A stretch of DNA of 64,000 nt from Clostridia bacterium (GTDB lineage: Bacteria; Bacillota; Clostridia; Christensenellales; CAG-138). A program made the position numbers and the translations under genes. Position 1 is the first letter of the stretch, and each line of letters begins with the position of its first letter. Of the stretch, positions 1 through 64,000 are shown piece by piece. The notes under the pieces are model-generated. The model saw nothing but the letters and a program-made list of their open reading frames with translations, searched no databases and was not told the origin of the DNA. The stretch is from NCBI GenBank assembly GCA_030526425.1, contig JAUNCT010000005.1, positions 5,930-69,929 on the forward strand, given 5' to 3'.

Positions 1-1761
1 CGAGATGGTGAAGTCCTCGCCGTACTTCTTGTCGACATACTTGACGCTGATGGTGACGCCGAGCTTGTCGATGGAGCGGAGGAGGTCCTCACGGAAAGTC
101 TCGCCGTTGAAGAAACGCGGTGCGCCGTTGACGGACACGGAGTCGATGACGGACAGACCGCTGATGGTCACGTTGTAATACAGCGCGTTGCTGGTGAGCG
201 GGTCGGTGAAGCTGAAGGTGATTTCGTTGTTGTTGGTGCCGAACGCCAGCTTCTTGTTCTGCGTCCACTTGATGCGCTCATGACCCCAATCGGTCGCGGC
301 GGCGATGTCGGTGCCGGCCTTCTGACCGGTAATGGCGCTGGTGCGGTAGGTGACGGTGTAGGTGAGACCGGGCATTTCAACGGGATCGAAGATCTCGCCG
401 GCGTAGTTTTTGGTTACGGTGCCTTCGACCTTGAACTCCTGAATGGGTTCGAGAACGGTCACGGGAGCGGTCTTGACGACATAATCCTTTCCGGTCTTGG
501 GGTCACTGTAACGGAAGGTGTAGACCTGCTCACCGGCTTTGTTGAAGTTCTTGGTGGCGGGCTCCATCGTGCACACATCGAAGTAGTAGTTGCCGTCGGC
601 ATCCTTTTCGCTGCCGGCGAACTCGACTTTGAACACGGGCTTGTCGCTGCTGTCGCGCATCGGATCGCCGACGAGGATGTCACCGGAGACCGTGAGCGTT
701 GCGGTCAGCTCGGGAAGAGCTTCGACTTCGACGGTGAACGATTTGCTGATGGCGGTGGCGTTTGCGGAATCCTGATAGGTCACCGTAACGGCGATGGAGC
801 CGTCGGTCGTGAACTCCGTGGGGGACACAGTGCAGTCGGCGGTAACGTCTTTTTCACTGCCGTCCGCAAAGGTCGCGGTCGCGGTGAACTGGGGCTTGTC
901 GCCAACGTACGCATCGGTCTTGGTGGCGCTCAGCGTGAGGTTCGTGCACTTGTCCACAACGGCTGCGGTGAAGCTTTCGGTCAGGGTCACGCCGTCTTCT
1001 TCATAAGCGACGTTGACGACCTGATTGCCGAGGGAGGTGTAAAAATCGGGAGTGAAGGTGCAACGCTCGGTGATGTCCTGATCGGCGCGGCCGTCGGCGT
1101 ACTGCGCGGTGACGCGGATGCCTTCGTTGGTCGCATCGTCGATGTATGCTTCATCGGGCGCGCCTTCGACAACGAGAGCCGAAAGGCTGGCTGCGACGTT
1201 GACGTCGACCGTGCAGGTCTTCGTCGTACCGCCGAGCTCAAACGAAGCGGTGATGCTTACCGTACCGGCGCCGGAGAAGGTCTGATCGCCGTATTCCGGA
1301 ACGACCTCGATGTTCTTGCCGTCGACTTCCGCGAAGAAGCGGACGCCGGCAAGCGCTTCGGAAGCGGTGTGTCCGGTGTAGCCGGTCACGGCGGCGATGT
1401 CCGAAGTGAGCGCGGTGAGCTTACCGGTGAAGGAGATGGGAAGATCGACGACTTCGGTGTACTTCGGAGTCTCGGTCAGGGTCTCGACCGTGGCTTTCAC
1501 CGTCTGGGTGGCCTCGATCATGCCATCGGGCAAGGTGAGGGTCTCGTTGGACAGCGTGGTCGTGGTGGCGACCTTCGTGCCGTCCTTCGTGAGGGTGATG
1601 ACCAGGTCCGAAGTGGCTACGGTGTCACCGGCCTTCCAGACCTTTGCGGGGTCCGCGAGGCTGACGGACAGATCGTAAACCGGATCGTCGGCCAGGGCGA
1701 TCGCCGGCACCAGTGCCAATACGAGCACGAATGCCAGCAGGAGTGTGGTGATGCGTTTCAT
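1..1761 (-). CDS. Large secreted surface protein with tandem bacterial Ig-like repeats (partial, runs off window start)
   Basis: Read manually on the minus strand: RBS AAAGGA, then ATG at 1761. MKRITTLLLAFVLVLALVPAIALA is a signal peptide, followed by Thr/Val-rich beta-strand repeats (VTAQYADGRADQDIT, TATATFADGSEKDVTADCTVSP). Open to position 1, so it is missing from the ORF track. Confidence 0.8.
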   Translation of the reverse strand, partial: MKRITTLLLAFVLVLALVPAIALADDPVYDLSVSLADPAKVWKAGDTVATSDLVITLTKDGTKVATTTTLSNETLTLPDGMIEATQTVKATVETLTETPKYTEVVDLPISFTGKLTALTSDIAAVTGYTGHTASEALAGVRFFAEVDGKNIEVVPEYGDQTFSGAGTVSITASFELGGTTKTCTVDVNVAASLSALVVEGAPDEAYIDDATNEGIRVTAQYADGRADQDITERCTFTPDFYTSLGNQVVNVAYEEDGVTLTESFTAAVVDKCTNLTLSATKTDAYVGDKPQFTATATFADGSEKDVTADCTVSPTEFTTDGSIAVTVTYQDSANATAISKSFTVEVEALPELTATLTVSGDILVGDPMRDSSDKPVFKVEFAGSEKDADGNYYFDVCTMEPATKNFNKAGEQVYTFRYSDPKTGKDYVVKTAPVTVLEPIQEFKVEGTVTKNYAGEIFDPVEMPGLTYTVTYRTSAITGQKAGTDIAAATDWGHERIKWTQNKKLAFGTNNNEITFSFTDPLTSNALYYNVTISGLSVIDSVSVNGAPRFFNGETFREDLLRSIDKLGVTISVKYVDKKYGEDFTIS

Positions 1762-2031
1762 AACAAAACATCCTTTCTGCAACGATATTATGCCCCACCC
1801 ATACAGATAGAACATAATAGATTACTTTGAGTATAGCATTTCGCGGGAATGAAAAAAGTTAAGAAATTGTGTACAAACCGTACATAATTTATGAACGGTG
1901 GCGCCGAAAAACAAATATAGTGGGGCAGGTGCGAAACCACCACAAAATAGCGACTTTCCATTCACGGAATATTCACAGAACCGGGGCGGTACACTGTCCC
2001 TTGTGCGGGTGGGTATGCTATACTTGTTATC

Positions 2032-3798
2032 ATGAGAAAGTATGCGTTTTCCGCCCGGTTTCGCCGGGCGCTTGTTGCCGCCTGCGCGGCATCGGTCCTT
2101 TTCGGGCTCTCCGTTGCCTTTGCGGCGGAAAAGCCCGTGACCACACCGCGTCCGACTGCGGTGCCCTCGTTGTACGATACGCTCCCCGCGCCGTGCGATG
2201 TGCTCGTCGTGCTCGCGCATCCGGGGGATGAGACCCTGTTTTTCCCGGGGCTGCTCGGCACGCTTGCCGGCGGGCGCGGGCTCGATGTGCGTGTGCTGTA
2301 TCTTTCCTGCGCTTCGGAAGAGCTGCGCGCCTTCGCAGAGGAGACGCTTGCCGCCTCCGGCGTGACGAACCCGCCCGAATTCTGGAACCTCGGCGGGATC
2401 TATTACGAAACACGACAGCATGCGGCGAACAACTGCGGCGGGGTCGACAAGCTCATCCGCAACATGACGGACCTGATCCGCTATTACCGCCCGAAGTACG
2501 TCGTGACGCACGACCCCGAAGGGGAATACGGGCACGGGCTGCATGTGCTCGCTTCCGAGATCGTGACCCGCGCGTGCGCGAATTCGCATTCGCCCAAAAA
2601 GCTCGCCAATTCGGTCAAGACCTACGGCATCCACGCACCGGAGTATATTTATTATCATACCGCGGAGCCCGAAGGCGCCGTCGTTCTCGATCTCAACGAG
2701 CATCTGACGGAAACGACCCTGCGCGACGCGAACGCCGCCCGGTACGATGTGCTGCGCCCCCTGCTGCCGATCGGCATCGACATCACACGCGATGCTTACA
2801 CACAGCCGCTGTTCCGCGCCGAAGCCGCGCCCGGTTCCTCCGGAACGGACGCGGGGCTGTTTTCGGAAAACGATCCTTCGGTGCCGCGCACCGAATACCG
2901 CGCACCCGAGGTCGTCGAGGGGGATTACTGCGGTGTGTTCTCCGAAACGGAGAGTGCTGCGGCAAGACCCGAAGAGGGTTTTTGGGAATACCGCAGCCCG
3001 AACCTTGCGGTGACCGTCGAACACAGGGAATTCAAAACCGACGAGGGGCAAGATGTTGCATATAACGTTGCGCACATCTTCACGCAGAACGAAGACGCGT
3101 TCGTGCCGGGCATCCGCGAAACGAAGGCGCATGAATACCCGTGGTTCATGGCGCGCCGTTACAAGGCGGTGCTCGCGATCACCGGCGACAACATGACGGT
3201 CGCCGAGGGCAAATACAAGGGCATCATCATCCGCGACGGAGAAGTATTCAACGACCGCGCCGGGGCGGATACCCTTGTAATGGGGGCGGACGGCTCGCTG
3301 CGCATCCTCCCCGCGGGAGAACAGACGGCGGAGCAGCTGCTGGCAGAGGGCGTGCGGAACACGTTCTCGTTCGGTCCGACGCTGATCGCGAACGGCAGGA
3401 TACAACATGAGCAGCTGCACACGTCGAAGGTGCAGCGCAAAAACCCGCGCGTCGCCATCGGCATGGTCGAACCCGGGCATCTCGTCGTCATTCAAGTCGA
3501 CGGACGCCAACGGGGGTACAGCCTGGGCGTGACGCTCGAAATGCTTGCCGCCATGTTCTGGGCGGAAGGCTGCACCGAAGCGTACAACCTCGACGGCGGC
3601 AGATCCGCCGCGCTCGTGTTCATGGGCGAACACATCAACCGGCATGCGGGCAACAGCGCGGATATCCAGCGCGCCCTGCCGGACGCGCTGATGTGGGGGC
3701 GTTCCGACCTGGTGCCTGGACCTTATGAACCCGTGTACAACATCGGCAACGGTCCGAGAAAAGAACCCTATCTCGAAAAGGAGCCCGCGGTGAAATGA
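2032..3798 (+). CDS. Secreted fusion: PIG-L/LmbE-type deacetylase + phosphodiester glycosidase (NAGPA) domain
   Basis: Signal peptide; LAHPGDE and VVTHDPEGEYGHGLH (PIG-L metal motifs); C-terminal NPRVAIG...VDGRQ...AYNLDGGRS (NAGPA). Confidence 0.85.
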   Translation: MRKYAFSARFRRALVAACAASVLFGLSVAFAAEKPVTTPRPTAVPSLYDTLPAPCDVLVVLAHPGDETLFFPGLLGTLAGGRGLDVRVLYLSCASEELRAFAEETLAASGVTNPPEFWNLGGIYYETRQHAANNCGGVDKLIRNMTDLIRYYRPKYVVTHDPEGEYGHGLHVLASEIVTRACANSHSPKKLANSVKTYGIHAPEYIYYHTAEPEGAVVLDLNEHLTETTLRDANAARYDVLRPLLPIGIDITRDAYTQPLFRAEAAPGSSGTDAGLFSENDPSVPRTEYRAPEVVEGDYCGVFSETESAAARPEEGFWEYRSPNLAVTVEHREFKTDEGQDVAYNVAHIFTQNEDAFVPGIRETKAHEYPWFMARRYKAVLAITGDNMTVAEGKYKGIIIRDGEVFNDRAGADTLVMGADGSLRILPAGEQTAEQLLAEGVRNTFSFGPTLIANGRIQHEQLHTSKVQRKNPRVAIGMVEPGHLVVIQVDGRQRGYSLGVTLEMLAAMFWAEGCTEAYNLDGGRSAALVFMGEHINRHAGNSADIQRALPDALMWGRSDLVPGPYEPVYNIGNGPRKEPYLEKEPAVK

Positions 3799-4655
3799 AA
3801 CGGTTATTGCGCACGATCCTCTGCGCCGCTTTGCTTGCGGCGTTCGTCGTGTCCGCGGTTGCGGAGGAGACCGCGGTCTTTTTCGGCGCCGAGGTCCCGC
3901 GGGATGCGGAGGTGCTGACGCTCGACGGCGTCGCTCTGTCGGATACGGAATTCGCCGCGCTCCCCGAAACGGTCGCCGCGTTCCCGAACCTCAAGACGCT
4001 GGAACTCCTGCATACGGGCAGAACGAACGAAGAACTGGCGGAGCTGAATGAAAAGCTCGGCAACGTCCGCGTGGTGTGGACGGTGAAGATGGGCAAGCTT
4101 TGGGAGCTCCGCACGGATGAAAAATATTTTTCCACGAAGCACTCCAGCCAAAAGCGGCACGAGAAGACCCGCCTGAAAACGGAGGACATCCAAGTCCTGC
4201 AATACTGCACGGATCTCGAGGCGCTGGATCTCGGGCACCATTCCATCACGGATATCTCGGTGCTCGCGAACCTCAAAAAGCTGCGCATCCTCATCTGCAT
4301 CGACAACCGCGTCAGCGACCTTTCGCCGCTGGCGGAACTGCCGGAGCTCGAATATCTCGAGCTGTTCCTGCTGCGGGTGACGGACCTTTCGCCGCTGGCG
4401 GACCATCCGAAGCTCAAACATCTGAACCTCGCGCACAACCGGCTGAAGAACAGCGACCTTTCGCCGCTGTACACGCTGACCGGGCTCGAACGGCTTTGGA
4501 TCAACAGCTGCGGGTTGACCAAGCAACAGCAGCAGGACCTGAAGACCGCGTTGCCGGATACGCGTATGGAATTCAAAGAATACGATTCCACGGGCGCGGG
4601 CTGGCGGACGGGTGAGGTCTATCAAAACCTGCGAGAGATATTCCAATACGGTTGA
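3795..4655 (+). CDS. Secreted leucine-rich repeat (internalin-like) protein
   Basis: Signal peptide; LRR units LEALDLGHHSITDISVLANLKKL, NRVSDLSPLAELPEL; ATGA overlap with upstream gene. Confidence 0.85.
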   Translation: MKRLLRTILCAALLAAFVVSAVAEETAVFFGAEVPRDAEVLTLDGVALSDTEFAALPETVAAFPNLKTLELLHTGRTNEELAELNEKLGNVRVVWTVKMGKLWELRTDEKYFSTKHSSQKRHEKTRLKTEDIQVLQYCTDLEALDLGHHSITDISVLANLKKLRILICIDNRVSDLSPLAELPELEYLELFLLRVTDLSPLADHPKLKHLNLAHNRLKNSDLSPLYTLTGLERLWINSCGLTKQQQQDLKTALPDTRMEFKEYDSTGAGWRTGEVYQNLREIFQYG

Positions 4656-4669
4656 GGAAAGGAAAGCCG

Positions 4670-6655
4670 ATGAAACGCAAAACGATCCGAACGATCGCTA
4701 TGATGACGGCACTGGGGTGCTGTTCCTGCCCTGTGCTCGCAACCGACGGCGCAACGTCTGAGGTGCCGGGAAAGGTGCCCGCGGGCGTACAGGTCGCCGA
4801 AGAGTACACGCATCTGTTGCCGCGCCTCGGCGACGATGCGATCGCCACCCGCGTTACGATGAAAGCGGGCAAGGGCATCACCGTTTCCCGGAACGAGGGT
4901 GATGACGTGCGGGGCGTATACATCACCTGGTACAGCGCGCCGGCACAGCTGACGGTCGTGCGCAAAGGGGCGGACGGGAAGCCGCTGAAGAAGGAACGCA
5001 TCGCCGGGGAGAGCCACCGGCAGTACTTCGAAATGGGACAGGACTGCACCGAACTGCAGATCTCCTCGCAAAAGGGGGAATACACCCCCGCCGAGGTGCG
5101 TGTGATCCATGCCGGGGAGACCGTGCCGTTTTCGGGAACGGAGGCGGATGTGCTCGTATTCGTGCCGGCACCCGGTGACGAGTACACGCTTTACGGCGGG
5201 CTGCTGCCGCGCTTGGTCAAAAACGGATACCGCGTACAGCTCGTATACATGGAAAAAGGCGACCGCCAAACCGAGGAGGAGTCGCTTAAGGCGCTCGAAC
5301 GGCTCGGTGTCGATGTGATGCCGGTCTTTTGGGGGCTGTCCGCGCCGCGCAACGCGGATACCGCCGCACAGGCGAAGGCATGGAAGCTCGAACTCAAAAA
5401 GCGTTCCGCCGCGAAACTCATCGAGACCGTCGCGCCGAAGCTCGTCATCGCCCCGTCGGACGCGGAGGGGAGCGGTTTGCCGCTCGGTGCGTGCGCTGCG
5501 GGCAGCATCGCCGCCGAGGGGACGGAGAAGGCGAACCTTGCGGAAAAGCCCGCGCTGTATCTCGCCGGCACCGCGGGGACTGCAACGATCGACTGGACGG
5601 CGGATGATGCGCACGATACCGCGGAGAGCCTGTACGCATCCTTCGATACGCAGTGGATCTACCACCGAGCGCTGCCCGAAACGCTTTCTTTTGCGGACGG
5701 TGCGGACCTTTCGCCGTTCAAAGCCGGCACCCCGGCACCCGTGACGCATGAGCAAACGGAGCCGGAAGGCGCGGAAAACGGAGACGACCTGTGGTTCCGC
5801 CGCGCGGGGGAACCCGCGGAGGTCGTGGAGGCGGACGTGGAGAAGGGTGTGTGGAGCTACCGATCGGATACGCTTTCCGTCACGGTGGAACGGCACGAAG
5901 AACCCGAAACGCCGCTGGTATGGCATGTCGCGCACATCCGCATGCGCGAACGCAACAGTTTCCGCAGCGTCATCGCGGCGGATATCGGCAAGCAGCCGCG
6001 CCTCCGCGCGTGGCGCATGGCGCGCAAGCAGAAGGCGGTGCTGCTGATTACGGGGGACAACCTCACCACGAGCGAAACGCCGGTCAAGGGCATGCTCATC
6101 CGCAACGACCGGTTCTACGCCGACCGCGGCTATGAAGACAGTATGTATTTCGACGACGGGCTCGGCATGACGATCATCCCGCGGAAGACGCTCGACGGGA
6201 TGGAAACGCTCGAAGGCGGTATCCGCGATGTGTACTCCTTCGGACCCGTTCTCGTCGAAGACGGCGAGATCCAATGGGAAAAGATCGAGCGGCACCGCGT
6301 GGCGAACAACGGAAACCCGCGCTGCGGCGTCGGTATGGTGGAGCCCGGGCATCTCGTGGCGATCGTCGTCGACGGGCGCCAAAAGGAATTCAGCGAGGGC
6401 GTGGACCTGCGCCGCTTCGCCCGGATGTTTCTCGACGAGGGCTGCAGCCTCGCGTATAATCTCGACGGCGGCGGTTCGACCGCGATGGTCTTCATGGGGG
6501 AGAATCTCAACCAACACGGCGGGCAGAGCTGGGACAAGCAGCGCTTCCTGCCCGAGGCGCTGATGTGGGGCTATTCGGAACTCGTGCCGACGGAGGACGA
6601 ACCCGTGTCGAACATCGGCAACGGGTGGGGGAACCTCAAGGACATCAAGGCCTGA
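4670..6655 (+). CDS. Secreted fusion: degenerate PIG-L-like domain + NAGPA domain (paralog of 2032-3798)
   Basis: RBS GAAAGGAAAG and ATG at 4670; VPAPGDEY replaces HPxDE; C-terminal NPRCGVG...VDGRQ...AYNLDGGGS. Confidence 0.8.
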   Translation: MKRKTIRTIAMMTALGCCSCPVLATDGATSEVPGKVPAGVQVAEEYTHLLPRLGDDAIATRVTMKAGKGITVSRNEGDDVRGVYITWYSAPAQLTVVRKGADGKPLKKERIAGESHRQYFEMGQDCTELQISSQKGEYTPAEVRVIHAGETVPFSGTEADVLVFVPAPGDEYTLYGGLLPRLVKNGYRVQLVYMEKGDRQTEEESLKALERLGVDVMPVFWGLSAPRNADTAAQAKAWKLELKKRSAAKLIETVAPKLVIAPSDAEGSGLPLGACAAGSIAAEGTEKANLAEKPALYLAGTAGTATIDWTADDAHDTAESLYASFDTQWIYHRALPETLSFADGADLSPFKAGTPAPVTHEQTEPEGAENGDDLWFRRAGEPAEVVEADVEKGVWSYRSDTLSVTVERHEEPETPLVWHVAHIRMRERNSFRSVIAADIGKQPRLRAWRMARKQKAVLLITGDNLTTSETPVKGMLIRNDRFYADRGYEDSMYFDDGLGMTIIPRKTLDGMETLEGGIRDVYSFGPVLVEDGEIQWEKIERHRVANNGNPRCGVGMVEPGHLVAIVVDGRQKEFSEGVDLRRFARMFLDEGCSLAYNLDGGGSTAMVFMGENLNQHGGQSWDKQRFLPEALMWGYSELVPTEDEPVSNIGNGWGNLKDIKA

Positions 6656-6691
6656 AAACGGGTGGGCGACGCGTCCTCCCGTGAGAAAACG

Positions 6692-6726
6692 AAAAAAGAA
6701 CCGGTCCGAATCGGACCGGTTCTTTT
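6692..6726. terminator. Bidirectional intrinsic terminator
   Basis: AAAAAAGAACCGGTCCG-AAT-CGGACCGGTTCTTTT between convergent genes. Confidence 0.8.
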
Positions 6727-6736
6727 GGTGTTGCGA

Positions 6737-7087
6737 TTATTCGCAGCAGTGGCAGCCGCAGCCGCACTCTTCTTCGTGGTCGTGCTCGCAATCATCGTCA
6801 CAGCAGCAGCAACCGTCTTCGTCGAAGCGCTGTTCGACGATCTTGATGAGCTCGGGCATCTTGTCCTCGTCGGCGGGGACGAACTCTTCGAATTCGCCGT
6901 TCTCAACGATCTTCATGATGTAGACCTCGCTCTCGTGGTCTTCGTCTTCGTTCTCGAGGTCGGCGGGATCCAGCAGGACCGCGTATTCCTCTTCTTCATA
7001 CTCGAAATAATCTACGACTTCAAGTTCGAACTCGTTTCCGTCGTCATCGGAAAACGTCACGATATCGCGTTCTTCTTCCATTGTCAT
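6737..7087 (-). CDS. DUF1292 family protein with Cys/His-rich tail
   Basis: IVTFSDDDGNEFELEVVDYFEYEEEEYAVL acidic signature; RBS AAAGGAG. Confidence 0.85.
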   Translation of the reverse strand: MTMEEERDIVTFSDDDGNEFELEVVDYFEYEEEEYAVLLDPADLENEDEDHESEVYIMKIVENGEFEEFVPADEDKMPELIKIVEQRFDEDGCCCCDDDCEHDHEEECGCGCHCCE

Positions 7088-7303
7088 ACTCCTTTACACA
7101 GTAATGATAGCCTATTTTAGCAGAATTCCGGCTTCGATTCAAGGCATGAACCATAGAACAAACCCGAAAAACAATGCGTTTTCCATAGACATTTTTGTTG
7201 AAGCGTGCGGAATGGAATGCTATACTGAGAGTGTAACATTGCAAATAATGAACACGGGCGAAAAATATTTTTTAGCATTGCAAAATTATTTTGTTAAAAC
7301 ACC

Positions 7304-7331
7304 TTGAAAAAAACTTTGAAACTGGTATAGT
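7304..7331 (+). promoter_or_regulatory. Putative sigma-A promoter of the yheO-ygeY-ygeW operon
   Basis: TTGAAA-16nt-TATAGT with TG extended -10, in an AT-rich region. Confidence 0.5.
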
Positions 7332-7361
7332 GAAGGCAGAGATGCCGGGAGGGAAAGAAAT

Positions 7362-8000
7362 ATGGATCTCGGACTGATGAAACAGTTGGCGCACGCGATC
7401 ACCGCGCAGTTCGGCTCGAACTGCGAAGTCGTGGTACACGACCTGAAGAATGCGGATTCCGAGCACACCATCGTTGCCATCGAAAACGGGCATGTTTCCC
7501 AGCGCGAGCTCGGAGACGGTCCCAGCAGGGTGGTCCTCGAAGCGTTGCAGCACAAAGGGGAAGAGTGCCCCGATGATATGTGCGCTTACATCTCCAAGAC
7601 CTCCGACGGGCGCATCCTCAAGTCCACTACCGTCTACATGAAGGACGAAAACGGCGCGCCGGAGGGTGTGTTCTCCATCAATTACGACATCACCGAGTTG
7701 CTGATGGCGGACCGTGCGGTCACCTCGCTGCTCAACCACAAGCAGCAGGAGGAAGACCGGCCCGACCCCGTGATCCCGCGGAGCGTCAACGACCTGCTCG
7801 ACGACCTGATCGAACAGAGCGTGAAAATGATTGGCAAGCCCGTTGCCATGATGACCAAGAACGACAAGATCGAGGCGATCCACTTCCTCAACGAGGCGGG
7901 CGCTTTCCTGGTCACCAAAAGCGGAGACAAGGTCTCCAAGTATTTCGGCATTTCCAAGTACACGCTGTATTCCTACATCGACGCCAAGAAGGAAAACTGA
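7362..8000 (+). CDS. YheO-like PAS + HTH transcriptional regulator
   Basis: FGSNCEVVVHDL...IENGHVSQRELGD; C-terminal GAFLVTKSGDKVSKYFGISKYTLYSY. Confidence 0.9.
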   Translation: MDLGLMKQLAHAITAQFGSNCEVVVHDLKNADSEHTIVAIENGHVSQRELGDGPSRVVLEALQHKGEECPDDMCAYISKTSDGRILKSTTVYMKDENGAPEGVFSINYDITELLMADRAVTSLLNHKQQEEDRPDPVIPRSVNDLLDDLIEQSVKMIGKPVAMMTKNDKIEAIHFLNEAGAFLVTKSGDKVSKYFGISKYTLYSYIDAKKEN

Positions 8001-8094
8001 GGAAGCAAACCGGACGGTCCCTCGTTCGGTTTCTCGATAAAACAAAAAGACACCGCACTTCACGACAAATACAAAGAAAGGATCTTCAAGCATT

Positions 8095-9486
8095 ATGGAA
8101 ACCTCCAGAATCGAAGCGGTCAAGCAGGCCGCGCAGGCGTATCTGCCCGCAATGTCCAAGTTCCTCCGCGACCTGATCGCGATCCCCAGCGAGAGCTGTG
8201 AGGAAGAGGGCGTTATCAAGCGCACCATCGAGGAAATGAAAGCGCTCGGTTATGACGAGGCGTTCATCGATCCCGAGGGCAACGCGCTCGGTTACATGGG
8301 CACCGGCGACAAGATCATCGCGTTCGACGGTCATATCGACACCGTCGGTATCGGCAACATCGAGAACTGGACCGAAGATCCCTATCAGGGTTGGGAAAAG
8401 GACGGCATCATCTACGGCCGCGGCGGTTCCGACCAGGAAGGCGGCGTCGTCTCCGCTGTTTACGGCGCGAAGATCATGAAGGATCTCGACCTCATTCCCG
8501 AAGGCTACAAGATCCTCGTCACCGCGACCGTTCAGGAAGAAGACTGCGACGGTCTGTGCTGGCAGTACATCCACAATGAAGACGGCATCACGCCCGAATT
8601 CGTCGTTTCCACCGAGCCCACCGACGGCGGTATCTACCGCGGTCACCGCGGCCGTATGGAGATCCGCGTCGACGTTCACGGTGTTTCCTGCCACGGCAGC
8701 GCGCCGGAGCGCGGTGACAACGCGATCCACAAGATGGCCGAGATCATCGAAAACGTCCGCGACCTCAACGAGAACCCCGCAGACGACTCCGTCGAGATCA
8801 AGGGTCTCGTGAAGATGCTCGATCCGAAGTACAACCCCGAGCATTATGAAGATGCCCGCTTCCTCGGCCGCGGCACCTGCACCACCAGCCAGATCTTCTA
8901 CACCAGCCCGAGCCGCTGCGCTGTTGCGGACAGCTGCTCCATCTCCATCGACCGCCGTATGACCGCGGGCGAGACCTGGGATTCCTGCCTGAAGGAGATC
9001 GAGGATCTGCCGGCTTGCAAGAAGTACGCGAAGGACGTCAAGGTCTCCATGTACATGTACGACCGTCCCGCTTGGACCGGCCTGAAGTACGAAACCGAGT
9101 GCTACTTCCCGACCTGGATCAACAAGGAGACCGCACCGCACGTACAGGCTCTCGCAGATGCGCACAAGGCGCTCTTCGGCGAGAAGCGTATCGGCAAGCG
9201 CGAGGATATGCCCGAAAAGGCGAAGATCAAGCGCGATGAGCCCCTCATCGACAAGTGGACCTTCTCGACCAACGGCGTTTCCATCCAGGGCCGCTACGGC
9301 ATCCCCTGCGTCGGCTTCGGTCCCGGTGCGGAGAGCCAGGCACACGCTCCGAACGAGATCATCTGGGCACAGGACCTCGCGACCTGCGCTGCTGTTTACG
9401 CGCTGACCCCGTCCATGTACAAGGGCAAGGGCGAAGAGGATGTCTGCCAGTTCCGTGCCGGCAAGACCAACAACGACATCAAATAA
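8095..9486 (+). CDS. ygeY: YgeY family M20 metallo-hydrolase
   Basis: [53 protein letters not shown] motifs. Confidence 0.9.
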
Positions 9487-9508
9487 TTTTCAAGGGAGAT
9501 AAAAACCA

Positions 9509-10711
9509 ATGGAAAAGAAATCCAACGTCAAGCAGTTTACCGACCGTCTTGAGAAGCTCGACTTCTCGAAGATGTATGAAGGCGACTTTTTCCTGACTTG
9601 GGAAAAATCGCAGGATGAGATCGCAGCGGTGTTCGAAGTCGCAGACGCGCTCCGTCACCTCCGCGAGAACAACATCTCCACCAAGATCTTCGACAGCGGT
9701 CTCGGCATCTCCCTGTTCCGCGACAACTCCACCCGTACGCGTTTCAGCTTCGCGTCCGCTTGCAACCTGCTCGGTCTCGAAGTTCAGGACCTCGATGAGG
9801 GCAAGAGCCAGATCGCGCACGGCGAGACCGTCCGCGAGACCGCGAACATGATCTCCTTCATGGCAGACGTCATCGGTATCCGCGACGATATGTACATCGG
9901 CAAGGGCAACACCTACATGCACTCCGTCGTCGACGCCGTCACCGAAGGCAACAAAGCCGGCGTTCTCGAGCAGAAGCCCACGCTGGTCAACCTCCAGTGC
10001 GATATCGACCACCCCACTCAGTGCATGGCGGATATGCTCCACATCATCCACGAGTTCGGCGGCGTAGAGAACCTGAAGGGCAAGAAGATCGCCATGACCT
10101 GGGCATACAGCCCCTCCTACGGTAAGCCCCTCTCCGTCCCGCAGGGCGTCATCGGTCTGATGACCCGCTTCGGTATGGATGTCAGCCTGGCATATCCCGA
10201 GGGATACGAAGTCATGGAAGACGTCGTCAAGGTCGCGGAAAAGAACGCAGCCGAGAACGGCGGTTCCTTCACCGTCACCAACGACATGGCGGAAGCGTTC
10301 AAGGATGCGGATATCGTTTATCCGAAGTCTTGGGCTCCCTTCAAGGCGATGGAAGAGCGCACCGAGCTTTACGGCAAGGGCGACTTCGACGGCATCAAGG
10401 CTCTCGAAAAGCGTCTGCTCGCGCAGAACGCGGAGCATAAGAATTGGACCTGCTCCGAAGAGCTCATGAAGACCACCAAGGACGGCAAGGCGCTCTACCT
10501 GCACTGCCTGCCCGCGGACATCACCGGCGTTTCCTGCGAAGCAGGCGAAGTCGATGCGACCGTCTTCGATCGTTACCGCGATCCGCTCTACAAGGAAGCT
10601 TCCTTCAAGCCCTACATCATCGCCGCGATGATCTTCCTCGCGAAGGTCAAGGATCCGGTCAAGAAGCTGCAGGAGCTCGAGGAGACCGCGAAGGTCCGCC
10701 AGAACGGCTGA
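9509..10711 (+). CDS. ygeW: Knotted carbamoyltransferase YgeW
   Basis: FRDNSTRTRFS, HPTQ, WAYSPSYGKPLSVPQG, HCLPAD motifs; adjacent to ygeY. Confidence 0.92.
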   Translation: MEKKSNVKQFTDRLEKLDFSKMYEGDFFLTWEKSQDEIAAVFEVADALRHLRENNISTKIFDSGLGISLFRDNSTRTRFSFASACNLLGLEVQDLDEGKSQIAHGETVRETANMISFMADVIGIRDDMYIGKGNTYMHSVVDAVTEGNKAGVLEQKPTLVNLQCDIDHPTQCMADMLHIIHEFGGVENLKGKKIAMTWAYSPSYGKPLSVPQGVIGLMTRFGMDVSLAYPEGYEVMEDVVKVAEKNAAENGGSFTVTNDMAEAFKDADIVYPKSWAPFKAMEERTELYGKGDFDGIKALEKRLLAQNAEHKNWTCSEELMKTTKDGKALYLHCLPADITGVSCEAGEVDATVFDRYRDPLYKEASFKPYIIAAMIFLAKVKDPVKKLQELEETAKVRQNG

Positions 10712-10846
10712 ACCACGCACAAATAAGCACTGCCGCCCCGCACGCCGCAAGGTGTGCGGGGCTTTTTCTTTCGGGCAAAAGAAATCCCCCGGTCTTCGGA
10801 AAGACCGGGGGTCTGTGGATCACGGGATTTGAACGAACGGCATCGG

Positions 10847-12190
10847 TCAGTCGATGATGCCGAGCCCGAAGAATTCGCGCATTTTGAAGAAATTCGGGTG
10901 CTTCCGCCAACCGTTGCCCGTCGGGCTCCAGGCGAGGAAGTCGAAGGTGCAGTTCGGCAGCTTTTCTTGGATCTCCTGCTTCTGTTCCTCGGGGAACTTG
11001 CAGCGCGAAGCCCAGACCCTCTGCAGGTTTTTCAGCCCGTACAGGGGCGAAAGATCCGCGATATCGGTGTTCGCGATGTTCACGTCGACGAGCTTCGTGC
11101 AGTTGGCGAGCGGCGTGATATCGGTGATGTCGTTTGCGAAGATCTCGAGGTATTCGAGATCCTTCAGCTCGCCGATGGGGGTGATGTCCTTGATCCCGCA
11201 ACCGACGAGGATCAGGTATTTCAGCTTCGGAAGGTAATGCAGGAAATCGAGCTCGCGGACTTCGTTGTGCCCGAGATCCAACCCTTCCAGTTCGGTGCAG
11301 TAGATCAGCGGCTGCACATCGCGGGACCAGAGCTGCTTTTTGGGGTTCGACGCCAAGGCGGTCGAAAAGGATTTTGCATCGGTGCGGATCCACCAGGTCT
11401 TCGCGCCGCGCAGCTTGACCATCCATACGATCTTGATGTCCGGGAACGCTTTGTTCAGCGCGTCCATTTCCTCGTCCTTCGGACCGCATTTCGACATATC
11501 GACGAATTTGAGACCGGTGAACAGACCGAGCTTTGCGTACAGTTCCTCCATCTGCGGTTTCTTGATGGCGGTGCCCGTGAGATCGATGGACTCGGTATCG
11601 CTTTCGTATTCCTTGCCGAGCATGGTCACGGTGTAACGGAAACGAACGGAGGGATAGGCGGCGCGCAGCTGCATCAACTCTTCATCGGAATACGGATGCC
11701 CGTGCAGATCGAGGGATTCCGGTTGGGAAAACACCGAAAGTCCGTCGATCAGGTCGCCGATCGCGGGGAAGGCTGCCCCGATCTCCGGTTCACGCGTGTC
11801 GACCGGGCAGGTCTTTCCGAGAAAGACCACCGGATAGTGCAGTGCAAGCGCGGGGTGCCGGGTGCGGATGCGTGCGGCGGTGTCCTTCGGGAGGGAGGCA
11901 TCGGTGAACGTCAGCGTTTTGAGACCCGGAAACAGCGGGAGCGCGGATTCGATTTCCGAAAGCTCGCTCTCCGATACTGGGCCGGTCACGGTGATGCTTT
12001 CCGCATCGGGGGCGTATGCCGTGCCGAAGTACGGCGCCGAAAACACGGGCGTCGGCTCCGGGGTCGGTACCGCGGTCGCGGTGGGGGCGGGCGTTTCCGT
12101 CGCGGCAGGCTGCGCGGGCGCGGAGGAGCAACCTATCAGCAGGCTTGCGGCGACCAACGCGGTCAATAGGATCGGTTTGTTGTTATGCAT
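10847..12190 (-). CDS. Leucine-rich repeat lipoprotein
   Basis: Lipobox LLIGC, Pro/Thr linker, LRRs (LEGLDLGHNEVRELDFLHYLPKL). Confidence 0.85.
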   Translation of the reverse strand: MHNNKPILLTALVAASLLIGCSSAPAQPAATETPAPTATAVPTPEPTPVFSAPYFGTAYAPDAESITVTGPVSESELSEIESALPLFPGLKTLTFTDASLPKDTAARIRTRHPALALHYPVVFLGKTCPVDTREPEIGAAFPAIGDLIDGLSVFSQPESLDLHGHPYSDEELMQLRAAYPSVRFRYTVTMLGKEYESDTESIDLTGTAIKKPQMEELYAKLGLFTGLKFVDMSKCGPKDEEMDALNKAFPDIKIVWMVKLRGAKTWWIRTDAKSFSTALASNPKKQLWSRDVQPLIYCTELEGLDLGHNEVRELDFLHYLPKLKYLILVGCGIKDITPIGELKDLEYLEIFANDITDITPLANCTKLVDVNIANTDIADLSPLYGLKNLQRVWASRCKFPEEQKQEIQEKLPNCTFDFLAWSPTGNGWRKHPNFFKMREFFGLGIID

Positions 12191-13496
12191 TTGCGGTCGG
12201 TTCCTCCGGCTGCGGAAGCGTCCAGTCGCACACCTTCAGCTTTTTGAGAAGGATACGCGTGACGCTCTCGTTGATGCGTTCTTCGGACAGCGTGCCGTTC
12301 TTTGCGGCGGCGGTGAGTCCGTTCATGATTTTTTGCTGCAGGTCGTTCCGCGGACCGCAAAGAATGAGATCGCCGCCCGCATTGATGAACTTGACGGCTG
12401 CTTCGCCGACATCGTAACGGCTCGTAACGCCCGCCATGCGGAAATCGTCGCTCATGACGATCCCGTCGAAGCCCATTTCGTTGCGGAGAAGGTCCGTGAT
12501 GATGGGCTTGGACATGGAAGCGATGTCGTTTTCGTCGAGTCCGCTGAAGAGGATGTGCCCGATGAGTACGGTGTCGACGCCTGCGTCGATGCCCGCTTGG
12601 AACGGGATGAGCTCATAGTTTTCGAGCTCGGCACGGGTCTTCGTGACGGTCGGCGTGATGTTGTGCGAATCCTGCTGACCGGTGGCGCCGTGCCCCGGGA
12701 AATGCTTTGCCGTGGAAAGACACGCGGCTTCGGAAAGTCCGCGGATCACAGCGGAACCGATGTTCCCCGCGATCGTCGCGTCCGATGAGATGATGCGCGT
12801 GCCGAGAAACGTGGAATTCGGCTTTTTCGCCACATCCAACACGGGCGCGAGGTTCATGTTGATGCCGACCTCTTTGAGTTTTTTACCGACCTTGAAAAAG
12901 GACTGCTGCGCTTTTTCCGTGTCGTTCTTTTTGCCGAGCGAACTTGCGGAAGGCGGGGTCTCCTCCCATTTGAAGCGCTGTACATGACCGCCCTCGATAT
13001 CGATGCTCACGAGCATGGGGATCTCGGTCGCATTGTTCGTGCGCAGCCGGTTGATGAGCTTGCGGGTCTGGTTGAAGCCGCCGTCGGAGGCGTCGCGGTC
13101 GACGTTGATCCCGTAGAGGCAGGCGTTGCCGATGCGCCAACGGTTCATCGTGCGCTGGAATTCGTTGGAGGGTTCACTGTAGCCGGTGAAGCCGAACATG
13201 ACGAGCTGACCCAGACGGATGTTGAGCGGCAGCGTTTCCACATAGGCTTTGACGGCAAGTTCTTCTTCGGTCACGACATGCGGCGTGCGTGTGGGCACGG
13301 GCGTTGCCGTCGGTTCCGGGGTTTCGGTCGGTTCCGGTGTCGGCACAGGTGTTTCGGTCGGGGCTGCCGTTTGGGCGGGCGGTGCGGATACCGGCGCGGG
13401 CGGAAAGATCATGCGGTACCCCGCAACGCATCCGTATACCGCCGCTGCGATCACCAAGAGCGTGAGCAGCATCCACTTGAACGATTTTGCGAACAA
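12183..13496 (-). CDS. nagZ: Membrane-anchored GH3 beta-N-acetylhexosaminidase (NagZ-like)
   Basis: KHFPGHGATGQQDSH NagZ signature, SIDIEGG, MSDDF nucleophile; N-terminal TM helix + PT linker; TTG start after GGGAGG (start inferred). Confidence 0.85.
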   Translation of the reverse strand: MFAKSFKWMLLTLLVIAAAVYGCVAGYRMIFPPAPVSAPPAQTAAPTETPVPTPEPTETPEPTATPVPTRTPHVVTEEELAVKAYVETLPLNIRLGQLVMFGFTGYSEPSNEFQRTMNRWRIGNACLYGINVDRDASDGGFNQTRKLINRLRTNNATEIPMLVSIDIEGGHVQRFKWEETPPSASSLGKKNDTEKAQQSFFKVGKKLKEVGINMNLAPVLDVAKKPNSTFLGTRIISSDATIAGNIGSAVIRGLSEAACLSTAKHFPGHGATGQQDSHNITPTVTKTRAELENYELIPFQAGIDAGVDTVLIGHILFSGLDENDIASMSKPIITDLLRNEMGFDGIVMSDDFRMAGVTSRYDVGEAAVKFINAGGDLILCGPRNDLQQKIMNGLTAAAKNGTLSEERINESVTRILLKKLKVCDWTLPQPEEPTANA

Positions 13497-13586
13497 ACGG
13501 GCGTACCTCCCATGGGATAATTTGTTATTATTATAAAGGGACGGGGCTTTTTTTTCAACCGCACGCACCGGAAGCGAAAAAAAGAC

Positions 13587-13615
13587 TTGAAATCCCGTGG
13601 GACGCAAGGTATAAT
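13587..13615 (+). promoter_or_regulatory. Sigma-A promoter of tRNA-Val
   Basis: TTGAAA-17nt-TATAAT just upstream of the tRNA. Confidence 0.75.
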
Positions 13616-13629
13616 AATAAAAGCTGTTC

Positions 13630-13706
13630 GGGGATGTAGCTCAGCTGGTTAGAGCGCTGTGTTCACATCGCAGAGGTCTAGGGTTCGAGCCCCTACATCC
13701 CCACCA
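13630..13706 (+). tRNA. tRNA-Val (CAC)
   Basis: Acceptor GGGGATG/CATCCCC-A-CCA, anticodon arm CTGTG-TTCACAT-CGCAG, GGTTCGA T-loop. Confidence 0.97.
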
Positions 13707-13877
13707 CAGTCAGCCCCCGGTCGATGACGTAGCTCCGACCGGGGGTTATTGTTTTTTCGGGGTTTCAACGGACAGCAAAAAATGGTAGGATAAACCGACA
13801 GCGGGCGGAAAGTGCCGCAGGACGGTTTGGAATGGCTGTTTGTGCAACGGGCAAACAGACCGGAACGGAGGAATGGT

Positions 13878-14444
13878 ATGACACGGATGTGGCTTTGTAT
13901 TTTGGCGGTGAACGTCGTGGCGTTCTGCGTTTGCCGCTTTCTGCTGCACGACGGTGCGGTCGCGCAGACGCTGATGCGCTTTTTCGCGTTGGTCGGCGGC
14001 GCGCCGGGCGTTTTGCTTGCGGTGTGGAAGCAGGAACGCAGCAACATCAAAGAGATCGCCATGACGCGCGTGTTCGTGATCTGCGTCGGGCTGATCGAAC
14101 TGATCGCGATGCTTTTCTGGTTCGGGCTGAAGGACAAACAGCTGACATTCGACATGATCGGCTTTTTCATCCGTTACCCGCTGATCCCCCTGTGGATCCT
14201 CGTGGCGAACATCGCGACGTTCGTTCTCTATTGGGACGATAAGCGGCGCGCCGGGAAAAACGGCGAGCGCCACTCCATCGTCAAGCTGCTTGGGTTCGCC
14301 GCCGCGGGCGGAAGCATCGGTGCCCTTGCGGGGATGTATGTTTTCCGCCACAAAACCCAAAAGGATTATTTCACGGTCGGCGTGCCGATGATCCTGCTGA
14401 CACAGGCGCTGTTCCTGTTCTGGCTGATGAACATCATGGCGTAA
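13878..14444 (+). CDS. DUF1294 family membrane protein
   Basis: DKRRA...GGSIGALAGMYVFRHKT motif; RBS GGAGG. Confidence 0.85.
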   Translation: MTRMWLCILAVNVVAFCVCRFLLHDGAVAQTLMRFFALVGGAPGVLLAVWKQERSNIKEIAMTRVFVICVGLIELIAMLFWFGLKDKQLTFDMIGFFIRYPLIPLWILVANIATFVLYWDDKRRAGKNGERHSIVKLLGFAAAGGSIGALAGMYVFRHKTQKDYFTVGVPMILLTQALFLFWLMNIMA

Positions 14445-14520
14445 GGACCGCGAAGACGCATCATTGAAACACAAAGAGAAAACCCGCCCGGGATAAGGGC
14501 GGGTTTTCTGTTCTCCGAAA

Positions 14521-14787
14521 TCATTCGGCGTTCTTCGGGGAACGGCGCTCGCGCAGCTTCAGCTTTGCGCGTTTTTCTTCGAGACGCGCCTGCCGGGCGG
14601 ATTCGCGGATGTTGGCGATGATGAGCAGCACCGATGTGACGATGCTCGTCAGCGCGAGCCCGGCGATCACCCATTTCGAGAGCTCGCTCGTCATGAATGC
14701 CATGACATCGTTCACCCGGTCGATGCAGAAGAAAGTGAGAACCATGACGCCGAGCGTCAGGGAAAGGTGCGGAAAAATTTTTTTCAT
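14521..14787 (-). CDS. Small two-TM membrane protein
   Basis: RBS GAGGAGG; two hydrophobic helices; last gene of the GT2/NAGPA operon. Confidence 0.7.
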   Translation of the reverse strand: MKKIFPHLSLTLGVMVLTFFCIDRVNDVMAFMTSELSKWVIAGLALTSIVTSVLLIIANIRESARQARLEEKRAKLKLRERRSPKNAE

Positions 14788-14799
14788 GGCGGTTCCTCC

Positions 14800-15867
14800 T
14801 CAGTCCGGTTCGACGATGTACAGGATATCGGAAACGGGCCGGCCTCCGCCGAGCACGCGGGAGAGCGTTTTGCCGTTATAGGTGATGACACTCGTTTTTC
14901 CGCCGTCGAGGTTATAGGCGCTCGTGCAGCCGAGCTGCTCGAAGAAGCGGGCAAGCTGCGCAAGGGTGAGACCTTCGGAGTCCTTCTGGCGCCCTTCGAC
15001 CATGACGAAGACGTAATGACCGGGCTCGAAGTAGCCGACGGCACTGCGGGGATTCTCATCGCCGACGGAACTGTTCGGGAATTTGTCCTTGGCTTTACCG
15101 TTCTCGTCAAGCAGGATCGGTCCGAAATACCACACATGGAGCGGTCCGTTCGATTCGATTTCGGCAACGTTGATGGCGTTGTTCGCATAGCAGCGGAACG
15201 TGCCGTCGCTGTAGAGTACGGCGCAGTCCTGGCGGTTGTTCGGGTTGTCCGCGTAGATCTCGCCGTTGCGGATGGCGAAGGTGCCGTTTTGACGGTGCTG
15301 ATAGAAGTGATCGCCGGACAGCGCGACGATCGCGCCGGCGGCGTTTGCCATGTCGAGCGTGGGCATATACCTTTTGCCGAACTGATCGTAGACCGCGGTC
15401 TTGAAGGAGGAGATGTCCTTCAGGTAGATATCCGCGACGATGCAGTTGCTGCCCTCGAAGCTTTGGTTCGAAAGTTCGATGCAAACGTTCTTGCTGCGGT
15501 AACCGTTTTCGTCTTGGATGACTTCGCCGTCGGTGAACTTTTCGGCGTATTTGCCGTTCAGAATACCCGTATCGGCGGGCGTGGGCGCCGGTTCGGCGGT
15601 GGGGGTGGGAGCAATCTCCGCATCTGCCGGTGCGGCAAGCGGTGCGACCGCTGCGGGTGCCTGCGTCGGCGCGGGCGTCGGTTCGGGCGTGGGCGTTGCG
15701 GGGACTGCGGTCGGCGCGACCACGACGCGGCGCTTTTCGGGCATCGGCTCGATGCGCACGTGGTGGAAGTAGGCGAAGGTCAAAAGACCCGCCGCGAGCA
15801 ATACCACCTGTGCCGCAACATTGACGACGACCGTTTTCTTCATGGAAAACTTGTGCTTTTTCGACAT
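14800..15867 (-). CDS. Membrane-anchored phosphodiester glycosidase (NAGPA) family protein
   Basis: N-terminal TM + PT linker; NPRSAVG...VEGRQ...AYNLDGGKTS. Confidence 0.88.
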   Translation of the reverse strand: MSKKHKFSMKKTVVVNVAAQVVLLAAGLLTFAYFHHVRIEPMPEKRRVVVAPTAVPATPTPEPTPAPTQAPAAVAPLAAPADAEIAPTPTAEPAPTPADTGILNGKYAEKFTDGEVIQDENGYRSKNVCIELSNQSFEGSNCIVADIYLKDISSFKTAVYDQFGKRYMPTLDMANAAGAIVALSGDHFYQHRQNGTFAIRNGEIYADNPNNRQDCAVLYSDGTFRCYANNAINVAEIESNGPLHVWYFGPILLDENGKAKDKFPNSSVGDENPRSAVGYFEPGHYVFVMVEGRQKDSEGLTLAQLARFFEQLGCTSAYNLDGGKTSVITYNGKTLSRVLGGGRPVSDILYIVEPD

Positions 15868-16881
15868 TTATTTATCCTCTTTGAAGACCCAAACGCGCTG
15901 TACCCAGAAGTTGACGGGATACAGGGAAAGGTCTGCGATCAGCTTCGCGATGGCTTCGGGCAGCGGGATCACCACGCTGAACAGCAGGATGAGACCGTAG
16001 TTCGCGAAGAGGGAAGCAAGCGCCAGAACATAGTAGCGCCAGAACCCGTGCTTCGTTTTCGCTTCGAATACCAGCGAGCGGTTCATGCGGTAGTTTACAT
16101 ACGAGCTGATGACGCGGACGATGACGACCGCCAGCAGCAGGTTCTGCGCCGGGAAGAAAAAGCGCAGCAGCAGGAACAGAATGTATTCGATCAGGAAGCT
16201 CACCAAAGAGCTCGCCGCGAACATCAGGATCATTTTGTAGATGCGCCAAGCGTCGCGCAGCTTGAAGTGTGAGCTCGCATTGTCCTCGATGTAGACCGTG
16301 TCGATCCAAACCTCGCGGATGGGGAGATCGCGGCGCGTGGCGTACAGAAGGACGTTGATCTCGTACTCGTAACGGTCGCCCTTCATTTCGAGCATCAGCG
16401 GGATGCGGTCGACGGAAAACGCGCGGAGACCGGTTTGCGTGTCGTAGACCTTGGTGCCCGTCGAGAGGTGGAAGACCGCACGGGTGACGGAATTGCCGAA
16501 GAGGGAACGGAAGGGGACCTTACCGGTGAAGCGGCGGGAACCGAGAACGAGCGAATCGCGGTGCTGTGCCCAATCCTCCGAAACGCGGATGATGTCCTTG
16601 ACGAGGTGCTGTCCGTCGGCATCGACGGTGACGACGCCCTCATCCTGCGGGAAATTCTCTTGGATATAGCGGAACGCCGTCTTCATCGCGGCGCCTTTCC
16701 CGCGGTTGACCTCATGCGTGAGCACGGTGCACAGCGGGGCGATCGCATCGAAAACGGGTTTCGTTTCCGCACGGCTGCCGTCGTTGACGACGACGATGGG
16801 GTATGCGGTCTTTTCTTTCAGTTCGTTTACCAGCTTGACGAGTTTTTCATCCGGCTGATACGCGGGGATCACAACGATCAT
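15868..16881 (-). CDS. Bifunctional GT2 glycosyltransferase / GtrA flippase-like protein
   Basis: MIVVIPAYQP, VVNDGS, NRGKGAA, DADGQH, DTQTGLR; C-terminal 4-TM GtrA region. True start is 16881, inside the longer ORF-track frame. Confidence 0.9.
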   Translation of the reverse strand: MIVVIPAYQPDEKLVKLVNELKEKTAYPIVVVNDGSRAETKPVFDAIAPLCTVLTHEVNRGKGAAMKTAFRYIQENFPQDEGVVTVDADGQHLVKDIIRVSEDWAQHRDSLVLGSRRFTGKVPFRSLFGNSVTRAVFHLSTGTKVYDTQTGLRAFSVDRIPLMLEMKGDRYEYEINVLLYATRRDLPIREVWIDTVYIEDNASSHFKLRDAWRIYKMILMFAASSLVSFLIEYILFLLLRFFFPAQNLLLAVVIVRVISSYVNYRMNRSLVFEAKTKHGFWRYYVLALASLFANYGLILLFSVVIPLPEAIAKLIADLSLYPVNFWVQRVWVFKEDK

Positions 16882-17103
16882 GCGGCAGGATTCCTCCCGA
16901 TATATTTGAAAATTCTGCGGTTTGCACAAAAATCCATACTGTATTATATGAGAAAAGCCCGGGGATGTACAGAAGTATATTATCCGTTCTTTGGGAACGG
17001 ATTGTGAACTTTCGGAGCCGACGGTGCCGATGCTTCCTATAGGGATATATAATAGGCAACGAGACAAGACGAAGGAGGCGGGAGCGCCTCCCGCGGAGGA
17101 ACC

Positions 17104-19242
17104 ATGGAAAAACCGAAGAAACAACGGAAGGAGCAAACGCTCTGCCGTTTGGACGATGAGATATTCGAGGAGATCATGCCCGAAAAGGATCTCGGAAAGC
17201 CGGAAGATCACCGGATCTACGAGGACTTCGGGGGAGGAAAAAAGCGCGGCGGCAACCCCTTGGAACGGGTGGCGCTGATCGTCAGTATCCTGCTTGCGGT
17301 GCTGATCCTTGCGATCGGCGCGGTCTATCTGGTCTACAACACCGGAAAAACGCCGGAAGCGCATTTCGCGACCCCTGTCCCGACGGCGGTGCCCGCGGTG
17401 ACACCGGAACCCCTGCCGGAGATATCGGCGGCTCCGGTAACCGACGAGACGGTGCCGGAACCCGCGGAGGAGCCCGTGGAAGAGACCGATGAGGCGGATG
17501 AGTATACGGAGCTGCGCGAGCAGGCGGATCTTTCCATGCTCGATGAAGGGATCGTGAACATCCTGCTCATGGGCGTGGATTATGCGGAAGAACGCGAACA
17601 CTGGAGCGGTAAGGACGGACTGAAAGCCGCCCATTCCGACGTGATGATCGTGCTGGCGGTCAATTTCAAGGAAAACCGCGCGGATCTCATCTCGCTCCCG
17701 CGGGATACCTATGTCAACTACATCCCCGGGGTGCGCGGCACCTACAAGCTGAACGCGGCGATCAACTGCGGCGGGGGACTCACCGCCGCGAATGGCGCGG
17801 GCTTCGAAAAGGTCTGCAAAACGGCAGAGGTCCTGCTCGGCGGGATCCCGGTCAACTACTACTATGCGGTCACGATGCCCGCGGTCAAACAGCTGGTCGA
17901 CCTCATCGGCGGTGTGGACTACGACCTTGAGGTCTCCTTCAAGATACAGGGACGCAGCTACCGCGAGGGATATCAGCATATGGACGGTCAGGCGGTGCTC
18001 GACTATTTGCGCGTGCGCAAAAGCGGAACGGGACTTTTGAAGTCCGAACAGGGCGACGCGAACCGCGTCAACCGCCAGAAGAAGATGCTTGTGGCGATCT
18101 TCGACAAGATCAAGCGGGCGGGTCTGCTCGAGTCGGTCCCGACGCTGCTGAAGACCTTCTCCGGACAGCTGTATACGAACTGCGACGTGGAGCAGACGGC
18201 GGCGCTGGCGCTTGCCGCACTCAACATGCCGAAGGAGAACATCGGCATGTACTCGATGAGCGGTTCGTCGAAAAACATTTGGACGTGGAATTTCACGTTC
18301 ACCAACATGGCGAACCGCCGCTCGATCATCAAAAAGATCTACGGTGTGGACGTGCCGGATATCCGCGACTGCACGAAGGAATACGCCGCAACGCAATACT
18401 ATATCGCACTGGCGGAGCAATACCTCGATACTTGCGGACCGCTGACCCGTTATCTTGACGACGCGATCGAAGAGGACGACCGGCTGCCGCAGTTCACCGA
18501 GACGCCCGCGCCGACACCGACGCCGAAGCCGACGGAAAGCCCTGTGACGCCGACACCCGTGCCGGATTCGACGGATGCTCCCGCGGAACCGACACAGATA
18601 CCCGTGGAAACGCCGGAACCGGAACCCACAGGCAAGCCCGCGGAAGAAACCCCCGGACCGACGGCGGAACCCACCGCGGAACCGACGAAGGCACCGACTG
18701 CGGAACCGACCGATGCGCCTACCGATGCTCCCACGCCGGAGCCGACGGAAGCGCCGACGCCGAAGCCGACCGATGCTCCCACGCCGGAGCCGACAGCGGC
18801 ACCGGCGCCGAAACCGACGGAAGCGCCCGAGCCGGAGCCGGAGGAACCGGCGAACCGGGAGGAGACGAAGGACGGTGTGGCGGAAACCGTTGCGGAGGCG
18901 GCATACGGGCTGCGGGAACTGCGGTTCGCACCCGCGCATCCGTTCGCGCGCTTTGCCGCGACCCGTCAATACGGCGCGGATGCCCGCGCACTGTATGAAA
19001 AATACAAGGCGGCATACGATGCGCTCGAAACCGCGCTGTCCCGTGCAAAGCGGCAGAGCAGCAACTTCAAAGCGCACAAAACGAATTCCATGGCGGGTAT
19101 CGACGCCGACCTTGCGGATGCCTGCGACGAGCTGAAGACCGCGGCGGAAAAGGCCGCTGCGGCCTTCGGTTACGGCAAAAAACTGAATTGGAACCTGACG
19201 CCGCTTGCGGACAGAAATTCCATTTGGGTCGATTTCCGATGA
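17104..19242 (+). CDS. LCP (LytR-CpsA-Psr) glycopolymer ligase with long Pro/Thr/Glu linker
   Basis: TM anchor; NILLMGVD, HSDVMI, SLPRDTYV, KLNAA, LDYLRVR, D..RVNRQ motifs. Confidence 0.9.
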   Translation: MEKPKKQRKEQTLCRLDDEIFEEIMPEKDLGKPEDHRIYEDFGGGKKRGGNPLERVALIVSILLAVLILAIGAVYLVYNTGKTPEAHFATPVPTAVPAVTPEPLPEISAAPVTDETVPEPAEEPVEETDEADEYTELREQADLSMLDEGIVNILLMGVDYAEEREHWSGKDGLKAAHSDVMIVLAVNFKENRADLISLPRDTYVNYIPGVRGTYKLNAAINCGGGLTAANGAGFEKVCKTAEVLLGGIPVNYYYAVTMPAVKQLVDLIGGVDYDLEVSFKIQGRSYREGYQHMDGQAVLDYLRVRKSGTGLLKSEQGDANRVNRQKKMLVAIFDKIKRAGLLESVPTLLKTFSGQLYTNCDVEQTAALALAALNMPKENIGMYSMSGSSKNIWTWNFTFTNMANRRSIIKKIYGVDVPDIRDCTKEYAATQYYIALAEQYLDTCGPLTRYLDDAIEEDDRLPQFTETPAPTPTPKPTESPVTPTPVPDSTDAPAEPTQIPVETPEPEPTGKPAEETPGPTAEPTAEPTKAPTAEPTDAPTDAPTPEPTEAPTPKPTDAPTPEPTAAPAPKPTEAPEPEPEEPANREETKDGVAETVAEAAYGLRELRFAPAHPFARFAATRQYGADARALYEKYKAAYDALETALSRAKRQSSNFKAHKTNSMAGIDADLADACDELKTAAEKAAAAFGYGKKLNWNLTPLADRNSIWVDFR
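18495..18850 (+). repeat. Coding tandem repeats (PTxxPTPE linker) inside the LCP gene
   Basis: Recurrent CCGACCGATGCTCCCACGCCGGAGCCGAC-like units. Confidence 0.8.
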
Positions 19243-19285
19243 AACAACAAACAAAGCAGACGTATTTCGGTACGTCTGCTTTGTT

Positions 19286-19999
19286 TCATTTTGTTGATTC
19301 GCTGTTTTGCGAGGGGGTATCGGTCAGTGCTCGGATGACTTCCGCATATTCGGTCAGTGCGGCGGTGCCCACAGAGGAAACGGCGTAACGCCCCTTGGCG
19401 GTGTGCGAGAACCATCCGTAATGGTTCAGGTACAGAATGTTCGTCGCGCGGGCAACGCCCGAAGCGTTGCGGATCTCCGCAGTCGCCGCTTCGCCGCCGA
19501 GCTCCGCAAGGGCGTGCAGTACGAGCAGGGCTTCTTCGCGGTAAGCGGTGAGCAGTTTCGTTTTGTTGACACCGCCGGTGTTGGTTTTGAGGCGGCGCTG
19601 CCGGAGTTCTTCCGCAAGGGCGTCGCGCTGCGCTTTGTTGCGCGCCTGAAAAGCGGAAAGCTCCCCGGGAACGGGGTCGAGCACGACTTCCGCGCGTCCT
19701 GTGCGTTTCGAAACGACGATCAGCCCGATCCCAAGGCGCTTGAGCAGGTATTGCTTGTCCTTGCCGCTGCGGCTGTACAGATCCCGCGGACGGGGAACGG
19801 CGATGTAAACGAAATCCGCGATCTTCTGACGGAGCGCCGCTTGTTGTACAACGCGGAAATTCAGGGATTCCTTCAGTTCGACGGCGATGCGGACATCGTT
19901 TTTTTCGAGCACGAGGTCGATGCCGCCGACCTCGCCGTCGCCCCGGTATCCCGTTTCCTCGAACAAAGCTTTGACGGCGGGGAACAGTTCCTTTTCCAT
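19286..19999 (-). CDS. DUF2161 family putative PD-(D/E)xK phosphodiesterase
   Basis: EKELFPAVK...GEV..IDLV...VELK; TAYREEAL; NHYGWF motifs. Confidence 0.85.
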   Translation of the reverse strand: MEKELFPAVKALFEETGYRGDGEVGGIDLVLEKNDVRIAVELKESLNFRVVQQAALRQKIADFVYIAVPRPRDLYSRSGKDKQYLLKRLGIGLIVVSKRTGRAEVVLDPVPGELSAFQARNKAQRDALAEELRQRRLKTNTGGVNKTKLLTAYREEALLVLHALAELGGEAATAEIRNASGVARATNILYLNHYGWFSHTAKGRYAVSSVGTAALTEYAEVIRALTDTPSQNSESTK

Positions 20000-20002
20000 G
20001 GT

Positions 20003-20707
20003 TCAGTTTCCGGACAGCGCGGCAACGAGCCGCGGCACTTCCGCGATGGAGGTGACCGTATAGTCGATGGGCAGATCGGTATCGTCCGTCCTCCCGGCGG
20101 GATCGAAACGGCAGGTGATGAGTCCCGCGGCGCAACCGCCCTTCATATCGCTGGTCAGCGAATCGCCGACGATCATCACGCGTTTCCTGTCAGTCACGCC
20201 GATGGCGGTGAGTACCAGGTCGAAGTAGCGGGTGTCGGGCTTTTCGAAGCCGACATCCTCGCTGATGAACACGCCGTCGAACAGCTCGGCGAGCCCCGAG
20301 ACCGCGAGCTTTTTCGTTTGCGCCTGTTTGGTGCCGTTCGTTACGGCGTACTGGCGGACGCCGCGGTTTTTCAGCTCCGTGACGGTTTCGAGCGCGCCGG
20401 GGATGAACGAAACGAATTCACCGAGCATCGGCTGATAAGCCGCGTTGAAGGCGGGAGCCAAGCCGGTGTCGATGCCGTACCGCGAAAAGAAGAGGCGGAA
20501 CCGCTCCACGAGGATCTCCTGCTTGGGCGCCTCCCCGCGTTCGAGCCGTTCCCACTGTTTTTCGTTGATGTCGGAATAGGCGGCGAGCATCTCATCGGTG
20601 CATTCGCCTAGGCCGAACCGCGCGAACAGCGCGGGGACGGCGCCCCGTTCCGCCGCTTTGAAATCCAGCAGCGTTCCGTCGATATCCCAAAGGACGGTGA
20701 TCTCCAT
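20003..20707 (-). CDS. YjjG-type HAD nucleotidase
   Basis: DIDGTLLDF, TNG, EKPD, GDSLTSD. Confidence 0.88.
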   Translation of the reverse strand: MEITVLWDIDGTLLDFKAAERGAVPALFARFGLGECTDEMLAAYSDINEKQWERLERGEAPKQEILVERFRLFFSRYGIDTGLAPAFNAAYQPMLGEFVSFIPGALETVTELKNRGVRQYAVTNGTKQAQTKKLAVSGLAELFDGVFISEDVGFEKPDTRYFDLVLTAIGVTDRKRVMIVGDSLTSDMKGGCAAGLITCRFDPAGRTDDTDLPIDYTVTSIAEVPRLVAALSGN

Positions 20708-20711
20708 CGGC

Positions 20712-20939
20712 TCAGTCCTTCAGGTCTTTGAGGGCGGCGAGCGCTTCGATATCCGACTGCTGCAGGCGGATCCCCGTCTTGTATTCCGTTCCGTCGGGAT
20801 AGCGGACGGCAACGGCGATCTCCATGCCCTCGCATGCGCCGTGCGCGCGGATCCCTTCGAGGAACGGTGCGAGTTTCGGATGATTGCGGTTGACGGTATC
20901 CCAGGATTTTTTCGCTTTCCACATTGCGCCGAGATTCAT
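20712..20939 (-). CDS. Small hypothetical protein (75 aa)
   Basis: RBS GGAGG; MNLGAMWKAKKSWDTVNRNHPK...; stops 4 nt before the yjjG-like start. Confidence 0.7.
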   Translation of the reverse strand: MNLGAMWKAKKSWDTVNRNHPKLAPFLEGIRAHGACEGMEIAVAVRYPDGTEYKTGIRLQQSDIEALAALKDLKD

Positions 20940-21098
20940 AGACGAATGTTCAACCTCCGTTATTTCGATTCGATAATGTCCCATTATAATGAAAACGGGA
21001 CGGGTCGGCAAGCGAGGGCGGCGGACCGCGGAAAAGAAAGCGGAAAACAAAAGCATCCTCTGTTTCTCTCTTGGCGTGCTGTGGTATAATATTCGGAT

Positions 21099-22586
21099 AT
21101 GAAACAGAATGCGACCAAATGGATCATCATAATGCTGTCGGTCCTGCTTGCGGCGATCCTCGCGATGGCAGGCTTTTTGGCGTGGCGTTACCGGCGGGAC
21201 GTGCGGCTTGCAGTGGAGGCGGCCGCGCGCGCGGCGGACCCGTATATCCGCCCGGACGGCATCTACGACCTGAAGAATGCGGACCTGTCGGATGCGCGCC
21301 TGTTCGACATCGCGGATGCCCGTTCCGTCGATCTGAGCGGAAGAGAGATCGACCCCGGTGCGATCGAAGCGATCTGCGGCAAGAACCCCGGCGCGGAGAT
21401 CCTTTGGGATGTGCCGTTCGCGGGGGAGCGCATCCCGAATACGGCGGAAACGCTGTATATTTCCGACTTCGGCGCGGAAACGAAGAAAGCCTTGGGTTAC
21501 TTCACGAAGCTCCGCACGCTGAACGCCGTTGCGGTGCCCGAATACCGGGCGGTCATGGAATATGCGGAAACGCACCCCGAACTTGAGGTGGTGTACGGCG
21601 TTCCGCTGTTCGGGAAGACCGTTCTTTCCACGGAGCAATGGCTCGATCTGACCGGCGTCGGCGCGGCGGATTTCGATGCGGATGAACTGCTCGAAGCGCT
21701 GGAGGCGCTGCCCGGGGTGACGGATGTCGACCTGGTCGGCATGGAATTGGATGATGCGACGAAGCTGGCACTCAAAGCCGCGCATCCCGGGATCCGTTGG
21801 TACTGGTTCGTGAACGCCGGCGGAAAGCGGTTCGAAAGCACGGCGAAGAAGCTCGATTTCACCGATTGCGATTTTGCTTCCTTCGATGCGTTTCTGGATG
21901 TGGTCCGCCTGATGAACACGCCGGAATACGTCGATGTTGCGACGCAGGGCTTCGAAAGCGTTCAGATGGAAAAAGCGTGCGCGGAGTTTCCGGATACGGT
22001 GTTCGCGTGGACGCTACGCATCGGCAAGTATTTCGTGCGTACCGATGCACAGGTCATCGACCTCGGCTATGAATCGGGCGACCGCGCGTTGCGCAACGCC
22101 GATATCGTGCCGCTCAAGTATTGCAGCCGGCTGGAGGCGCTCAGCCTCAACAACCAGAGCATTTCGGATCTGACGCCGCTTGCGGGGCTGACGAAGCTCA
22201 GAGTTCTGTGTCTCGGCGCGAACAAGATCTCGGACCTGCGTCCGCTGGCAAACCTGAAGAAGCTGCAATATCTGAACCTCACCTCGAACAAGGTGTGCGA
22301 CCTTGCGCCGCTTGCGGGGCTGAGCGAATTGACCGACCTGAACGTGATGGACAACGACGTGACGGATCTTTCTCCCCTGTTCGGAATGAAAAAGATGCGG
22401 CACCTGTATGTCGGCGGTAACGATGGGCTCACGCCCGGCGCTTCGGACCGTGCGGCGGAAGCACTCGGCGCAAACGCGCAGGTCAATGCGAGTGCGAAGG
22501 GCAACTGGAAGAACAATCCCGTCCGCGATACCGTGGACGACATCTTCGTTTCCCGTTCGATGCGCACGCTGTACCCCGAAGGATAA
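21099..22586 (+). CDS. Membrane-anchored leucine-rich repeat protein
   Basis: N-terminal TM; LRRs NQSISDLTPLAGLTKLRVL etc.; VRTDA...DIVPLKYC motif shared with the other two LRR proteins. Confidence 0.85.
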   Translation: MKQNATKWIIIMLSVLLAAILAMAGFLAWRYRRDVRLAVEAAARAADPYIRPDGIYDLKNADLSDARLFDIADARSVDLSGREIDPGAIEAICGKNPGAEILWDVPFAGERIPNTAETLYISDFGAETKKALGYFTKLRTLNAVAVPEYRAVMEYAETHPELEVVYGVPLFGKTVLSTEQWLDLTGVGAADFDADELLEALEALPGVTDVDLVGMELDDATKLALKAAHPGIRWYWFVNAGGKRFESTAKKLDFTDCDFASFDAFLDVVRLMNTPEYVDVATQGFESVQMEKACAEFPDTVFAWTLRIGKYFVRTDAQVIDLGYESGDRALRNADIVPLKYCSRLEALSLNNQSISDLTPLAGLTKLRVLCLGANKISDLRPLANLKKLQYLNLTSNKVCDLAPLAGLSELTDLNVMDNDVTDLSPLFGMKKMRHLYVGGNDGLTPGASDRAAEALGANAQVNASAKGNWKNNPVRDTVDDIFVSRSMRTLYPEG

Positions 22587-22598
22587 GAGAGGAAACCA

Positions 22599-23417
22599 AT
22601 GGACAGAAGAGATATCTGCGTATTCGATTCCGGCATGGGCGGGCTGACCTGTATCCGTCAGCTGACGGAACTGCTACCGAACGAGACGCTGCGCTATTTC
22701 GGCGACACGGGGCGTGTTCCTTACGGCAACCGCTCCGCGGAGATCCTGTTGCAGTACGCACGGCAGGACGTCGCATTTTTGAAAACCTTTTCCCCGAAGG
22801 CGATCGTCATCGCGTGCGGAACGGTCTCGACGACTTGTCTGGACCTGCTTCGCGCGGAGAACAAGGGCGTGCCCGTGCTCGGCGTGGTCGGTCCCGCGTC
22901 CGAGAAGGCGGCGAAGGTCAGCAAAAACGGGCGCATCGGCGTGGTCGGGACCCGGGCGACGATCCGCACCGGCGCATACGAAAAGGCGATCCGCAGGCTC
23001 CGTCCCGAGGCGGTGTTCGAGAGCAAGCACTGTCCGCTGCTCGTTCCGCTCGTGGAGGACGGGCGCGTCACGGAAAAGGATACCGTCACGAAGCTGATGA
23101 TCCGGGAGTACTTCGCCCCGATGAAGCGGGCGGAGGTCGACACCATCGTGCTCGGCTGTACGCACTACCCGTTGCTGACGGAGCTGATCCGTGAAGAGAT
23201 GGGACCGGACGTGACGCTGATCGACACCGGACGCGAGGTCGCGCTCGCGCTGAAACAGCTTCTCGAACAGAAGGACGCGCTGACGGACAGCGCGGAAGAG
23301 GGGAACCGGTATTACTACGCGAGCGATTCCGCAACGGATTTCGCATCGCTCGCATCGGTGTTCCTCGGCTGCAATATCGAAGGCAGTGTCGAACGGATCG
23401 ATATCGGCAAATATTGA
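22599..23417 (+). CDS. murI: Glutamate racemase
   Basis: FDSGMGGL, VPYG, IACGT, LGCTHYP. Confidence 0.95.
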   Translation: MDRRDICVFDSGMGGLTCIRQLTELLPNETLRYFGDTGRVPYGNRSAEILLQYARQDVAFLKTFSPKAIVIACGTVSTTCLDLLRAENKGVPVLGVVGPASEKAAKVSKNGRIGVVGTRATIRTGAYEKAIRRLRPEAVFESKHCPLLVPLVEDGRVTEKDTVTKLMIREYFAPMKRAEVDTIVLGCTHYPLLTELIREEMGPDVTLIDTGREVALALKQLLEQKDALTDSAEEGNRYYYASDSATDFASLASVFLGCNIEGSVERIDIGKY

Positions 23418-23503
23418 TCTGCCCGCAGCAGGACGGAGGGAGTCCGCGGTGAAGCGCGGTGAACTCCGGCAGCAGGCAGAAGAAACGGATAAAGGAGAAA
23501 AAG

Positions 23504-24154
23504 ATGGCGAAGTATTTGTTGTTTGACCTCGACGGAACGCTGACCGATCCCGCGATCGGCATCACGAACGCGGTGATGGTCGCATTGGCGCATTGGAACA
23601 TCCACCCCGCAACGCGGGAGGAGCTGTATCCCTTCATCGGACCGCCGCTTCTCGACAGCTTCATGAAATTCTACGGTTTCACGGAGGATCAGGCGCATGA
23701 GGCGATCCGCCATTACCGCGGTCACTACGCGACGATCGGTCTGTATGAAAACAAGGTGTACGACGGCGTTGCGGAGATGCTCCGCAATCTGAAGGAAGCG
23801 GGCAAGGTCATCCTGCTGGCGACTTCGAAGCCCGAAGCGTTTGCCGAAAAGATCCTCGAAAAATTCGGTCTTTCCGTGTATTTCGACGGGATATACGGTT
23901 CGCTCCTGAACGAGACCCGCGTCCACAAGGACGAGGTCATCGAATACGCGCTCGAGCAGCACGGGAACCCGGCGCCGGAGGATTGTCTGATGATCGGCGA
24001 CCGCGAACACGATGTATTCGGTTCTGCGAAGCACGGACTTTCCTGTGTGGGCGTGCTGTACGGTTACGGTGACGCGGAGGAACTGACGAAAGCGGGTGCG
24101 GTGCATCTGTGCGAGACCGTGAAGGATCTCGAAGAATATCTGCTGAACGCATAA
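23504..24154 (+). CDS. HAD hydrolase (phosphoglycolate phosphatase-like)
   Basis: FDLDGTL, FIGPPL, ATSKP, MIGDREHD; RBS AAGGAG. Confidence 0.88.
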   Translation: MAKYLLFDLDGTLTDPAIGITNAVMVALAHWNIHPATREELYPFIGPPLLDSFMKFYGFTEDQAHEAIRHYRGHYATIGLYENKVYDGVAEMLRNLKEAGKVILLATSKPEAFAEKILEKFGLSVYFDGIYGSLLNETRVHKDEVIEYALEQHGNPAPEDCLMIGDREHDVFGSAKHGLSCVGVLYGYGDAEELTKAGAVHLCETVKDLEEYLLNA

Positions 24155-24200
24155 GCTGCGGCAACAAGAAAAGGACGGGCGCGGAGCCCGTCCTTTTTGC

Positions 24201-25532
24201 TTACAAAACGCACAGCCCTTCCGGAACGGCGCGCTCGCGTTCGGAATGATCCGAAGGATCCCGGTCGGAGACGCGGAGCGCACGCCCTTCCCGGGTCAGG
24301 ATCTGCGCCGAACCGCCGCCGTCGAGGTTGACCCCGCAGACGACGCCGAGTTTCGCGGCGATCGATGCCACTTCGGAAAGGGAGGCGCCACGGCTTTCGG
24401 TTTCGGGGTCGTCCCCGAACTTCGGACGTCCCTCGAACCAGAGGAGAACGGGTTCTCCGCACTTGTCCGCGCCGAGAAGCATCCGCGGTGCGCGGTCTCT
24501 TTTATAGTCCAACGGGTAGAGGCTCGGCGGATACGAGGGACCGAACGGACGGCGGATATTCCAAAACGGGGAACGGAAGCCCAAAACAGGCACGCCGTTT
24601 TCCACCGCGGCGTTGCCGCATTGCACGCCGAACCGCACGTCTTCCAACCCGTGGTAGGAGACGCGGTCACCCGGGCGGATGCCCTCGGCGTCATCTGTGC
24701 GCAGAACGAAACCGGAGGAGGGGACGGGCGTTCCGCCGCCCTCCGTTACGGCAAGCACGGTGTCGTGTACGATGACCAGTTCGGTTCCCCGTCCCGGGGG
24801 CGTTTTCCGGCAGGAGGGGCGGCTGAAAAGGGCGGCGTTCTTGCCGGGGACGAATTCCTTTCCGGCTGCGGTCAGGGTCAAATCCGTGAGATCGGGTTTG
24901 GAGATGCGGATATCTCCGTTGTTCCGGACGAGCAACGCTTCCCTGCCGAACAGCGGCGGCGCAACGATCTTTCCGTTTTGCACGCGGAGACCCAGCGGGG
25001 TGCCGAGCCGGTCGAAGGCGGTCATGCAATCGATGCGGTCCATCGTGAAAAAGCCGAGATTGGCGCGGAGCCGGGCGGTTGTTTCGGACCTTGTCAGAAA
25101 ACCGAGCTCCGCACCGACGGGCAATATGACCGTCCCGGGACGGAGACCGGGGACGATCGCCGTGCAGCCGCGGCTTGCAAGCGTGTGCCACAGGGCTTCC
25201 GCAGCAGGGGAGGAGAAGCGCGGCGTCGCATGGTACAGGCGCATGCCGTACCGGAGGATCAGCGTCGCGCGGAGCAGCGGATCCGCGATCTCCATTCCGG
25301 GGACGTCCGGGACCCGGATATCCCGTGGCAAGCGGAAAAACGCGAGCTTCGCATACAGCCAGCGATACCGCGGGACGATGAAATCGCGGTACAGACCGGT
25401 GATCTGCGAGAATGCCTCCGCATCCGGTTCCGGTGAAAAAAAGCGCAACCGGTGCCAGTTGCCCGGCACGATGCGTTGTACCCGCGTAAAGCCGCCGCCC
25501 TGCATTTGAAAAGTACGGAGTTCCTGCTGCAT
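24201..25532 (-). CDS. Cytoplasmic NAGPA-domain protein
   Basis: RAPRMLLG...WFEGR...GASLSE...NLDGGGS; no signal peptide; RBS AGGGGG before ATG 25532. Confidence 0.72.
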   Translation of the reverse strand: MQQELRTFQMQGGGFTRVQRIVPGNWHRLRFFSPEPDAEAFSQITGLYRDFIVPRYRWLYAKLAFFRLPRDIRVPDVPGMEIADPLLRATLILRYGMRLYHATPRFSSPAAEALWHTLASRGCTAIVPGLRPGTVILPVGAELGFLTRSETTARLRANLGFFTMDRIDCMTAFDRLGTPLGLRVQNGKIVAPPLFGREALLVRNNGDIRISKPDLTDLTLTAAGKEFVPGKNAALFSRPSCRKTPPGRGTELVIVHDTVLAVTEGGGTPVPSSGFVLRTDDAEGIRPGDRVSYHGLEDVRFGVQCGNAAVENGVPVLGFRSPFWNIRRPFGPSYPPSLYPLDYKRDRAPRMLLGADKCGEPVLLWFEGRPKFGDDPETESRGASLSEVASIAAKLGVVCGVNLDGGGSAQILTREGRALRVSDRDPSDHSERERAVPEGLCVL

Positions 25533-25631
25533 GTTTCCCCCTGCATCGGTGGATGTGTTTTGGGATATTATAGCACGGTGCTGTGCGCATGAAAAAAGCC
25601 GCAATGGGATTGCGGCTTTTACGGTCGTTCG

Positions 25632-27518
25632 TTACGCCATCAGTTCGAGGACTTTTTCGACGTAAGCTGCGGGATCCTCGGGAAGGATGCCCTCGATCAG
25701 CTGCGCCTGCGTGAAGAGGACGCCGGCATAGTCGTTGAGCTTTTCGGTCTCGCCCTGTGCGCTCATGAGGCTGAGCCTCGTGAACAGCGGATGCTCGGGG
25801 TTGAGCTCGAGGACGCGGTCGGCCTTGAGTTTGTTTTCGCCGCCGGTGGGCATCGCGTTGAGGACCTTTTCCATGCCGATGGACAGCGGACCGTCGGAGG
25901 AGAGGCATACGGCGTGCTTTTTGAGACGGGTGGAGATGCGCACATCGTTGACGCGGTCCTTCAGGGATTCCTTCAGGGCATCGAGCAACGGCTTGTTCTT
26001 CTCGCCGAGCGTCTTTGCGGCTTCTTCATCCTCTTTGCCGAGGTCGAGGTCGCCGGCGGTCACGGATTTGAACGCGTGCTCCGCGTAGTTCTGCATCATC
26101 TGCAGCGCGAATTCGTCGACGTCGTCGGTGAGGAAGAGGACGTCGTAGCCCTTGTCCTCGAAGGCGTCGAGCTGCGGCATGCTCTTGAGCCGCGCGATGC
26201 TGTCGCCTGCGGCGTAGTAGATCTCCTTCTGCTCTTCGGGCATCGCATCGACATACTCCTTCAGCGTGATGAGCTTATCCTGCTTCATCGAGTGGAAGAG
26301 CAGCAGGTCGCGCAGCAACTCGGAATGCATGCCGTAGTCGACATAGCTGCCGTACTTGAGCTGCAGACCGAAGGCCTTGAAGAAGGTCTCGTATTTTTCG
26401 CGGTCGTTCTTGAGCATGTTCTCCAGCTCGGACTTGATCTTCTTCTCGATGTTTTTCGAGATGACCTTGAGCTGGCGGTCGTGCTGGAGCATCTCACGGG
26501 AGATGTTGAGGGAGAGGTCCGGAGAATCGACGAGACCGCGGACGAAGCTGAAGTAGTCGGGCAGCAGATCGGAGCACTTGTCCATAATGAGCACGCCGTT
26601 CGCGTACAGCTGCAGACCATTTTCGAACTGCTTGGTGTAGTAATCGTAGGGGGCGTGCGCGGGGATGTACATGAGCGCCGTGTAGCTCACGGAACCCTCC
26701 GCATTGGTATGGACGGTGCGGAGCGGTTTTTCATAATCGGCGAACTTATCGGAATAGAATCCGTCGTAATCCTCCTGCGTGAGTTCGGACTTGGAGCGCT
26801 TCCAGATCGGGACGAGGCTGTTCAGCGTTTCGATCTCGGTGTAGGTCTCGTACTCGTCGGAGTCCTCCTTCTTGCGGGAGCGCTCCATCTCCATGCGGAT
26901 GGGGTAGCGGATGTAGGAGCTGTATTTGCGCACGAGCTGCTGCAGACGGTACTGCTCGAGGTACTCGTCGTAGCACTCGCCATCGGCGTCCTCTTTGAGC
27001 TCGAGGATGATGTCCGTGCCGTGACCGTCGCGGGTCGCGGGTTCGACGGAGAAGCCCTCCGCACCCTCGGAGACCCACTGCCAGGCTTCTTCCGAACCGA
27101 ATGCGCGGGAAACGACGGTGACGCGCTTGGCGACCATGAATGCCGCATAGAAGCCGACGCCGAACTGACCGATGACGGCCGTGTCGGTCTTGGAAAGGTC
27201 GTGTTCGGCCTTGAATTTGAAGGTGCCGCTGTCGGCGATCGTTCCGAGGTTTTGGATGAGCTCTTCCTTCGTCATGCCGCAACCGTTGTCGCTGATGGTC
27301 AGCGTGTTCGCGGTCTTGTCGGACTTGAGACGGATCTCGAAATCATCCTTGTTCATGCCGGTCACACCGCCCTCGAGGGAACGGTAGTACAGCTTGTCGA
27401 TCGCGTCGGACGCGTTGCTGATGAGCTCGCGCAGAAAGATCTCCTTGTGCGTGTAGATCGAGTTGATCATCAGGTCGAGGAGCCGCGCGGACTCCGCTTT
27501 GAATTGCTGCAGTGCCAT
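25632..27518 (-). CDS. htpG: Chaperone HtpG (Hsp90)
   Basis: IFLRELISNASDA, DNGCGM, IGQFGVGFY, LNISRE. Confidence 0.97.
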   Translation of the reverse strand: MALQQFKAESARLLDLMINSIYTHKEIFLRELISNASDAIDKLYYRSLEGGVTGMNKDDFEIRLKSDKTANTLTISDNGCGMTKEELIQNLGTIADSGTFKFKAEHDLSKTDTAVIGQFGVGFYAAFMVAKRVTVVSRAFGSEEAWQWVSEGAEGFSVEPATRDGHGTDIILELKEDADGECYDEYLEQYRLQQLVRKYSSYIRYPIRMEMERSRKKEDSDEYETYTEIETLNSLVPIWKRSKSELTQEDYDGFYSDKFADYEKPLRTVHTNAEGSVSYTALMYIPAHAPYDYYTKQFENGLQLYANGVLIMDKCSDLLPDYFSFVRGLVDSPDLSLNISREMLQHDRQLKVISKNIEKKIKSELENMLKNDREKYETFFKAFGLQLKYGSYVDYGMHSELLRDLLLFHSMKQDKLITLKEYVDAMPEEQKEIYYAAGDSIARLKSMPQLDAFEDKGYDVLFLTDDVDEFALQMMQNYAEHAFKSVTAGDLDLGKEDEEAAKTLGEKNKPLLDALKESLKDRVNDVRISTRLKKHAVCLSSDGPLSIGMEKVLNAMPTGGENKLKADRVLELNPEHPLFTRLSLMSAQGETEKLNDYAGVLFTQAQLIEGILPEDPAAYVEKVLELMA

Positions 27519-27554
27519 ATCTATACCACCTTTAACAGTATAAAAATAAAAGTT

Positions 27555-27581
27555 TTAGCACTCTCGTTACTTGAGTGCTAA
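27555..27581. promoter_or_regulatory. CIRCE element (HrcA operator) upstream of htpG
   Basis: Perfect TTAGCACTC-N9-GAGTGCTAA. Confidence 0.95.
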
Positions 27582-27641
27582 AACCATTATAGCCTCGTTT
27601 GGGGAAATTGCAAGTGGTGGCATTGTGAAAAAGATGTAACG

Positions 27642-28385
27642 TTACGCAAAGCGGATGGAGATCTCCCCGGAGGTCAGTGCTTCTTCGGAACCGTCTTCGA
27701 AACGGACGAGCAGAGCCCCGTCATCCCCGATTTCCAGCGCTTCCGCCACGCGCGATGTTTCGCCGCGCAGCACGTTGACGCGTTTTCCAACCACGTTCGA
27801 ACAACTGCGGTAGTCCTCCAGCCAGCTGCGGTCGCCGGGGTTTTGCGCAAAGGGCAACAGCTCCTTGACGATCTCGGTGAGCAGCGTTTCTTTCGGGATA
27901 TCGGTGCGCAGTGCGCCGGCGCGTTCGGCGATGTCCTCGGGGAAGTCTTCGGTGGTCAGATTGATCCCGATGCCGATGAGTACGGCGAGCGAACCGTCCG
28001 GTGCTGCTGCGGCTTCGGTGAGGATGCCCGCGATCTTTTTCGGACCGAGATACAGATCGTTGACCCATTTGACGGTGACGTCCGCACCTGTCAGCCGGCG
28101 GATGGCGCGGAGCGCGGCAACGGCGGCCGCCTGCGTGAGCGGGACCGCATCTGCCGGACCGCCGTGCGGAGAAACGACGAGGGTGAAATACAGCCCCGTG
28201 TTCTTCGGAGAATAGAAGTTGCGGCCGAGTCTGCCGCGGCCTGCGGTCTGATGATCCGCAACGAGCAGCAGGGGAAGCGCCGCGCCTGCGCGGATGAGAC
28301 GCTTTCCTTCGGTGTTCGTCGAGTCGATCTCGGCGTATCTGCGGATGCCGAGGGACGGAAACAGGGATTCCGGGGTGTTGTTCAT
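27642..28385 (-). CDS. birA: Biotin--protein ligase (no N-terminal HTH)
   Basis: DSTN, QTAGRGRLGR, KWVND, KKIAGIL, GIGIN; start inferred. Confidence 0.9.
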   Translation of the reverse strand: MNNTPESLFPSLGIRRYAEIDSTNTEGKRLIRAGAALPLLLVADHQTAGRGRLGRNFYSPKNTGLYFTLVVSPHGGPADAVPLTQAAAVAALRAIRRLTGADVTVKWVNDLYLGPKKIAGILTEAAAAPDGSLAVLIGIGINLTTEDFPEDIAERAGALRTDIPKETLLTEIVKELLPFAQNPGDRSWLEDYRSCSNVVGKRVNVLRGETSRVAEALEIGDDGALLVRFEDGSEEALTSGEISIRFA

Positions 28386-28578
28386 TGGCTTGCTCCGAGT
28401 ATGGGATGAGGGTATTGTATCACAGCCGGCGCACGGCATGGTATAATTCTGTGGTCGTGCAAGGAACGGAGCGACACCGTTCGGCACGATACGGCGCGGG
28501 CACATCGGTCCGCCGGCCGATATGACAAAAAAAGGAGAAACGGCGGGCACCCGACCGAAAGGGACCCGCGATACCACG

Positions 28579-29484
28579 ATGCAGTACCGGACAATGACCA
28601 TCCCGCCGGAATTTGCGGGGCGCACGGCGGAGAGTATTCTGAAAACCGAATTCGGCATGTCGAAAACGCGCATCTCCGCCCTGAAGCGCCGCGCAATGGG
28701 CGTTACGCTCAACGGAGAACGCATCTACACGACCGTCAAAGTCGCATCGGGCGATGTACTGCGGGCCGAGGCGGGTGACCTTGCGCCGGTGCCGACGGCG
28801 CCGCCCGTTCCGCTTCCGCTGGATATCGTTTTCGAGGACGAATGGCTCATGGTCCTCAACAAGCCCGCGGACCTCGCATGCCAGCCCACGCGGGACCCGG
28901 AAGAGGTCTCCGTCGAGCACGGACTTGCCGCATACCTCGGCAAGGATACCTGCGCGCACCCCGCATCGCGCCTCGATAAGATGACGAGCGGGCTGATGAC
29001 GGTCGCGAAAAGCGGTTATGTGCACGAACTGCTCAAAAAGGAGATGCATACCGAGCTTTTCCGCAAGGAATACCGCGGCATCGCAACGGGCAAGGTCGTG
29101 CCGGCGCACGGGTTCGTCAACGAACCGATCGGTTTTTTCGAGGGTTCGAGCTATCAGCGCGCGGTGCGTCCCGACGGCGCCCCGTCGCTGACCGAATTCG
29201 AAGTGCTGCTGCAGGGCGGGGGGCTGACGCTGCTCCGGCTCGTTCCGCATACAGGACGCACGCATCAGCTGCGGCTCCATATGGCGTATCTCGGGTATCC
29301 CCTTGCCGGAGATTTTCTGTACGGAACGGAGGAGAAGGAGCTGATCGGACGCGCAGCTTTGCACTCGTACGAACTGTGGCTCCGTCACCCGGTGACGGGG
29401 GAGGACCTGCACTTCACTGCATCGTTGCCGGAGGACATGCGGCGCCTGGTCGCGCGGATGGAGGACCCGGCGGAAGAAGGCTGA
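28579..29484 (+). CDS. RluA/RluD family pseudouridine synthase
   Basis: NKP, SRLDKMTSG, TGRTHQLR, GDFLYG. Confidence 0.9.
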   Translation: MQYRTMTIPPEFAGRTAESILKTEFGMSKTRISALKRRAMGVTLNGERIYTTVKVASGDVLRAEAGDLAPVPTAPPVPLPLDIVFEDEWLMVLNKPADLACQPTRDPEEVSVEHGLAAYLGKDTCAHPASRLDKMTSGLMTVAKSGYVHELLKKEMHTELFRKEYRGIATGKVVPAHGFVNEPIGFFEGSSYQRAVRPDGAPSLTEFEVLLQGGGLTLLRLVPHTGRTHQLRLHMAYLGYPLAGDFLYGTEEKELIGRAALHSYELWLRHPVTGEDLHFTASLPEDMRRLVARMEDPAEEG

Positions 29485-29565
29485 ACCGTCCGGAGTTCAC
29501 AAGTTTTCCGAAAAGCGTTCGATTTCCGACATATTCTTGCCGAAATCGGGCGGTACAATAAGTGC

Positions 29566-29731
29566 ATCGAAAGAAAGATTTCGTTTCCTCCCTTTCCTTC
29601 GCGTACCGGACGGTACGCAGGCGGCATGGCAAGAAGACCCGTTTTCCCGGCGGGGCCTGCCGCGATCATCGTTTTTCATACTTTCCCCTTTTTCCCAAGG
29701 AAAGCGCCCGTTCGCGGGCGCTTTTCTTTTT
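29566..29731 (+). ncRNA. Candidate small RNA with CU-rich anti-RBS motifs
   Basis: TACAAT at 29554, GC hairpins, single-stranded TTTCCTCCCTTTCC and TTTTTCATACTTTCCCC, intrinsic terminator 29701-29731. Confidence 0.45.
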
Positions 29732-29795
29732 CGGACGTTGAAACAACAAACAAAACAGCCGCTCAGCGGGCGGCTGTTCTTGCGTTGCGCGTTCC

Positions 29796-30215
29796 TTACG
29801 GTCTGACCGTATTGATGCCGAGGGCGGGGTCGGGTCTGCGTTCGAGTGCAGTGGGCAGCACAGTGATGAAGATCTCCGCGGTCAGGGAGATCACCGCGCG
29901 GAAGAGATGTCCCGCTTTGGTTGCGCCGCCCGCGCCCGCAAGGGTGATGTGCAGGTGCTGGTACGGCTTGCCGTCCATGACGGACAGGTTGCCCGTGAGG
30001 TTCGCGATCTCGAAATCATCCGACAGATCGATCCGGTCGTAGGTGTTGATCTTGCGGTCGAACACGCCGATGGAGGCGTCGTTCGTTGCGCCGATGCCCG
30101 TGACGGAGGCACAGGTGATGTTTTCCTTTTCCGCAACGGCAAGGATGCTCGCGGCGATCTCGTCGCCGGGGTCGAGGCGGAGAACAACGGTGTTTTCGAT
30201 GCGTTTGTATTCCAT
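29796..30215 (-). CDS. PPC/DUF296 domain protein
   Basis: LRLDPGDEI, GIGA, EIANLTGN, HLHI, GHL. Confidence 0.9.
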   Translation of the reverse strand: MEYKRIENTVVLRLDPGDEIAASILAVAEKENITCASVTGIGATNDASIGVFDRKINTYDRIDLSDDFEIANLTGNLSVMDGKPYQHLHITLAGAGGATKAGHLFRAVISLTAEIFITVLPTALERRPDPALGINTVRP

Positions 30216-30227
30216 GGGAACCCTCCT

Positions 30228-31940
30228 TCAGTGGCGGCGTTTTTTCTTGTCGTTCTTCTTTCGTGCGGGAGAATCGGAAGACCTTGCGGCGTTTTTCGAT
30301 TCCCGCGTTTCGAATTTGTCCAGAATGCCGTAGATGGCGTTGCGCAGCGCGTTGATGCTTTGGTCGCTTTCGTTTTTGAAACACTCGACCACGGCGGACA
30401 GGCGCGCAAAGGCTTTTTCGAGCTTGCGGTAAGCGGATTCGGTTTCGGCAAGCCGCTTTTCGACCGAGGACTTGGCGTCGTCGATGGCTTCTCCGTGCGG
30501 CTTTTTGACGGGGATGGGATCGGTCAGGCGGATGAGACAGTCGTTCGCGAGATCGAATTCCGTGCCGGAAGCGGGAGCCAAGGAGGGGACGCCGAGCTCG
30601 GCTTCGAGGCGCTCGGCAAAACCGACCGCAACGGTGTTTTCACCGTGGTTGACGAAGAAACGCTTCGGCTTCGGATCGAAAGCCGCGGCCCATTTCATCA
30701 GCTCCTTGCTGTCGCCGTGACCGCTGACCCCGGCAAGGATCAGGACTTCGGCCTGAACGGAGATCTTTTCGCCGAAAAGCGATACCTCCTTCGCGCCGTC
30801 GGCGAGCATGCGGCCGAGCGTGCCGGAACTTTGGTAACCGACGAACAGCACCGTGCTTTCGGGGCGCCACAGGTTGTGCTTGAGATGGTGACGGATGCGT
30901 CCCGCGTCGCACATACCGCTTGCGGAGAGGATGACCTTCGGCACGGTGTCGCTGTTGATCGCAACGGACTCCTCGCTCGAAACGGCGGTGTGCAGATCCG
31001 GGAAGGAGATGGGGTCGATGCCGCGGTCGAGAAGTGCGCGGGCGGCAGGGTCGAAGCAGGAATCGGCGTTGTCCGTGAACACGCGCGTTGCGGAAACGGC
31101 GAGCGGGCTGTCCACGTAAACGGGGAAGCCGTCGTGCCCGGTAACGAGCCCCTCTTCCTTGATCTTCCGGATGAAGTACAGCATTTCCTGTGTGCGGCCG
31201 ACCGCGAACGAGGGGATGACGACGTTGCCGCCGCGGTCGAGCGTTTTCTGGATGACCTCCGCGAGGGCAAGCGCCGTATCCGGCGGGATCGCATGCTCGC
31301 GGTTGCCGTAGGTGGATTCGATCACAACGTAATCCGCTTCGCGGATGAACTGCGGGTCGCGGAGCAGCGGCTGATCGATGTTGCCGATATCACCGGAAAA
31401 CACGAGCTTTTTCGTTTCGCCGTTTTCGGTGAGCCACAGCTCGATGGAAGCGGAGCCGAGCAGGTGCCCCGCATCGGTGAAGCGCGCTTCGATCCCTTCC
31501 GAGATCGCGAAACGTTTGTCGTAGGGGAAGCCCCGGAACAGGGAGACTGCACCCGCTGCGTCGTCGGAGTCGTACAGCGGCTCCACGGGGGGCTTTCCGG
31601 CGCGCAGGTTTTTCCGCGTCCGGTATTCCGCTTCGGCTTCCTGGATGTGGGCGCTGTCCTGCAGCATGATCTCGGACAGGTTGCGGGTCGCGTTCGTTGC
31701 GTAGATATTGCCGCGGAAACCGCGTTTGTACAGCAACGGCAACAAGCCGGAGTGGTCGATGTGCGCGTGCGTGAGCAACGCGAAGTCGAGTTCGCTTTCG
31801 GGAATGGGGCAAGGCAGGTTTTCGAAGATGTTCTTGCCCTGTTCCATTCCGCAATCCACGAGAAAGCGTTTGCCTGCCGCTTCCACGAGCGTGCAGCTGC
31901 CGGTGACTTCGCGGGTCGCGCCGAGGAATGTGATCTGCAT
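30228..31940 (-). CDS. MBL-fold beta-CASP ribonuclease
   Basis: EVTGS, THAHIDHSG, AGHLLGS, ESTYG, AVGRTQE, SGM..GR, SGHGD, NHGE. Confidence 0.92.
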   Translation of the reverse strand: MQITFLGATREVTGSCTLVEAAGKRFLVDCGMEQGKNIFENLPCPIPESELDFALLTHAHIDHSGLLPLLYKRGFRGNIYATNATRNLSEIMLQDSAHIQEAEAEYRTRKNLRAGKPPVEPLYDSDDAAGAVSLFRGFPYDKRFAISEGIEARFTDAGHLLGSASIELWLTENGETKKLVFSGDIGNIDQPLLRDPQFIREADYVVIESTYGNREHAIPPDTALALAEVIQKTLDRGGNVVIPSFAVGRTQEMLYFIRKIKEEGLVTGHDGFPVYVDSPLAVSATRVFTDNADSCFDPAARALLDRGIDPISFPDLHTAVSSEESVAINSDTVPKVILSASGMCDAGRIRHHLKHNLWRPESTVLFVGYQSSGTLGRMLADGAKEVSLFGEKISVQAEVLILAGVSGHGDSKELMKWAAAFDPKPKRFFVNHGENTVAVGFAERLEAELGVPSLAPASGTEFDLANDCLIRLTDPIPVKKPHGEAIDDAKSSVEKRLAETESAYRKLEKAFARLSAVVECFKNESDQSINALRNAIYGILDKFETRESKNAARSSDSPARKKNDKKKRRH

Positions 31941-31973
31941 GGATGTTCCTCCTTGATGAAGAGCGTCGGTTGG

Positions 31974-33008
31974 TTACAGTGCGTTGATATCGGCGATGAG
32001 CGCGTCGACGGTCTCGTCGGCGGTCGCCCAGCTGGTGCATACGCGGAAAGCCGTGCGCCCGGGACCGGGTTTGCGCATTACGGAGAACACGTATGTTTCG
32101 GCGAGTTTTGCGAACGCCTCGTCGGGCATTTCGAAGAACTGCTGGTTTGTCATGGAACTGCCGAGCGGCGTGAAACCTTTGCCGGCAAGAGCCTCACGGA
32201 TACGGACGGCCTGCGCGGAGGCCTTTTTGCCGAGTTCGAAGTACAAGCCGTTTTCGAACAGGGTCTCGAACTGCACGCCCATGAGACGCCCCTTGGCGAG
32301 GATCGACAGGTTTTGCTTCATGTGATAGCGGAAATCCTTCTTGAGCGCTTCGCTGCGGATGCAGACTGCTTCACCGAACAGGGCGCCGACCTTCGTGCCG
32401 CCGATATAAAACACATCCGCAAGGGCGGCGAGCCGCGGTAACGTCACGTCGTTTCCCGGGGCCCCGATGCCGTAGCCGAGCCGCGCGCCGTCGACGAAGA
32501 GCAACAGGTCCCAACGGTCGCATACGGTGCGGATGGCGGTAAGCTCCGCATCGGTGTACAGCGTGCCGGTCTCCGTTGGGAAGGAGATGTAGACCATTGC
32601 GGGCGGAACGATGTAATCGTGCGTATCGTCGGCGTAATATTCGGCGCAATAGGTGTCGATCTGCGCTGCGGAAATCTTGCCGTCGGTGTTCGGTACCGTG
32701 AGCACCTTGTGCCCGGTGTGTTCGACCGCGCCCGCTTCGTGGACGGCGATGTGTCCGGTATCGGCACTGAGAACGCCCTGGTGCGAACGCAGCGCCGCGG
32801 CGATCACGGTGACGTTCGCCTGGGTACCGCCCGGCAGAAAGTGAACGTCGAGGGCGTCATTTTCGCAGGCTTTCCGGATCAGCGCGCGGGCGTTGTCGCA
32901 ATGCGGGTCGAGCCCGTAACCGCAACACTGTTCCATATTGGTTTCGAGCAGGCGCTGCATCAGCGCGGGATGCGCGCCTTCGGTATAATCACATTCAAAA
33001 CGGATCAT
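31974..33008 (-). CDS. Low-specificity L-threonine aldolase
   Basis: CDYTEGAHP, GGTQAN, HEAGA, DGARL, GGTKVGA. Confidence 0.9.
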   Translation of the reverse strand: MIRFECDYTEGAHPALMQRLLETNMEQCCGYGLDPHCDNARALIRKACENDALDVHFLPGGTQANVTVIAAALRSHQGVLSADTGHIAVHEAGAVEHTGHKVLTVPNTDGKISAAQIDTYCAEYYADDTHDYIVPPAMVYISFPTETGTLYTDAELTAIRTVCDRWDLLLFVDGARLGYGIGAPGNDVTLPRLAALADVFYIGGTKVGALFGEAVCIRSEALKKDFRYHMKQNLSILAKGRLMGVQFETLFENGLYFELGKKASAQAVRIREALAGKGFTPLGSSMTNQQFFEMPDEAFAKLAETYVFSVMRKPGPGRTAFRVCTSWATADETVDALIADINAL

Positions 33009-33224
33009 GGGATGGTTGCCTCTTTTCGGTGATATTGCGGAATGATATGTGCTCCGGTCATCCCGGACCGGGAGAACGGATGCGGGTGCTTGTTTCGGTT
33101 CAAGTATAGCACGCATGCGGGGGCTTGGAAAGAAGCGGAGCGCCGGCGGAAAGGGGGCGGAGCAAAAGAAAAAACCGGAGTGCTCGACTCCGGTTGTGTG
33201 ATTCGGAAACAATGCGGTCGGGGT

Positions 33225-34058
33225 TTACGACTCGAATCCCATCATGATGCCGCCGCGTTCCGCATAATAGCTGCACAGACCGCGCGACGGGTAGAATTTC
33301 ACATCCGCTCCGGGGAAACGGTCGCGGATGGCGGCGGAAAGCTCGGTTGCGGCGGTCTCGTTCTGACAGTGACCGATGCGGACGCTGCCGCCCTTGTAAC
33401 CGAACCGCTCCATCTCGTTCAAAAGGAAAGCGCGGGCTTTTGCGGCGCCGCGGCATTTGCCGAGCATTTCGAGCTTGCCTTCCGCACTCGCCTGACCGAT
33501 CGCGCGGATCCCGAGTACGCCGGCCATCGTTGCGACGAGTTTGCTGACACGACCGTTTTGCGCAAGGTTGTGCATCGATTCCAGGGAGAAGAGCAGATGG
33601 GTGCGTTCCTTGTACGCTTCGACGGCGCGGAAGGCCTCATCGGCGTCCATTCCGGCGTTTGCGCAAGCGCGTGCCTTTTCGATGAGAAGGGCGATTTCGG
33701 GCCCTGCGGAAAGCGAGTCGACGACATGGATGCGGCGGGAAGGGTCGTGCTCCAAACAGTTGTTTCTTGCGGACTGCGCGGAATTGTAACTGCCGGAAAG
33801 ACCACTGGTGATCGTGAAGGCGATGACGTCGCCGCTTTCGCCGAAAGCGTCCTCCCAATCCGCAACGCCCGGGCACGCACTGTAAGAGCGGCTCTTGGTG
33901 TTGAGAAGGGTTTGGACCATCGCGTCGACATCGAGGGAAGCGTCGTCGCGGAATTCCACAGTATCCGTGCGGATCGTCAGCGGGATGCCGACAAAATCCG
34001 CGCCATCCAAAGCAAGCAGATCGCAGGCGGAGTCTGCGACGATGCGAAACCGATTCAT
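33225..34058 (-). CDS. DegV family fatty-acid-binding protein
   Basis: IVADSACDL, ITSGLSGSYNSA, DSLSAG, NGRV. Confidence 0.9.
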   Translation of the reverse strand: MNRFRIVADSACDLLALDGADFVGIPLTIRTDTVEFRDDASLDVDAMVQTLLNTKSRSYSACPGVADWEDAFGESGDVIAFTITSGLSGSYNSAQSARNNCLEHDPSRRIHVVDSLSAGPEIALLIEKARACANAGMDADEAFRAVEAYKERTHLLFSLESMHNLAQNGRVSKLVATMAGVLGIRAIGQASAEGKLEMLGKCRGAAKARAFLLNEMERFGYKGGSVRIGHCQNETAATELSAAIRDRFPGADVKFYPSRGLCSYYAERGGIMMGFES

Positions 34059-34233
34059 GTGTTTGTACCTCCCGGGCGCGAGTGCGCTGTTCTCTGACAG
34101 GGTGCCTGTTGGTTTGAATACTATCAGTTCCGACAGATTTTGTCAACGGTTTTTGAAAAACCGATAAAGGGATTTAATAAAACTGTTGAAATAGAATGAA
34201 AAACGGGTTAAAATAGGCGGATAAAGGAAGTGA

Positions 34234-34740
34234 ATGAACATGAATCCGGAAGAATTCCGTTTGCCGCGCTACGAACAGATCCCCGATGTCGGGTTGTATC
34301 TGGAACAGGTGGTGCGCTATATCAATTCCAGACTCGAACCGTTGGGCGGGCAGCGGCTGACGGCGTCGATGGTGAGCAACTACGTCAAACAGAAACTGAT
34401 CCACGCGCCGCAGAAAAAACTGTATACCGCAGAACATTTGGCTCTGTTGCTGTTCATAGCCGTCGTCAAGTCTGTGGTGCCTTTGGAAGGCTTGCGGATG
34501 CTGTTCGAGATACAGGGGGAATGCTGCTCCCTGCAGGCCGCCTACGACTTTTTCTGCGATGAGTTCGAAAGCATGCTCGGCGCATCGTTCGGCGCCGTAC
34601 CCGTGCGGGAGGATACCGATGGGAGCCGCCGCGAGGAAAAGGAACTGCTGCGGAATGCGATCGCCGCCGTTGTGGGGAAGATCCGTCTCGACCGGAACCT
34701 CGAAGAGTACCGGAAACAGCGTGAGGAAGCGACCCGTTGA
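34234..34740 (+). CDS. DUF1836 family transcriptional regulator
   Basis: LPRYEQIPDVGLYLEQV...LTASMVSNYVK; divergent from degV. Confidence 0.9.
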   Translation: MNMNPEEFRLPRYEQIPDVGLYLEQVVRYINSRLEPLGGQRLTASMVSNYVKQKLIHAPQKKLYTAEHLALLLFIAVVKSVVPLEGLRMLFEIQGECCSLQAAYDFFCDEFESMLGASFGAVPVREDTDGSRREEKELLRNAIAAVVGKIRLDRNLEEYRKQREEATR

Positions 34741-34767
34741 CACGGAACTGCCTTTGCACGCCCGAGG

Positions 34768-34894
34768 TTGACCGGCGGACATCGTTTATTATAATATTAT
34801 GGGTACCAACGCCGGGGCGGAAATGCGTTTTCGAACAGGACCCGGCGGAAGCGGTTGACAACGCGGGGCGGATACGGAGCCCCGCTCTTTTCTT
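34768..34894 (+). promoter_or_regulatory. Promoter + structured leader + attenuator terminator upstream of mntP (candidate riboswitch)
   Basis: TTGACC-16-TATAAT; stem CGCCGGG/CCCGGCG; terminator GCGGGGC/GCCCCGC + T-tract ending about 57 nt before the GTG. Confidence 0.6.
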
Positions 34895-34951
34895 GCGGTG
34901 GAATCCGGGGCTTGGGCGCCGGACGCGCATACCGGACGGAGGAGGATATCG

Positions 34952-35539
34952 GTGGATACGGCATTTTTTTTGAACAGCGCATTGCTCGGTGTGGGGCTGG
35001 CAATGGACGCGTTTTCGGTTTCCCTTGCAAACGGTTTGAATGAACCGCGGATGGGCATCGGCAAGCAATGCGGTATCGCGGGGACATTCGCGTTTTTCCA
35101 GGCGTTCATGCCGATGACAGGCTGGTTTTTCGTGCATACCGCCGCATCGTATTTCACGGCGTTTCAAAAATTCATTCCGTGGATCGCACTGGCTTTGCTC
35201 GCGTACATCGGCGGTAAGATGCTGCTTGAGGGCATCCGCGGCGGAGAGGAGAACGAAGCGACAGATCGTGCGCTGACCTTTTCGGTGCTGATGGTGCAGG
35301 GCGTTGCGACGAGTATCGACGCGCTGTCGGTCGGGTTTACGATCGCCGGGTATGATTGGAAGGCAGCGCTTGCGGCATCCTGTGTGATCGCGGCGGTGAC
35401 TTTCGCGATTTCCGCTGCAGGCGTTTCGATCGGAAAGAAATTCGGCACCAAGCTTTCGGGAAAGGCGGCGATCCTCGGCGGCGCGATCCTCATTGCGATC
35501 GGTCTCGAGATCTTCATCAAAGGCGTCTTCTTTTCCTGA
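34952..35539 (+). CDS. mntP: Manganese efflux pump MntP family
   Basis: LAMDAFSVS and ATSIDALSVG repeats; GTG start after GGAGGAGG. Confidence 0.9.
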   Translation: MDTAFFLNSALLGVGLAMDAFSVSLANGLNEPRMGIGKQCGIAGTFAFFQAFMPMTGWFFVHTAASYFTAFQKFIPWIALALLAYIGGKMLLEGIRGGEENEATDRALTFSVLMVQGVATSIDALSVGFTIAGYDWKAALAASCVIAAVTFAISAAGVSIGKKFGTKLSGKAAILGGAILIAIGLEIFIKGVFFS

Positions 35540-35717
35540 CATATAATTAATACGGTTGCGAAAGGGACTTCCCGCGGGAAGCCCCTTTCGTGCTGCTTGC
35601 GGGGTTGCGGTTGCCACTGGTGGAAAACACCGAAACGGAAATTTATGAACAAATTATGAATGTGAAAAAAAGTACTTGCATTTTGTTTTCGGACGAGTAT
35701 AATAATGATTGCGCCGT

Positions 35718-35794
35718 GGGGTTATAGCTCAGCTGGTTAGAGCGCTACGTTGACATCGTAGAGGTCATAGGTTCGATTCCTATTAATCCCACCA
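35718..35794 (+). tRNA. tRNA-Val (GAC)
   Basis: GGGGTTA/TAATCCC-A-CCA; anticodon arm CTACG-TTGACAT-CGTAG; promoter TTGCAT...TATAAT upstream. Confidence 0.97.
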
Positions 35795-35799
35795 TTTGT

Positions 35800-35976
35800 T
35801 TTTCCTGGACTGTACGCGACGTCCTTCGGCTATAAACCCTCATTTATATGCCGGGAGCAACAATAAAGGCATGCGACGAGCACGCCCGCTGCGAGTGGGA
35901 AGCTTCGACTGCCGGCGTTGCGCCCACCTGCCTTTGGGCGGGTATTATAGCATGGATGAGCGGCAATTTGGGAAAA
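35800..35976 (+). ncRNA. ssrS: Probable 6S RNA
   Basis: About 177-nt rod: CGTCC/GGATG, GCTATAA/TTATAGC, ACCC/GGGT, central bubble, GCCGG-GAGC/GCTT..CCGGC; GGGAGC and CCCACCTG..GCGGGT motifs as recalled for Firmicute 6S. Confidence 0.65.
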
Positions 35977-35996
35977 CGTCCGAAAATCGGACATAT

Positions 35997-36070
35997 TGCG
36001 GAATTGTGTAATGGTAGCACCTACGACTCTGACTCGTATTGTCTAGGTTCGAATCCTAGTTCCGCAGCCA
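35997..36070 (+). tRNA. tRNA-Gln (CTG)
   Basis: TGCGGAA/TTCCGCA-G-CCA; anticodon arm TACGA-CTCTGAC-TCGTA. Confidence 0.96.
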
Positions 36071-36181
36071 AAGAGACTTGCGATGCAGGTCTTTTTTGTT
36101 TTTCAAAAGCCCGGATGCGAATGTTTCCGTTTCGTGACATTTTCCGCCGTCCCGTTGAAAACGGGGCGGCTTTTTTGCATA

Positions 36182-36853
36182 ATGGGAAAAAACGAAAGGC
36201 GGGCGTTGCCTGTGCGGTGGAAGCGGAAACTTGCGGCGGCAGGTACTGCCGTCGTTGCGGGCGTGTGCATGCTGTTCGCGTTGCACACGGAAACGCCGGA
36301 ACCGCGGCAGGAAAGCACGCAAGGCATTTCCGTATGCGGGAAGAGCGGATCCCCGCGGGAGCACGCGCTGCCCTCCTGGGAGGCGGAAGAAACAAGACGC
36401 GATGCAGCGCGGCGGAGATTCTTCGGCCTGCCCGCGTGGCTGAAAACGCTGTGGACCTTGCCCGCGTGGTGCATCGGGAAGCTGTTGCTGTTCCTGTTCC
36501 GAAAGTCGTTCCCGTTCGTTTCGCCGTTCGTTGCATCGGTTGCGGAGTTCGTTCTCGGAACATTGTTGCTTGCGGCGTGGTTCGGCTTGGTTTGGAAGCT
36601 CTTGTTTCCGGAACGTCCGCTCCGCACGCTGTTTCGGAACGGCAGATGGCGGTGGATCCCGGTCGGCGCCGCCGTTTGCATCTGCGGGGACCGGTTGCTC
36701 ACATTGCTTTCGGAGGATTGGCGCCGGATGCGCATCCTGCTCGGAGCCGTGCTTACGGCGTCGGTGATGACGCTGCTGTACGCACGCTTGTTCCGGAAGG
36801 TCCCGCCACCGCATAAGAAGATCAATACCATCGATATCCAACGGGTGGAATGA
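36182..36853 (+). CDS. Hypothetical membrane protein
   Basis: Several hydrophobic segments; co-directional with the DUF4230 gene; start uncertain. Confidence 0.55.
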   Translation: MGKNERRALPVRWKRKLAAAGTAVVAGVCMLFALHTETPEPRQESTQGISVCGKSGSPREHALPSWEAEETRRDAARRRFFGLPAWLKTLWTLPAWCIGKLLLFLFRKSFPFVSPFVASVAEFVLGTLLLAAWFGLVWKLLFPERPLRTLFRNGRWRWIPVGAAVCICGDRLLTLLSEDWRRMRILLGAVLTASVMTLLYARLFRKVPPPHKKINTIDIQRVE

Positions 36854-36874
36854 AGCCCGGAAACGGAGGAACCC

Positions 36875-37744
36875 ATGGAAAGACCCCGAAAGCGACGCCG
36901 GGAGACCCCGGGCGAGCGCTATTATGCGATCACCCACCGGAACGGAGAAGCCCCGGAAGAATGCTTCGGGGAATATCCCCGGAAGGGCAGACCGCGTGCG
37001 GATTTGGATGAGATCACCGAAGCGGTGGCGCGCGGTGTCGTCCGAGGGAACAAACGCGTGCGCAGGATGCGGAGGATCCGCAGGCTCATCTTTTGGACAT
37101 CGGTGCTTCTGATGGCGGCGCTGGCACTGCTTGCGTGGCGCAACAAAGCGTTTTTGGCTTCGGCGGACGCGGTACTCGGTACGGGTGCCGTGCAGTCGAA
37201 GGTCGATTACAAGCAGCTCCTGCTCGGGGACGCCGTCCCCCGCGGGATGTTCGTGGTGCTCGAGCAGGAGGCGCGGGCCGAAAGCTCGGTTTCGCAGGCG
37301 GTGCTCGGACTCGATTGGTTCAAGGTCACGCGGACGCTGCGCGCACCCGCGAAGGGTTGCTTTGCCGTCGATCTTGCGGCGTTGACCGAAACCGATATTA
37401 TCGTGAACCCGTCGGTACGGACGCTGACGGTGACCGTGCCGCCCGCGGTGCTGTATACCTTCGAGTGCGATCTGTCCGCCGCGAGTTTTGAGGACACGGA
37501 GCGCGGACTGCTTGCCATCGGCGATCTTTCGCTGACGATGGAACAGAACGCCGCCCTTGCGGGAACACTCGACGAGGCGTGCCGGGAGGCGTTCCGCGAC
37601 CCCGCGGTGCTCGACAAGGCGGACGCGCTTGCGGTCGAAAAACTGACGGCGTTGTTCGGCACCGTCGTGCACACGGCAGACCCGGGGATGACTGTCATCG
37701 TGAAGGTCGGACCGCGCGCGGAAACGGCAGCGAAATCGGAATAA
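36875..37744 (+). CDS. DUF4230-like membrane-anchored protein
   Basis: RBS GGAGG; TM helix, then G.FAVDL...LTVTVPPA pattern. Confidence 0.65.
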   Translation: MERPRKRRRETPGERYYAITHRNGEAPEECFGEYPRKGRPRADLDEITEAVARGVVRGNKRVRRMRRIRRLIFWTSVLLMAALALLAWRNKAFLASADAVLGTGAVQSKVDYKQLLLGDAVPRGMFVVLEQEARAESSVSQAVLGLDWFKVTRTLRAPAKGCFAVDLAALTETDIIVNPSVRTLTVTVPPAVLYTFECDLSAASFEDTERGLLAIGDLSLTMEQNAALAGTLDEACREAFRDPAVLDKADALAVEKLTALFGTVVHTADPGMTVIVKVGPRAETAAKSE

Positions 37745-37784
37745 ACGATGAGGGCGCAGGGCGCCCTTTTTTGGACGGAGGCGA

Positions 37785-38252
37785 ATGATGGAACACAGCG
37801 TATGGATGGAAACGCCCTTCGGAACGGTGACGCTGACGGAGACCGACGGGTTTTTGACGGGGCTTGACTTCGGCGCGCACGGTGTACCGGACGGTGCGGC
37901 GACGCCCCTGCTCACGGAGGCGATGCGTCAGCTCGGTGAATACTTTGCGGGGGAACGGAAGGCATTCGACCTGCCTCTGAAGCCTTCGGGTCCCGCATTC
38001 CGTATGCGCGTACTGGAGGCGCTGCAACAGGTGCCCTACGGTACGGCGGTCTCCTACGGGACCCTCGCGGCGATGGCGGGAAGCCCCGGTGCGGCGCGCG
38101 CGGTGGGGCAGGCGGTGCACAACAATCCCATTGCGATCGCGATCCCGTGCCACCGTGTTCTCGGTGCTTCCGGGAAGCTCACGGGCTTCGGCGGGGGCTT
38201 GCCGGCGAAGCGGTTTTTACTGGAGCTCGAAGGGATCCCCTACCGCGAATGA
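37785..38252 (+). CDS. ogt: Methylated-DNA--protein-cysteine methyltransferase
   Basis: VPYG, ARAVG, IPCHRV. Confidence 0.95.
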   Translation: MMEHSVWMETPFGTVTLTETDGFLTGLDFGAHGVPDGAATPLLTEAMRQLGEYFAGERKAFDLPLKPSGPAFRMRVLEALQQVPYGTAVSYGTLAAMAGSPGAARAVGQAVHNNPIAIAIPCHRVLGASGKLTGFGGGLPAKRFLLELEGIPYRE

Positions 38253-38366
38253 CGCAAATGCCGACAGTATATTTTATAGGCAAAAAGTATTAATGAATTA
38301 CCGGAAAGCTATTGCAAAAACATGCGAAAAAGCCGATAATGCTAATATATTTTTTCAAGAGAGGAT

Positions 38367-38957
38367 GTGGATGTTTTGCAGCTGTTGCAGGAAAGAATCC
38401 GTAAGGAGGGCAAGGTACTGCCCGGAAATATCATCAAGATCGATGGGTTCATGAACCATAGGGTAGACGTCCGTCTGATGCGTGATATCGCAAAAGAATT
38501 CGGGCGTCTGTTTGATGTGAAGGACGTCACGCTCGTGCTGACCGCGGAAGCAAGCGGTATCGCGCTGGCGACCATCTGCGCGGAAGAGTTCGGCGTACCC
38601 ATGGTTTTCGCCAAGAAGGCGAAGTCCGACAACATCGAGGGCGGTCTGTACCAGAGCAATATCTACTCCTATACTTATAAACGCAAGGTCACCCTGCTTT
38701 GCTCGCAGGATTGGATCCGGCCTTCCGATAAGGTCCTCATCATCGACGACTTCCTTGCCAACGGCGAAGCGCTCCGCGGTCTCGTGGAGATCGTCGAGCA
38801 GAGCGGCGCGACCCTCGTGGGTATGGGCGTTGCGGTCGAGAAGGGCTTCCAGGACGGCGGCCGCAAGCTCCGTGAGCGCGGCATCAACCTCAAGTCCCTG
38901 GCGATCATCGAATCCGCGGATGAGAACGGCATCGTCTTCCGCGAGGACGAAGAGTAA
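38367..38957 (+). CDS. xpt: Xanthine phosphoribosyltransferase
   Basis: IKIDGFMNHRVD, EASGI, IIDDFLANG, EKGFQ. Confidence 0.93.
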   Translation: MDVLQLLQERIRKEGKVLPGNIIKIDGFMNHRVDVRLMRDIAKEFGRLFDVKDVTLVLTAEASGIALATICAEEFGVPMVFAKKAKSDNIEGGLYQSNIYSYTYKRKVTLLCSQDWIRPSDKVLIIDDFLANGEALRGLVEIVEQSGATLVGMGVAVEKGFQDGGRKLRERGINLKSLAIIESADENGIVFREDEE

Positions 38958-39044
38958 GCACCGAACCGTGTCCGCCGGGGGCCTTGCCTCCGGAAGGACC
39001 GTATCATAAGAAACCAACCTTACGATAACCGGAGGAAATTCACA

Positions 39045-40025
39045 ATGGATACCAACAAGCGTCCCGAAACGATGGCGCGCATCAGCACGCCGGAACTCGC
39101 AAAGGCCTTCATCGCGGAGCAGGTCGAAGCCATCCGCGTACAGGTCGGCAACAAGAAGGTCCTGCTCGCGCTCAGCGGCGGCGTCGACTCTTCCGTCGTT
39201 GCGGCCCTGCTGATCAAGGCCATCGGCAAGCAGCTCGTCTGCGTCCATGTCAACCACGGTCTGCTGCGCAAGGGCGAACCCGAGCAGGTCGTCGAGGTCT
39301 TCCGCAACCAGATGGATGCGGAGCTCATCTACGTCGACGCGGTCGACCGCTTCCTCGACAAGCTCGCCGGTGTGACCGACCCCGAAACCAAGCGCAAGAT
39401 CATCGGCAAGGAGTTCATCGAAGTCTTTGCGGATGAAGCCCGCAAGCTCGAAGGCGTCGAGTTCCTCGCGCAGGGCACCATCTACCCCGATATCCTCGAG
39501 TCCCACGGCGTCAAGGCACACCACAACGTCGGCGGTCTCCCCGAAGACCTGAAGTTCGAGCTCGTCGAGCCCGTCAAGCTCCTCTACAAGGACGAAGTCC
39601 GCGTGGTCGGCAAGGAGCTCGGTCTCCCGGACAACATGGTCTTCCGTCAGCCCTTCCCGGGTCCGGGTCTCGGCGTCCGTTGCGTCGGCGCGATCACCCG
39701 CGACCGTCTCGAAGCCGTCCGTGAGTCCGACGCGATCCTCCGTGAGGAGTTCGCGAACGCGGGTCTCGAAGGCAAGGTTTGGCAGTATTTCACCGTCGTG
39801 CCCGATTTCCGCTCCACCGGCATCAAGAACGACAAGCGCACCTATGAGTGGCCCGTCGTCCTCCGTGCGGTCAACAGCATCGATGCGACCAGCGCAACCA
39901 TCGAAGAGATCCCTTACGCGCTGCTGAAGAAGATCACCGACCGCATCCTCGCGGAAGTCGCCGGTGTCAACCGCGTCCTCTACGACCTCAGCCCGAAGCC
40001 CGTCGCCACCATTGAGTGGGAGTGA
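39045..40025 (+). CDS. guaA: GMP synthase, ATP-pyrophosphatase + C-terminal domains only (no glutaminase domain)
   Basis: LSGGVDSS at about residue 44, QGTIYPD, HHNVGGLP, PFPGPGL, KPVATIEWE. Confidence 0.92.
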   Translation: MDTNKRPETMARISTPELAKAFIAEQVEAIRVQVGNKKVLLALSGGVDSSVVAALLIKAIGKQLVCVHVNHGLLRKGEPEQVVEVFRNQMDAELIYVDAVDRFLDKLAGVTDPETKRKIIGKEFIEVFADEARKLEGVEFLAQGTIYPDILESHGVKAHHNVGGLPEDLKFELVEPVKLLYKDEVRVVGKELGLPDNMVFRQPFPGPGLGVRCVGAITRDRLEAVRESDAILREEFANAGLEGKVWQYFTVVPDFRSTGIKNDKRTYEWPVVLRAVNSIDATSATIEEIPYALLKKITDRILAEVAGVNRVLYDLSPKPVATIEWE

Positions 40026-40043
40026 GTTTCGGATACATCATCG

Positions 40044-40081
40044 AAAAAGAGCAGGCATCCCCGGGATGCCTGCTCTTTTTT
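40044..40081. terminator. Bidirectional terminator after guaA
   Basis: AAAAAGAGCAGGCATCC-CCG-GGATGCCTGCTCTTTTT. Confidence 0.85.
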
Positions 40082-40126
40082 GTGTATGTACATGAAATCA
40101 AAACGGAAGGATTTTCTTTTGTTCTG

Positions 40127-40372
40127 TCAGTCCTCGTCGTCGATGGGGTAATCGTTCAACTCGGGGAAATCCAACAGTTCGCTCAAGGTCATTCCGAAAA
40201 CCACGGCGATTTTGTGCAGTGTTCGTACCTTGGGATTTTTACTCGTTCCGCGGATGATATTGTCGACCGTGGATTGTTTCAGCCCGGCGAGCGTAGCGAG
40301 CCGGTTGATGGTGATGCCTTCTTGCTTGCAAAGTTTTGTGATGCGCAAGGCAAATAATTCGGAATATTCCAT
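40127..40372 (-). CDS. Xre/Cro-C1 HTH transcriptional regulator
   Basis: ITINRLATLAGLKQSTVDNIIRGTSKNPKVRTLHKIA. Confidence 0.88.
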   Translation of the reverse strand: MEYSELFALRITKLCKQEGITINRLATLAGLKQSTVDNIIRGTSKNPKVRTLHKIAVVFGMTLSELLDFPELNDYPIDDED

Positions 40373-40392
40373 GCAAGCCCCTTGTGATGTCA

Positions 40393-40520
40393 TTACCTTT
40401 GTGAGGTTAGAAAAATGATATCAAAAGCGAACCCCGGAAATTACCTTTGCATAGTTGACTTTGAACGAAAGAATGCATAAAATAACACGGTTATCACCTT
40501 TGCAAAGGTGATAACCGTGT
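40393..40520. promoter_or_regulatory. Three related palindromic operator/res-like sites and a promoter between xre and the recombinase gene
   Basis: TTACCTTTGTGAGGTTAG (40393), TTACCTTTGCATAGTTGA (40441), perfect 36-bp palindrome 40485-40520; TTGACT-17-TAAAAT at 40455-40483. Confidence 0.75.
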
Positions 40521-40572
40521 ACCGTTGTCTGCTGTATGATGGACAAGAAACCGATGATACAGGAGGACAACA

Positions 40573-41220
40573 ATGGAACGATACGCCTATATCAGGGTTT
40601 CCAGCAAAGATCAAAGCATCCGGCGGCAGCGTGCCGCATTGGAACCCTATCGCATCCCCGAAAAGAACATCTTTTGCGACCATCAGTCGGGGAAAGACTT
40701 CGACCGTCCGCAATACCGGAAGCTGGTGGAACGGCTTCAACAAGGAGACCTGCTGATCGTCAAAAGCATCGACCGGTTGGGACGAAATTACAATGACATC
40801 TTGAGTCAATGGCAACATATCACCAAGGAACTCGGCGCGGATATCCTGGTGCTCGATATGGAACTTCTCGATACGCGGAAGAAGGCGGGCAATTTGACGG
40901 GTACCCTGATCGCAGACCTCGTTTTGCAGATTTTCGCGTATGTTGCGCAAACGGAACGGGAACTGATCCGACAACGTCAGGCGGAAGGCATTGCCGCTGC
41001 GAAGCGCACCGGCAAAAAATTCGGTCGGCCGCAGTACGCATTGCCACCGGATTTTCCGAAGGTATGCGAAATATGTTATCGCGGAGAGCTTTCCACACGC
41101 GTGGCGGCGGAGATGCTCGGTATGACACATTCGACGTTTTATCGGCATTACAGAAAAGAAACAGAAAAACTTGTTTCAAAAGGTAGACAATTCGGTACAC
41201 AGGCAAAGGACATGGGATGA
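40573..41220 (+). CDS. Small serine recombinase (resolvase/invertase)
   Basis: YAYIRVSSKDQ, SGKDFDRP, SIDRLGR, ERELIRQRQAEGI, C-terminal HTH. Confidence 0.93.
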   Translation: MERYAYIRVSSKDQSIRRQRAALEPYRIPEKNIFCDHQSGKDFDRPQYRKLVERLQQGDLLIVKSIDRLGRNYNDILSQWQHITKELGADILVLDMELLDTRKKAGNLTGTLIADLVLQIFAYVAQTERELIRQRQAEGIAAAKRTGKKFGRPQYALPPDFPKVCEICYRGELSTRVAAEMLGMTHSTFYRHYRKETEKLVSKGRQFGTQAKDMG

Positions 41221-41336
41221 GGAAAAAAGAACTCATTTCATGTTCTTTTGTATTTTGATTTGATTCAATCCGATTGTATCACGGGTGTTTAATTAAGTCT
41301 GCTTTCCGAAACAAAATCTTGAATGGAGGCGGTATT

Positions 41337-42509
41337 TTGCCAATACAGCAAGTCATCAAATACGAGGGCGACAACAGCACCTTCGTATGGAAACATCCCG
41401 CGGAAGATTTCAATACGAATTCGCAGCTTATCGTTCACGAATCTCAGGAAGCGATCTTCTTTTTGAATGGGCAACCGAGGGACCTCTTCGGTTCCGGCAA
41501 GTATACGTTGGAAACGGCGAATATCCCATTGCTGCGGCGCTTCATCAATATCCCCACAGGCGGAGTCTCCGCATTTCATTGTGAAGTCTATTTCATCAAC
41601 AAAACCGAACAGATGGCGATTCCCTGGGGAACGGACAGTAAGGTGCAGTATATGGACCCGGTATACGGGTTCCCGCTTTCGGTCGGTGCCGGCGGCGAAA
41701 TGAGCCTGCGTGTTGCGGATTCTCAAAAGTTGCTGATCAAACTGGTCGGTACGGAAAGCGTGTTGTCGCGGGAAAGACTGTTTTCGTATTTCCGGGCGGT
41801 GCTGATGTCCCGGGTGAAAACATATATCGCGCAGACTATGAAGACCGGGGAGATCGGCATCTTCGAGGTCGATGAACGGTTGGATGAATTTTCCGAAGCG
41901 TTGAAGGAAAAGCTGTTGCCGGATTTCGCGGAATACGGCATTGCACTCGAACGTTTTTTCGTAACACGCATCGTAAAACCCGAGGGGGATGTGCAATATG
42001 AAAAATTCAGAGATTTGCATTTCCGGAAATATGCGGATATTGCAGAGGCGAAGTTGCGGCAGCAGGTCGGCGTGATCGATCAGCAGACATTAGCGCAGCG
42101 GATGGTCATCGAATCCGAAGGAATGGCGCAGAAGCGGAAGATCGAGGGCTATACCTATCAGCAAGAACGCGGTTTCGATGTTGCGGAGCGTTTGGCACAG
42201 AACGAAGGCGCGGGAAACTTCAGCAGTGCCGGAATCGGTCTCGGGATGATGGCAGGTGTCGGCGGCGCGGTCGGTTCGTCCATTGGAGGAATCTTCAAAG
42301 ATGCTTTTTCCGGTGTACAACCGATGGATACGGAGCAAACAGCAGATGCGTTTTGTGAGGAATGCGGCGCAAAACTGATTGCGGGGATGGCATTTTGCGA
42401 CAGTTGCGGTCATCCGGTCCCGGGACCCGCACGTTGCGGTAACTGCGGATACGTATTCGAACGACCGGGCAAGTTCTGCCCGAAATGCGGAACGAAGCGG
42501 GAGGGATGA
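41337..42509 (+). CDS. SPFH (Band-7-like) domain protein with C-terminal double zinc ribbon
   Basis: WKHP.EDFN..SQLIVHESQEAIF...G.YTL.T.NIP; GIGLGMMAG; FCEECG, FCDSCG, CGNCG, FCPKCG; TTG start after GGAGG. Confidence 0.88.
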   Translation: MPIQQVIKYEGDNSTFVWKHPAEDFNTNSQLIVHESQEAIFFLNGQPRDLFGSGKYTLETANIPLLRRFINIPTGGVSAFHCEVYFINKTEQMAIPWGTDSKVQYMDPVYGFPLSVGAGGEMSLRVADSQKLLIKLVGTESVLSRERLFSYFRAVLMSRVKTYIAQTMKTGEIGIFEVDERLDEFSEALKEKLLPDFAEYGIALERFFVTRIVKPEGDVQYEKFRDLHFRKYADIAEAKLRQQVGVIDQQTLAQRMVIESEGMAQKRKIEGYTYQQERGFDVAERLAQNEGAGNFSSAGIGLGMMAGVGGAVGSSIGGIFKDAFSGVQPMDTEQTADAFCEECGAKLIAGMAFCDSCGHPVPGPARCGNCGYVFERPGKFCPKCGTKREG

Positions 42510-42934
42510 ACATGTGCGGTTGCGATAAAAAGACGGTCGCTTTATGGTCGGTGGCGTTTGCGTTTTCGGTATTTCTTGCGCTGATCGTACCGCAACATTA
42601 CACGTGCGCGGTGTATGTGTCACTCGCCTTCGATATTTTTGCATTTGCGTCTGTTACGGTGTTGAAGGGAAAACTGTTTGGAACCGTGGATAAGAAAAAG
42701 ACGCCGGGATACGATATGCCCGTTGCGGTATTGTTCATAGTATATCCACTGCTTCAAACCGTTTTATGCGTTGCCGTAGGCTTGGCGTCGGAAACGATTT
42801 CGTTGAAGCTCACCTTGGTTTTGAACGTTGTATTGGCTGCGGTGATGTGGTTTTCGATGTTGGCAGCAGGCATGGCAAAGGATCGGGCGCAACACGTGGA
42901 TGTGAGACAAAAAGATCATCATACCGAATTGTGA
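42506..42934 (+). CDS. Four-TM membrane protein
   Basis: ATGA overlap with the SPFH gene; four hydrophobic segments. Confidence 0.75.
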   Translation: MNMCGCDKKTVALWSVAFAFSVFLALIVPQHYTCAVYVSLAFDIFAFASVTVLKGKLFGTVDKKKTPGYDMPVAVLFIVYPLLQTVLCVAVGLASETISLKLTLVLNVVLAAVMWFSMLAAGMAKDRAQHVDVRQKDHHTEL

Positions 42935-42956
42935 AAACCGGAGAAAGGAAAACAAA

Positions 42957-44222
42957 ATGAAACAACTGACTTGTGAAATGTGCGGCGGCACGGACCTGGT
43001 GAAAGACGGCGGTGTGTTCGTCTGTCAAACCTGCGGAACGAAATACTCCATCGAAGAAGCAAAGAAGATGATGATCGAGGGAAGTGTGGACGTATCCGGG
43101 TCGACTGTAAAGGTCGACAACACCGGTTCCATTGAAAACTATTACAAGATGGCTGAGAGCGCATACGAATCGAGCAATCAGAAAGAAGCCGAAAGCTATT
43201 GCAATAAAATCATCGAAATCGATCCGCAAAATTACAAGGCCTGGTTTTTAAAGGGAAAAGCCGCAGGATGGCAGAGCACGCTTGCCAATATCAGAATCGA
43301 GGAGTCGGTAAACTGTTTCACGAAAGCTGTTGATAATGCACCCGAGGAGAAAGTCGAAGAGATTAAGAAAGATGCATCAAAGGAAATCGAAAACCTTTCC
43401 GGTGCGCTCATGACTCTTTGCTGTAATAACTTTGCGAAATATGCATCTAAAGAAAATGTCAGTTCCATTTTGAGCAACCTCGTACTCACACAGTTATATA
43501 GTATGGTACTACTTTCGAAATGCGGTGTTTCCGCTGATGGGTTCAAGAAAGATATTGCAATAAAAATCAGCAATGCAGCGATGAGCGCATGGAACAACAA
43601 GATTGTTTCGGATTACTTTGGGTCAGATGGACACTCTTCTAAGTATGCGTGGGAACGTTTCATTCAGCAAGGTGACTACGTTTTAAATTTACTTCAGGTT
43701 GCTATCAATTTATGCGATGACGATGCGTCCGCAGATGTTGTGCGCTATAAGAATATGATCAAGGTACAGCAGCGGTTGATTGATTCTTGGTCATTTACGT
43801 ACTCTAATGGAGGATGGGTATTAGATTGCACATTAACTGATGAAGCAAAAAAATTAAGAACAGATAAGATCATGGAATGGCATCAAAAAATCAAAGAAAT
43901 TGATCCTTCCTACGAGCTCCCGCAACGTCCGGAACCTTACCGTCCAAATGGCGGATGTTATGTGGCAACGGCTGTTTACGGATCTTATGATTGCCCGGAG
44001 GTGTGGACTTTGCGCAGATTCCGCGACTATGATCTGGCGGAAACCCGGCATGGTCGCGCATTTATTCGAACTTATTACGCAATCAGTCCCACGCTGGTCC
44101 GGTGGTTCGGTCACACGGAATGGTTCAAGAAAATGTGGAGAGGGAAACTCGACCGTATGGTTGAGAGGCTCCGGGAAAAAGGGTATGAGTCGACTCCGTA
44201 CGAGGATCGTGATTGGAAATAA
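42957..44222 (+). CDS. TFIIB-type Zn-finger + TPR + CFI-box-CTERM domain protein
   Basis: CEMCG...CQTCGT; TPR YCNKIIEIDPQNYKAWFLKG; C-terminal GGCYVATAVYGSYDCPEVWTLRRFRD. Confidence 0.85.
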   Translation: MKQLTCEMCGGTDLVKDGGVFVCQTCGTKYSIEEAKKMMIEGSVDVSGSTVKVDNTGSIENYYKMAESAYESSNQKEAESYCNKIIEIDPQNYKAWFLKGKAAGWQSTLANIRIEESVNCFTKAVDNAPEEKVEEIKKDASKEIENLSGALMTLCCNNFAKYASKENVSSILSNLVLTQLYSMVLLSKCGVSADGFKKDIAIKISNAAMSAWNNKIVSDYFGSDGHSSKYAWERFIQQGDYVLNLLQVAINLCDDDASADVVRYKNMIKVQQRLIDSWSFTYSNGGWVLDCTLTDEAKKLRTDKIMEWHQKIKEIDPSYELPQRPEPYRPNGGCYVATAVYGSYDCPEVWTLRRFRDYDLAETRHGRAFIRTYYAISPTLVRWFGHTEWFKKMWRGKLDRMVERLREKGYESTPYEDRDWK

Positions 44223-44241
44223 GAAGAACAAACAACGCATC

Positions 44242-44273
44242 AGATGCCCCGGGAAAAATCCCGGGGCATCTTT
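44242..44273 (+). terminator. Intrinsic terminator-like hairpin
   Basis: AGATGCCCCGGGA-AAAA-TCCCGGGGCATCT-TT. Confidence 0.65.
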
Positions 44274-44287
44274 AAAAGGAACGGAAA

Positions 44288-44911
44288 ATGGGAAAGAAAT
44301 ATACAAACGAGAATTTTTTGCACAACTGCGGATCGGGAAAAGTTGCGATAAAAGATCATATCAAAGCAATCACCGAGATGAAGTTTCAGAATCAACAAGT
44401 AATAGATTTGCTTGATTTTTACTTGTTTCATGCGCCTATATTGAAATCAAATAAAAATGACGATGGATTTGGTTTGAAGTCGATGAAAGATTATGGATGG
44501 GTTGGGAATTCGGAGACCAATAAGCTGGAAGGGCGACTTTTACGCGCATCCGGAATTGGCGTTTTCTGTTTTGTTAAAGCAGATTCCATATCCTAAACGC
44601 TCGAAATAATAGATTTGGCGGAGAAAATCTGTATCTATCCCCCGAGAACTGTGATGAAACAGAATTGCAATTGCTCGATTCGAGAAGATGGTTCGATCGT
44701 TATCAGCCAACAAGAAACGAGAATGGAATGTCTGTTTAGGCATATTAGGAATTCTATTGCACATAATCATACATACCTGTTTGAAAACGATTTCATAATG
44801 CTGGAGGACAATGATGATTCGGGCAGAATAACAGCAAGAATATTGATGGCCAAGCAATCGTTACTTGAATGGATGAACATTATAAGGAAAAGTGATTCTC
44901 CTCATCCATAA
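44288..44911 (+). pseudogene. HEPN-like RNase gene interrupted by an in-frame TAA
   Basis: ORFs 44288-44596 and 44615-44911 share a frame, split only by TAA 44594-44596; RHIRNSIAH (Rx4H) motif in the distal part. Confidence 0.65.
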
Positions 44912-45166
44912 CAAGGTTTGCAACATGGACTATTCGTTATTCTGATGATGGTCTTCGGTGCAAAATTTTCAAAGCCAGCAGTCATTATTCTCAACTGACG
45001 ATTTCCAGCCGAATTACTTAAGCAATATGTTCCGCCTCTCTTTCCCGTTTCGCATGACACATCCCGGTTTTTATGTTATGATATCATAAAGGAATATACG
45101 CATTTTGCACATATGCGTTTTGTATGATGCGGGATGCGTGCAACGAGAAAGGGAAATAAGGAACGG

Positions 45167-46639
45167 ATGGAAACCAAGAAGAACACCTTTGCCGGCGGGG
45201 TCGGCTTTATTCTCGCGGCGGCGGGCAGTGCCGTCGGTTTGGGAAACCTGTGGGCTTTCCCCTACAAAACTTCGCAAAACGGTGGCGCGGCGTTCGTGCT
45301 GCTGTACATCATCAGCGTGCTGGTGCTGGGCTTTGTGACGATGGTCTGCGAGATCTTCATCGGCAGACGCGCGCAGGCGAATGCGGTTTCGGCATATAAA
45401 AAAGTCAACAAGAACCTCGGCTGGTGCGGCTTCTTGGCGGTCATGCTGCCGGTGTTCATCATCTGCTACTATTCGATCCTCGGCGGTTGGACGCTGAAGT
45501 ACGCCACGCATTCCTTTTGGGGCAATGCGGGCATGCTCGAAAGCTTTTCCGTCAACACGCCCGAGGTGGCGCTGTTCACGGGTGTGTTCCTGCTGTTCAG
45601 CGCGTTCATCATCATGGGCGGCGTGAAGAACGGCATCGAAAAGATGTCCAAGATCCTCATGCCCATTTTGTTCTTGCTGATCGTCGGCATCGCTGGGTAT
45701 TCGCTCACCCTCGGTGAGGGCGTGCGCGATGGTCTGCGCTTCTTCCTGCAGCCGGATTTCTCGACCATCGGTCCGAAACAGATCCTCGTGGCGATGGCGC
45801 AGGCGTTCTACTCCCTGTCCCTCGGCATGGGTATCATGCTTTCTTACGGCTCCTACACGGGCACGCATATCGATGTGAAGAAGTCCTGCATGATGATCTG
45901 CTTCTTCGACACGCTCGTGGCGTTGCTGGCGGGTCTTGCGATCTTCCCCGCGGTCGCGCATTTCGATCCGAACCTGCTCGGCAGCAGCAAGGGCATCGCA
46001 CTGGTGTTCATCATCCTGCCGGATGTGTTCGCTTCCCTCGGCACGGTCGGCAAGATCGTTTCCTTCCTGTTCTTTGCGATGGTCTGTATCGCGGCGGTCA
46101 CTTCGGTCGTTTCGCTGGTCGAGGTCGTCACGCAGTTCATCATTCAGAAATTCAAGGTTTCCCGCAAGTTCTCCGGGCTCGGCGTGGTGACCTTCTGCTT
46201 CCTGGTATCCATTCCGATCGCGTGGTCGCTCGGTCATGTGGCGATCAACGGCGAAATGGAGCACGCGTTCTTCGGCATGGACCTGCTGACCTTCTTCGAT
46301 GAGGTCACGAACACCTTGCTCATGCCCATGGGAGCGCTGCTCGCCTGCATCACCGTCGGTTGGATCATCAAACCCGAAAACGCGCTCCGCGAGCTGGAGG
46401 CGTCCGGTTCGAAAATGGGCGGCGCGGTCCTGCAGCGGGTGTTCTGCTTCATGGTGCGTTTTGTGACCCCGGTGCTGATCCTGTTCGTGGAGCTCAGCGG
46501 CATCAAGGGCGAGCTGGATGCGGGGCAGCACGCCGTCGTGATCACGGCGTTGGCATTTCTCGCGGTGTGCATCGGCGCTTACTTTATGTTTCTCCGCAAT
46601 ACGAACACGGGCACGAATGCAGACGAAAAGCTGCTGTGA
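45167..46639 (+). CDS. Sodium:neurotransmitter symporter (SNF) family transporter
   Basis: AAGSAVGLGNLWAFPY, NGGAAF, QAFYSLSLG. Confidence 0.93.
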   Translation: METKKNTFAGGVGFILAAAGSAVGLGNLWAFPYKTSQNGGAAFVLLYIISVLVLGFVTMVCEIFIGRRAQANAVSAYKKVNKNLGWCGFLAVMLPVFIICYYSILGGWTLKYATHSFWGNAGMLESFSVNTPEVALFTGVFLLFSAFIIMGGVKNGIEKMSKILMPILFLLIVGIAGYSLTLGEGVRDGLRFFLQPDFSTIGPKQILVAMAQAFYSLSLGMGIMLSYGSYTGTHIDVKKSCMMICFFDTLVALLAGLAIFPAVAHFDPNLLGSSKGIALVFIILPDVFASLGTVGKIVSFLFFAMVCIAAVTSVVSLVEVVTQFIIQKFKVSRKFSGLGVVTFCFLVSIPIAWSLGHVAINGEMEHAFFGMDLLTFFDEVTNTLLMPMGALLACITVGWIIKPENALRELEASGSKMGGAVLQRVFCFMVRFVTPVLILFVELSGIKGELDAGQHAVVITALAFLAVCIGAYFMFLRNTNTGTNADEKLL

Positions 46640-46831
46640 TCCGGTATTCAAACGATACGTTCGGCGGGCATCCTATGGGTGCCCGCCGTTTGTCGTTCAC
46701 GGACATCGGCGAGTTCACGGTTGACTAATTAACGATAGTTAGATTATAATATGCGGAAACGACGATTCGGGGGCAGACCCCCGGGAGGAAGGGACCGGCG
46801 GGAACGCTTGCCGGAAAACCGAATAGAAAGC

Positions 46832-47269
46832 ATGAAAACAGCATTGGTCTATGCATCCGTACATCACGGAAATACGAAGAAACTGGCGGAAAGGATCGCC
46901 GCGGAATGCGGGGTGGAGCTCGTCGACGCGGTGATGTCGCCGCACGCGGACCTTTCGGGGTACGACAAGATCGGCTTCGCGTCGGGCTCGTATTTCAACA
47001 AAATGCACCAAACCGTTTTGCGGGCGATCGAAGAGGACCTGCCCGAGGGGAAGGACGTATTCTTGATCTGTACCTACGGCAGCCGCGGGGCGTTCGGCTC
47101 GGCGGAGTCGTTGCTTGCGGCAAAGCGCGCGTGCATCGTCGGTACATTCGGTTGCCGCGGCTTCGACACCTACGGTCCGTTCAAGCTCATCGGCGGTATC
47201 GCGAAGGGTCATCCGGACGAGCGGGACCTTGCTGCCGCAGTCGCGTTCGTGCGGGGCATCATCGGATAA
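46832..47269 (+). CDS. Flavodoxin family protein
   Basis: YASVHHGNTKKLA, GFASGSY, CRGFDTYGPFKLIGGIAKGHP. Confidence 0.88.
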   Translation: MKTALVYASVHHGNTKKLAERIAAECGVELVDAVMSPHADLSGYDKIGFASGSYFNKMHQTVLRAIEEDLPEGKDVFLICTYGSRGAFGSAESLLAAKRACIVGTFGCRGFDTYGPFKLIGGIAKGHPDERDLAAAVAFVRGIIG

Positions 47270-47280
47270 AGGAGAAAACC

Positions 47281-47688
47281 ATGGAAAAGAAAACGAAGAT
47301 CGTTCTCACCGTCATCGCGGCGGTGCTGTTGCTCGCACTCATTGCGGGTGGGTTCTACCTCAAGTCGGTCGCGGAGTACAAGGCGAAGGTCGAAGCTATC
47401 ACGTTCACTTCGCCGGACCTCGCGCAGTTGCCGGACGGTACTTACGAGGGCTCGTTCGATGCGGGGATCGTCGCCGCGCGGGTGCACGTATTTATTGAGG
47501 ATCATACGATCGTGCGTATCGACATCCTGGAACACAAAAACGGGAAGGGAAAGCCCGCGGAAGCGGTCATCGCGAATATGGTCGGAGGACAAACGACGGC
47601 GGTCGAGGCCGTTGCGGGCGCGACGAATTCGAGCAAGGTGCTGCGGAAAGCCGTGGAGAACGCGCTGGAAGCGGGACCGGTCCGTTGA
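47281..47688 (+). CDS. Membrane-anchored FMN-binding (FMN_bind) protein
   Basis: N-terminal TM; DGTYEG...VEAVAGATNSS; RBS AAGGAG. Confidence 0.85.
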   Translation: MEKKTKIVLTVIAAVLLLALIAGGFYLKSVAEYKAKVEAITFTSPDLAQLPDGTYEGSFDAGIVAARVHVFIEDHTIVRIDILEHKNGKGKPAEAVIANMVGGQTTAVEAVAGATNSSKVLRKAVENALEAGPVR

Positions 47689-47911
47689 CTTGAACCGGCA
47701 AGGGGACCGCGGCGGTTATGTCGCGGTCCTTTTTCGGCAACAGGAGGATAGCGAGCGCCTTTTGGAAATAATTCGCGGTCCGCTTCCGGACGGTCTTTGA
47801 TGGTCAAACGATTTTATGTATAATAACAAACAGTTACAAGAAATATCAAATCGACGGGGAACTGCATGCAAAATGCCATGAGTCCCGTTTCGGAAAAAGG
47901 AAACCGACCGG

Positions 47912-50215
47912 ATGGAAGCGAAGAAACGACCGATGAAATTTCAGATCCCCGGGCAAAAGCCACGGGCTCCCGGAAACCGGGAACCTGCGTTCAAGCCCGG
48001 TCGGATCATCCCACCGCTGCTCGTCGTATTGTGCGTGCTGGCGTTGATTTTGGATTACGCGTCCCGCCAGCGCGAGACGATCGTCGAATATGCAGAGTAC
48101 AATGCCGCACAGTTGACCGAAATGGTCGCGACGGAGATCGCGGCGACCGTCGGCTATGCGGAAAGCAGCATCCGCGGTATCGCCGTTTCGATCGGTGCGG
48201 GAATGACCGGACCCGAGCTGAAGGACCCGCGCACGGTCATTTCACCGCTGACGGAGAACACCCCGTTCGGCGCGATCGAGTACATCCGCGCGGACGGCAT
48301 GAACATCATGAACCCCGGAGAGCCCTTCGACGCGAGCGACCGGACCTATTACACCGAGGGGATCCGCGGGAATACGGGCATCTGGAACAATCACCATCCG
48401 AAGGTCTCCAAGGAAACGCTCGTGAATTTTTACACGCCGCTGTATTACGGCGGTGAGATCGCGGGCGTTCTCACGGGATATCTCGAATCGCGCAGGCAGA
48501 TCTCGCCGTTGCTGCGGATGGAGTTTTTCGGCGCGGAGACGATCGGTTTTCTGTACGAGAAGAACGGGATGCTCATCTGCTCCTCGCGGGAAGACGTGCC
48601 CTTCGTGCCCGACCTGACTGTGGACAAGATGATCGAGGGCTACGGCTTCAACGAAGCGCAGGAAAAGGCGTTCCGCGAGATCCTAAACGGGGAAACGAAC
48701 GGCAGCGTTTCGTATCGGGGCGCGCACGGAGAAGGCCGCATTTCGGTTTCCGCCGTCCCCGGAACGGACTGGTACGCGGCGCTCGTCATTCCGGCAAGCT
48801 CTTTCGAAACGGTCGTCGGCGCAAGCACGCGGAACGCGGCGGTGCTCATCGTCACGAGCTGCGCGGTGCTGGGGGTGTACGTTGCCTATTTGATGTACCG
48901 TTCCGCAGTGGAACGCAGACGCATGGCGAGGGAGAACGAAAAGCTCGAGGAGGAGAACCGCCGCTTCGATGAGGAGAACCGCCGCGCGTTCGAAGAACTG
49001 CGGCGGGCGAATGCGGACCTGGAGGAAAACCGGGTCCAGTTGGAAAAAGCGCGCGACGAGGCGAATGTCGCCAACCGCGCAAAGAGCACCTTCCTGTTCA
49101 GCATGAGTCACGATATCCGCACGCCCATGAACGCCATCCTCGGCTATACGGGGCTGATGGAAAAGGAACTCGGCGACCCGGAGAAGCTGGCGGATCATCT
49201 CGCGAAGATCCGGACGAGCGCCGATTACCTGCTCGCACTCATCAACAACGTGCTCGAGGTTTCGCGGATCGACAGCGGAAAGATCGCCGTGGAGGAAAAG
49301 CCCGTCGATCTGATGGACCCGGAGTGCTCGGTCGTGCCGCTGCTTGAAAACGAGATCGCGCGGCGGAATCAGAAATTCGAAGGCACGATGGACATCACAC
49401 ACCGCTATGTGTACGCCGATATGCAGAAGATCCGCGAGGTCATGATGAACCTCATGTCGAACGCCATCAAGTATACGCCGGCGGGCGGTTCGATCCGCAT
49501 GGATTTCCGCGAGATCGAATGCGAGCGGGAGGGATACGCCCGTTACGTGAACAGCATCATCGACACGGGTATCGGCATGAGCCCCGAATTCGTCGGCCGT
49601 ATCTTCGACGATTTTGCGCGCGAACACGACACCACCGAAAGCAAGGTGGTGGGAACGGGTCTGGGGATGGCGATCGTCAAACGGCTCTGCGATATCATGG
49701 ACGCACGTATCGAGATCGACTCCGAACGGGGCAAGGGTACGACGATCCGTGTGATCATGGAACACCGCATCGCGGAGGAGGCGGATGTCGCCGCGAACCG
49801 CAAGGTGCCCGCGACGGAGCAAGCAGCGGATATCGCCGGGGTGCGGATCCTGCTTGCGGAAGACAACGAGCTCAATACCGAGATCGCCTGCGCGATCCTT
49901 TCGGATGCGGGCGCCGAGGTCGAACACGCCGCGGACGGTGCCATCTGTGTGGAGATGCTGCGGGAACGCCCGGCGGGATACTACGATGCGATCCTCATGG
50001 ATATCCAGATGCCCGTGATGAACGGGTATGCCGCCACGGAGGAGATCCGCAGGATGGAAGACCCGGAAAAGGCGTCCATACCGATCATCGCGATGACGGC
50101 GAACGCCTTCGATGAGGACCGCAAAAACGCGGAAAAAGCCGGAATGAACGCTTATGTCGCCAAACCAATCCGCGTGCCCGAATTGAAGGAGGTCCTCTCG
50201 CGGTTCACAAAGTGA
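47912..50215 (+). CDS. Hybrid sensor histidine kinase / response regulator
   Basis: Two TMs flanking an extracellular sensor; MSHDIRTPMN, NAIKYT, DTGIGM, GTGLGM; receiver LAEDN...MDIQMP. Confidence 0.93.
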   Translation: MEAKKRPMKFQIPGQKPRAPGNREPAFKPGRIIPPLLVVLCVLALILDYASRQRETIVEYAEYNAAQLTEMVATEIAATVGYAESSIRGIAVSIGAGMTGPELKDPRTVISPLTENTPFGAIEYIRADGMNIMNPGEPFDASDRTYYTEGIRGNTGIWNNHHPKVSKETLVNFYTPLYYGGEIAGVLTGYLESRRQISPLLRMEFFGAETIGFLYEKNGMLICSSREDVPFVPDLTVDKMIEGYGFNEAQEKAFREILNGETNGSVSYRGAHGEGRISVSAVPGTDWYAALVIPASSFETVVGASTRNAAVLIVTSCAVLGVYVAYLMYRSAVERRRMARENEKLEEENRRFDEENRRAFEELRRANADLEENRVQLEKARDEANVANRAKSTFLFSMSHDIRTPMNAILGYTGLMEKELGDPEKLADHLAKIRTSADYLLALINNVLEVSRIDSGKIAVEEKPVDLMDPECSVVPLLENEIARRNQKFEGTMDITHRYVYADMQKIREVMMNLMSNAIKYTPAGGSIRMDFREIECEREGYARYVNSIIDTGIGMSPEFVGRIFDDFAREHDTTESKVVGTGLGMAIVKRLCDIMDARIEIDSERGKGTTIRVIMEHRIAEEADVAANRKVPATEQAADIAGVRILLAEDNELNTEIACAILSDAGAEVEHAADGAICVEMLRERPAGYYDAILMDIQMPVMNGYAATEEIRRMEDPEKASIPIIAMTANAFDEDRKNAEKAGMNAYVAKPIRVPELKEVLSRFTK

Positions 50216-50286
50216 ACTTGTTTCCGGGACATGCAAAAACCCCGCCGCAGTTGCGGCGGGGTTTTCTTGCGCTTTTTTGTCCGGGG

Positions 50287-51585
50287 TCACCAGCGGAAGA
50301 TCCGTTTCCAGCATTTGAGATCCACGGGTTCGAAGCGGCGTTTGATCTGCTTGACGAGTTCGTTGCGGTCGGCATTTTTGACCACGACATCGAACTTCTC
50401 GTTGCAGCCGAAGGTGATGGTCTTGCTTGTGCCCATGATCTTTTCGAGTTCCTTGAGCATCGCTTCGCGCGAGCATGCACCGTCGTAGATCTTGATCGCC
50501 GACCATCCCTCAACGGGGGATTCGCTCTTCACGACGGAGTATTCGCCGATCCACGGTTGTTTCATGAGCTCCTCGTAACAAGCGTCGATGCGCTCCACGG
50601 TGTCGATGGCGAGCAGGTACATGACGTTTTCGGTGAAATGCGCGGAGCTCTTGACATAGTTGCGGTAGGGGGAGCTGCGCTTCTTTTCGAACAGGCGGCG
50701 CATGCCTTCGTTCGCAAGCTCGGCGTAACGGATGACCAGCAGGTTCTGCTCGATGTTGTTGCTGAAGTAAGGGACACCGCATTCGGTGAGCTTGCGCATC
50801 ATGCGGTCCGCCTTTTCCTCGCTCATCCGGACGGTGCGGATGTATTCGAGCTTGCCCATGTCGTAAAGGGCGGCGCCGTCCATCGTGATGATGGGGTAGC
50901 GGAGTTTGACGCCGGGAAGCAGCTCACGTACCGTTGCCTGCGTTTCGACGGTGCTGATGGTGACTTTGGCGCCGTCGTCCATCAGGCGGTTCAGTTCCAC
51001 AAGGGAGTAGGGGGAAAGCCGGCTGTCGTTGCCGAGCAGGCTGTGACCGAGTGCGGAAACGAACAGCGTGTCGGTGTTTTGACGGCGCGGCAGATGCACG
51101 CGGTTGACGACCGCTGCGACCGCGACGCCGATCACGGTGTCGAGCATGCGGTTGAATACAAACAGGAACAGGTCGGGATAGGTGTCGCCGAAATGTCCGA
51201 CCGTGACGCTGATGTAAACGACTGCGGAGAAGTAGGTCATATCCGACAGCTTCATCAAAACGGTCGAGTGCAGCATCGGGATGAGGAGCAGCGAAACGGC
51301 GAAGTAGTGCAGGCTGTCGTTCATACCGCGGCCGAACATGGCAAGCTCTCCCATACGGAGAGACAGACCCCACAGCGCGCCGATGGCGGTACCGAGGATG
51401 CGCTTACGGGCAACACCCTTCATGTCCTTGGTGTAGGGCTGGATGGACTGCATCGCGGCGAGCGCCGAGAACAAGGGGATGCCCTGTTTGCCGCGGAGCA
51501 CGTAGATGGCGAGGCACAGCCCGACCGCAATGGCGGTGCGGACGATGCGCTGCCCCGGGACGGGGATTCGGAATTTATCTTTCAT
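50287..51585 (-). CDS. FUSC/ArAE-type membrane domain fused to a Cof-like HAD domain (degenerate motif I)
   Basis: GQRIVRTAIAV...RILGTAIGA...RMLDTVIG; then LFVSALGHSLL, ITMDGAALYD. Confidence 0.78.
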   Translation of the reverse strand: MKDKFRIPVPGQRIVRTAIAVGLCLAIYVLRGKQGIPLFSALAAMQSIQPYTKDMKGVARKRILGTAIGALWGLSLRMGELAMFGRGMNDSLHYFAVSLLLIPMLHSTVLMKLSDMTYFSAVVYISVTVGHFGDTYPDLFLFVFNRMLDTVIGVAVAAVVNRVHLPRRQNTDTLFVSALGHSLLGNDSRLSPYSLVELNRLMDDGAKVTISTVETQATVRELLPGVKLRYPIITMDGAALYDMGKLEYIRTVRMSEEKADRMMRKLTECGVPYFSNNIEQNLLVIRYAELANEGMRRLFEKKRSSPYRNYVKSSAHFTENVMYLLAIDTVERIDACYEELMKQPWIGEYSVVKSESPVEGWSAIKIYDGACSREAMLKELEKIMGTSKTITFGCNEKFDVVVKNADRNELVKQIKRRFEPVDLKCWKRIFRW

Positions 51586-51771
51586 AAGCATTTCTCCATG
51601 CGTGATATTCGGATCGTTTGCCGTGGTTTTCGGCAAGACATCATATTATATCGCAAAACGGACCGTGTGGACATTGAATTTTTACCGGGTTCAAATAAGA
51701 GAAATTTTATCAAAAGGGCATTGCATTTTCGGAAACGCGGTGGTATGCTAATCGCGACAACTGAATTTGAT

Positions 51772-51882
51772 TGGTCTTCGGGGCAGGGTGAAATTCCCGA
51801 CCGGCGGTTATAGTCCGCGAGCCGACTGGCATGAACCGGTGTGATTCCGGTACCGACCGTTACAGTCCGGATGGAAGAAGAT
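51772..51882 (+). ncRNA. FMN riboswitch (RFN element)
   Basis: GGGCAGGGTGAAATTCCCGACCGGCGGT...AGTCCGCGAG...CCGACCGTTACAGTCCGGATGGAAGAAG; downstream terminator about 51937-51974. Confidence 0.95.
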
Positions 51883-51987
51883 GTGTTGTGTATCCCGCCT
51901 GCAACCGGCGGAACCGCAGCTCCTTGATACATGCAACACCTGGAAGACGATCTTTCAGGTGATTCTTGTTTTTTAGGAGTAACAACA

Positions 51988-52725
51988 ATGGAAAGAACCC
52001 AAACGAACGAACGTACCCGTAAAATGGTCGTGACCGGTATGCTGGCGGCTGTCGCATTTTGCGCTGTGCTGCTCGGCCGCGTCATCCCCAACTTCAACGG
52101 CTTTCTGAGCTACGACCCGAAAGACGCGGTCGTTGCGATCGGCGGCTTCATCTACGGGCCGGGCGTCGCGCTCATCATCACGGTGCTCGTTTCCCTCATT
52201 GAGCTGTTCACCATCTCCACCACGGGTATCTACGGCTTCATCATGAACGTCGTTTCCACGGCGTCCTTTGCACTGCCCGCCGTGATCGTTTACAAGAAGA
52301 TGCACAGCATGAAGGGTGCTTATGTCGGCGCCGCAGCGGGCATCGTTTCCATGACCGCGATGATGATGCTGTGGAACCTGATCATCACCCCCATCTACAT
52401 GGGCATGCCGCGCAGCGTCGTTGCGGGCATGATGTTCACCGTGTTCATGCCCTTCAACCTCGTGAAGAGCGGTATCAACGCGGGTCTCACCCTGTTGCTG
52501 TACAAGCCCCTTGTCACCGCGCTCCGCAGCGCGAAGCTTATCCCCGAGGCAAAAGCGGGCAGCCAGAAGTTCAAATGGGGTTACATGCTCGTTTCCGCGG
52601 CGATCCTTTCCGCGTTCATCGCGGGCTTCGTGATGCTCGTGAAGCCCAAGGCGAAGGAAGAGCCGAAGGAAGAACCCGCCGCAGTGACGGAGACCGTTGC
52701 GACCGAAGCGCCCGCCGCGAACTGA
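51988..52725 (+). CDS. ribU: ECF transporter S component, riboflavin (RibU-like)
   Basis: FLSYDPKD...PFNLVK membrane protein directly under the FMN riboswitch. Confidence 0.85.
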   Translation: MERTQTNERTRKMVVTGMLAAVAFCAVLLGRVIPNFNGFLSYDPKDAVVAIGGFIYGPGVALIITVLVSLIELFTISTTGIYGFIMNVVSTASFALPAVIVYKKMHSMKGAYVGAAAGIVSMTAMMMLWNLIITPIYMGMPRSVVAGMMFTVFMPFNLVKSGINAGLTLLLYKPLVTALRSAKLIPEAKAGSQKFKWGYMLVSAAILSAFIAGFVMLVKPKAKEEPKEEPAAVTETVATEAPAAN

Positions 52726-52774
52726 AGCACCGCACGGTGCTTGCGGTGTGACCGACAAAGAAAAGCAGGTGCCG

Positions 52775-53224
52775 ATGAAAGAACCTTTACCGTATTGTGA
52801 TTTTCCCCTGCCGTGCACCTTCCGGGGCACGGTCGAAACGGGCAAACAGCTGGGACGGAAGCTCGGCTTCCCGACTGCGAACCTCATCCTCCCGGGGGAC
52901 GCGGTCACACCGCCCTACGGCGTGTATGTGTGCACGCTGACCGTGAACGGGGAAGACTTCCCCGCAGTGACGAACGTGGGCAGGCATCCGACGACGCCCG
53001 ACGGACCCGCGACCGTGGAGTCGCATATCCTCACACCGGGAAACCACGACTTGTACGGGAAGCAGGTCACCGCGACGCTGTACGCTTTTCTCCGCCCGGA
53101 ACAACGCTTTTCGGGGATCGAAGAGCTGATCGCCGCCATCGACAAGAACAAACGCCAGGCGCTGGAATGGTTCGCGGAGAACCCCGGCGCGCTGAAACAC
53201 CGCTCGCGGGAAACCGGCCTGTGA
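52775..53224 (+). CDS. Stand-alone riboflavin kinase domain
   Basis: GRKLGFPTAN, GVY, NVG.HPT, ESH, LYG, FLRPEQRF; no FAD-synthetase domain. Confidence 0.88.
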   Translation: MKEPLPYCDFPLPCTFRGTVETGKQLGRKLGFPTANLILPGDAVTPPYGVYVCTLTVNGEDFPAVTNVGRHPTTPDGPATVESHILTPGNHDLYGKQVTATLYAFLRPEQRFSGIEELIAAIDKNKRQALEWFAENPGALKHRSRETGL

Positions 53225-53375
53225 ACGGAGAAACGGAAGGACCGTACGGAAGACCGTATGGTCCTTTTCCTGTTGCCGGGGATTTCCGGAATTCCGGGAT
53301 TTCTTGTATCATATGATATTTTCGCGGGACCGCGGAACGGAAACCAGATCGTCCTCCGGACGGAAAGGAGCGTGG

Positions 53376-54737
53376 ATGCATACCAATGATATGACGCGAG
53401 GAGAGCCGCTGCGGCTGATCCTCGCGTTTGCGGTGCCGTTGCTGATCGGCAATGTTTTTCAGCAGTTTTACAACGTCGTCGACACGATGATCGCGGGGTA
53501 TAACCTCGGCGATGCGGCGATCGCGGCGATCGGCGCGACGAGTTCGCTGTCGGGGCTGATGATCAACTTCGTGACGGGACTGAACAACGGCTACGGGATC
53601 GTGATCGCGCGGGCATTCGGCTCCGGGGACCGTGAGGAACTGAAAAGCGCGATCGCGACGACCGTGGTCCTCGATGCGGCGGCTTCGCTTCTGCTGACCG
53701 CCGTTTCGGTGGCGGGGCTCCGCCCGCTGCTGCGGCTCATGAACGTGCCGGAAAACATTCTGGCGGACGCGACCGCGTATATCCTCATCATCCTCGCGGG
53801 AATGACGGCGACCGTTCTGTACAACATGGTTTCGGGGATCCTGCGGGCGGTCGGCAACAGCAAGACGCCCCTGTGGTTTTTGATCTTTGCGAGCCTGCTG
53901 AACGGAGTCCTCGACGTGCTGTTCGTAGTCGTGTTCCGGTGGGGCGTGTGCGGTGCCGCGTCCGCGACGGTGATCGCACAGGCGGTGAGCGCCCTGCTTT
54001 CGGGCGTATATCTCGTGAAACGATACGGGGATATCCTTCCCGAAAAACGGCATTTCCGTTTGGAACCCCGCCGCGTGCGGCAGATGAATTCCACGGGGCT
54101 TGCCATGGCGGTGATGCTTTGCGTGGTCGACATCGGCTCGGTCTTTTACCAACGTGCGGTCAACGAGCTCGGCGCAACGCTCATCGTGGCGCATGTTTCG
54201 GCACGCCGCATCATCGTCATGTTCATGATGCCGCTCGGTTCGCTCGCAACGGCGGGATCGACCTTCATCAGCCAGAACTGGGGCGCACGGAAGACGGAAC
54301 GGATCCGCAAGGCGCTGAAGACCGTGCTTGCGGCGGAGACGGTCTACGCGGTCGCGGCGTGTGCGTTCGGTTGGGCGTTCGGCGGCATGCTGGTGCGCAT
54401 TCTGACCGCGACCTCGGACCCGGAGGTCATTGCGAAGGCGGTGCTGAGCATCCGCCTGCATTTTTCCTGTTATCCGGCGCTCGGCGCGCTTTTGGCGCTG
54501 CGCACGGCGCTGCAGGCGATCGACAGAAAGCTCGTTCCGGTCGTTTCCTCGGGATTCGAGCTCGGGATCAAGCTGCTGTGCGGTCTGTGGCTCATCCCGT
54601 CGTTCGGGTATATCGTTGTTTGTCTTGCGGAACCGGTCATTTGGGTCGTTTGCATGGTGTTCCTGTTCGCCGTGATGGTGACGGGACGGCCGCTCAGGAA
54701 AGCGGAAACGGAATTGCGGGCGGACTTTTCGGAATGA
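53376..54737 (+). CDS. MATE family efflux transporter
   Basis: FAVPLLIGNVFQQFYNVVDT, LRAVGNSKTPL, SQNWGA. Confidence 0.92.
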   Translation: MHTNDMTRGEPLRLILAFAVPLLIGNVFQQFYNVVDTMIAGYNLGDAAIAAIGATSSLSGLMINFVTGLNNGYGIVIARAFGSGDREELKSAIATTVVLDAAASLLLTAVSVAGLRPLLRLMNVPENILADATAYILIILAGMTATVLYNMVSGILRAVGNSKTPLWFLIFASLLNGVLDVLFVVVFRWGVCGAASATVIAQAVSALLSGVYLVKRYGDILPEKRHFRLEPRRVRQMNSTGLAMAVMLCVVDIGSVFYQRAVNELGATLIVAHVSARRIIVMFMMPLGSLATAGSTFISQNWGARKTERIRKALKTVLAAETVYAVAACAFGWAFGGMLVRILTATSDPEVIAKAVLSIRLHFSCYPALGALLALRTALQAIDRKLVPVVSSGFELGIKLLCGLWLIPSFGYIVVCLAEPVIWVVCMVFLFAVMVTGRPLRKAETELRADFSE

Positions 54738-54777
54738 AGCGCAACAAAAAAGGCAGGTGCGGAACCTGCCTTTTTGT

Positions 54778-55809
54778 TTATCCGAGGATATCGCGGTAGA
54801 CGCGGAGCGCGTTTTTGTAAAAGATCTTTTCGATCTTTTCTTCGGAGAAACCCTCGCGGGAAAGCGCTGCGGCGATCTGCTGCATACCGTCGCAACCATC
54901 CGTTTCGACGCGGTTGTCGATGCCGTCGAAATCCGAACCGAGTCCGATGGCGTCGATGCCGGCAACGTTTTCGATATAACGGATATGCCGTACGATGTCG
55001 TCGATGCGGGTGAGCCCGTCGTTCCGGTCGTTGATGAAGTCCGAACAGAAGTTGATGCCCGTCACGCCGCCGCAATCGGCAAGCCGACGGAGCATCTCAT
55101 CTGTGAGGTTCCGCGGGTGTCCGGTCAGCGCCCGGGCGTTCGAGTGGCTGGCGACGAACGGCGTTTTGCCCATGACGGAGAACACATCGCGGATGCCCGC
55201 ATCGTTCAGGTGACTGATATCGACGATGATGCCGAGTTCCTTGCAAAGGGCGACGAAGTCTTTTCCTACGGGCGTCAGTCCGTTTTCGGTATCCGGAACG
55301 ACGCCTTTCCCGGGGACTTTGCGGTTGGGAAAACCCAGCTCGTTTTCGTAGTTCCAGGTGATGGTCGTCATGCGTACGCCGCGGTCGTAAAATTCCCGGA
55401 CAAGGGCGGGATCGCCGCGGTAGACCGCGCCTTCTTCGATGGTTTTCAGGGCGGAAAGCTTGCCGCTGCGGAAGTTCTCTTCGATCTCCGTTGCGGTCGT
55501 GACGGGACGGACAAGGTCCGGGTTCGCGGCGACTTCGGCGTCGAGCGTATCCGAGAGAGCAAGGGCGTAGTCCGTCGGCGTCGGATACCGCTCCGCAACA
55601 GCTTCCAGCCGGTGGTCGCTGCCGGGGACCCAGTGCCCGAGATAGGTGAACAACGCGAAATTCTGGCACAGATAACCGGCGCTGCGCATCCGTCCGAGGT
55701 CGGCGTCCAGTTCGTTTTGCCGCAAGGCGGCGGTTTTCCCGGTGAGGCGGGCGTTCAGTATCTGCGAAACGGTGTCGCAGTGCATATCCAGAATGGGGAT
55801 CATCGGCAC
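54778..55809 (-). CDS. Membrane dipeptidase (M19) family
   Basis: DMHCDT, TWNYEN, DISH, ASHSN, RNLTD, GSDFDG. Confidence 0.92.
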   Translation of the reverse strand: MPMIPILDMHCDTVSQILNARLTGKTAALRQNELDADLGRMRSAGYLCQNFALFTYLGHWVPGSDHRLEAVAERYPTPTDYALALSDTLDAEVAANPDLVRPVTTATEIEENFRSGKLSALKTIEEGAVYRGDPALVREFYDRGVRMTTITWNYENELGFPNRKVPGKGVVPDTENGLTPVGKDFVALCKELGIIVDISHLNDAGIRDVFSVMGKTPFVASHSNARALTGHPRNLTDEMLRRLADCGGVTGINFCSDFINDRNDGLTRIDDIVRHIRYIENVAGIDAIGLGSDFDGIDNRVETDGCDGMQQIAAALSREGFSEEKIEKIFYKNALRVYRDILG

Positions 55810-55841
55810 TCCTCAATGCGGCGATGCCGCGGATGGTGGAT

Positions 55842-56549
55842 TTACAGGTTTTCTTTCAGATATTGCGTCAATTCCGCAAAACCGCCGTGCGGCCAACGGG
55901 AAATATCCTCGTTCTTCTTGTTGATGAGGCAGGGCGTCAGAAGAAACACCCGCATGCCGAGCGTTTCGGCGACCATATCATCGCCGGTGTCGTTGCCCAC
56001 CATCAGGCAATCCTCCGCGGAAAGCCCCGCTTCATCGAGCAGCATGCGGTAGTATTCGGGGTTCGGCTTCGAGTAATTGCAGTTCTCATAGGTTGTCCAA
56101 CGCTCGAACCGGTCGGGGTCGAGACCCGCCCAGCGGATGCGCTGCTCGGTCGCGACCGCGGGGAAGATCGGGTTGGTTGCCAGGATCACACGGCGCCCCG
56201 CTTCCCGGATGAAGTCGACGACCTCCGCCGCTTCGGGCGCAAAACCGCAGAATTGCTTTGCGCGGGGGAACTCATCGCGGTAGAAGGATTCGAACAGGGG
56301 CTTGTCGGCAAGCGATTCCGGTCCCATGAGCTTGGCGAAATCTTCCCAGAAGGCTTCTTCGTTCGTACGGCTGCCGTCGTTCCGGATCATGGCTTCGGTG
56401 CCGTGCCAAACCGCTTGGATCAGCTTGTCCGGCGCATAACCGTGCGGTGCGAGCATGGTGGCGAGATATTTGAAATACCCTTTGACGAACACATCCTGAT
56501 CCATCGGCAGGAGCGTTCCGTCCAGATCGAAAAACACAGCTTTCAGCAT
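55842..56549 (-). CDS. HAD family hydrolase
   Basis: FDLDGTLLPMD, ATNP, KPNPEYY, MVGND. Confidence 0.9.
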   Translation of the reverse strand: MLKAVFFDLDGTLLPMDQDVFVKGYFKYLATMLAPHGYAPDKLIQAVWHGTEAMIRNDGSRTNEEAFWEDFAKLMGPESLADKPLFESFYRDEFPRAKQFCGFAPEAAEVVDFIREAGRRVILATNPIFPAVATEQRIRWAGLDPDRFERWTTYENCNYSKPNPEYYRMLLDEAGLSAEDCLMVGNDTGDDMVAETLGMRVFLLTPCLINKKNEDISRWPHGGFAELTQYLKENL

Positions 56550-56750
56550 ACACTTCTCCTTTATGTACAAATAACAATACATTTTAACATAAATCCGGAA
56601 AAGCACAAGAAAACACAAACAAAACCGCCGCCTCCGCAAAGCGGAAACGGCGGTCCCCCTTTTCCCCCGAAAAGGAAACATTGTTTCTGTTTTCAACGGG
56701 CGCTCCGGCAATGCGGAAGCAACGCCGACGTGAAAACCCGTACGGCGGAG

Positions 56751-57275
56751 TCAGGCATCCGAAGCGGATGGCGCCGGCAAGGTTTTCAGCAACACACGCC
56801 GCAGCTCGTTATACGGGACTCCTTCGACCGTCCAGGTGATGAGGGCTTCCGCGATGAATTCCGCAGTGAAACCGTCTTCCGCAAACGGACGCAGGTGCGA
56901 CGCGATCTGGTTGCGCAGTATCGTGTGGTAAGCGTGTGTGATCGTGATGCCGGTCTTCCCGGCGGAAGCAAACAGATCGGTATGCCGCTGATTGAAGTCG
57001 GACAGTTCAGTATAGCAGGCGCGGAGCACGGTGTCCGCATCCGCACCGGTATCGGCAAGCGCGGAGATGCGCGCCACACTTTCCCGCCAGTCGTTTGCGA
57101 GAAAGGAAGCGACCAGTGCTTCTTTCGAAGAGAAATAATTGTAAACCGTGCCGGTACCGACGCCGCAACCGCGTGCAATCGAACGGATACTGACAGCGCC
57201 GTATCCAAGCTCGGAGATTTGACGACGGGCTTCTTCTTGCAGTTTCGCTTTGAGATCCGGGATCAGCTTCGGCAT
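56751..57275 (-). CDS. TetR/AcrR family regulator
   Basis: GYGAVSIRSIARGCGVGTGTVYNYFSSKEAL; upstream palindrome TATGAACATGTTCATA 57316-57331. Confidence 0.9.
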   Translation of the reverse strand: MPKLIPDLKAKLQEEARRQISELGYGAVSIRSIARGCGVGTGTVYNYFSSKEALVASFLANDWRESVARISALADTGADADTVLRACYTELSDFNQRHTDLFASAGKTGITITHAYHTILRNQIASHLRPFAEDGFTAEFIAEALITWTVEGVPYNELRRVLLKTLPAPSASDA

Positions 57276-57438
57276 CGGACGCTCCTTTCGGAACAAGTGA
57301 ATGGATATGTATCAATATGAACATGTTCATAATAGAATGTTTCCTAAGTTCCGTCAAGGTCTGTTGACCGGAAAAGAAAAGACCGGTGCGGGTCCCCGAA
57401 GACCCGCACCGGTTGGAAAGAAAGGACGGGAAAGTGCG

Positions 57439-59319
57439 TTATTCGCGGTACCGCAAGGCGCGGACCGCGTTCAGCACCGCGAGGATCATGACGCCGACAT
57501 CCGCAAAGATCGCTGCCCACATGTTCGCATAACCGAACGCCGTGAGGATCAGACAGGCGAATTTGACCGCAAGGGAGAAGACGATGTTCTGCTTGACGAT
57601 GCCGATGCACTTGCGGGAGATGCGGATCGCTTTGACCAGCTGCAGCGGGTCGTCGTCCATCAGGACCACATCCGCTGCTTCGATCGCGGCATCCGAACCC
57701 ATCGCGCCCATCGCGATGCCGATATCCGCTCGGGTGAGAACGGGGGCGTCGTTGATGCCGTCGCCCGTAAAGGCGAGTTTGCCGCGCCCGTTCCGTGCCG
57801 CAAGGAGCTTTTCCACCTCGGTGACCTTATCATCGGGCAAAAGCTCGCTGCGTGCTTCGTCGAGCCCGAGCTCCGCCGCGACGGCTTCCGCGACCGTGCG
57901 CGAATCGCCGGTCAGCATCACGGTCGTTTCCACGCCGTTCCGCTTCAGGGCGGCGAGCGCTTCTTTGGCGTGCGGTTTCACAACATCGGAAATCAGGATG
58001 TGTCCCGCATATGCTCCGTCGACGGCGACATGCACGACCGTACCCGCGGAGCGGCAATCCTCGCAAGGGATGCCGAGACGCTCCATCAGCTTGCGGTTTC
58101 CCGCAGCGACGGAATGCCCGTCGACCACGGCGGTGACGCCATAGCCCGCGGTCTCTTCGATCTCCGTAACGCGGCTGCGGTCGGGCTCTTTCCCGTAGGC
58201 TGCGATGAGGCTTTTCGAAATCGGGTGCGTGCTTGCGCATTCGGCAAGTGCGGCGTATTCCGTAACGGCCTCCGGGGGAATGGTGTTGCGGTGCACCGCG
58301 ACGACCTCGAACACGCCGCGGGTCAGGGTCCCTGTTTTGTCGAACACGACCGTTTTCACATCGGCCAACGCTTCGAGAAAGTTGGAGCCCTTGATCAGCA
58401 CGCCTTCACGGCTTGCGCAGCCGATGCCCGCAAAGAAGCCGAGCGGGATGCTGATGACGAGCGCGCACGGACAGCTGACGACGAGGAAGGTCAGCGCGCG
58501 GTACAGCCATTGGGAAAGGTCGGGGGAAAGACCCGCCAATGCGCGGACTGCGGGACCGCCGAGGGCGATCGCAACGGCGGCAATGCAGACCGCGGGGGTG
58601 TAGACCCGCGCAAAGCGGGAGATGAACGCCTCGGACTTCGACTTGCGGGAACTTGCGTTTTCCACCAGATCGAGGATCTTCGATACCGTCGACTCGCCGA
58701 ACTCCTTTGTCGTGCGGATGCGGAGCACGCCGTTCAGGCTGATGCAGCCGCTGAGAACGGCATCGCCCTCTTTGACATCCCGCGGGATGCTTTCACCGGT
58801 GAGCGCGGCGGTGTTCAGGCTCGCCTTACCGCTTTCAATCACGCCGTCGATCGGGATCTTTTCCCCGGGCTGCACGGTGATGCACGTGCCGACTTCGACT
58901 TCATCCGGGTCGACGCGCTCGAGCCTGCCGTCCCGTTCAACGTTCGCGTAATCGGGGCGGATATCCATCAATGCGGAGATGCTCCTGCGGCTTTTGCCGA
59001 CCGCAACGGACTGGAACAGCTCGCCCACCTGATAGAAGAGCATGACGAAGATGCCCTCGGCGTAGTCGCCGCTCCGCTCCCAAATGGCAAGACCGAACGC
59101 GCCGATCGTCGCCACCGCCATGAGGAAGTTCTCATCGAAAGCGCGCCCGTTGACGACGCCTTTGCCCGCCTTTTTCAGGATGTCGTATCCGATGATGAGA
59201 TAGGCGGTGAGATACGCAACCAGCCGCGGGATCCCCGTGACGGGGAGAAAATGCAGCGCGGCGAGCATCGCCGACACGACGAGGATGCGCAGCAGCATCT
59301 TCCTTTGTTTGTTGTTCAT
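57439..59319 (-). CDS. cadA: Heavy-metal (Cd/Zn/Co) P1B-type ATPase
   Basis: TGES, SCPCAL, DKTGTLT, HP, GDGINDAP. Confidence 0.93.
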   Translation of the reverse strand: MNNKQRKMLLRILVVSAMLAALHFLPVTGIPRLVAYLTAYLIIGYDILKKAGKGVVNGRAFDENFLMAVATIGAFGLAIWERSGDYAEGIFVMLFYQVGELFQSVAVGKSRRSISALMDIRPDYANVERDGRLERVDPDEVEVGTCITVQPGEKIPIDGVIESGKASLNTAALTGESIPRDVKEGDAVLSGCISLNGVLRIRTTKEFGESTVSKILDLVENASSRKSKSEAFISRFARVYTPAVCIAAVAIALGGPAVRALAGLSPDLSQWLYRALTFLVVSCPCALVISIPLGFFAGIGCASREGVLIKGSNFLEALADVKTVVFDKTGTLTRGVFEVVAVHRNTIPPEAVTEYAALAECASTHPISKSLIAAYGKEPDRSRVTEIEETAGYGVTAVVDGHSVAAGNRKLMERLGIPCEDCRSAGTVVHVAVDGAYAGHILISDVVKPHAKEALAALKRNGVETTVMLTGDSRTVAEAVAAELGLDEARSELLPDDKVTEVEKLLAARNGRGKLAFTGDGINDAPVLTRADIGIAMGAMGSDAAIEAADVVLMDDDPLQLVKAIRISRKCIGIVKQNIVFSLAVKFACLILTAFGYANMWAAIFADVGVMILAVLNAVRALRYRE

Positions 59320-59361
59320 ACCGGTCCTCCGTTCCGCAGCCGGCTTGCCGCCGGCATGGGG

Positions 59362-59580
59362 TTACAGTGCGATCTCGCAATCGGGCTCGATTTTTTTGCA
59401 GGCTTTGAGGACTTCCTGCATGACGGCTTTGACGTCCGCGCCCTCTTCAAAGGTCACGCTCATTTTCTGGGTCATGAAGTTCACGACGGCGTCCGCAACG
59501 CCGGGGGTCTTTTTCGTTGCCTCTTCCATGAGGTTGGCGCAGTTGGCGCAGTCGACTTCGATTTTGTAGTTCTTTTTCAT
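59362..59580 (-). CDS. Heavy-metal-associated (HMA) domain protein
   Basis: MKKNYKIEVDCANCA...; RBS GGAGG. Confidence 0.88.
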   Translation of the reverse strand: MKKNYKIEVDCANCANLMEEATKKTPGVADAVVNFMTQKMSVTFEEGADVKAVMQEVLKACKKIEPDCEIAL

Positions 59581-59606
59581 CGGTTCTTCCTCCGTATCGG
59601 TTTCAA

Positions 59607-59626
59607 GATTAAACGGTTGTTTAATC
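59607..59626. promoter_or_regulatory. SmtB/CadC-like operator
   Basis: GATTAAAC-GGTT-GTTTAATC inverted repeat between the HMA gene and the divergent ArsR-type gene. Confidence 0.65.
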
Positions 59627-59731
59627 GTTACAAGAGCAGTATACTGAATCCGAACGGAGACGGCAACGGGGAGAAGCCCCATGTGCCGAAAACGGAAAGC
59701 GAAATTTCCGAAACGGAAAGAGGTGGAAACG

Positions 59732-60445
59732 ATGGACGCGTTCGAACTGCCGCATGCGCACGGAAAACATCTGCATACGGAGGACATCAAAAACGTTCTT
59801 GCGGATACCGAACGGTTCGGTGCCGTATCCGAGATATTCAAACAGCTGAGCGACCCCGCGCGCGTGCGCATCTTCTGGCTGCTGTGCCACCGGGAGGAAT
59901 GCGTGGTGAACATCGCCGCACTGATGGAGATGTCGAGCCCCGCAGTCTCGCACCACCTGCATTCCCTGACGGAGAGCGGGCTGATCGAAAGCCGCCGCGA
60001 GGGCAAGGAGGTGCACTACCGCGCCGCGGATACCGAGCGGATCCGGATGCTGCACGGCATCGTCGAACAGGTGATGGAGGTCGCCTGCCCCGAGCACAAG
60101 GTGGATTACGGCGCTTCGCAGGAGGAGATCGTCCGCAAGGTGCACGATCATCTGATGGAGCATCTGTCCGAGCGCATTTCGATCGACGACCTTGCGCGGA
60201 TGTTTTTGATGAACACGACGACACTGAAGACCGTGTTCAAGCGCGTTTACGGAACGACCATCGCGGCGCATATGCGGACGCACCGCCTCGAACGCGCGGC
60301 TGCGCTGCTGAAGACGACGGACCGGGAGGTCACGGAGGTCGCCAAAGCGGTCGGTTACGACAGCGCGGCGCGCTTTGCGACGGCGTTCCGGGAGAATTTC
60401 GGCGAAACGCCGAGCGAATACCGCAGACATGCACGGGGAGAGTGA
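59732..60445 (+). CDS. ArsR/SmtB + AraC HTH fusion regulator
   Basis: FKQLSDPARVRIFWLL...ECVVNIAALMEMSSPAVSHHL (ArsR); ISIDDLA...FKRVYG...GYDSAARFATAFRENFGETPSEYR (AraC). Confidence 0.85.
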   Translation: MDAFELPHAHGKHLHTEDIKNVLADTERFGAVSEIFKQLSDPARVRIFWLLCHREECVVNIAALMEMSSPAVSHHLHSLTESGLIESRREGKEVHYRAADTERIRMLHGIVEQVMEVACPEHKVDYGASQEEIVRKVHDHLMEHLSERISIDDLARMFLMNTTTLKTVFKRVYGTTIAAHMRTHRLERAAALLKTTDREVTEVAKAVGYDSAARFATAFRENFGETPSEYRRHARGE

Positions 60446-60578
60446 GGGACCGGGTACGACACGGGAACCCGCACTTTGGAAAGATATCATAAAGCAAAGC
60501 TTGCAAACACAGGCGCCGCGTCATAAGATGGACGCATGAAAACATTTCACATCCGACTCTTTTGAAAAGGAAAACACA

Positions 60579-62078
60579 ATGCAATACATCATGTCTCTCG
60601 ATCAGGGAACGACCAGTTCCCGCTGTATCCTTTTTGACAAAGCAGGCAATATTTGCGCATCGGTGCAGAAGGAATTCCGGCAGATCTATCCGAAGCCCGG
60701 CTGGGTGGAGCACGACGCCGAAGAGATCTGGGATACCACGCTCGAAGTCAGTCGCGCCGCGATGGCAAAGCTCGGCGTGACGGCGCGGGAGATCGCCGCC
60801 ATCGGCATCACGAACCAGCGCGAGACCACGGTCATTTGGGATAAGGAGACCGGTAAGCCCATCGCGAACGCCATCGTGTGGCAGTGCCGCCGCACTTCGG
60901 ATATCATCGACGGTCTGGTATCCCGGGGATACGGGGAGACCATTCGCCAAAAGACGGGCTTGCAGCCGGACGCGTACTTTTCGGGTTCGAAGATCAAGTG
61001 GCTTTTGGAAAACGTTCCCGGCGCGATGGCGCGCGCAAAGAGCGGAAAGCTCCTGTTCGGCACGATCGATACTTGGCTCATCTGGCGGCTGACCGGCGGC
61101 GAGGTCCACGTGACCGACGTGACGAACGCGAGCCGCACGATGCTGTTCAATATCCATACACTGCAGTGGGATGAAGAACTGCTGGAACTGCTCAACGTTC
61201 CCGCATGCATCCTGCCCGAGGTCAAGCCTTCGAGCTGCGTTTACGGGAAGAGCGCGTTCGAACTTTACGGCGGGGAGATCCCCATCGCGGGTGCCGCGGG
61301 CGACCAGCAGTGCGCCCTGTTCGGACAGTGCTGCTTCGAGCCCGGACAGATGAAAAACACCTACGGAACGGGTTGCTTCATGCTGATGAACACGGGCAAG
61401 GAGATCGTCGAAAGCCGCAACGGGCTCGTGACGACGATCGCCGTCGGCTTTGAGGACCACGTGGAGTATGCGCTCGAAGGGTCGATCTTCGTGGCGGGCG
61501 CCGCGGTGCAGTGGCTGCGGGACGAACTGGGCGTGTTGTCGAATGCGGCGGAAAGCATCGAGTATGCCGAAAAGGTGGCGGATACCGCGGGCGGATACGT
61601 CGTGCCCGCGTTCACGGGGCTCGGCGCGCCGTACTGGAGCCAGCATGCGCGGGGCGCGGTGGTGGGGATCACCCGCGGGTTCTCCCGCGCGCATCTCGTC
61701 CGCGCGACGCTCGAGTCGCTGGCGTATCAGACCTATGACATCGCCCGTGCGATGGAACGGGATTCGGGTATCCGCATCACGGAGCTCATGGTCGACGGCG
61801 GCGCCTGCGCGAACGACTTTCTGATGCAGTTCCAGTCGGATATCATGGAAAGCGATGTGTGCCGCCCCCGCTGTATCGAAACGACGGCCCTCGGCGCCGC
61901 GTACCTGGCGGGGCTTGCGGTGGGCTATTGGAACGGACCGGAGGATATCAAAAACAACCGCGCGGTCGACAAGGTGTTCGTCCCCGGAATGGACCGCGAA
62001 CACCGCGCAAAACTGCTGAAGGGCTGGAAACGGGCCGTCCGCTGCGCGCTTGCGTGGGCGGAAGAGGACGAAGAATAA
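60579..62078 (+). CDS. glpK: Glycerol kinase
   Basis: [39 protein letters not shown]. Confidence 0.97.
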
Positions 62079-62112
62079 ACGAGAGGGCGCGTTGCCCGGA
62101 AAGGAAAGCGAT

Positions 62113-62379
62113 ATGGAATTTCAGGTGGAAACGGGCCGCATTTTTGCGGCGGATGGCGAAAAGCTGCTGTGTGAGGTGACGTTCCCCGTTCGGGACGGCG
62201 TTGCGACGATCGACCATACGTTCGTGGACGATTCGCTCCGCGGACAGGGGATCGCAGGACAGCTGATGGAAGCCGCGGTGGCGGAGATCGGAAAGAACGG
62301 ATGGAAAGCGCATCCGACCTGCTCGTATGCGGTGAAGTGGTTCGAAAAGCACCCCGAAGCGGGCGGACTGCTGAAATAA
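62113..62379 (+). CDS. GNAT acetyltransferase (YjdJ-like)
   Basis: IDHTFVDDSLRGQGIA...PTCSYA. Confidence 0.88.
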   Translation: MEFQVETGRIFAADGEKLLCEVTFPVRDGVATIDHTFVDDSLRGQGIAGQLMEAAVAEIGKNGWKAHPTCSYAVKWFEKHPEAGGLLK

Positions 62380-62469
62380 AATACGGACAGACAAAAAACA
62401 AGCCCCGGGCAGGGGCTTGTTTTTTCGTGCCGGATATTTATCCCAACGGGGATAAGAACGGCGCAAGGC

Positions 62470-63069
62470 TCATCCGGAACAGACGATCCCGCTTTTGCCG
62501 ACGGACCATGCCGAGGCTTCGGCAATGGGCAACACGCCGCCGATCCAGTCCGCTTTCTGCTGCTCCGTCACGATCACGGGCATGCGTTGGTGGATGGCGC
62601 GGATCGGCTCCGGGGCTTCCATCGTGAGGATCGAAAAGTACGGGAACGGTTCGCGTTCGGAGCGGATATACAGCCCGGCAAGGAAGAACGGTTCGGCTGC
62701 CGTGAAGATGCGCCGTTCCTTTTTGCCCTCGGCGGTCTTCTCCCACTCGTAATATCCGCTGACGGGGATGAGACAGCGGCGGTCGTGCACGCTGGTGACG
62801 AACAGTGGCTTTTCTTCGGCGGTTTCCGAACGGGTGTTGAACACGAGCACGCCGGGACGGTTCGGGTGCGCGAAGCCCCAAATCATCGGGAAGGGAATGA
62901 GCTCGCGATGCAGGCGCGAGGGCGCAAGCACGGGGACAAGATCCGTCGGAAAGACGTCGCCCGAGGACTTCATCGTTCGCCCGGCTTTTTCCGCAAAGGG
63001 AACCGCCGCGCGGACGATCGCTTCGATGCGCTCGTCTTCCTTGTTCTCGATGAAGTAGCGTCCGCACAT
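62470..63069 (-). CDS. SOS response-associated peptidase (SRAP/YedK family)
   Basis: N-terminal MCGRY, NTRSET, RCLIP..GYYEW, IHQRMP; RBS AAGGAG. Confidence 0.9.
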   Translation of the reverse strand: MCGRYFIENKEDERIEAIVRAAVPFAEKAGRTMKSSGDVFPTDLVPVLAPSRLHRELIPFPMIWGFAHPNRPGVLVFNTRSETAEEKPLFVTSVHDRRCLIPVSGYYEWEKTAEGKKERRIFTAAEPFFLAGLYIRSEREPFPYFSILTMEAPEPIRAIHQRMPVIVTEQQKADWIGGVLPIAEASAWSVGKSGIVCSG

Positions 63070-63167
63070 AGCGCAGGCTCCTTTCCGTGCTTTTTTTTCA
63101 TTATACCGCGGATAACGTTCTTGGGGGAAAGAAAAAGACCGCACCCGAACGGGACGCGGTCCTTGCT

Positions 63168-63683
63168 TTAATTGGTTTTTGTGTGTTTGCCGATGCGGTC
63201 GATGACGATGAAGGCGATGACACTGCCGAGCAGTGCCGTGATCAGCTGCGTGACGGAGAACGTCGTGCGGACGGTCGCGACCATCTTTGCGGGAAGACCC
63301 GCACCGAACAACGGCAGCACGACATACCAGACCGTCAGCCACAGGAAGCAGGCTTTCACGACGCTGCCGAGCGCGAGACCGCCGATGGGGTTCTTTTTCC
63401 AAAGGAGCCATGGCACGAAGACGATCGCGAGGTTTCCGAGCATGATGACGGGAAGCATCCAGGGGATCATGTTGATCACGGGCGTCGCGCCGAGCAGCCA
63501 TGCGAACAGGGGGCTGCACAGGGCGATCAGGGCGCCGCTCGCCGGACCGACGAGGATCGTCGCGATGATGAGGATGGCATTGACCATCGGACCCGTCAGA
63601 AAGACGGAAATGCTTTTCAGCAGCTGGAACAACAGGCAGAGCGCCAGCAACACGCCGGTTGCGGCAAGTTTCTTCACGCTCAT
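63168..63683 (-). CDS. ECF transporter S component
   Basis: About 6-TM protein; TGPMVNA...P..A...GN...QLITA pattern. Confidence 0.75.
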   Translation of the reverse strand: MSVKKLAATGVLLALCLLFQLLKSISVFLTGPMVNAILIIATILVGPASGALIALCSPLFAWLLGATPVINMIPWMLPVIMLGNLAIVFVPWLLWKKNPIGGLALGSVVKACFLWLTVWYVVLPLFGAGLPAKMVATVRTTFSVTQLITALLGSVIAFIVIDRIGKHTKTN

Positions 63684-64000
63684 GCTTCGGGTGCCTCCGC
63701 GGGTTCGGGCTTCTTCTTTTTCTTACGCGTGCTGGCCTCGTAGAAGGTGTCGTGCTCCCAGGCCTCGGCGTTTTCGGAGAAGTCCGCGTTCAGCAGCTGC
63801 GTGCGTTCCTCGAGGTTTTCGAGCATGAACAGATAGCGGCTTTCGATGGGGGTGCGGTCCTGCTTCGCCGCGACGTTCTTCATCAAAAGCTTTTCCGTCG
63901 CTTCGGGCGCTTTGATCGTGCCGGCGCCGCCGACGCAGCCGCCGGGGCAGCCCATGCCCTCGAGCAGGTAACCGTTGTACTTGCCTGCCTTCGCGAGGGC
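63680..64000 (-). CDS. [FeFe]-hydrogenase, C-terminal part (partial)
   Basis: GYLLEGMGCPGGCVGGAG H-cluster L3 motif; gene begins beyond the window. Confidence 0.82.
   Translation of the reverse strand, partial: ALAKAGKYNGYLLEGMGCPGGCVGGAGTIKAPEATEKLLMKNVAAKQDRTPIESRYLFMLENLEERTQLLNADFSENAEAWEHDTFYEASTRKKKKKPEPAEAPEA

Follow-up and report, generated by a model that had tools for sequence, protein, structure and literature searches.

Human NAGPA cleaves sugar-1-phosphodiesters at their C1-O glycosidic bond. It acts on alpha-GlcNAc-1-P, and front-face (SNi-like) chemistry has been proposed for it. To our knowledge, no enzyme with the NAGPA fold is a transferase or uses a lipid donor. A polyprenyl-phosphate-sugar is itself a sugar-1-phosphodiester, and GT2 synthases are inverting, so that a beta-linked lipid sugar is expected from them. 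In Gtr cassettes, gtrC follows gtrA and gtrB. The Asp of the DGG loop is required in human NAGPA, and the substitutions G289A and S290A abolished its activity (excerpt of PMC13474241). In bacteria, NAGPA domains are carried by polymorphic, conflict-type surface proteins of Bacillota (excerpt of bioRxiv 10.1101/2025.01.14.632903), and a role as prophage depolymerases has been suggested for them (excerpt of PMC9862828). We found no description of the cassette reported here in the literature on bacterial NAGPA.

The window, a stretch of 64,000 nucleotides analysed here, comes from a gut-type Christensenellales bacterium (genome 2.2 Mb, 72% complete), and its NAGPA proteins are relatives of the human 'uncovering enzyme'. 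An initial annotation had seen in its first 25.5 kb a candidate write/erase system for a GlcNAc-phosphodiester-linked wall polymer. The genes listed for this system are indeed present. Our gene calls, based on GC3-supported open reading frames and Pfam, together with NCBIfam, recovered four NAGPA proteins, two PIG-L fusions, a GH3 protein, a GT2-GtrA fusion, an LCP protein, murI and three LRR genes, with NAGPA (PF09992) above the Pfam cut-off in all four proteins. As judged by eye and with a hydropathy window, three NAGPA proteins are exported as claimed: PIG-L-NAGPA fusions A and B have signal-peptide-like N-termini and the third has one TM helix, while the fourth has neither.

A profile search of the whole genome placed four of its seven NAGPA matches within 25.5 kb, along with three of the four LRR_4 proteins, two of the six PIG-L matches, one of the four LCP genes and one of the two GtrA genes. 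Under random placement, at least four of seven points fell within 25,532 bases in only 29 of 200,000 trials (P = 1.45e-4). The NAGPA paralogues are 30-40% identical overall (34% between fusions A and B, ~30% between the anchored NAGPA and the fusions), and hence are old rather than the product of recent duplication. The view of a functionally coherent, non-random set of extracytoplasmic envelope genes is supported. The 25.5 kb are not one system, however. Terminator-like hairpins lie 3' of TM88, LRR_B, fusion B and LCP, and the region comprises at least five transcription units, in agreement with its earlier description as a neighbourhood rather than one operon.

The conserved part of the region is a cassette of GT2-GtrA, anchored NAGPA and TM88, in that order, often beside an LCP ligase:

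15868..16878, minus strand: GT2-GtrA fusion, 336 aa, first gene of the cassette; GT2 catalytic domain, then a four-helix GtrA/DPMS-type membrane domain (Pfam Glycos_transf_2 58.1 bits, GtrA_DPMS_TM 49.3 bits); promoter-like sites on the minus strand 5' of it at 17008-16979 and 16971-16943
14800..15867, minus strand: membrane-anchored NAGPA (NAGPA_TM), 355 aa; Pfam NAGPA 97.7 bits
14521..14787, minus strand: TM88, 88 aa; membrane hairpin of two helices, basic C-terminal tail; strong terminator-like hairpin 3' at 14509-14477
17104..19242, plus strand: LCP (LytR-CpsA-Psr) ligase, 712 aa; TM anchor, LCP domain, Pro/Thr linker and helical C-terminal domain; Pfam LytR_cpsA_psr 101.3 bits, TIGR00350 83.9 bits against a cut-off of 62.3; bidirectional terminator-like hairpin beside it at 19249-19286

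The stop codon of GT2-GtrA abuts the ATG of NAGPA_TM, and LCP is transcribed divergently from the cassette. The nearest NCBIfam models to GT2-GtrA are the polyprenyl-P-sugar synthases PpgS (8e-18) and AglJ (8e-16), both matched far below their cut-offs. Its translation contains a DAD motif, and a PDB sequence search gave no match. Judged from these similarities, GT2-GtrA is a probable polyprenyl-phosphate-(amino)sugar synthase.

NAGPA_TM consists of a short basic N-terminus, one TM helix, a Pro/Thr/Ala-rich linker and a predicted extracellular catalytic domain. AlphaFold2 (mean pLDDT 84.7) placed a helix at residues 9-37 and disorder at residues 55-97, and the best Foldseek matches were vertebrate NAGPA (6pku, 6pki, 6u11) and the bacterial structures 3ohg and 5h3k, at probability 1.0. 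The disordered linker, 40 residues in length, would suit a wall-located substrate and a membrane one equally. Among the orthologues (n=20), D321, G322, G323 and R343 are invariant, and there is little or no variation in NPR, RNG and other motifs that form the pocket. FHHVR follows the anchor in 13 of the 20, at the predicted outer face of the membrane. Human NAGPA loses activity with G289A or S290A, whereas the active-site loop of NAGPA_TM reads DGGKT and its fourth position varies among the orthologues (K, G, D, A, M, Q, N). This difference counts against the mechanism proposed below.

TM88 was not among the genes named initially, and has no family in Pfam, NCBIfam or the protein atlas. D23 and N26 are invariant in its orthologues (n=24), and conservation reaches at least 90% at H7, M29 and F31. 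All 32 matches to the TM88 profile in 41 genomes lie directly 3' of a NAGPA match. TM88 is thus the obligate downstream partner of the anchored NAGPA type.

Comparison with other genomes confirmed the linkage of NAGPA with GT2-GtrA, by synteny and by gene fusion, and often with LCP. In 18 core loci from 17 relatives of the same order, the anchored NAGPA is immediately preceded by GT2-GtrA in 13, TM88 was detected by blastp in 13, and LCP is divergently adjacent to GT2-GtrA in nine. Across 80 loci from 80 species, NAGPA is immediately followed by a TM88 homologue in 65 and immediately preceded by GT2-GtrA in 41 (38 of the 70 loci that leave space for it), and 19 loci contain LCP. Between GT2 and NAGPA the median gap is -4 nt, and between NAGPA and TM88 it is ~17 nt. 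Natural GT2-GtrA-NAGPA fusions occur in locus L061 (705 aa), in genome G023 (700 aa, followed 3' by TM88 and an LRR gene and faced by LCP) and in protein cluster P0074 (719 aa), and cluster P0143 joins GtrA to NAGPA (983 aa); both clusters emerged from a scan of 14 long proteins among the best 150. In the tree, the window falls in a 33-row clade (support 98) with GT2-GtrA upstream in every row, and the linkage recurs in at least four further clades, where its carriers include the isolates Lachnotalea glycerini and Konateibacter massiliensis. The genes flanking the cassette are otherwise unrelated housekeeping genes; the cassette is portable and self-contained. In a relative of the same genus, only the four-gene core is kept, on a whole contig of 13.8 kb. 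The 25-kb order is therefore lost even within the genus.

The remaining genes of interest in the region are as follows:

1..1815, minus strand: N-terminal 605 aa of an exported repeat protein of ~1195 aa, which continues beyond the window
2032..3798, plus strand: secreted PIG-L-NAGPA fusion A, 588 aa; Pfam NAGPA 103.9 bits, PIG-L 41.1 bits against 28.2; PIG-L motifs AHPGDE and GHGLH, NAGPA loop DGGRS
3795..4655, plus strand: secreted LRR protein A (LRR_A), 286 aa; Pfam LRR_4 62.5 bits
4652..6655, plus strand: exported PIG-L-NAGPA fusion B, 667 aa; Pfam NAGPA 84.2 bits, PIG-L 30.5 bits against 28.2; degenerate PIG-L motif (PAPGDE, first zinc histidine lost), canonical NAGPA loop DGGGS; terminator-like hairpin 3' at 6694-6726
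10847..12190, minus strand: LRR lipoprotein B (LRR_B), 447 aa; Pfam LRR_4 71.7 bits; lipobox LLIGC; terminator-like hairpin 3' at 10811-10786
12183..13607, minus strand: TM-anchored GH3 of NagZ type; Pfam Glyco_hydro_3 (N-terminal domain) 238.8 bits; NCBIfam beta-N-acetylhexosaminidase PRK05337 168.9 bits, below its cut-off of 207
21099..22586, plus strand: TM-anchored LRR protein C (LRR_C), 495 aa; Pfam LRR_4 65.6 bits; directly upstream of murI
22599..23417, plus strand: glutamate racemase MurI; TIGR00067 207.2 bits against 146.65
24201..25604, minus strand: signal-less NAGPA protein, 467 aa; partial NAGPA match of 59.7 bits at profile positions 59-168; DGGGS kept

LRR_A overlaps both fusion A and fusion B by 4 nt, so these three genes form one operon, and GH3 and LRR_B likewise form an operon, as they overlap by 8 nt. 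AlphaFold2 modelled fusion A (mean pLDDT 74.5) as two domains, 56-270 and 305-560, with a disordered stretch at 279-300 between them. Aligned to MshB (for fusion A, structures 4ewl and 1q74), the PIG-L domain of either fusion lacks counterparts of catalytic residues. Both PIG-L domains look catalytically impaired, and the de-N-acetylation previously assigned to them is therefore doubtful. MurI is a cytoplasmic housekeeping enzyme of peptidoglycan-precursor synthesis and no physical part of a system outside the cell, and the signal-less NAGPA protein, with an orthologue in only one of 40 relatives (G010, 47% identity, on another contig), is probably unrelated to the cassette. The repeat protein is exported as described, but it matched no Pfam family, and its Big_4/Big_3 assignments in the protein atlas (0.85-0.89) stay below the tool's bar of 0.9, which leaves its Ig-like fold as only a lead.

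PIG-L-NAGPA/LRR, GH3-LRR and LRR-murI are modules of their own, which other genomes show in new combinations with the core. G002, of the same genus, retains GH3 followed by LRR; a GH3 orthologue adjoins a second NAGPA-TM88 pair in G014; and the order LRR_C, MurI, HtpG, BirA, RluD is conserved in G010. The host itself has a second PIG-L-NAGPA/LRR/PIG-L cassette on contig C45, and LRR_A is 36-38% identical to the LRR protein of that contig and to LRR_B. In line with the initial annotation, LRR genes recur beside PIG-L or NAGPA genes (five of 22 LRR genes of relatives, with two of 22 beside GH3), and in four loci (L061, L071, L107 and G023) an LRR gene lies directly 3' of TM88, behind the core cassette. 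PIG-L-NAGPA or LRR genes occur within 6 kb of the core in nine of the 80 cross-species loci; by a rough estimate, chance alone would give about half as many, and these loci are not mutually independent. No PIG-L or LRR gene was found within ~8 kb of the core in the 18 loci fetched from the 17 same-order relatives. Within the family, co-location as in the window is the exception.

The following account of substrates, of hydrolysis versus transfer, of physical complexes and of the polymer's identity is our inference from these observations. LCP would fix a secondary wall glycopolymer to peptidoglycan. GT2-GtrA would load an (amino)sugar on a polyprenyl-phosphate carrier and deliver it to the membrane's outer face, and this lipid-linked sugar would decorate the LCP-attached polymer outside the cell. 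The NAGPA-TM88 pair would act at or near the outer face, where, like the human enzyme, it may split a sugar-1-phosphodiester at the C1-O glycosidic bond. Its target would be the lipid-linked sugar or else a sugar-1-phosphate linkage within the polymer. Cleavage would remove or pass on the sugar and free the phosphate-bearing partner. A divergent LCP ligase accompanies the cassette in about half of the cassette loci, with the PIG-L(degenerate)-NAGPA fusions plus LRR, the NagZ-like GH3 plus LRR lipoprotein, and LRR_C-murI as putative accessory, separately transcribed members of the same guild. NAGPA need not touch the lipid-linked sugar, because YfhO and PMT_2 enzymes, conventional users of such sugars, are encoded elsewhere in the host genome. 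Also counting against the mechanism are the presence of LCP in only 19 of the 80 cross-species loci and the 31 of 74 scorable loci in which no GT2-GtrA adjoins the NAGPA-TM88 pair. The write/erase idea for the LCP-made GlcNAc-1-P linkage is chemically sensible but only partly supported. The tight coupling to GT2-GtrA points to a lipid-linked sugar-1-phosphate at least as strongly as to the wall linkage.

In an alternative explanation, possible though rather unlikely, the NAGPA-TM88 pair would act outside the cell as the 'third component' of a glycosylation cassette of the Gtr type, in place of a GT-C enzyme (for example GtrC, YfhO or GacL). It would take the sugar directly from the polyprenyl-phosphate-sugar that GT2-GtrA makes and flips, and transfer it to a wall acceptor by front-face (SNi-like) chemistry, or hydrolyse the donor and so release the carrier. 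The place of NAGPA in the operon is that of gtrC after gtrA and gtrB, coupling between the genes is tight, and four fused forms exist, whose topology is consistent because GtrA ends inside and the NAGPA anchor starts inside. The cassette also stays self-contained amid changing flanks, and its predicted outer face bears conserved polar residues (FHHVR, and D23 and N26 of TM88). A crude screen of 43 GT2-positive loci for GT-C enzymes (open reading frames of at least 400 aa with at least seven hydrophobic segments) gave one recognisable GT-C (PMT_2, in L080) and two 10-helix proteins without family. However, this explanation lacks a NAGPA-fold precedent for lipid donor or transfer, the beta-linked product expected of GT2-GtrA does not fit the alpha-linked substrate of NAGPA, and 31 of the 74 scorable NAGPA-TM88 loci have no adjacent GT2-GtrA. 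Moreover, GT-C candidates exist elsewhere in the host genome, and a membrane substrate needs no long flexible linker. Much less probable still is that the NAGPA ectodomain serves chiefly to sense a wall sugar-phosphate by binding it, rather than as an enzyme, with TM88 as its signalling partner. In three of the 14 long relatives scanned, the domain does sit on a membrane sensor of BlaR1 type (Peptidase_M56), where it replaces the usual sensor domain, and the unconserved fourth position of the DGGGS loop would agree with a binding role. Yet the Asp, both Gly and the pocket-forming motifs hardly vary, and no conserved transcription factor adjoins the pair.

The secreted members (PIG-L-NAGPA with LRR_A, GH3 with LRR_B) might instead be foraging or antagonistic enzymes rather than editors of the cell's own wall, stripping GlcNAc or GlcNAc-phosphate from host glycoproteins, yeast phosphomannan or the teichoic acids of other bacteria. 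Their signal peptides, the lack of a recognisable wall-binding domain, the expansion of the family (genomes of these gut and rumen lineages have 1-10 NAGPA copies each) and the conflict-type and prophage contexts cited above point that way. We consider it improbable, as their neighbours in the window (DUF1292, YheO, M20, OTCase-like) include no sugar transporter or catabolic genes, as they recur beside the biosynthetic core of LCP and GT2-GtrA in the nine loci mentioned above, in line with it in L071, L107 and G023, and as the anchored NAGPA-TM88 pair is left unexplained. We give similarly little credence to happenstance, by which common multi-copy envelope genes landed together outside the four-gene core and the modules are functionally unlinked. 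The 25-kb order is absent from G002 and other relatives, unrelated genes are interspersed, NAGPA and LRR genes each occur in several copies in 20 of 24 family members, and the fourth NAGPA is sporadic. In contrast, chance fits poorly with the random-placement result for NAGPA alone, with the position of all four LRR_4 proteins of the genome, each adjoining a NAGPA, GH3 or LCP gene or no more than 3 kb away from one, and with pairings that recur in other genera (LRR with PIG-L-NAGPA, GH3 with NAGPA-TM88, TM88 then LRR).

We hold with about even confidence to the explanation as a whole, in which the mechanism proposed above operates around the core cassette and the region is a lineage-specific juxtaposition of units from one cell-envelope guild, re-paired across Christensenellales. 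The likely role of the cassette is to tailor a wall glycopolymer via a sugar-1-phosphate diester.

All protein families named in the initial annotation were found in the window by Pfam and NCBIfam scans of picked ORFs. Because of the G+C content of the host genome (~60%; 2.2 Mb in 58 contigs, 72% complete), genes were picked by third-position G+C, and export was called by visual inspection of the translations and a hydropathy window. Directly behind the membrane-anchored NAGPA gene lies a further gene, absent from the original listing, which encodes an 88-aa protein here called TM88. The genes of the 25.5 kb that concern us are as follows.

Envelope-related genes of the 25.5 kb (window coordinates, strand, description)
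1-1815, minus: large exported protein, no Pfam family
2032-3798, plus: exported PIG-L-NAGPA fusion A (Pfam)
3795-4655, plus: LRR_A, a leucine-rich repeat protein between both fusions, 4-nt overlap with each
4652-6655, plus: exported PIG-L-NAGPA fusion B (Pfam)
10847-12190, minus: LRR_B, an LRR lipoprotein, overlapped 8 nt by the GH3 gene
12183-13607, minus: NagZ-like GH3 enzyme, TM-anchored (PF00933)
14521-14787, minus: TM88, 88-aa two-helix protein, directly 3′ of the anchored NAGPA
14800-15867, minus: membrane-anchored NAGPA, its ATG abutting the GT2-GtrA stop
15868-16878, minus: GT2-GtrA fusion (Pfam)
17104-19242, plus: LCP ligase, divergent from the cassette
21099-22586, plus: LRR_C, TM-anchored, in front of murI
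22599-23417, plus: murI, following LRR_C
24201-25604, minus: signal-less protein with a partial NAGPA domain (Pfam)

The large protein at 1-1815(-) had been described as an Ig-repeat surface protein. Its export stands; the Ig-like fold is only a lead from the protein atlas, below the bar of the tool, and no Pfam family matched. The description of the stretch as a neighbourhood rather than one operon holds. Strong terminator-like hairpins lie 3′ of the TM88 gene, LRR_B, fusion B and the LCP gene, promoter-like sites lie 5′ of GT2-GtrA and of fusion A, and unrelated genes intervene (by Pfam, DUF1292, a YheO-type regulator, an M20 peptidase, an OTCase-like protein, DUF1294, DUF2161 and two HAD hydrolases), which divides the stretch into several units. 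The regulator (PAS-HTH), the peptidase and the OTCase-like carbamoyltransferase run in the same direction between envelope modules at 7362-10711(+), and resemble a small metabolic operon of their own. The DUF2161 gene at 19286-19999(-), encoding a putative PD-(D/E)XK phosphodiesterase, is convergent with the LCP gene and has a bidirectional terminator-like hairpin in common with it; no DUF2161 gene was seen beside LCP in the loci of relatives. Elsewhere in the window, the stretch at 40000-46000 has a G+C content of 0.47-0.48, compared to about 0.60 in the remainder. It contains a serine resolvase gene (40573-41220), a gene for an SPFH/band-7 protein with a double zinc ribbon (41274-42509) and a gene for a 421-aa protein with one weak, sub-cut-off TPR match (42957-44222), and is probably a foreign or mobile island.

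The density of envelope genes in the 25.5 kb is unlike chance. This stretch holds 4 of the 7 NAGPA matches in the genome, 3 of its 4 LRR_4 proteins, 2 of 6 PIG-L matches, 1 of 4 LCP matches and 1 of 2 GtrA matches. When seven random points were placed on the host contigs, at least four of them fell within 25,532 bases in only 29 of 200,000 trials. The NAGPA paralogues are 30–40% identical, so recent tandem duplication was rejected as the cause of their clustering. The fourth LRR_4 protein is encoded on contig C45, inside a second cassette (locus L001, 2119-8468, minus strand). There, a calcineurin-like phosphoesterase (Metallophos) is followed by a 682-aa PIG-L-NAGPA fusion with the loop DGGSS, a 317-aa LRR protein, a stand-alone PIG-L protein of 411 aa with an intact AHPDDE motif, and a GLUG-motif protein. 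On contig C21 (locus L002, 7369-10437), a 1023-aa protein ends in a NAGPA domain (DGGIS), with a weak PIG-L match below threshold mid-protein; it adds a third and longer protein to the PIG-L-NAGPA fusion family.

In a survey of 40 relatives of the same order, 24 of them of the same family, NAGPA was present in 20 of the 24 same-family genomes, with 1–10 copies each, and LRR_4 was likewise present in 20. We then compared the ORFs of 18 loci from 17 same-order relatives with the window proteins. In these loci, which were picked from recurring NAGPA/GtrA coordinate pairs, the anchored NAGPA gene had GT2-GtrA immediately 5′ and co-directional in 13 of 18 cases, one of them from another family (G032), and within about 3 kb in four more (L018-L021). 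TM88 was found by blastp behind NAGPA in 13 of the 18, and an LCP gene adjoined the core in 9. None of the other envelope genes of the window were found in the 18 core loci. In the same-genus genome G002, an entire contig of 13.8 kb encodes only TM88, NAGPA, GT2-GtrA and two LCP proteins. The part conserved among the relatives scanned is the core cassette. Synteny of the whole 25-kb block was rejected, because its order is not kept in the loci compared.

A wider scan with a single peptide pattern, on a collection with one genome per species, found at least 603 relatives. Among the best 80 loci, TM88 lay directly 3′ of NAGPA in 65, GT2-GtrA directly 5′ in 41 (38 of the 70 loci with upstream room), and LCP within the locus in 19. 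Median gaps were -4 nt between GT2-GtrA and NAGPA and about 17 nt between NAGPA and TM88. By their labels, the 80 loci belong to Clostridia of Christensenellales type (Clostridium sp. CAG:1024 and CAG:138, Christensenella sp. UBA bins, Candidatus Pelethousia), with some listed as Oscillospiraceae and two from Lachnospiraceae in culture, namely Lachnotalea glycerini DSM 28816 and Konateibacter massiliensis. In a FastTree tree of the 80 catalytic domains and two outgroups, the window NAGPA falls in a clade of 33 rows (support 98), all with GT2-GtrA upstream. Four or more other clades also show the linkage of GT2-GtrA with NAGPA, and at least six changes in linkage state are needed on the tree, compared to a mean of 23.9 in shuffles. 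The GT2-GtrA neighbour is missing in 31 of the 74 scorable rows. Where LCP or GT2-GtrA is absent, the flanks consist of unrelated housekeeping genes, and the cassette is therefore portable and self-contained.

A search for a regulatory motif shared by LCP and GT2-GtrA returned only promoter-like -35/-10 words common to 23 orthologous intergenic regions. In two loci without GT2-GtrA, the gene divergent from the NAGPA-TM88 pair encodes the undecaprenyl-diphosphate phosphatase BacA/UppP (L118, 4894-5706, minus strand) or MurB (L057, 4642-5622, minus strand). As isolated hints, they point to a tie of the pair with the lipid carrier and with the synthesis of peptidoglycan.

All four NAGPA proteins of the window exceed the Pfam cut-off of PF09992 (25 bits), with 103.9, 84.2, 97.7 and 59.7 bits, the last match covering profile positions 59-168 only. 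The AlphaFold2 model of the anchored copy (355 aa; mean pLDDT 84.7) has a helix at 9-37 and a disordered Pro/Thr linker at 55-97. Foldseek matched this model to vertebrate NAGPA (6pku, 6pki, 6u11) and to the bacterial structures 3ohg and 5h3k with probability 1.0 at 18–21% identity; for 6pku, 6pki, 6u11 and 3ohg, E-values ranged from 1e-13 to 1e-12 and TM-scores by target from 0.58 to 0.68, values which apply to the anchored copy only. The anchored protein is thus predicted to have the three-subdomain alpha/beta fold of the uncovering enzyme.

Sequence conservation is strongest around the phosphate/sugar loop. Across 20 orthologues of the anchored NAGPA, D321, G322, G323 and R343 are invariant, and NPR, RNG, FGP and GYxEPGHY nearly so, but the fourth position of the loop varies (K, G, D, A, M, Q, N). 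The four window proteins all keep Asp-Gly-Gly: DGGRS in fusion A, DGGGS in fusion B, DGGKT in the anchored copy and DGGGS in the signal-less copy. Work on the human enzyme terms the DGGGS loop with its catalytic Asp ‘invariant’, and states that D286A, G289A and S290A each abolish activity (PMC13474241). Like vertebrate NAGPA and bacterial DUF2233 proteins, the anchored copy keeps the fold and the Asp-Gly-Gly core, and is tethered to the membrane with a spacer before the catalytic domain. In place of the C-terminal EGF stalk of vertebrate NAGPA, it is tethered by an N-terminal anchor and a Pro/Thr linker, and its loop is DGGx[T/S] instead of DGGGS. Furthermore, an 88-aa membrane protein is its obligate partner, and a lipid-sugar synthase is coupled with it or fused to it. 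In 13 of the 20 orthologues, the anchor is closed by the motif FHHVR.

TM88 gave nothing significant in Pfam (E≤1), NCBIfam or the protein atlas, and no second copy was found in the host genome. A TM88 profile had 32 matches in 20 of 41 genomes; by coordinates, every one of these matches directly follows a NAGPA match. D23 and N26, predicted to lie where helix 1 ends on the outer side, are invariant. Since TM88 follows NAGPA even in loci without GT2-GtrA, it is the partner of NAGPA and not of the synthase. Two members of the neighbourhood were rejected as parts of a system that acts outside the cell: the signal-less fourth NAGPA, which has an orthologue in only 1 of 40 relatives, and MurI, which is cytoplasmic. 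In three other proteins from the profile search (P0070, P0101, P0103), a C-terminal NAGPA domain of this subfamily replaces the penicillin-sensing domain of BlaR1-type Peptidase_M56 membrane sensors, and one of them also carries a VanW domain; in some lineages the NAGPA domain may serve as a sensor of wall signals.

The GT2-GtrA protein matches PF00535 with 58.1 bits and PF04138 with 49.3 bits, and its DxD motif reads DAD in translation. Its closest NCBIfam models are PpgS and AglJ, although far below their cut-offs (64.7 versus 370 bits and 58.2 versus 325 bits, respectively), and no match was found among PDB sequences. PpgS and AglJ are polyprenyl- or dolichyl-phosphate sugar synthases. In four cases the synthase and NAGPA form a single continuous ORF. 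These are a 705-aa protein in L061, whose DNA contains no N, and a 700-aa protein in G023, where an LCP gene faces the fusion and TM88 (4-nt overlap) and an LRR gene follow it, together with P0074 (719 aa) and P0143 (983 aa, GtrA and NAGPA), which are two of the 14 long proteins scanned among the best 150 profile matches. The topology of the fusions fits, as the fourth GtrA helix ends inside the cell, where the NAGPA anchor starts.

Known three-component systems for extracytoplasmic glycosylation are GtrA/GtrB/GtrC, CsbB/GtcA/YfhO and GacI/GacJ/GacK/GacL, and small membrane proteins occur in such systems, for instance GacJ, and Rv3632 for PpgS. Like these, the cassette pairs a probable GT2 polyprenyl-phosphate-sugar synthase with a GtrA-type membrane module, includes a small membrane protein in the operon, encodes the outside-acting protein last and presumably targets a wall glycopolymer. 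In contrast to these systems, GtrA is fused to GT2, the cassette has a NAGPA-fold protein and TM88 in place of a GT-C transferase, and TM88 trails NAGPA even without GT2-GtrA. No GT-C transferase was found in the window cassette, and a crude screen of 43 GT2-positive loci returned a single PMT_2. We rejected the idea of a genome without GT-C enzymes, because YfhO and PMT_2 genes are present on other contigs of the host. In one subclade, membrane proteins of 470–500 aa with ten helices and no Pfam family are encoded 5′ of GT2-GtrA (L058, 2993-4402, immediately 5′; L059, 294-1793). These could be an unrecognised transferase or flippase of the cassette there.

The initial annotation had also assigned de-N-acetylation to the window PIG-L domains, which the residues of the active site do not bear out. 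Both fusions exceed the Pfam cut-off of PF02585 (28.2 bits), fusion A with 41.1 and fusion B with 30.5 bits, and in this they resemble PIG-L/LmbE (CE14) deacetylases such as MshB. Unlike MshB, they are exported and fused to NAGPA. The AHPDDE and HxDH motifs of MshB provide the zinc ligands and the general-base Asp. In the alignment with MshB (4ewl, 1q74), fusion A has AHPGDE for AHPDDE and GHGLH for GHPDH, and keeps the three residues aligned with the zinc ligands; fusion B has PAPGDE, with the first histidine gone. AHPGDE is the consensus of 13 fusion proteins. The AlphaFold2 model of fusion A shows two domains, the PIG-L part being Rossmann-like, and a disordered linker. Given these degenerate motifs, the fused PIG-L domains are not filed as active deacetylases, and are probably inactive or altered.

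The LCP protein scores above the cut-offs of PF03816 (101.3 versus 24.6 bits) and TIGR00350 (83.9 versus 62.3 bits), and below all NCBIfam equivalog cut-offs. With a hydrophobic segment at residues 50-64 and following residues, it is classed by these cut-offs as a putative anchored LCP-domain protein. It resembles TagTUV, Cps2A and LytR in its TM anchor and LytR_cpsA_psr domain, and differs from them by a Pro/Thr linker and a helical C-terminal domain of roughly 110 aa. The GH3 enzyme matches PF00933 with 238.8 bits; its best NCBIfam model is the beta-N-acetylhexosaminidase PRK05337 (168.9 bits, below the cut-off of 207), and its translation contains a KHFPGHG...DSH stretch, which we take to be the NagZ signature. 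It shares the GH3 N-terminal domain with NagZ/YbbD-type enzymes, but is TM-anchored, has a Pro/Thr linker and is co-operonic with an LRR lipoprotein. An internalin identity of the LRR proteins was rejected, as they match internalin models by their repeats only (46–72 bits versus cut-offs of 1050–1600); they belong to LRR_4 (PF12799, above cut-off).

Of 22 LRR genes found in a separate set of 18 loci of relatives, 5 adjoin a gene for PIG-L or a PIG-L-NAGPA fusion, on the same strand in 4 cases and divergently in 1. Another 2 adjoin GH3, one of these being the same-genus orthologue pair, and 1 lies directly 5′ of murI (in G010), followed by HtpG, BirA and RluD as in the window. The remaining LRR genes stand beside unrelated genes or genes of unknown kind. 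Of the 80 loci, 9 have a PIG-L-NAGPA or LRR gene no more than 6 kb from the core; this is about twice a crude expectation, and the loci are not independent. An LRR gene lies immediately 3′ of TM88 in four cases (L061, L071, L107 and G023). Two of these loci (L071, 3417-9647; L107, 3472-9714) encode NAGPA, TM88, LRR and PIG-L in one direction and, immediately 5′ of NAGPA in that direction too, a CotH kinase that is exported and carries LTD and Fn3-associated domains. The link of GH3 to the core is weak: of the 11 same-family genomes with GH3 orthologues, one (G014) has it convergent and adjacent to a second NAGPA-TM88 pair, its distance to the core is 10 kb in G010 and 25 kb in G019, and in the others no NAGPA match was found on the GH3 contig. 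These recurring pairwise links show that the modules form a loose recombining guild, of which the window is an unusually dense instance.

How, then, does the cassette act? Polyprenyl-phosphate-sugars and the linkages made by LCP enzymes are both sugar-1-phosphodiesters, and NAGPA cuts the C1-O of that bond class. The operon position behind GT2-GtrA, the GT2-GtrA-NAGPA fusions and the fact that no GT-C enzyme is encoded alongside suggest that NAGPA-TM88 would handle the GT2-GtrA product or a derivative of that product. Possibly, the anchored NAGPA and TM88 form an extracytoplasmic enzyme of a new type on polyprenyl-phosphate-linked sugars, which replaces the GT-C enzyme in a Gtr-like cassette and either transfers the sugar to a wall acceptor through front-face chemistry or releases the carrier. 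This would agree with the gene order and the fusions, and with the single PMT_2 near the 43 loci of the crude screen. However, a substrate borne on the polymer fits equally well, since YfhO and PMT_2 are encoded elsewhere in the genome, the NAGPA domain hangs on a long flexible linker, GT2-GtrA is absent from many NAGPA-TM88 loci, and LCP is a frequent neighbour. For these reasons we consider the lipid-donor or transferase version rather unlikely, though it is the main rival, and prefer to see the cassette as one for tailoring a wall glycopolymer, in which NAGPA-TM88 would cleave a sugar-1-phosphodiester outside the membrane, a reading to which we give about even credence. The initial proposal of a write/erase system for a GlcNAc-phosphodiester-linked wall polymer thus stands in its gene content, and in its interpretation only in part.

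Bacterial NAGPA (DUF2233) proteins are very common; our profile of this subfamily matched 10,716 representative clusters at E≤1e-10. In the literature searched, we found no function assigned to any of them, nothing beyond speculation that links bacterial NAGPA to LCP, GtrA or teichoic acids, and nothing useful on Christensenella wall polymers. NAGPA has been described as a fusion partner of ShfP-type phosphoesterases, as a domain of polymorphic surface proteins (bioRxiv 10.1101/2025.01.14.632903) and as a guessed prophage depolymerase (PMC9862828). The cassette gives this large family a concrete, portable set of three or four genes, with an obligate partner protein, natural synthase fusions and two cultured Lachnospiraceae carriers, in which its role is directly testable. 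For annotation, fused PIG-L domains should not be named deacetylases, and the ‘invariant’ DGGGS motif varies in bacteria.

Work on the cassette could tell by what means anaerobic Gram-positive bacteria of the gut sever or hand over sugar-1-phosphate links on the outer side of the membrane, whether LCP-made linkages are reversible, and from where the animal mannose-6-phosphate ‘uncovering’ enzyme arose. Should the lipid-donor version hold, lipid-linked sugar-1-phosphates would have been the original bacterial substrates of the uncovering-enzyme fold, and glycosylation outside the membrane would have a second route that does not use GT-C enzymes.
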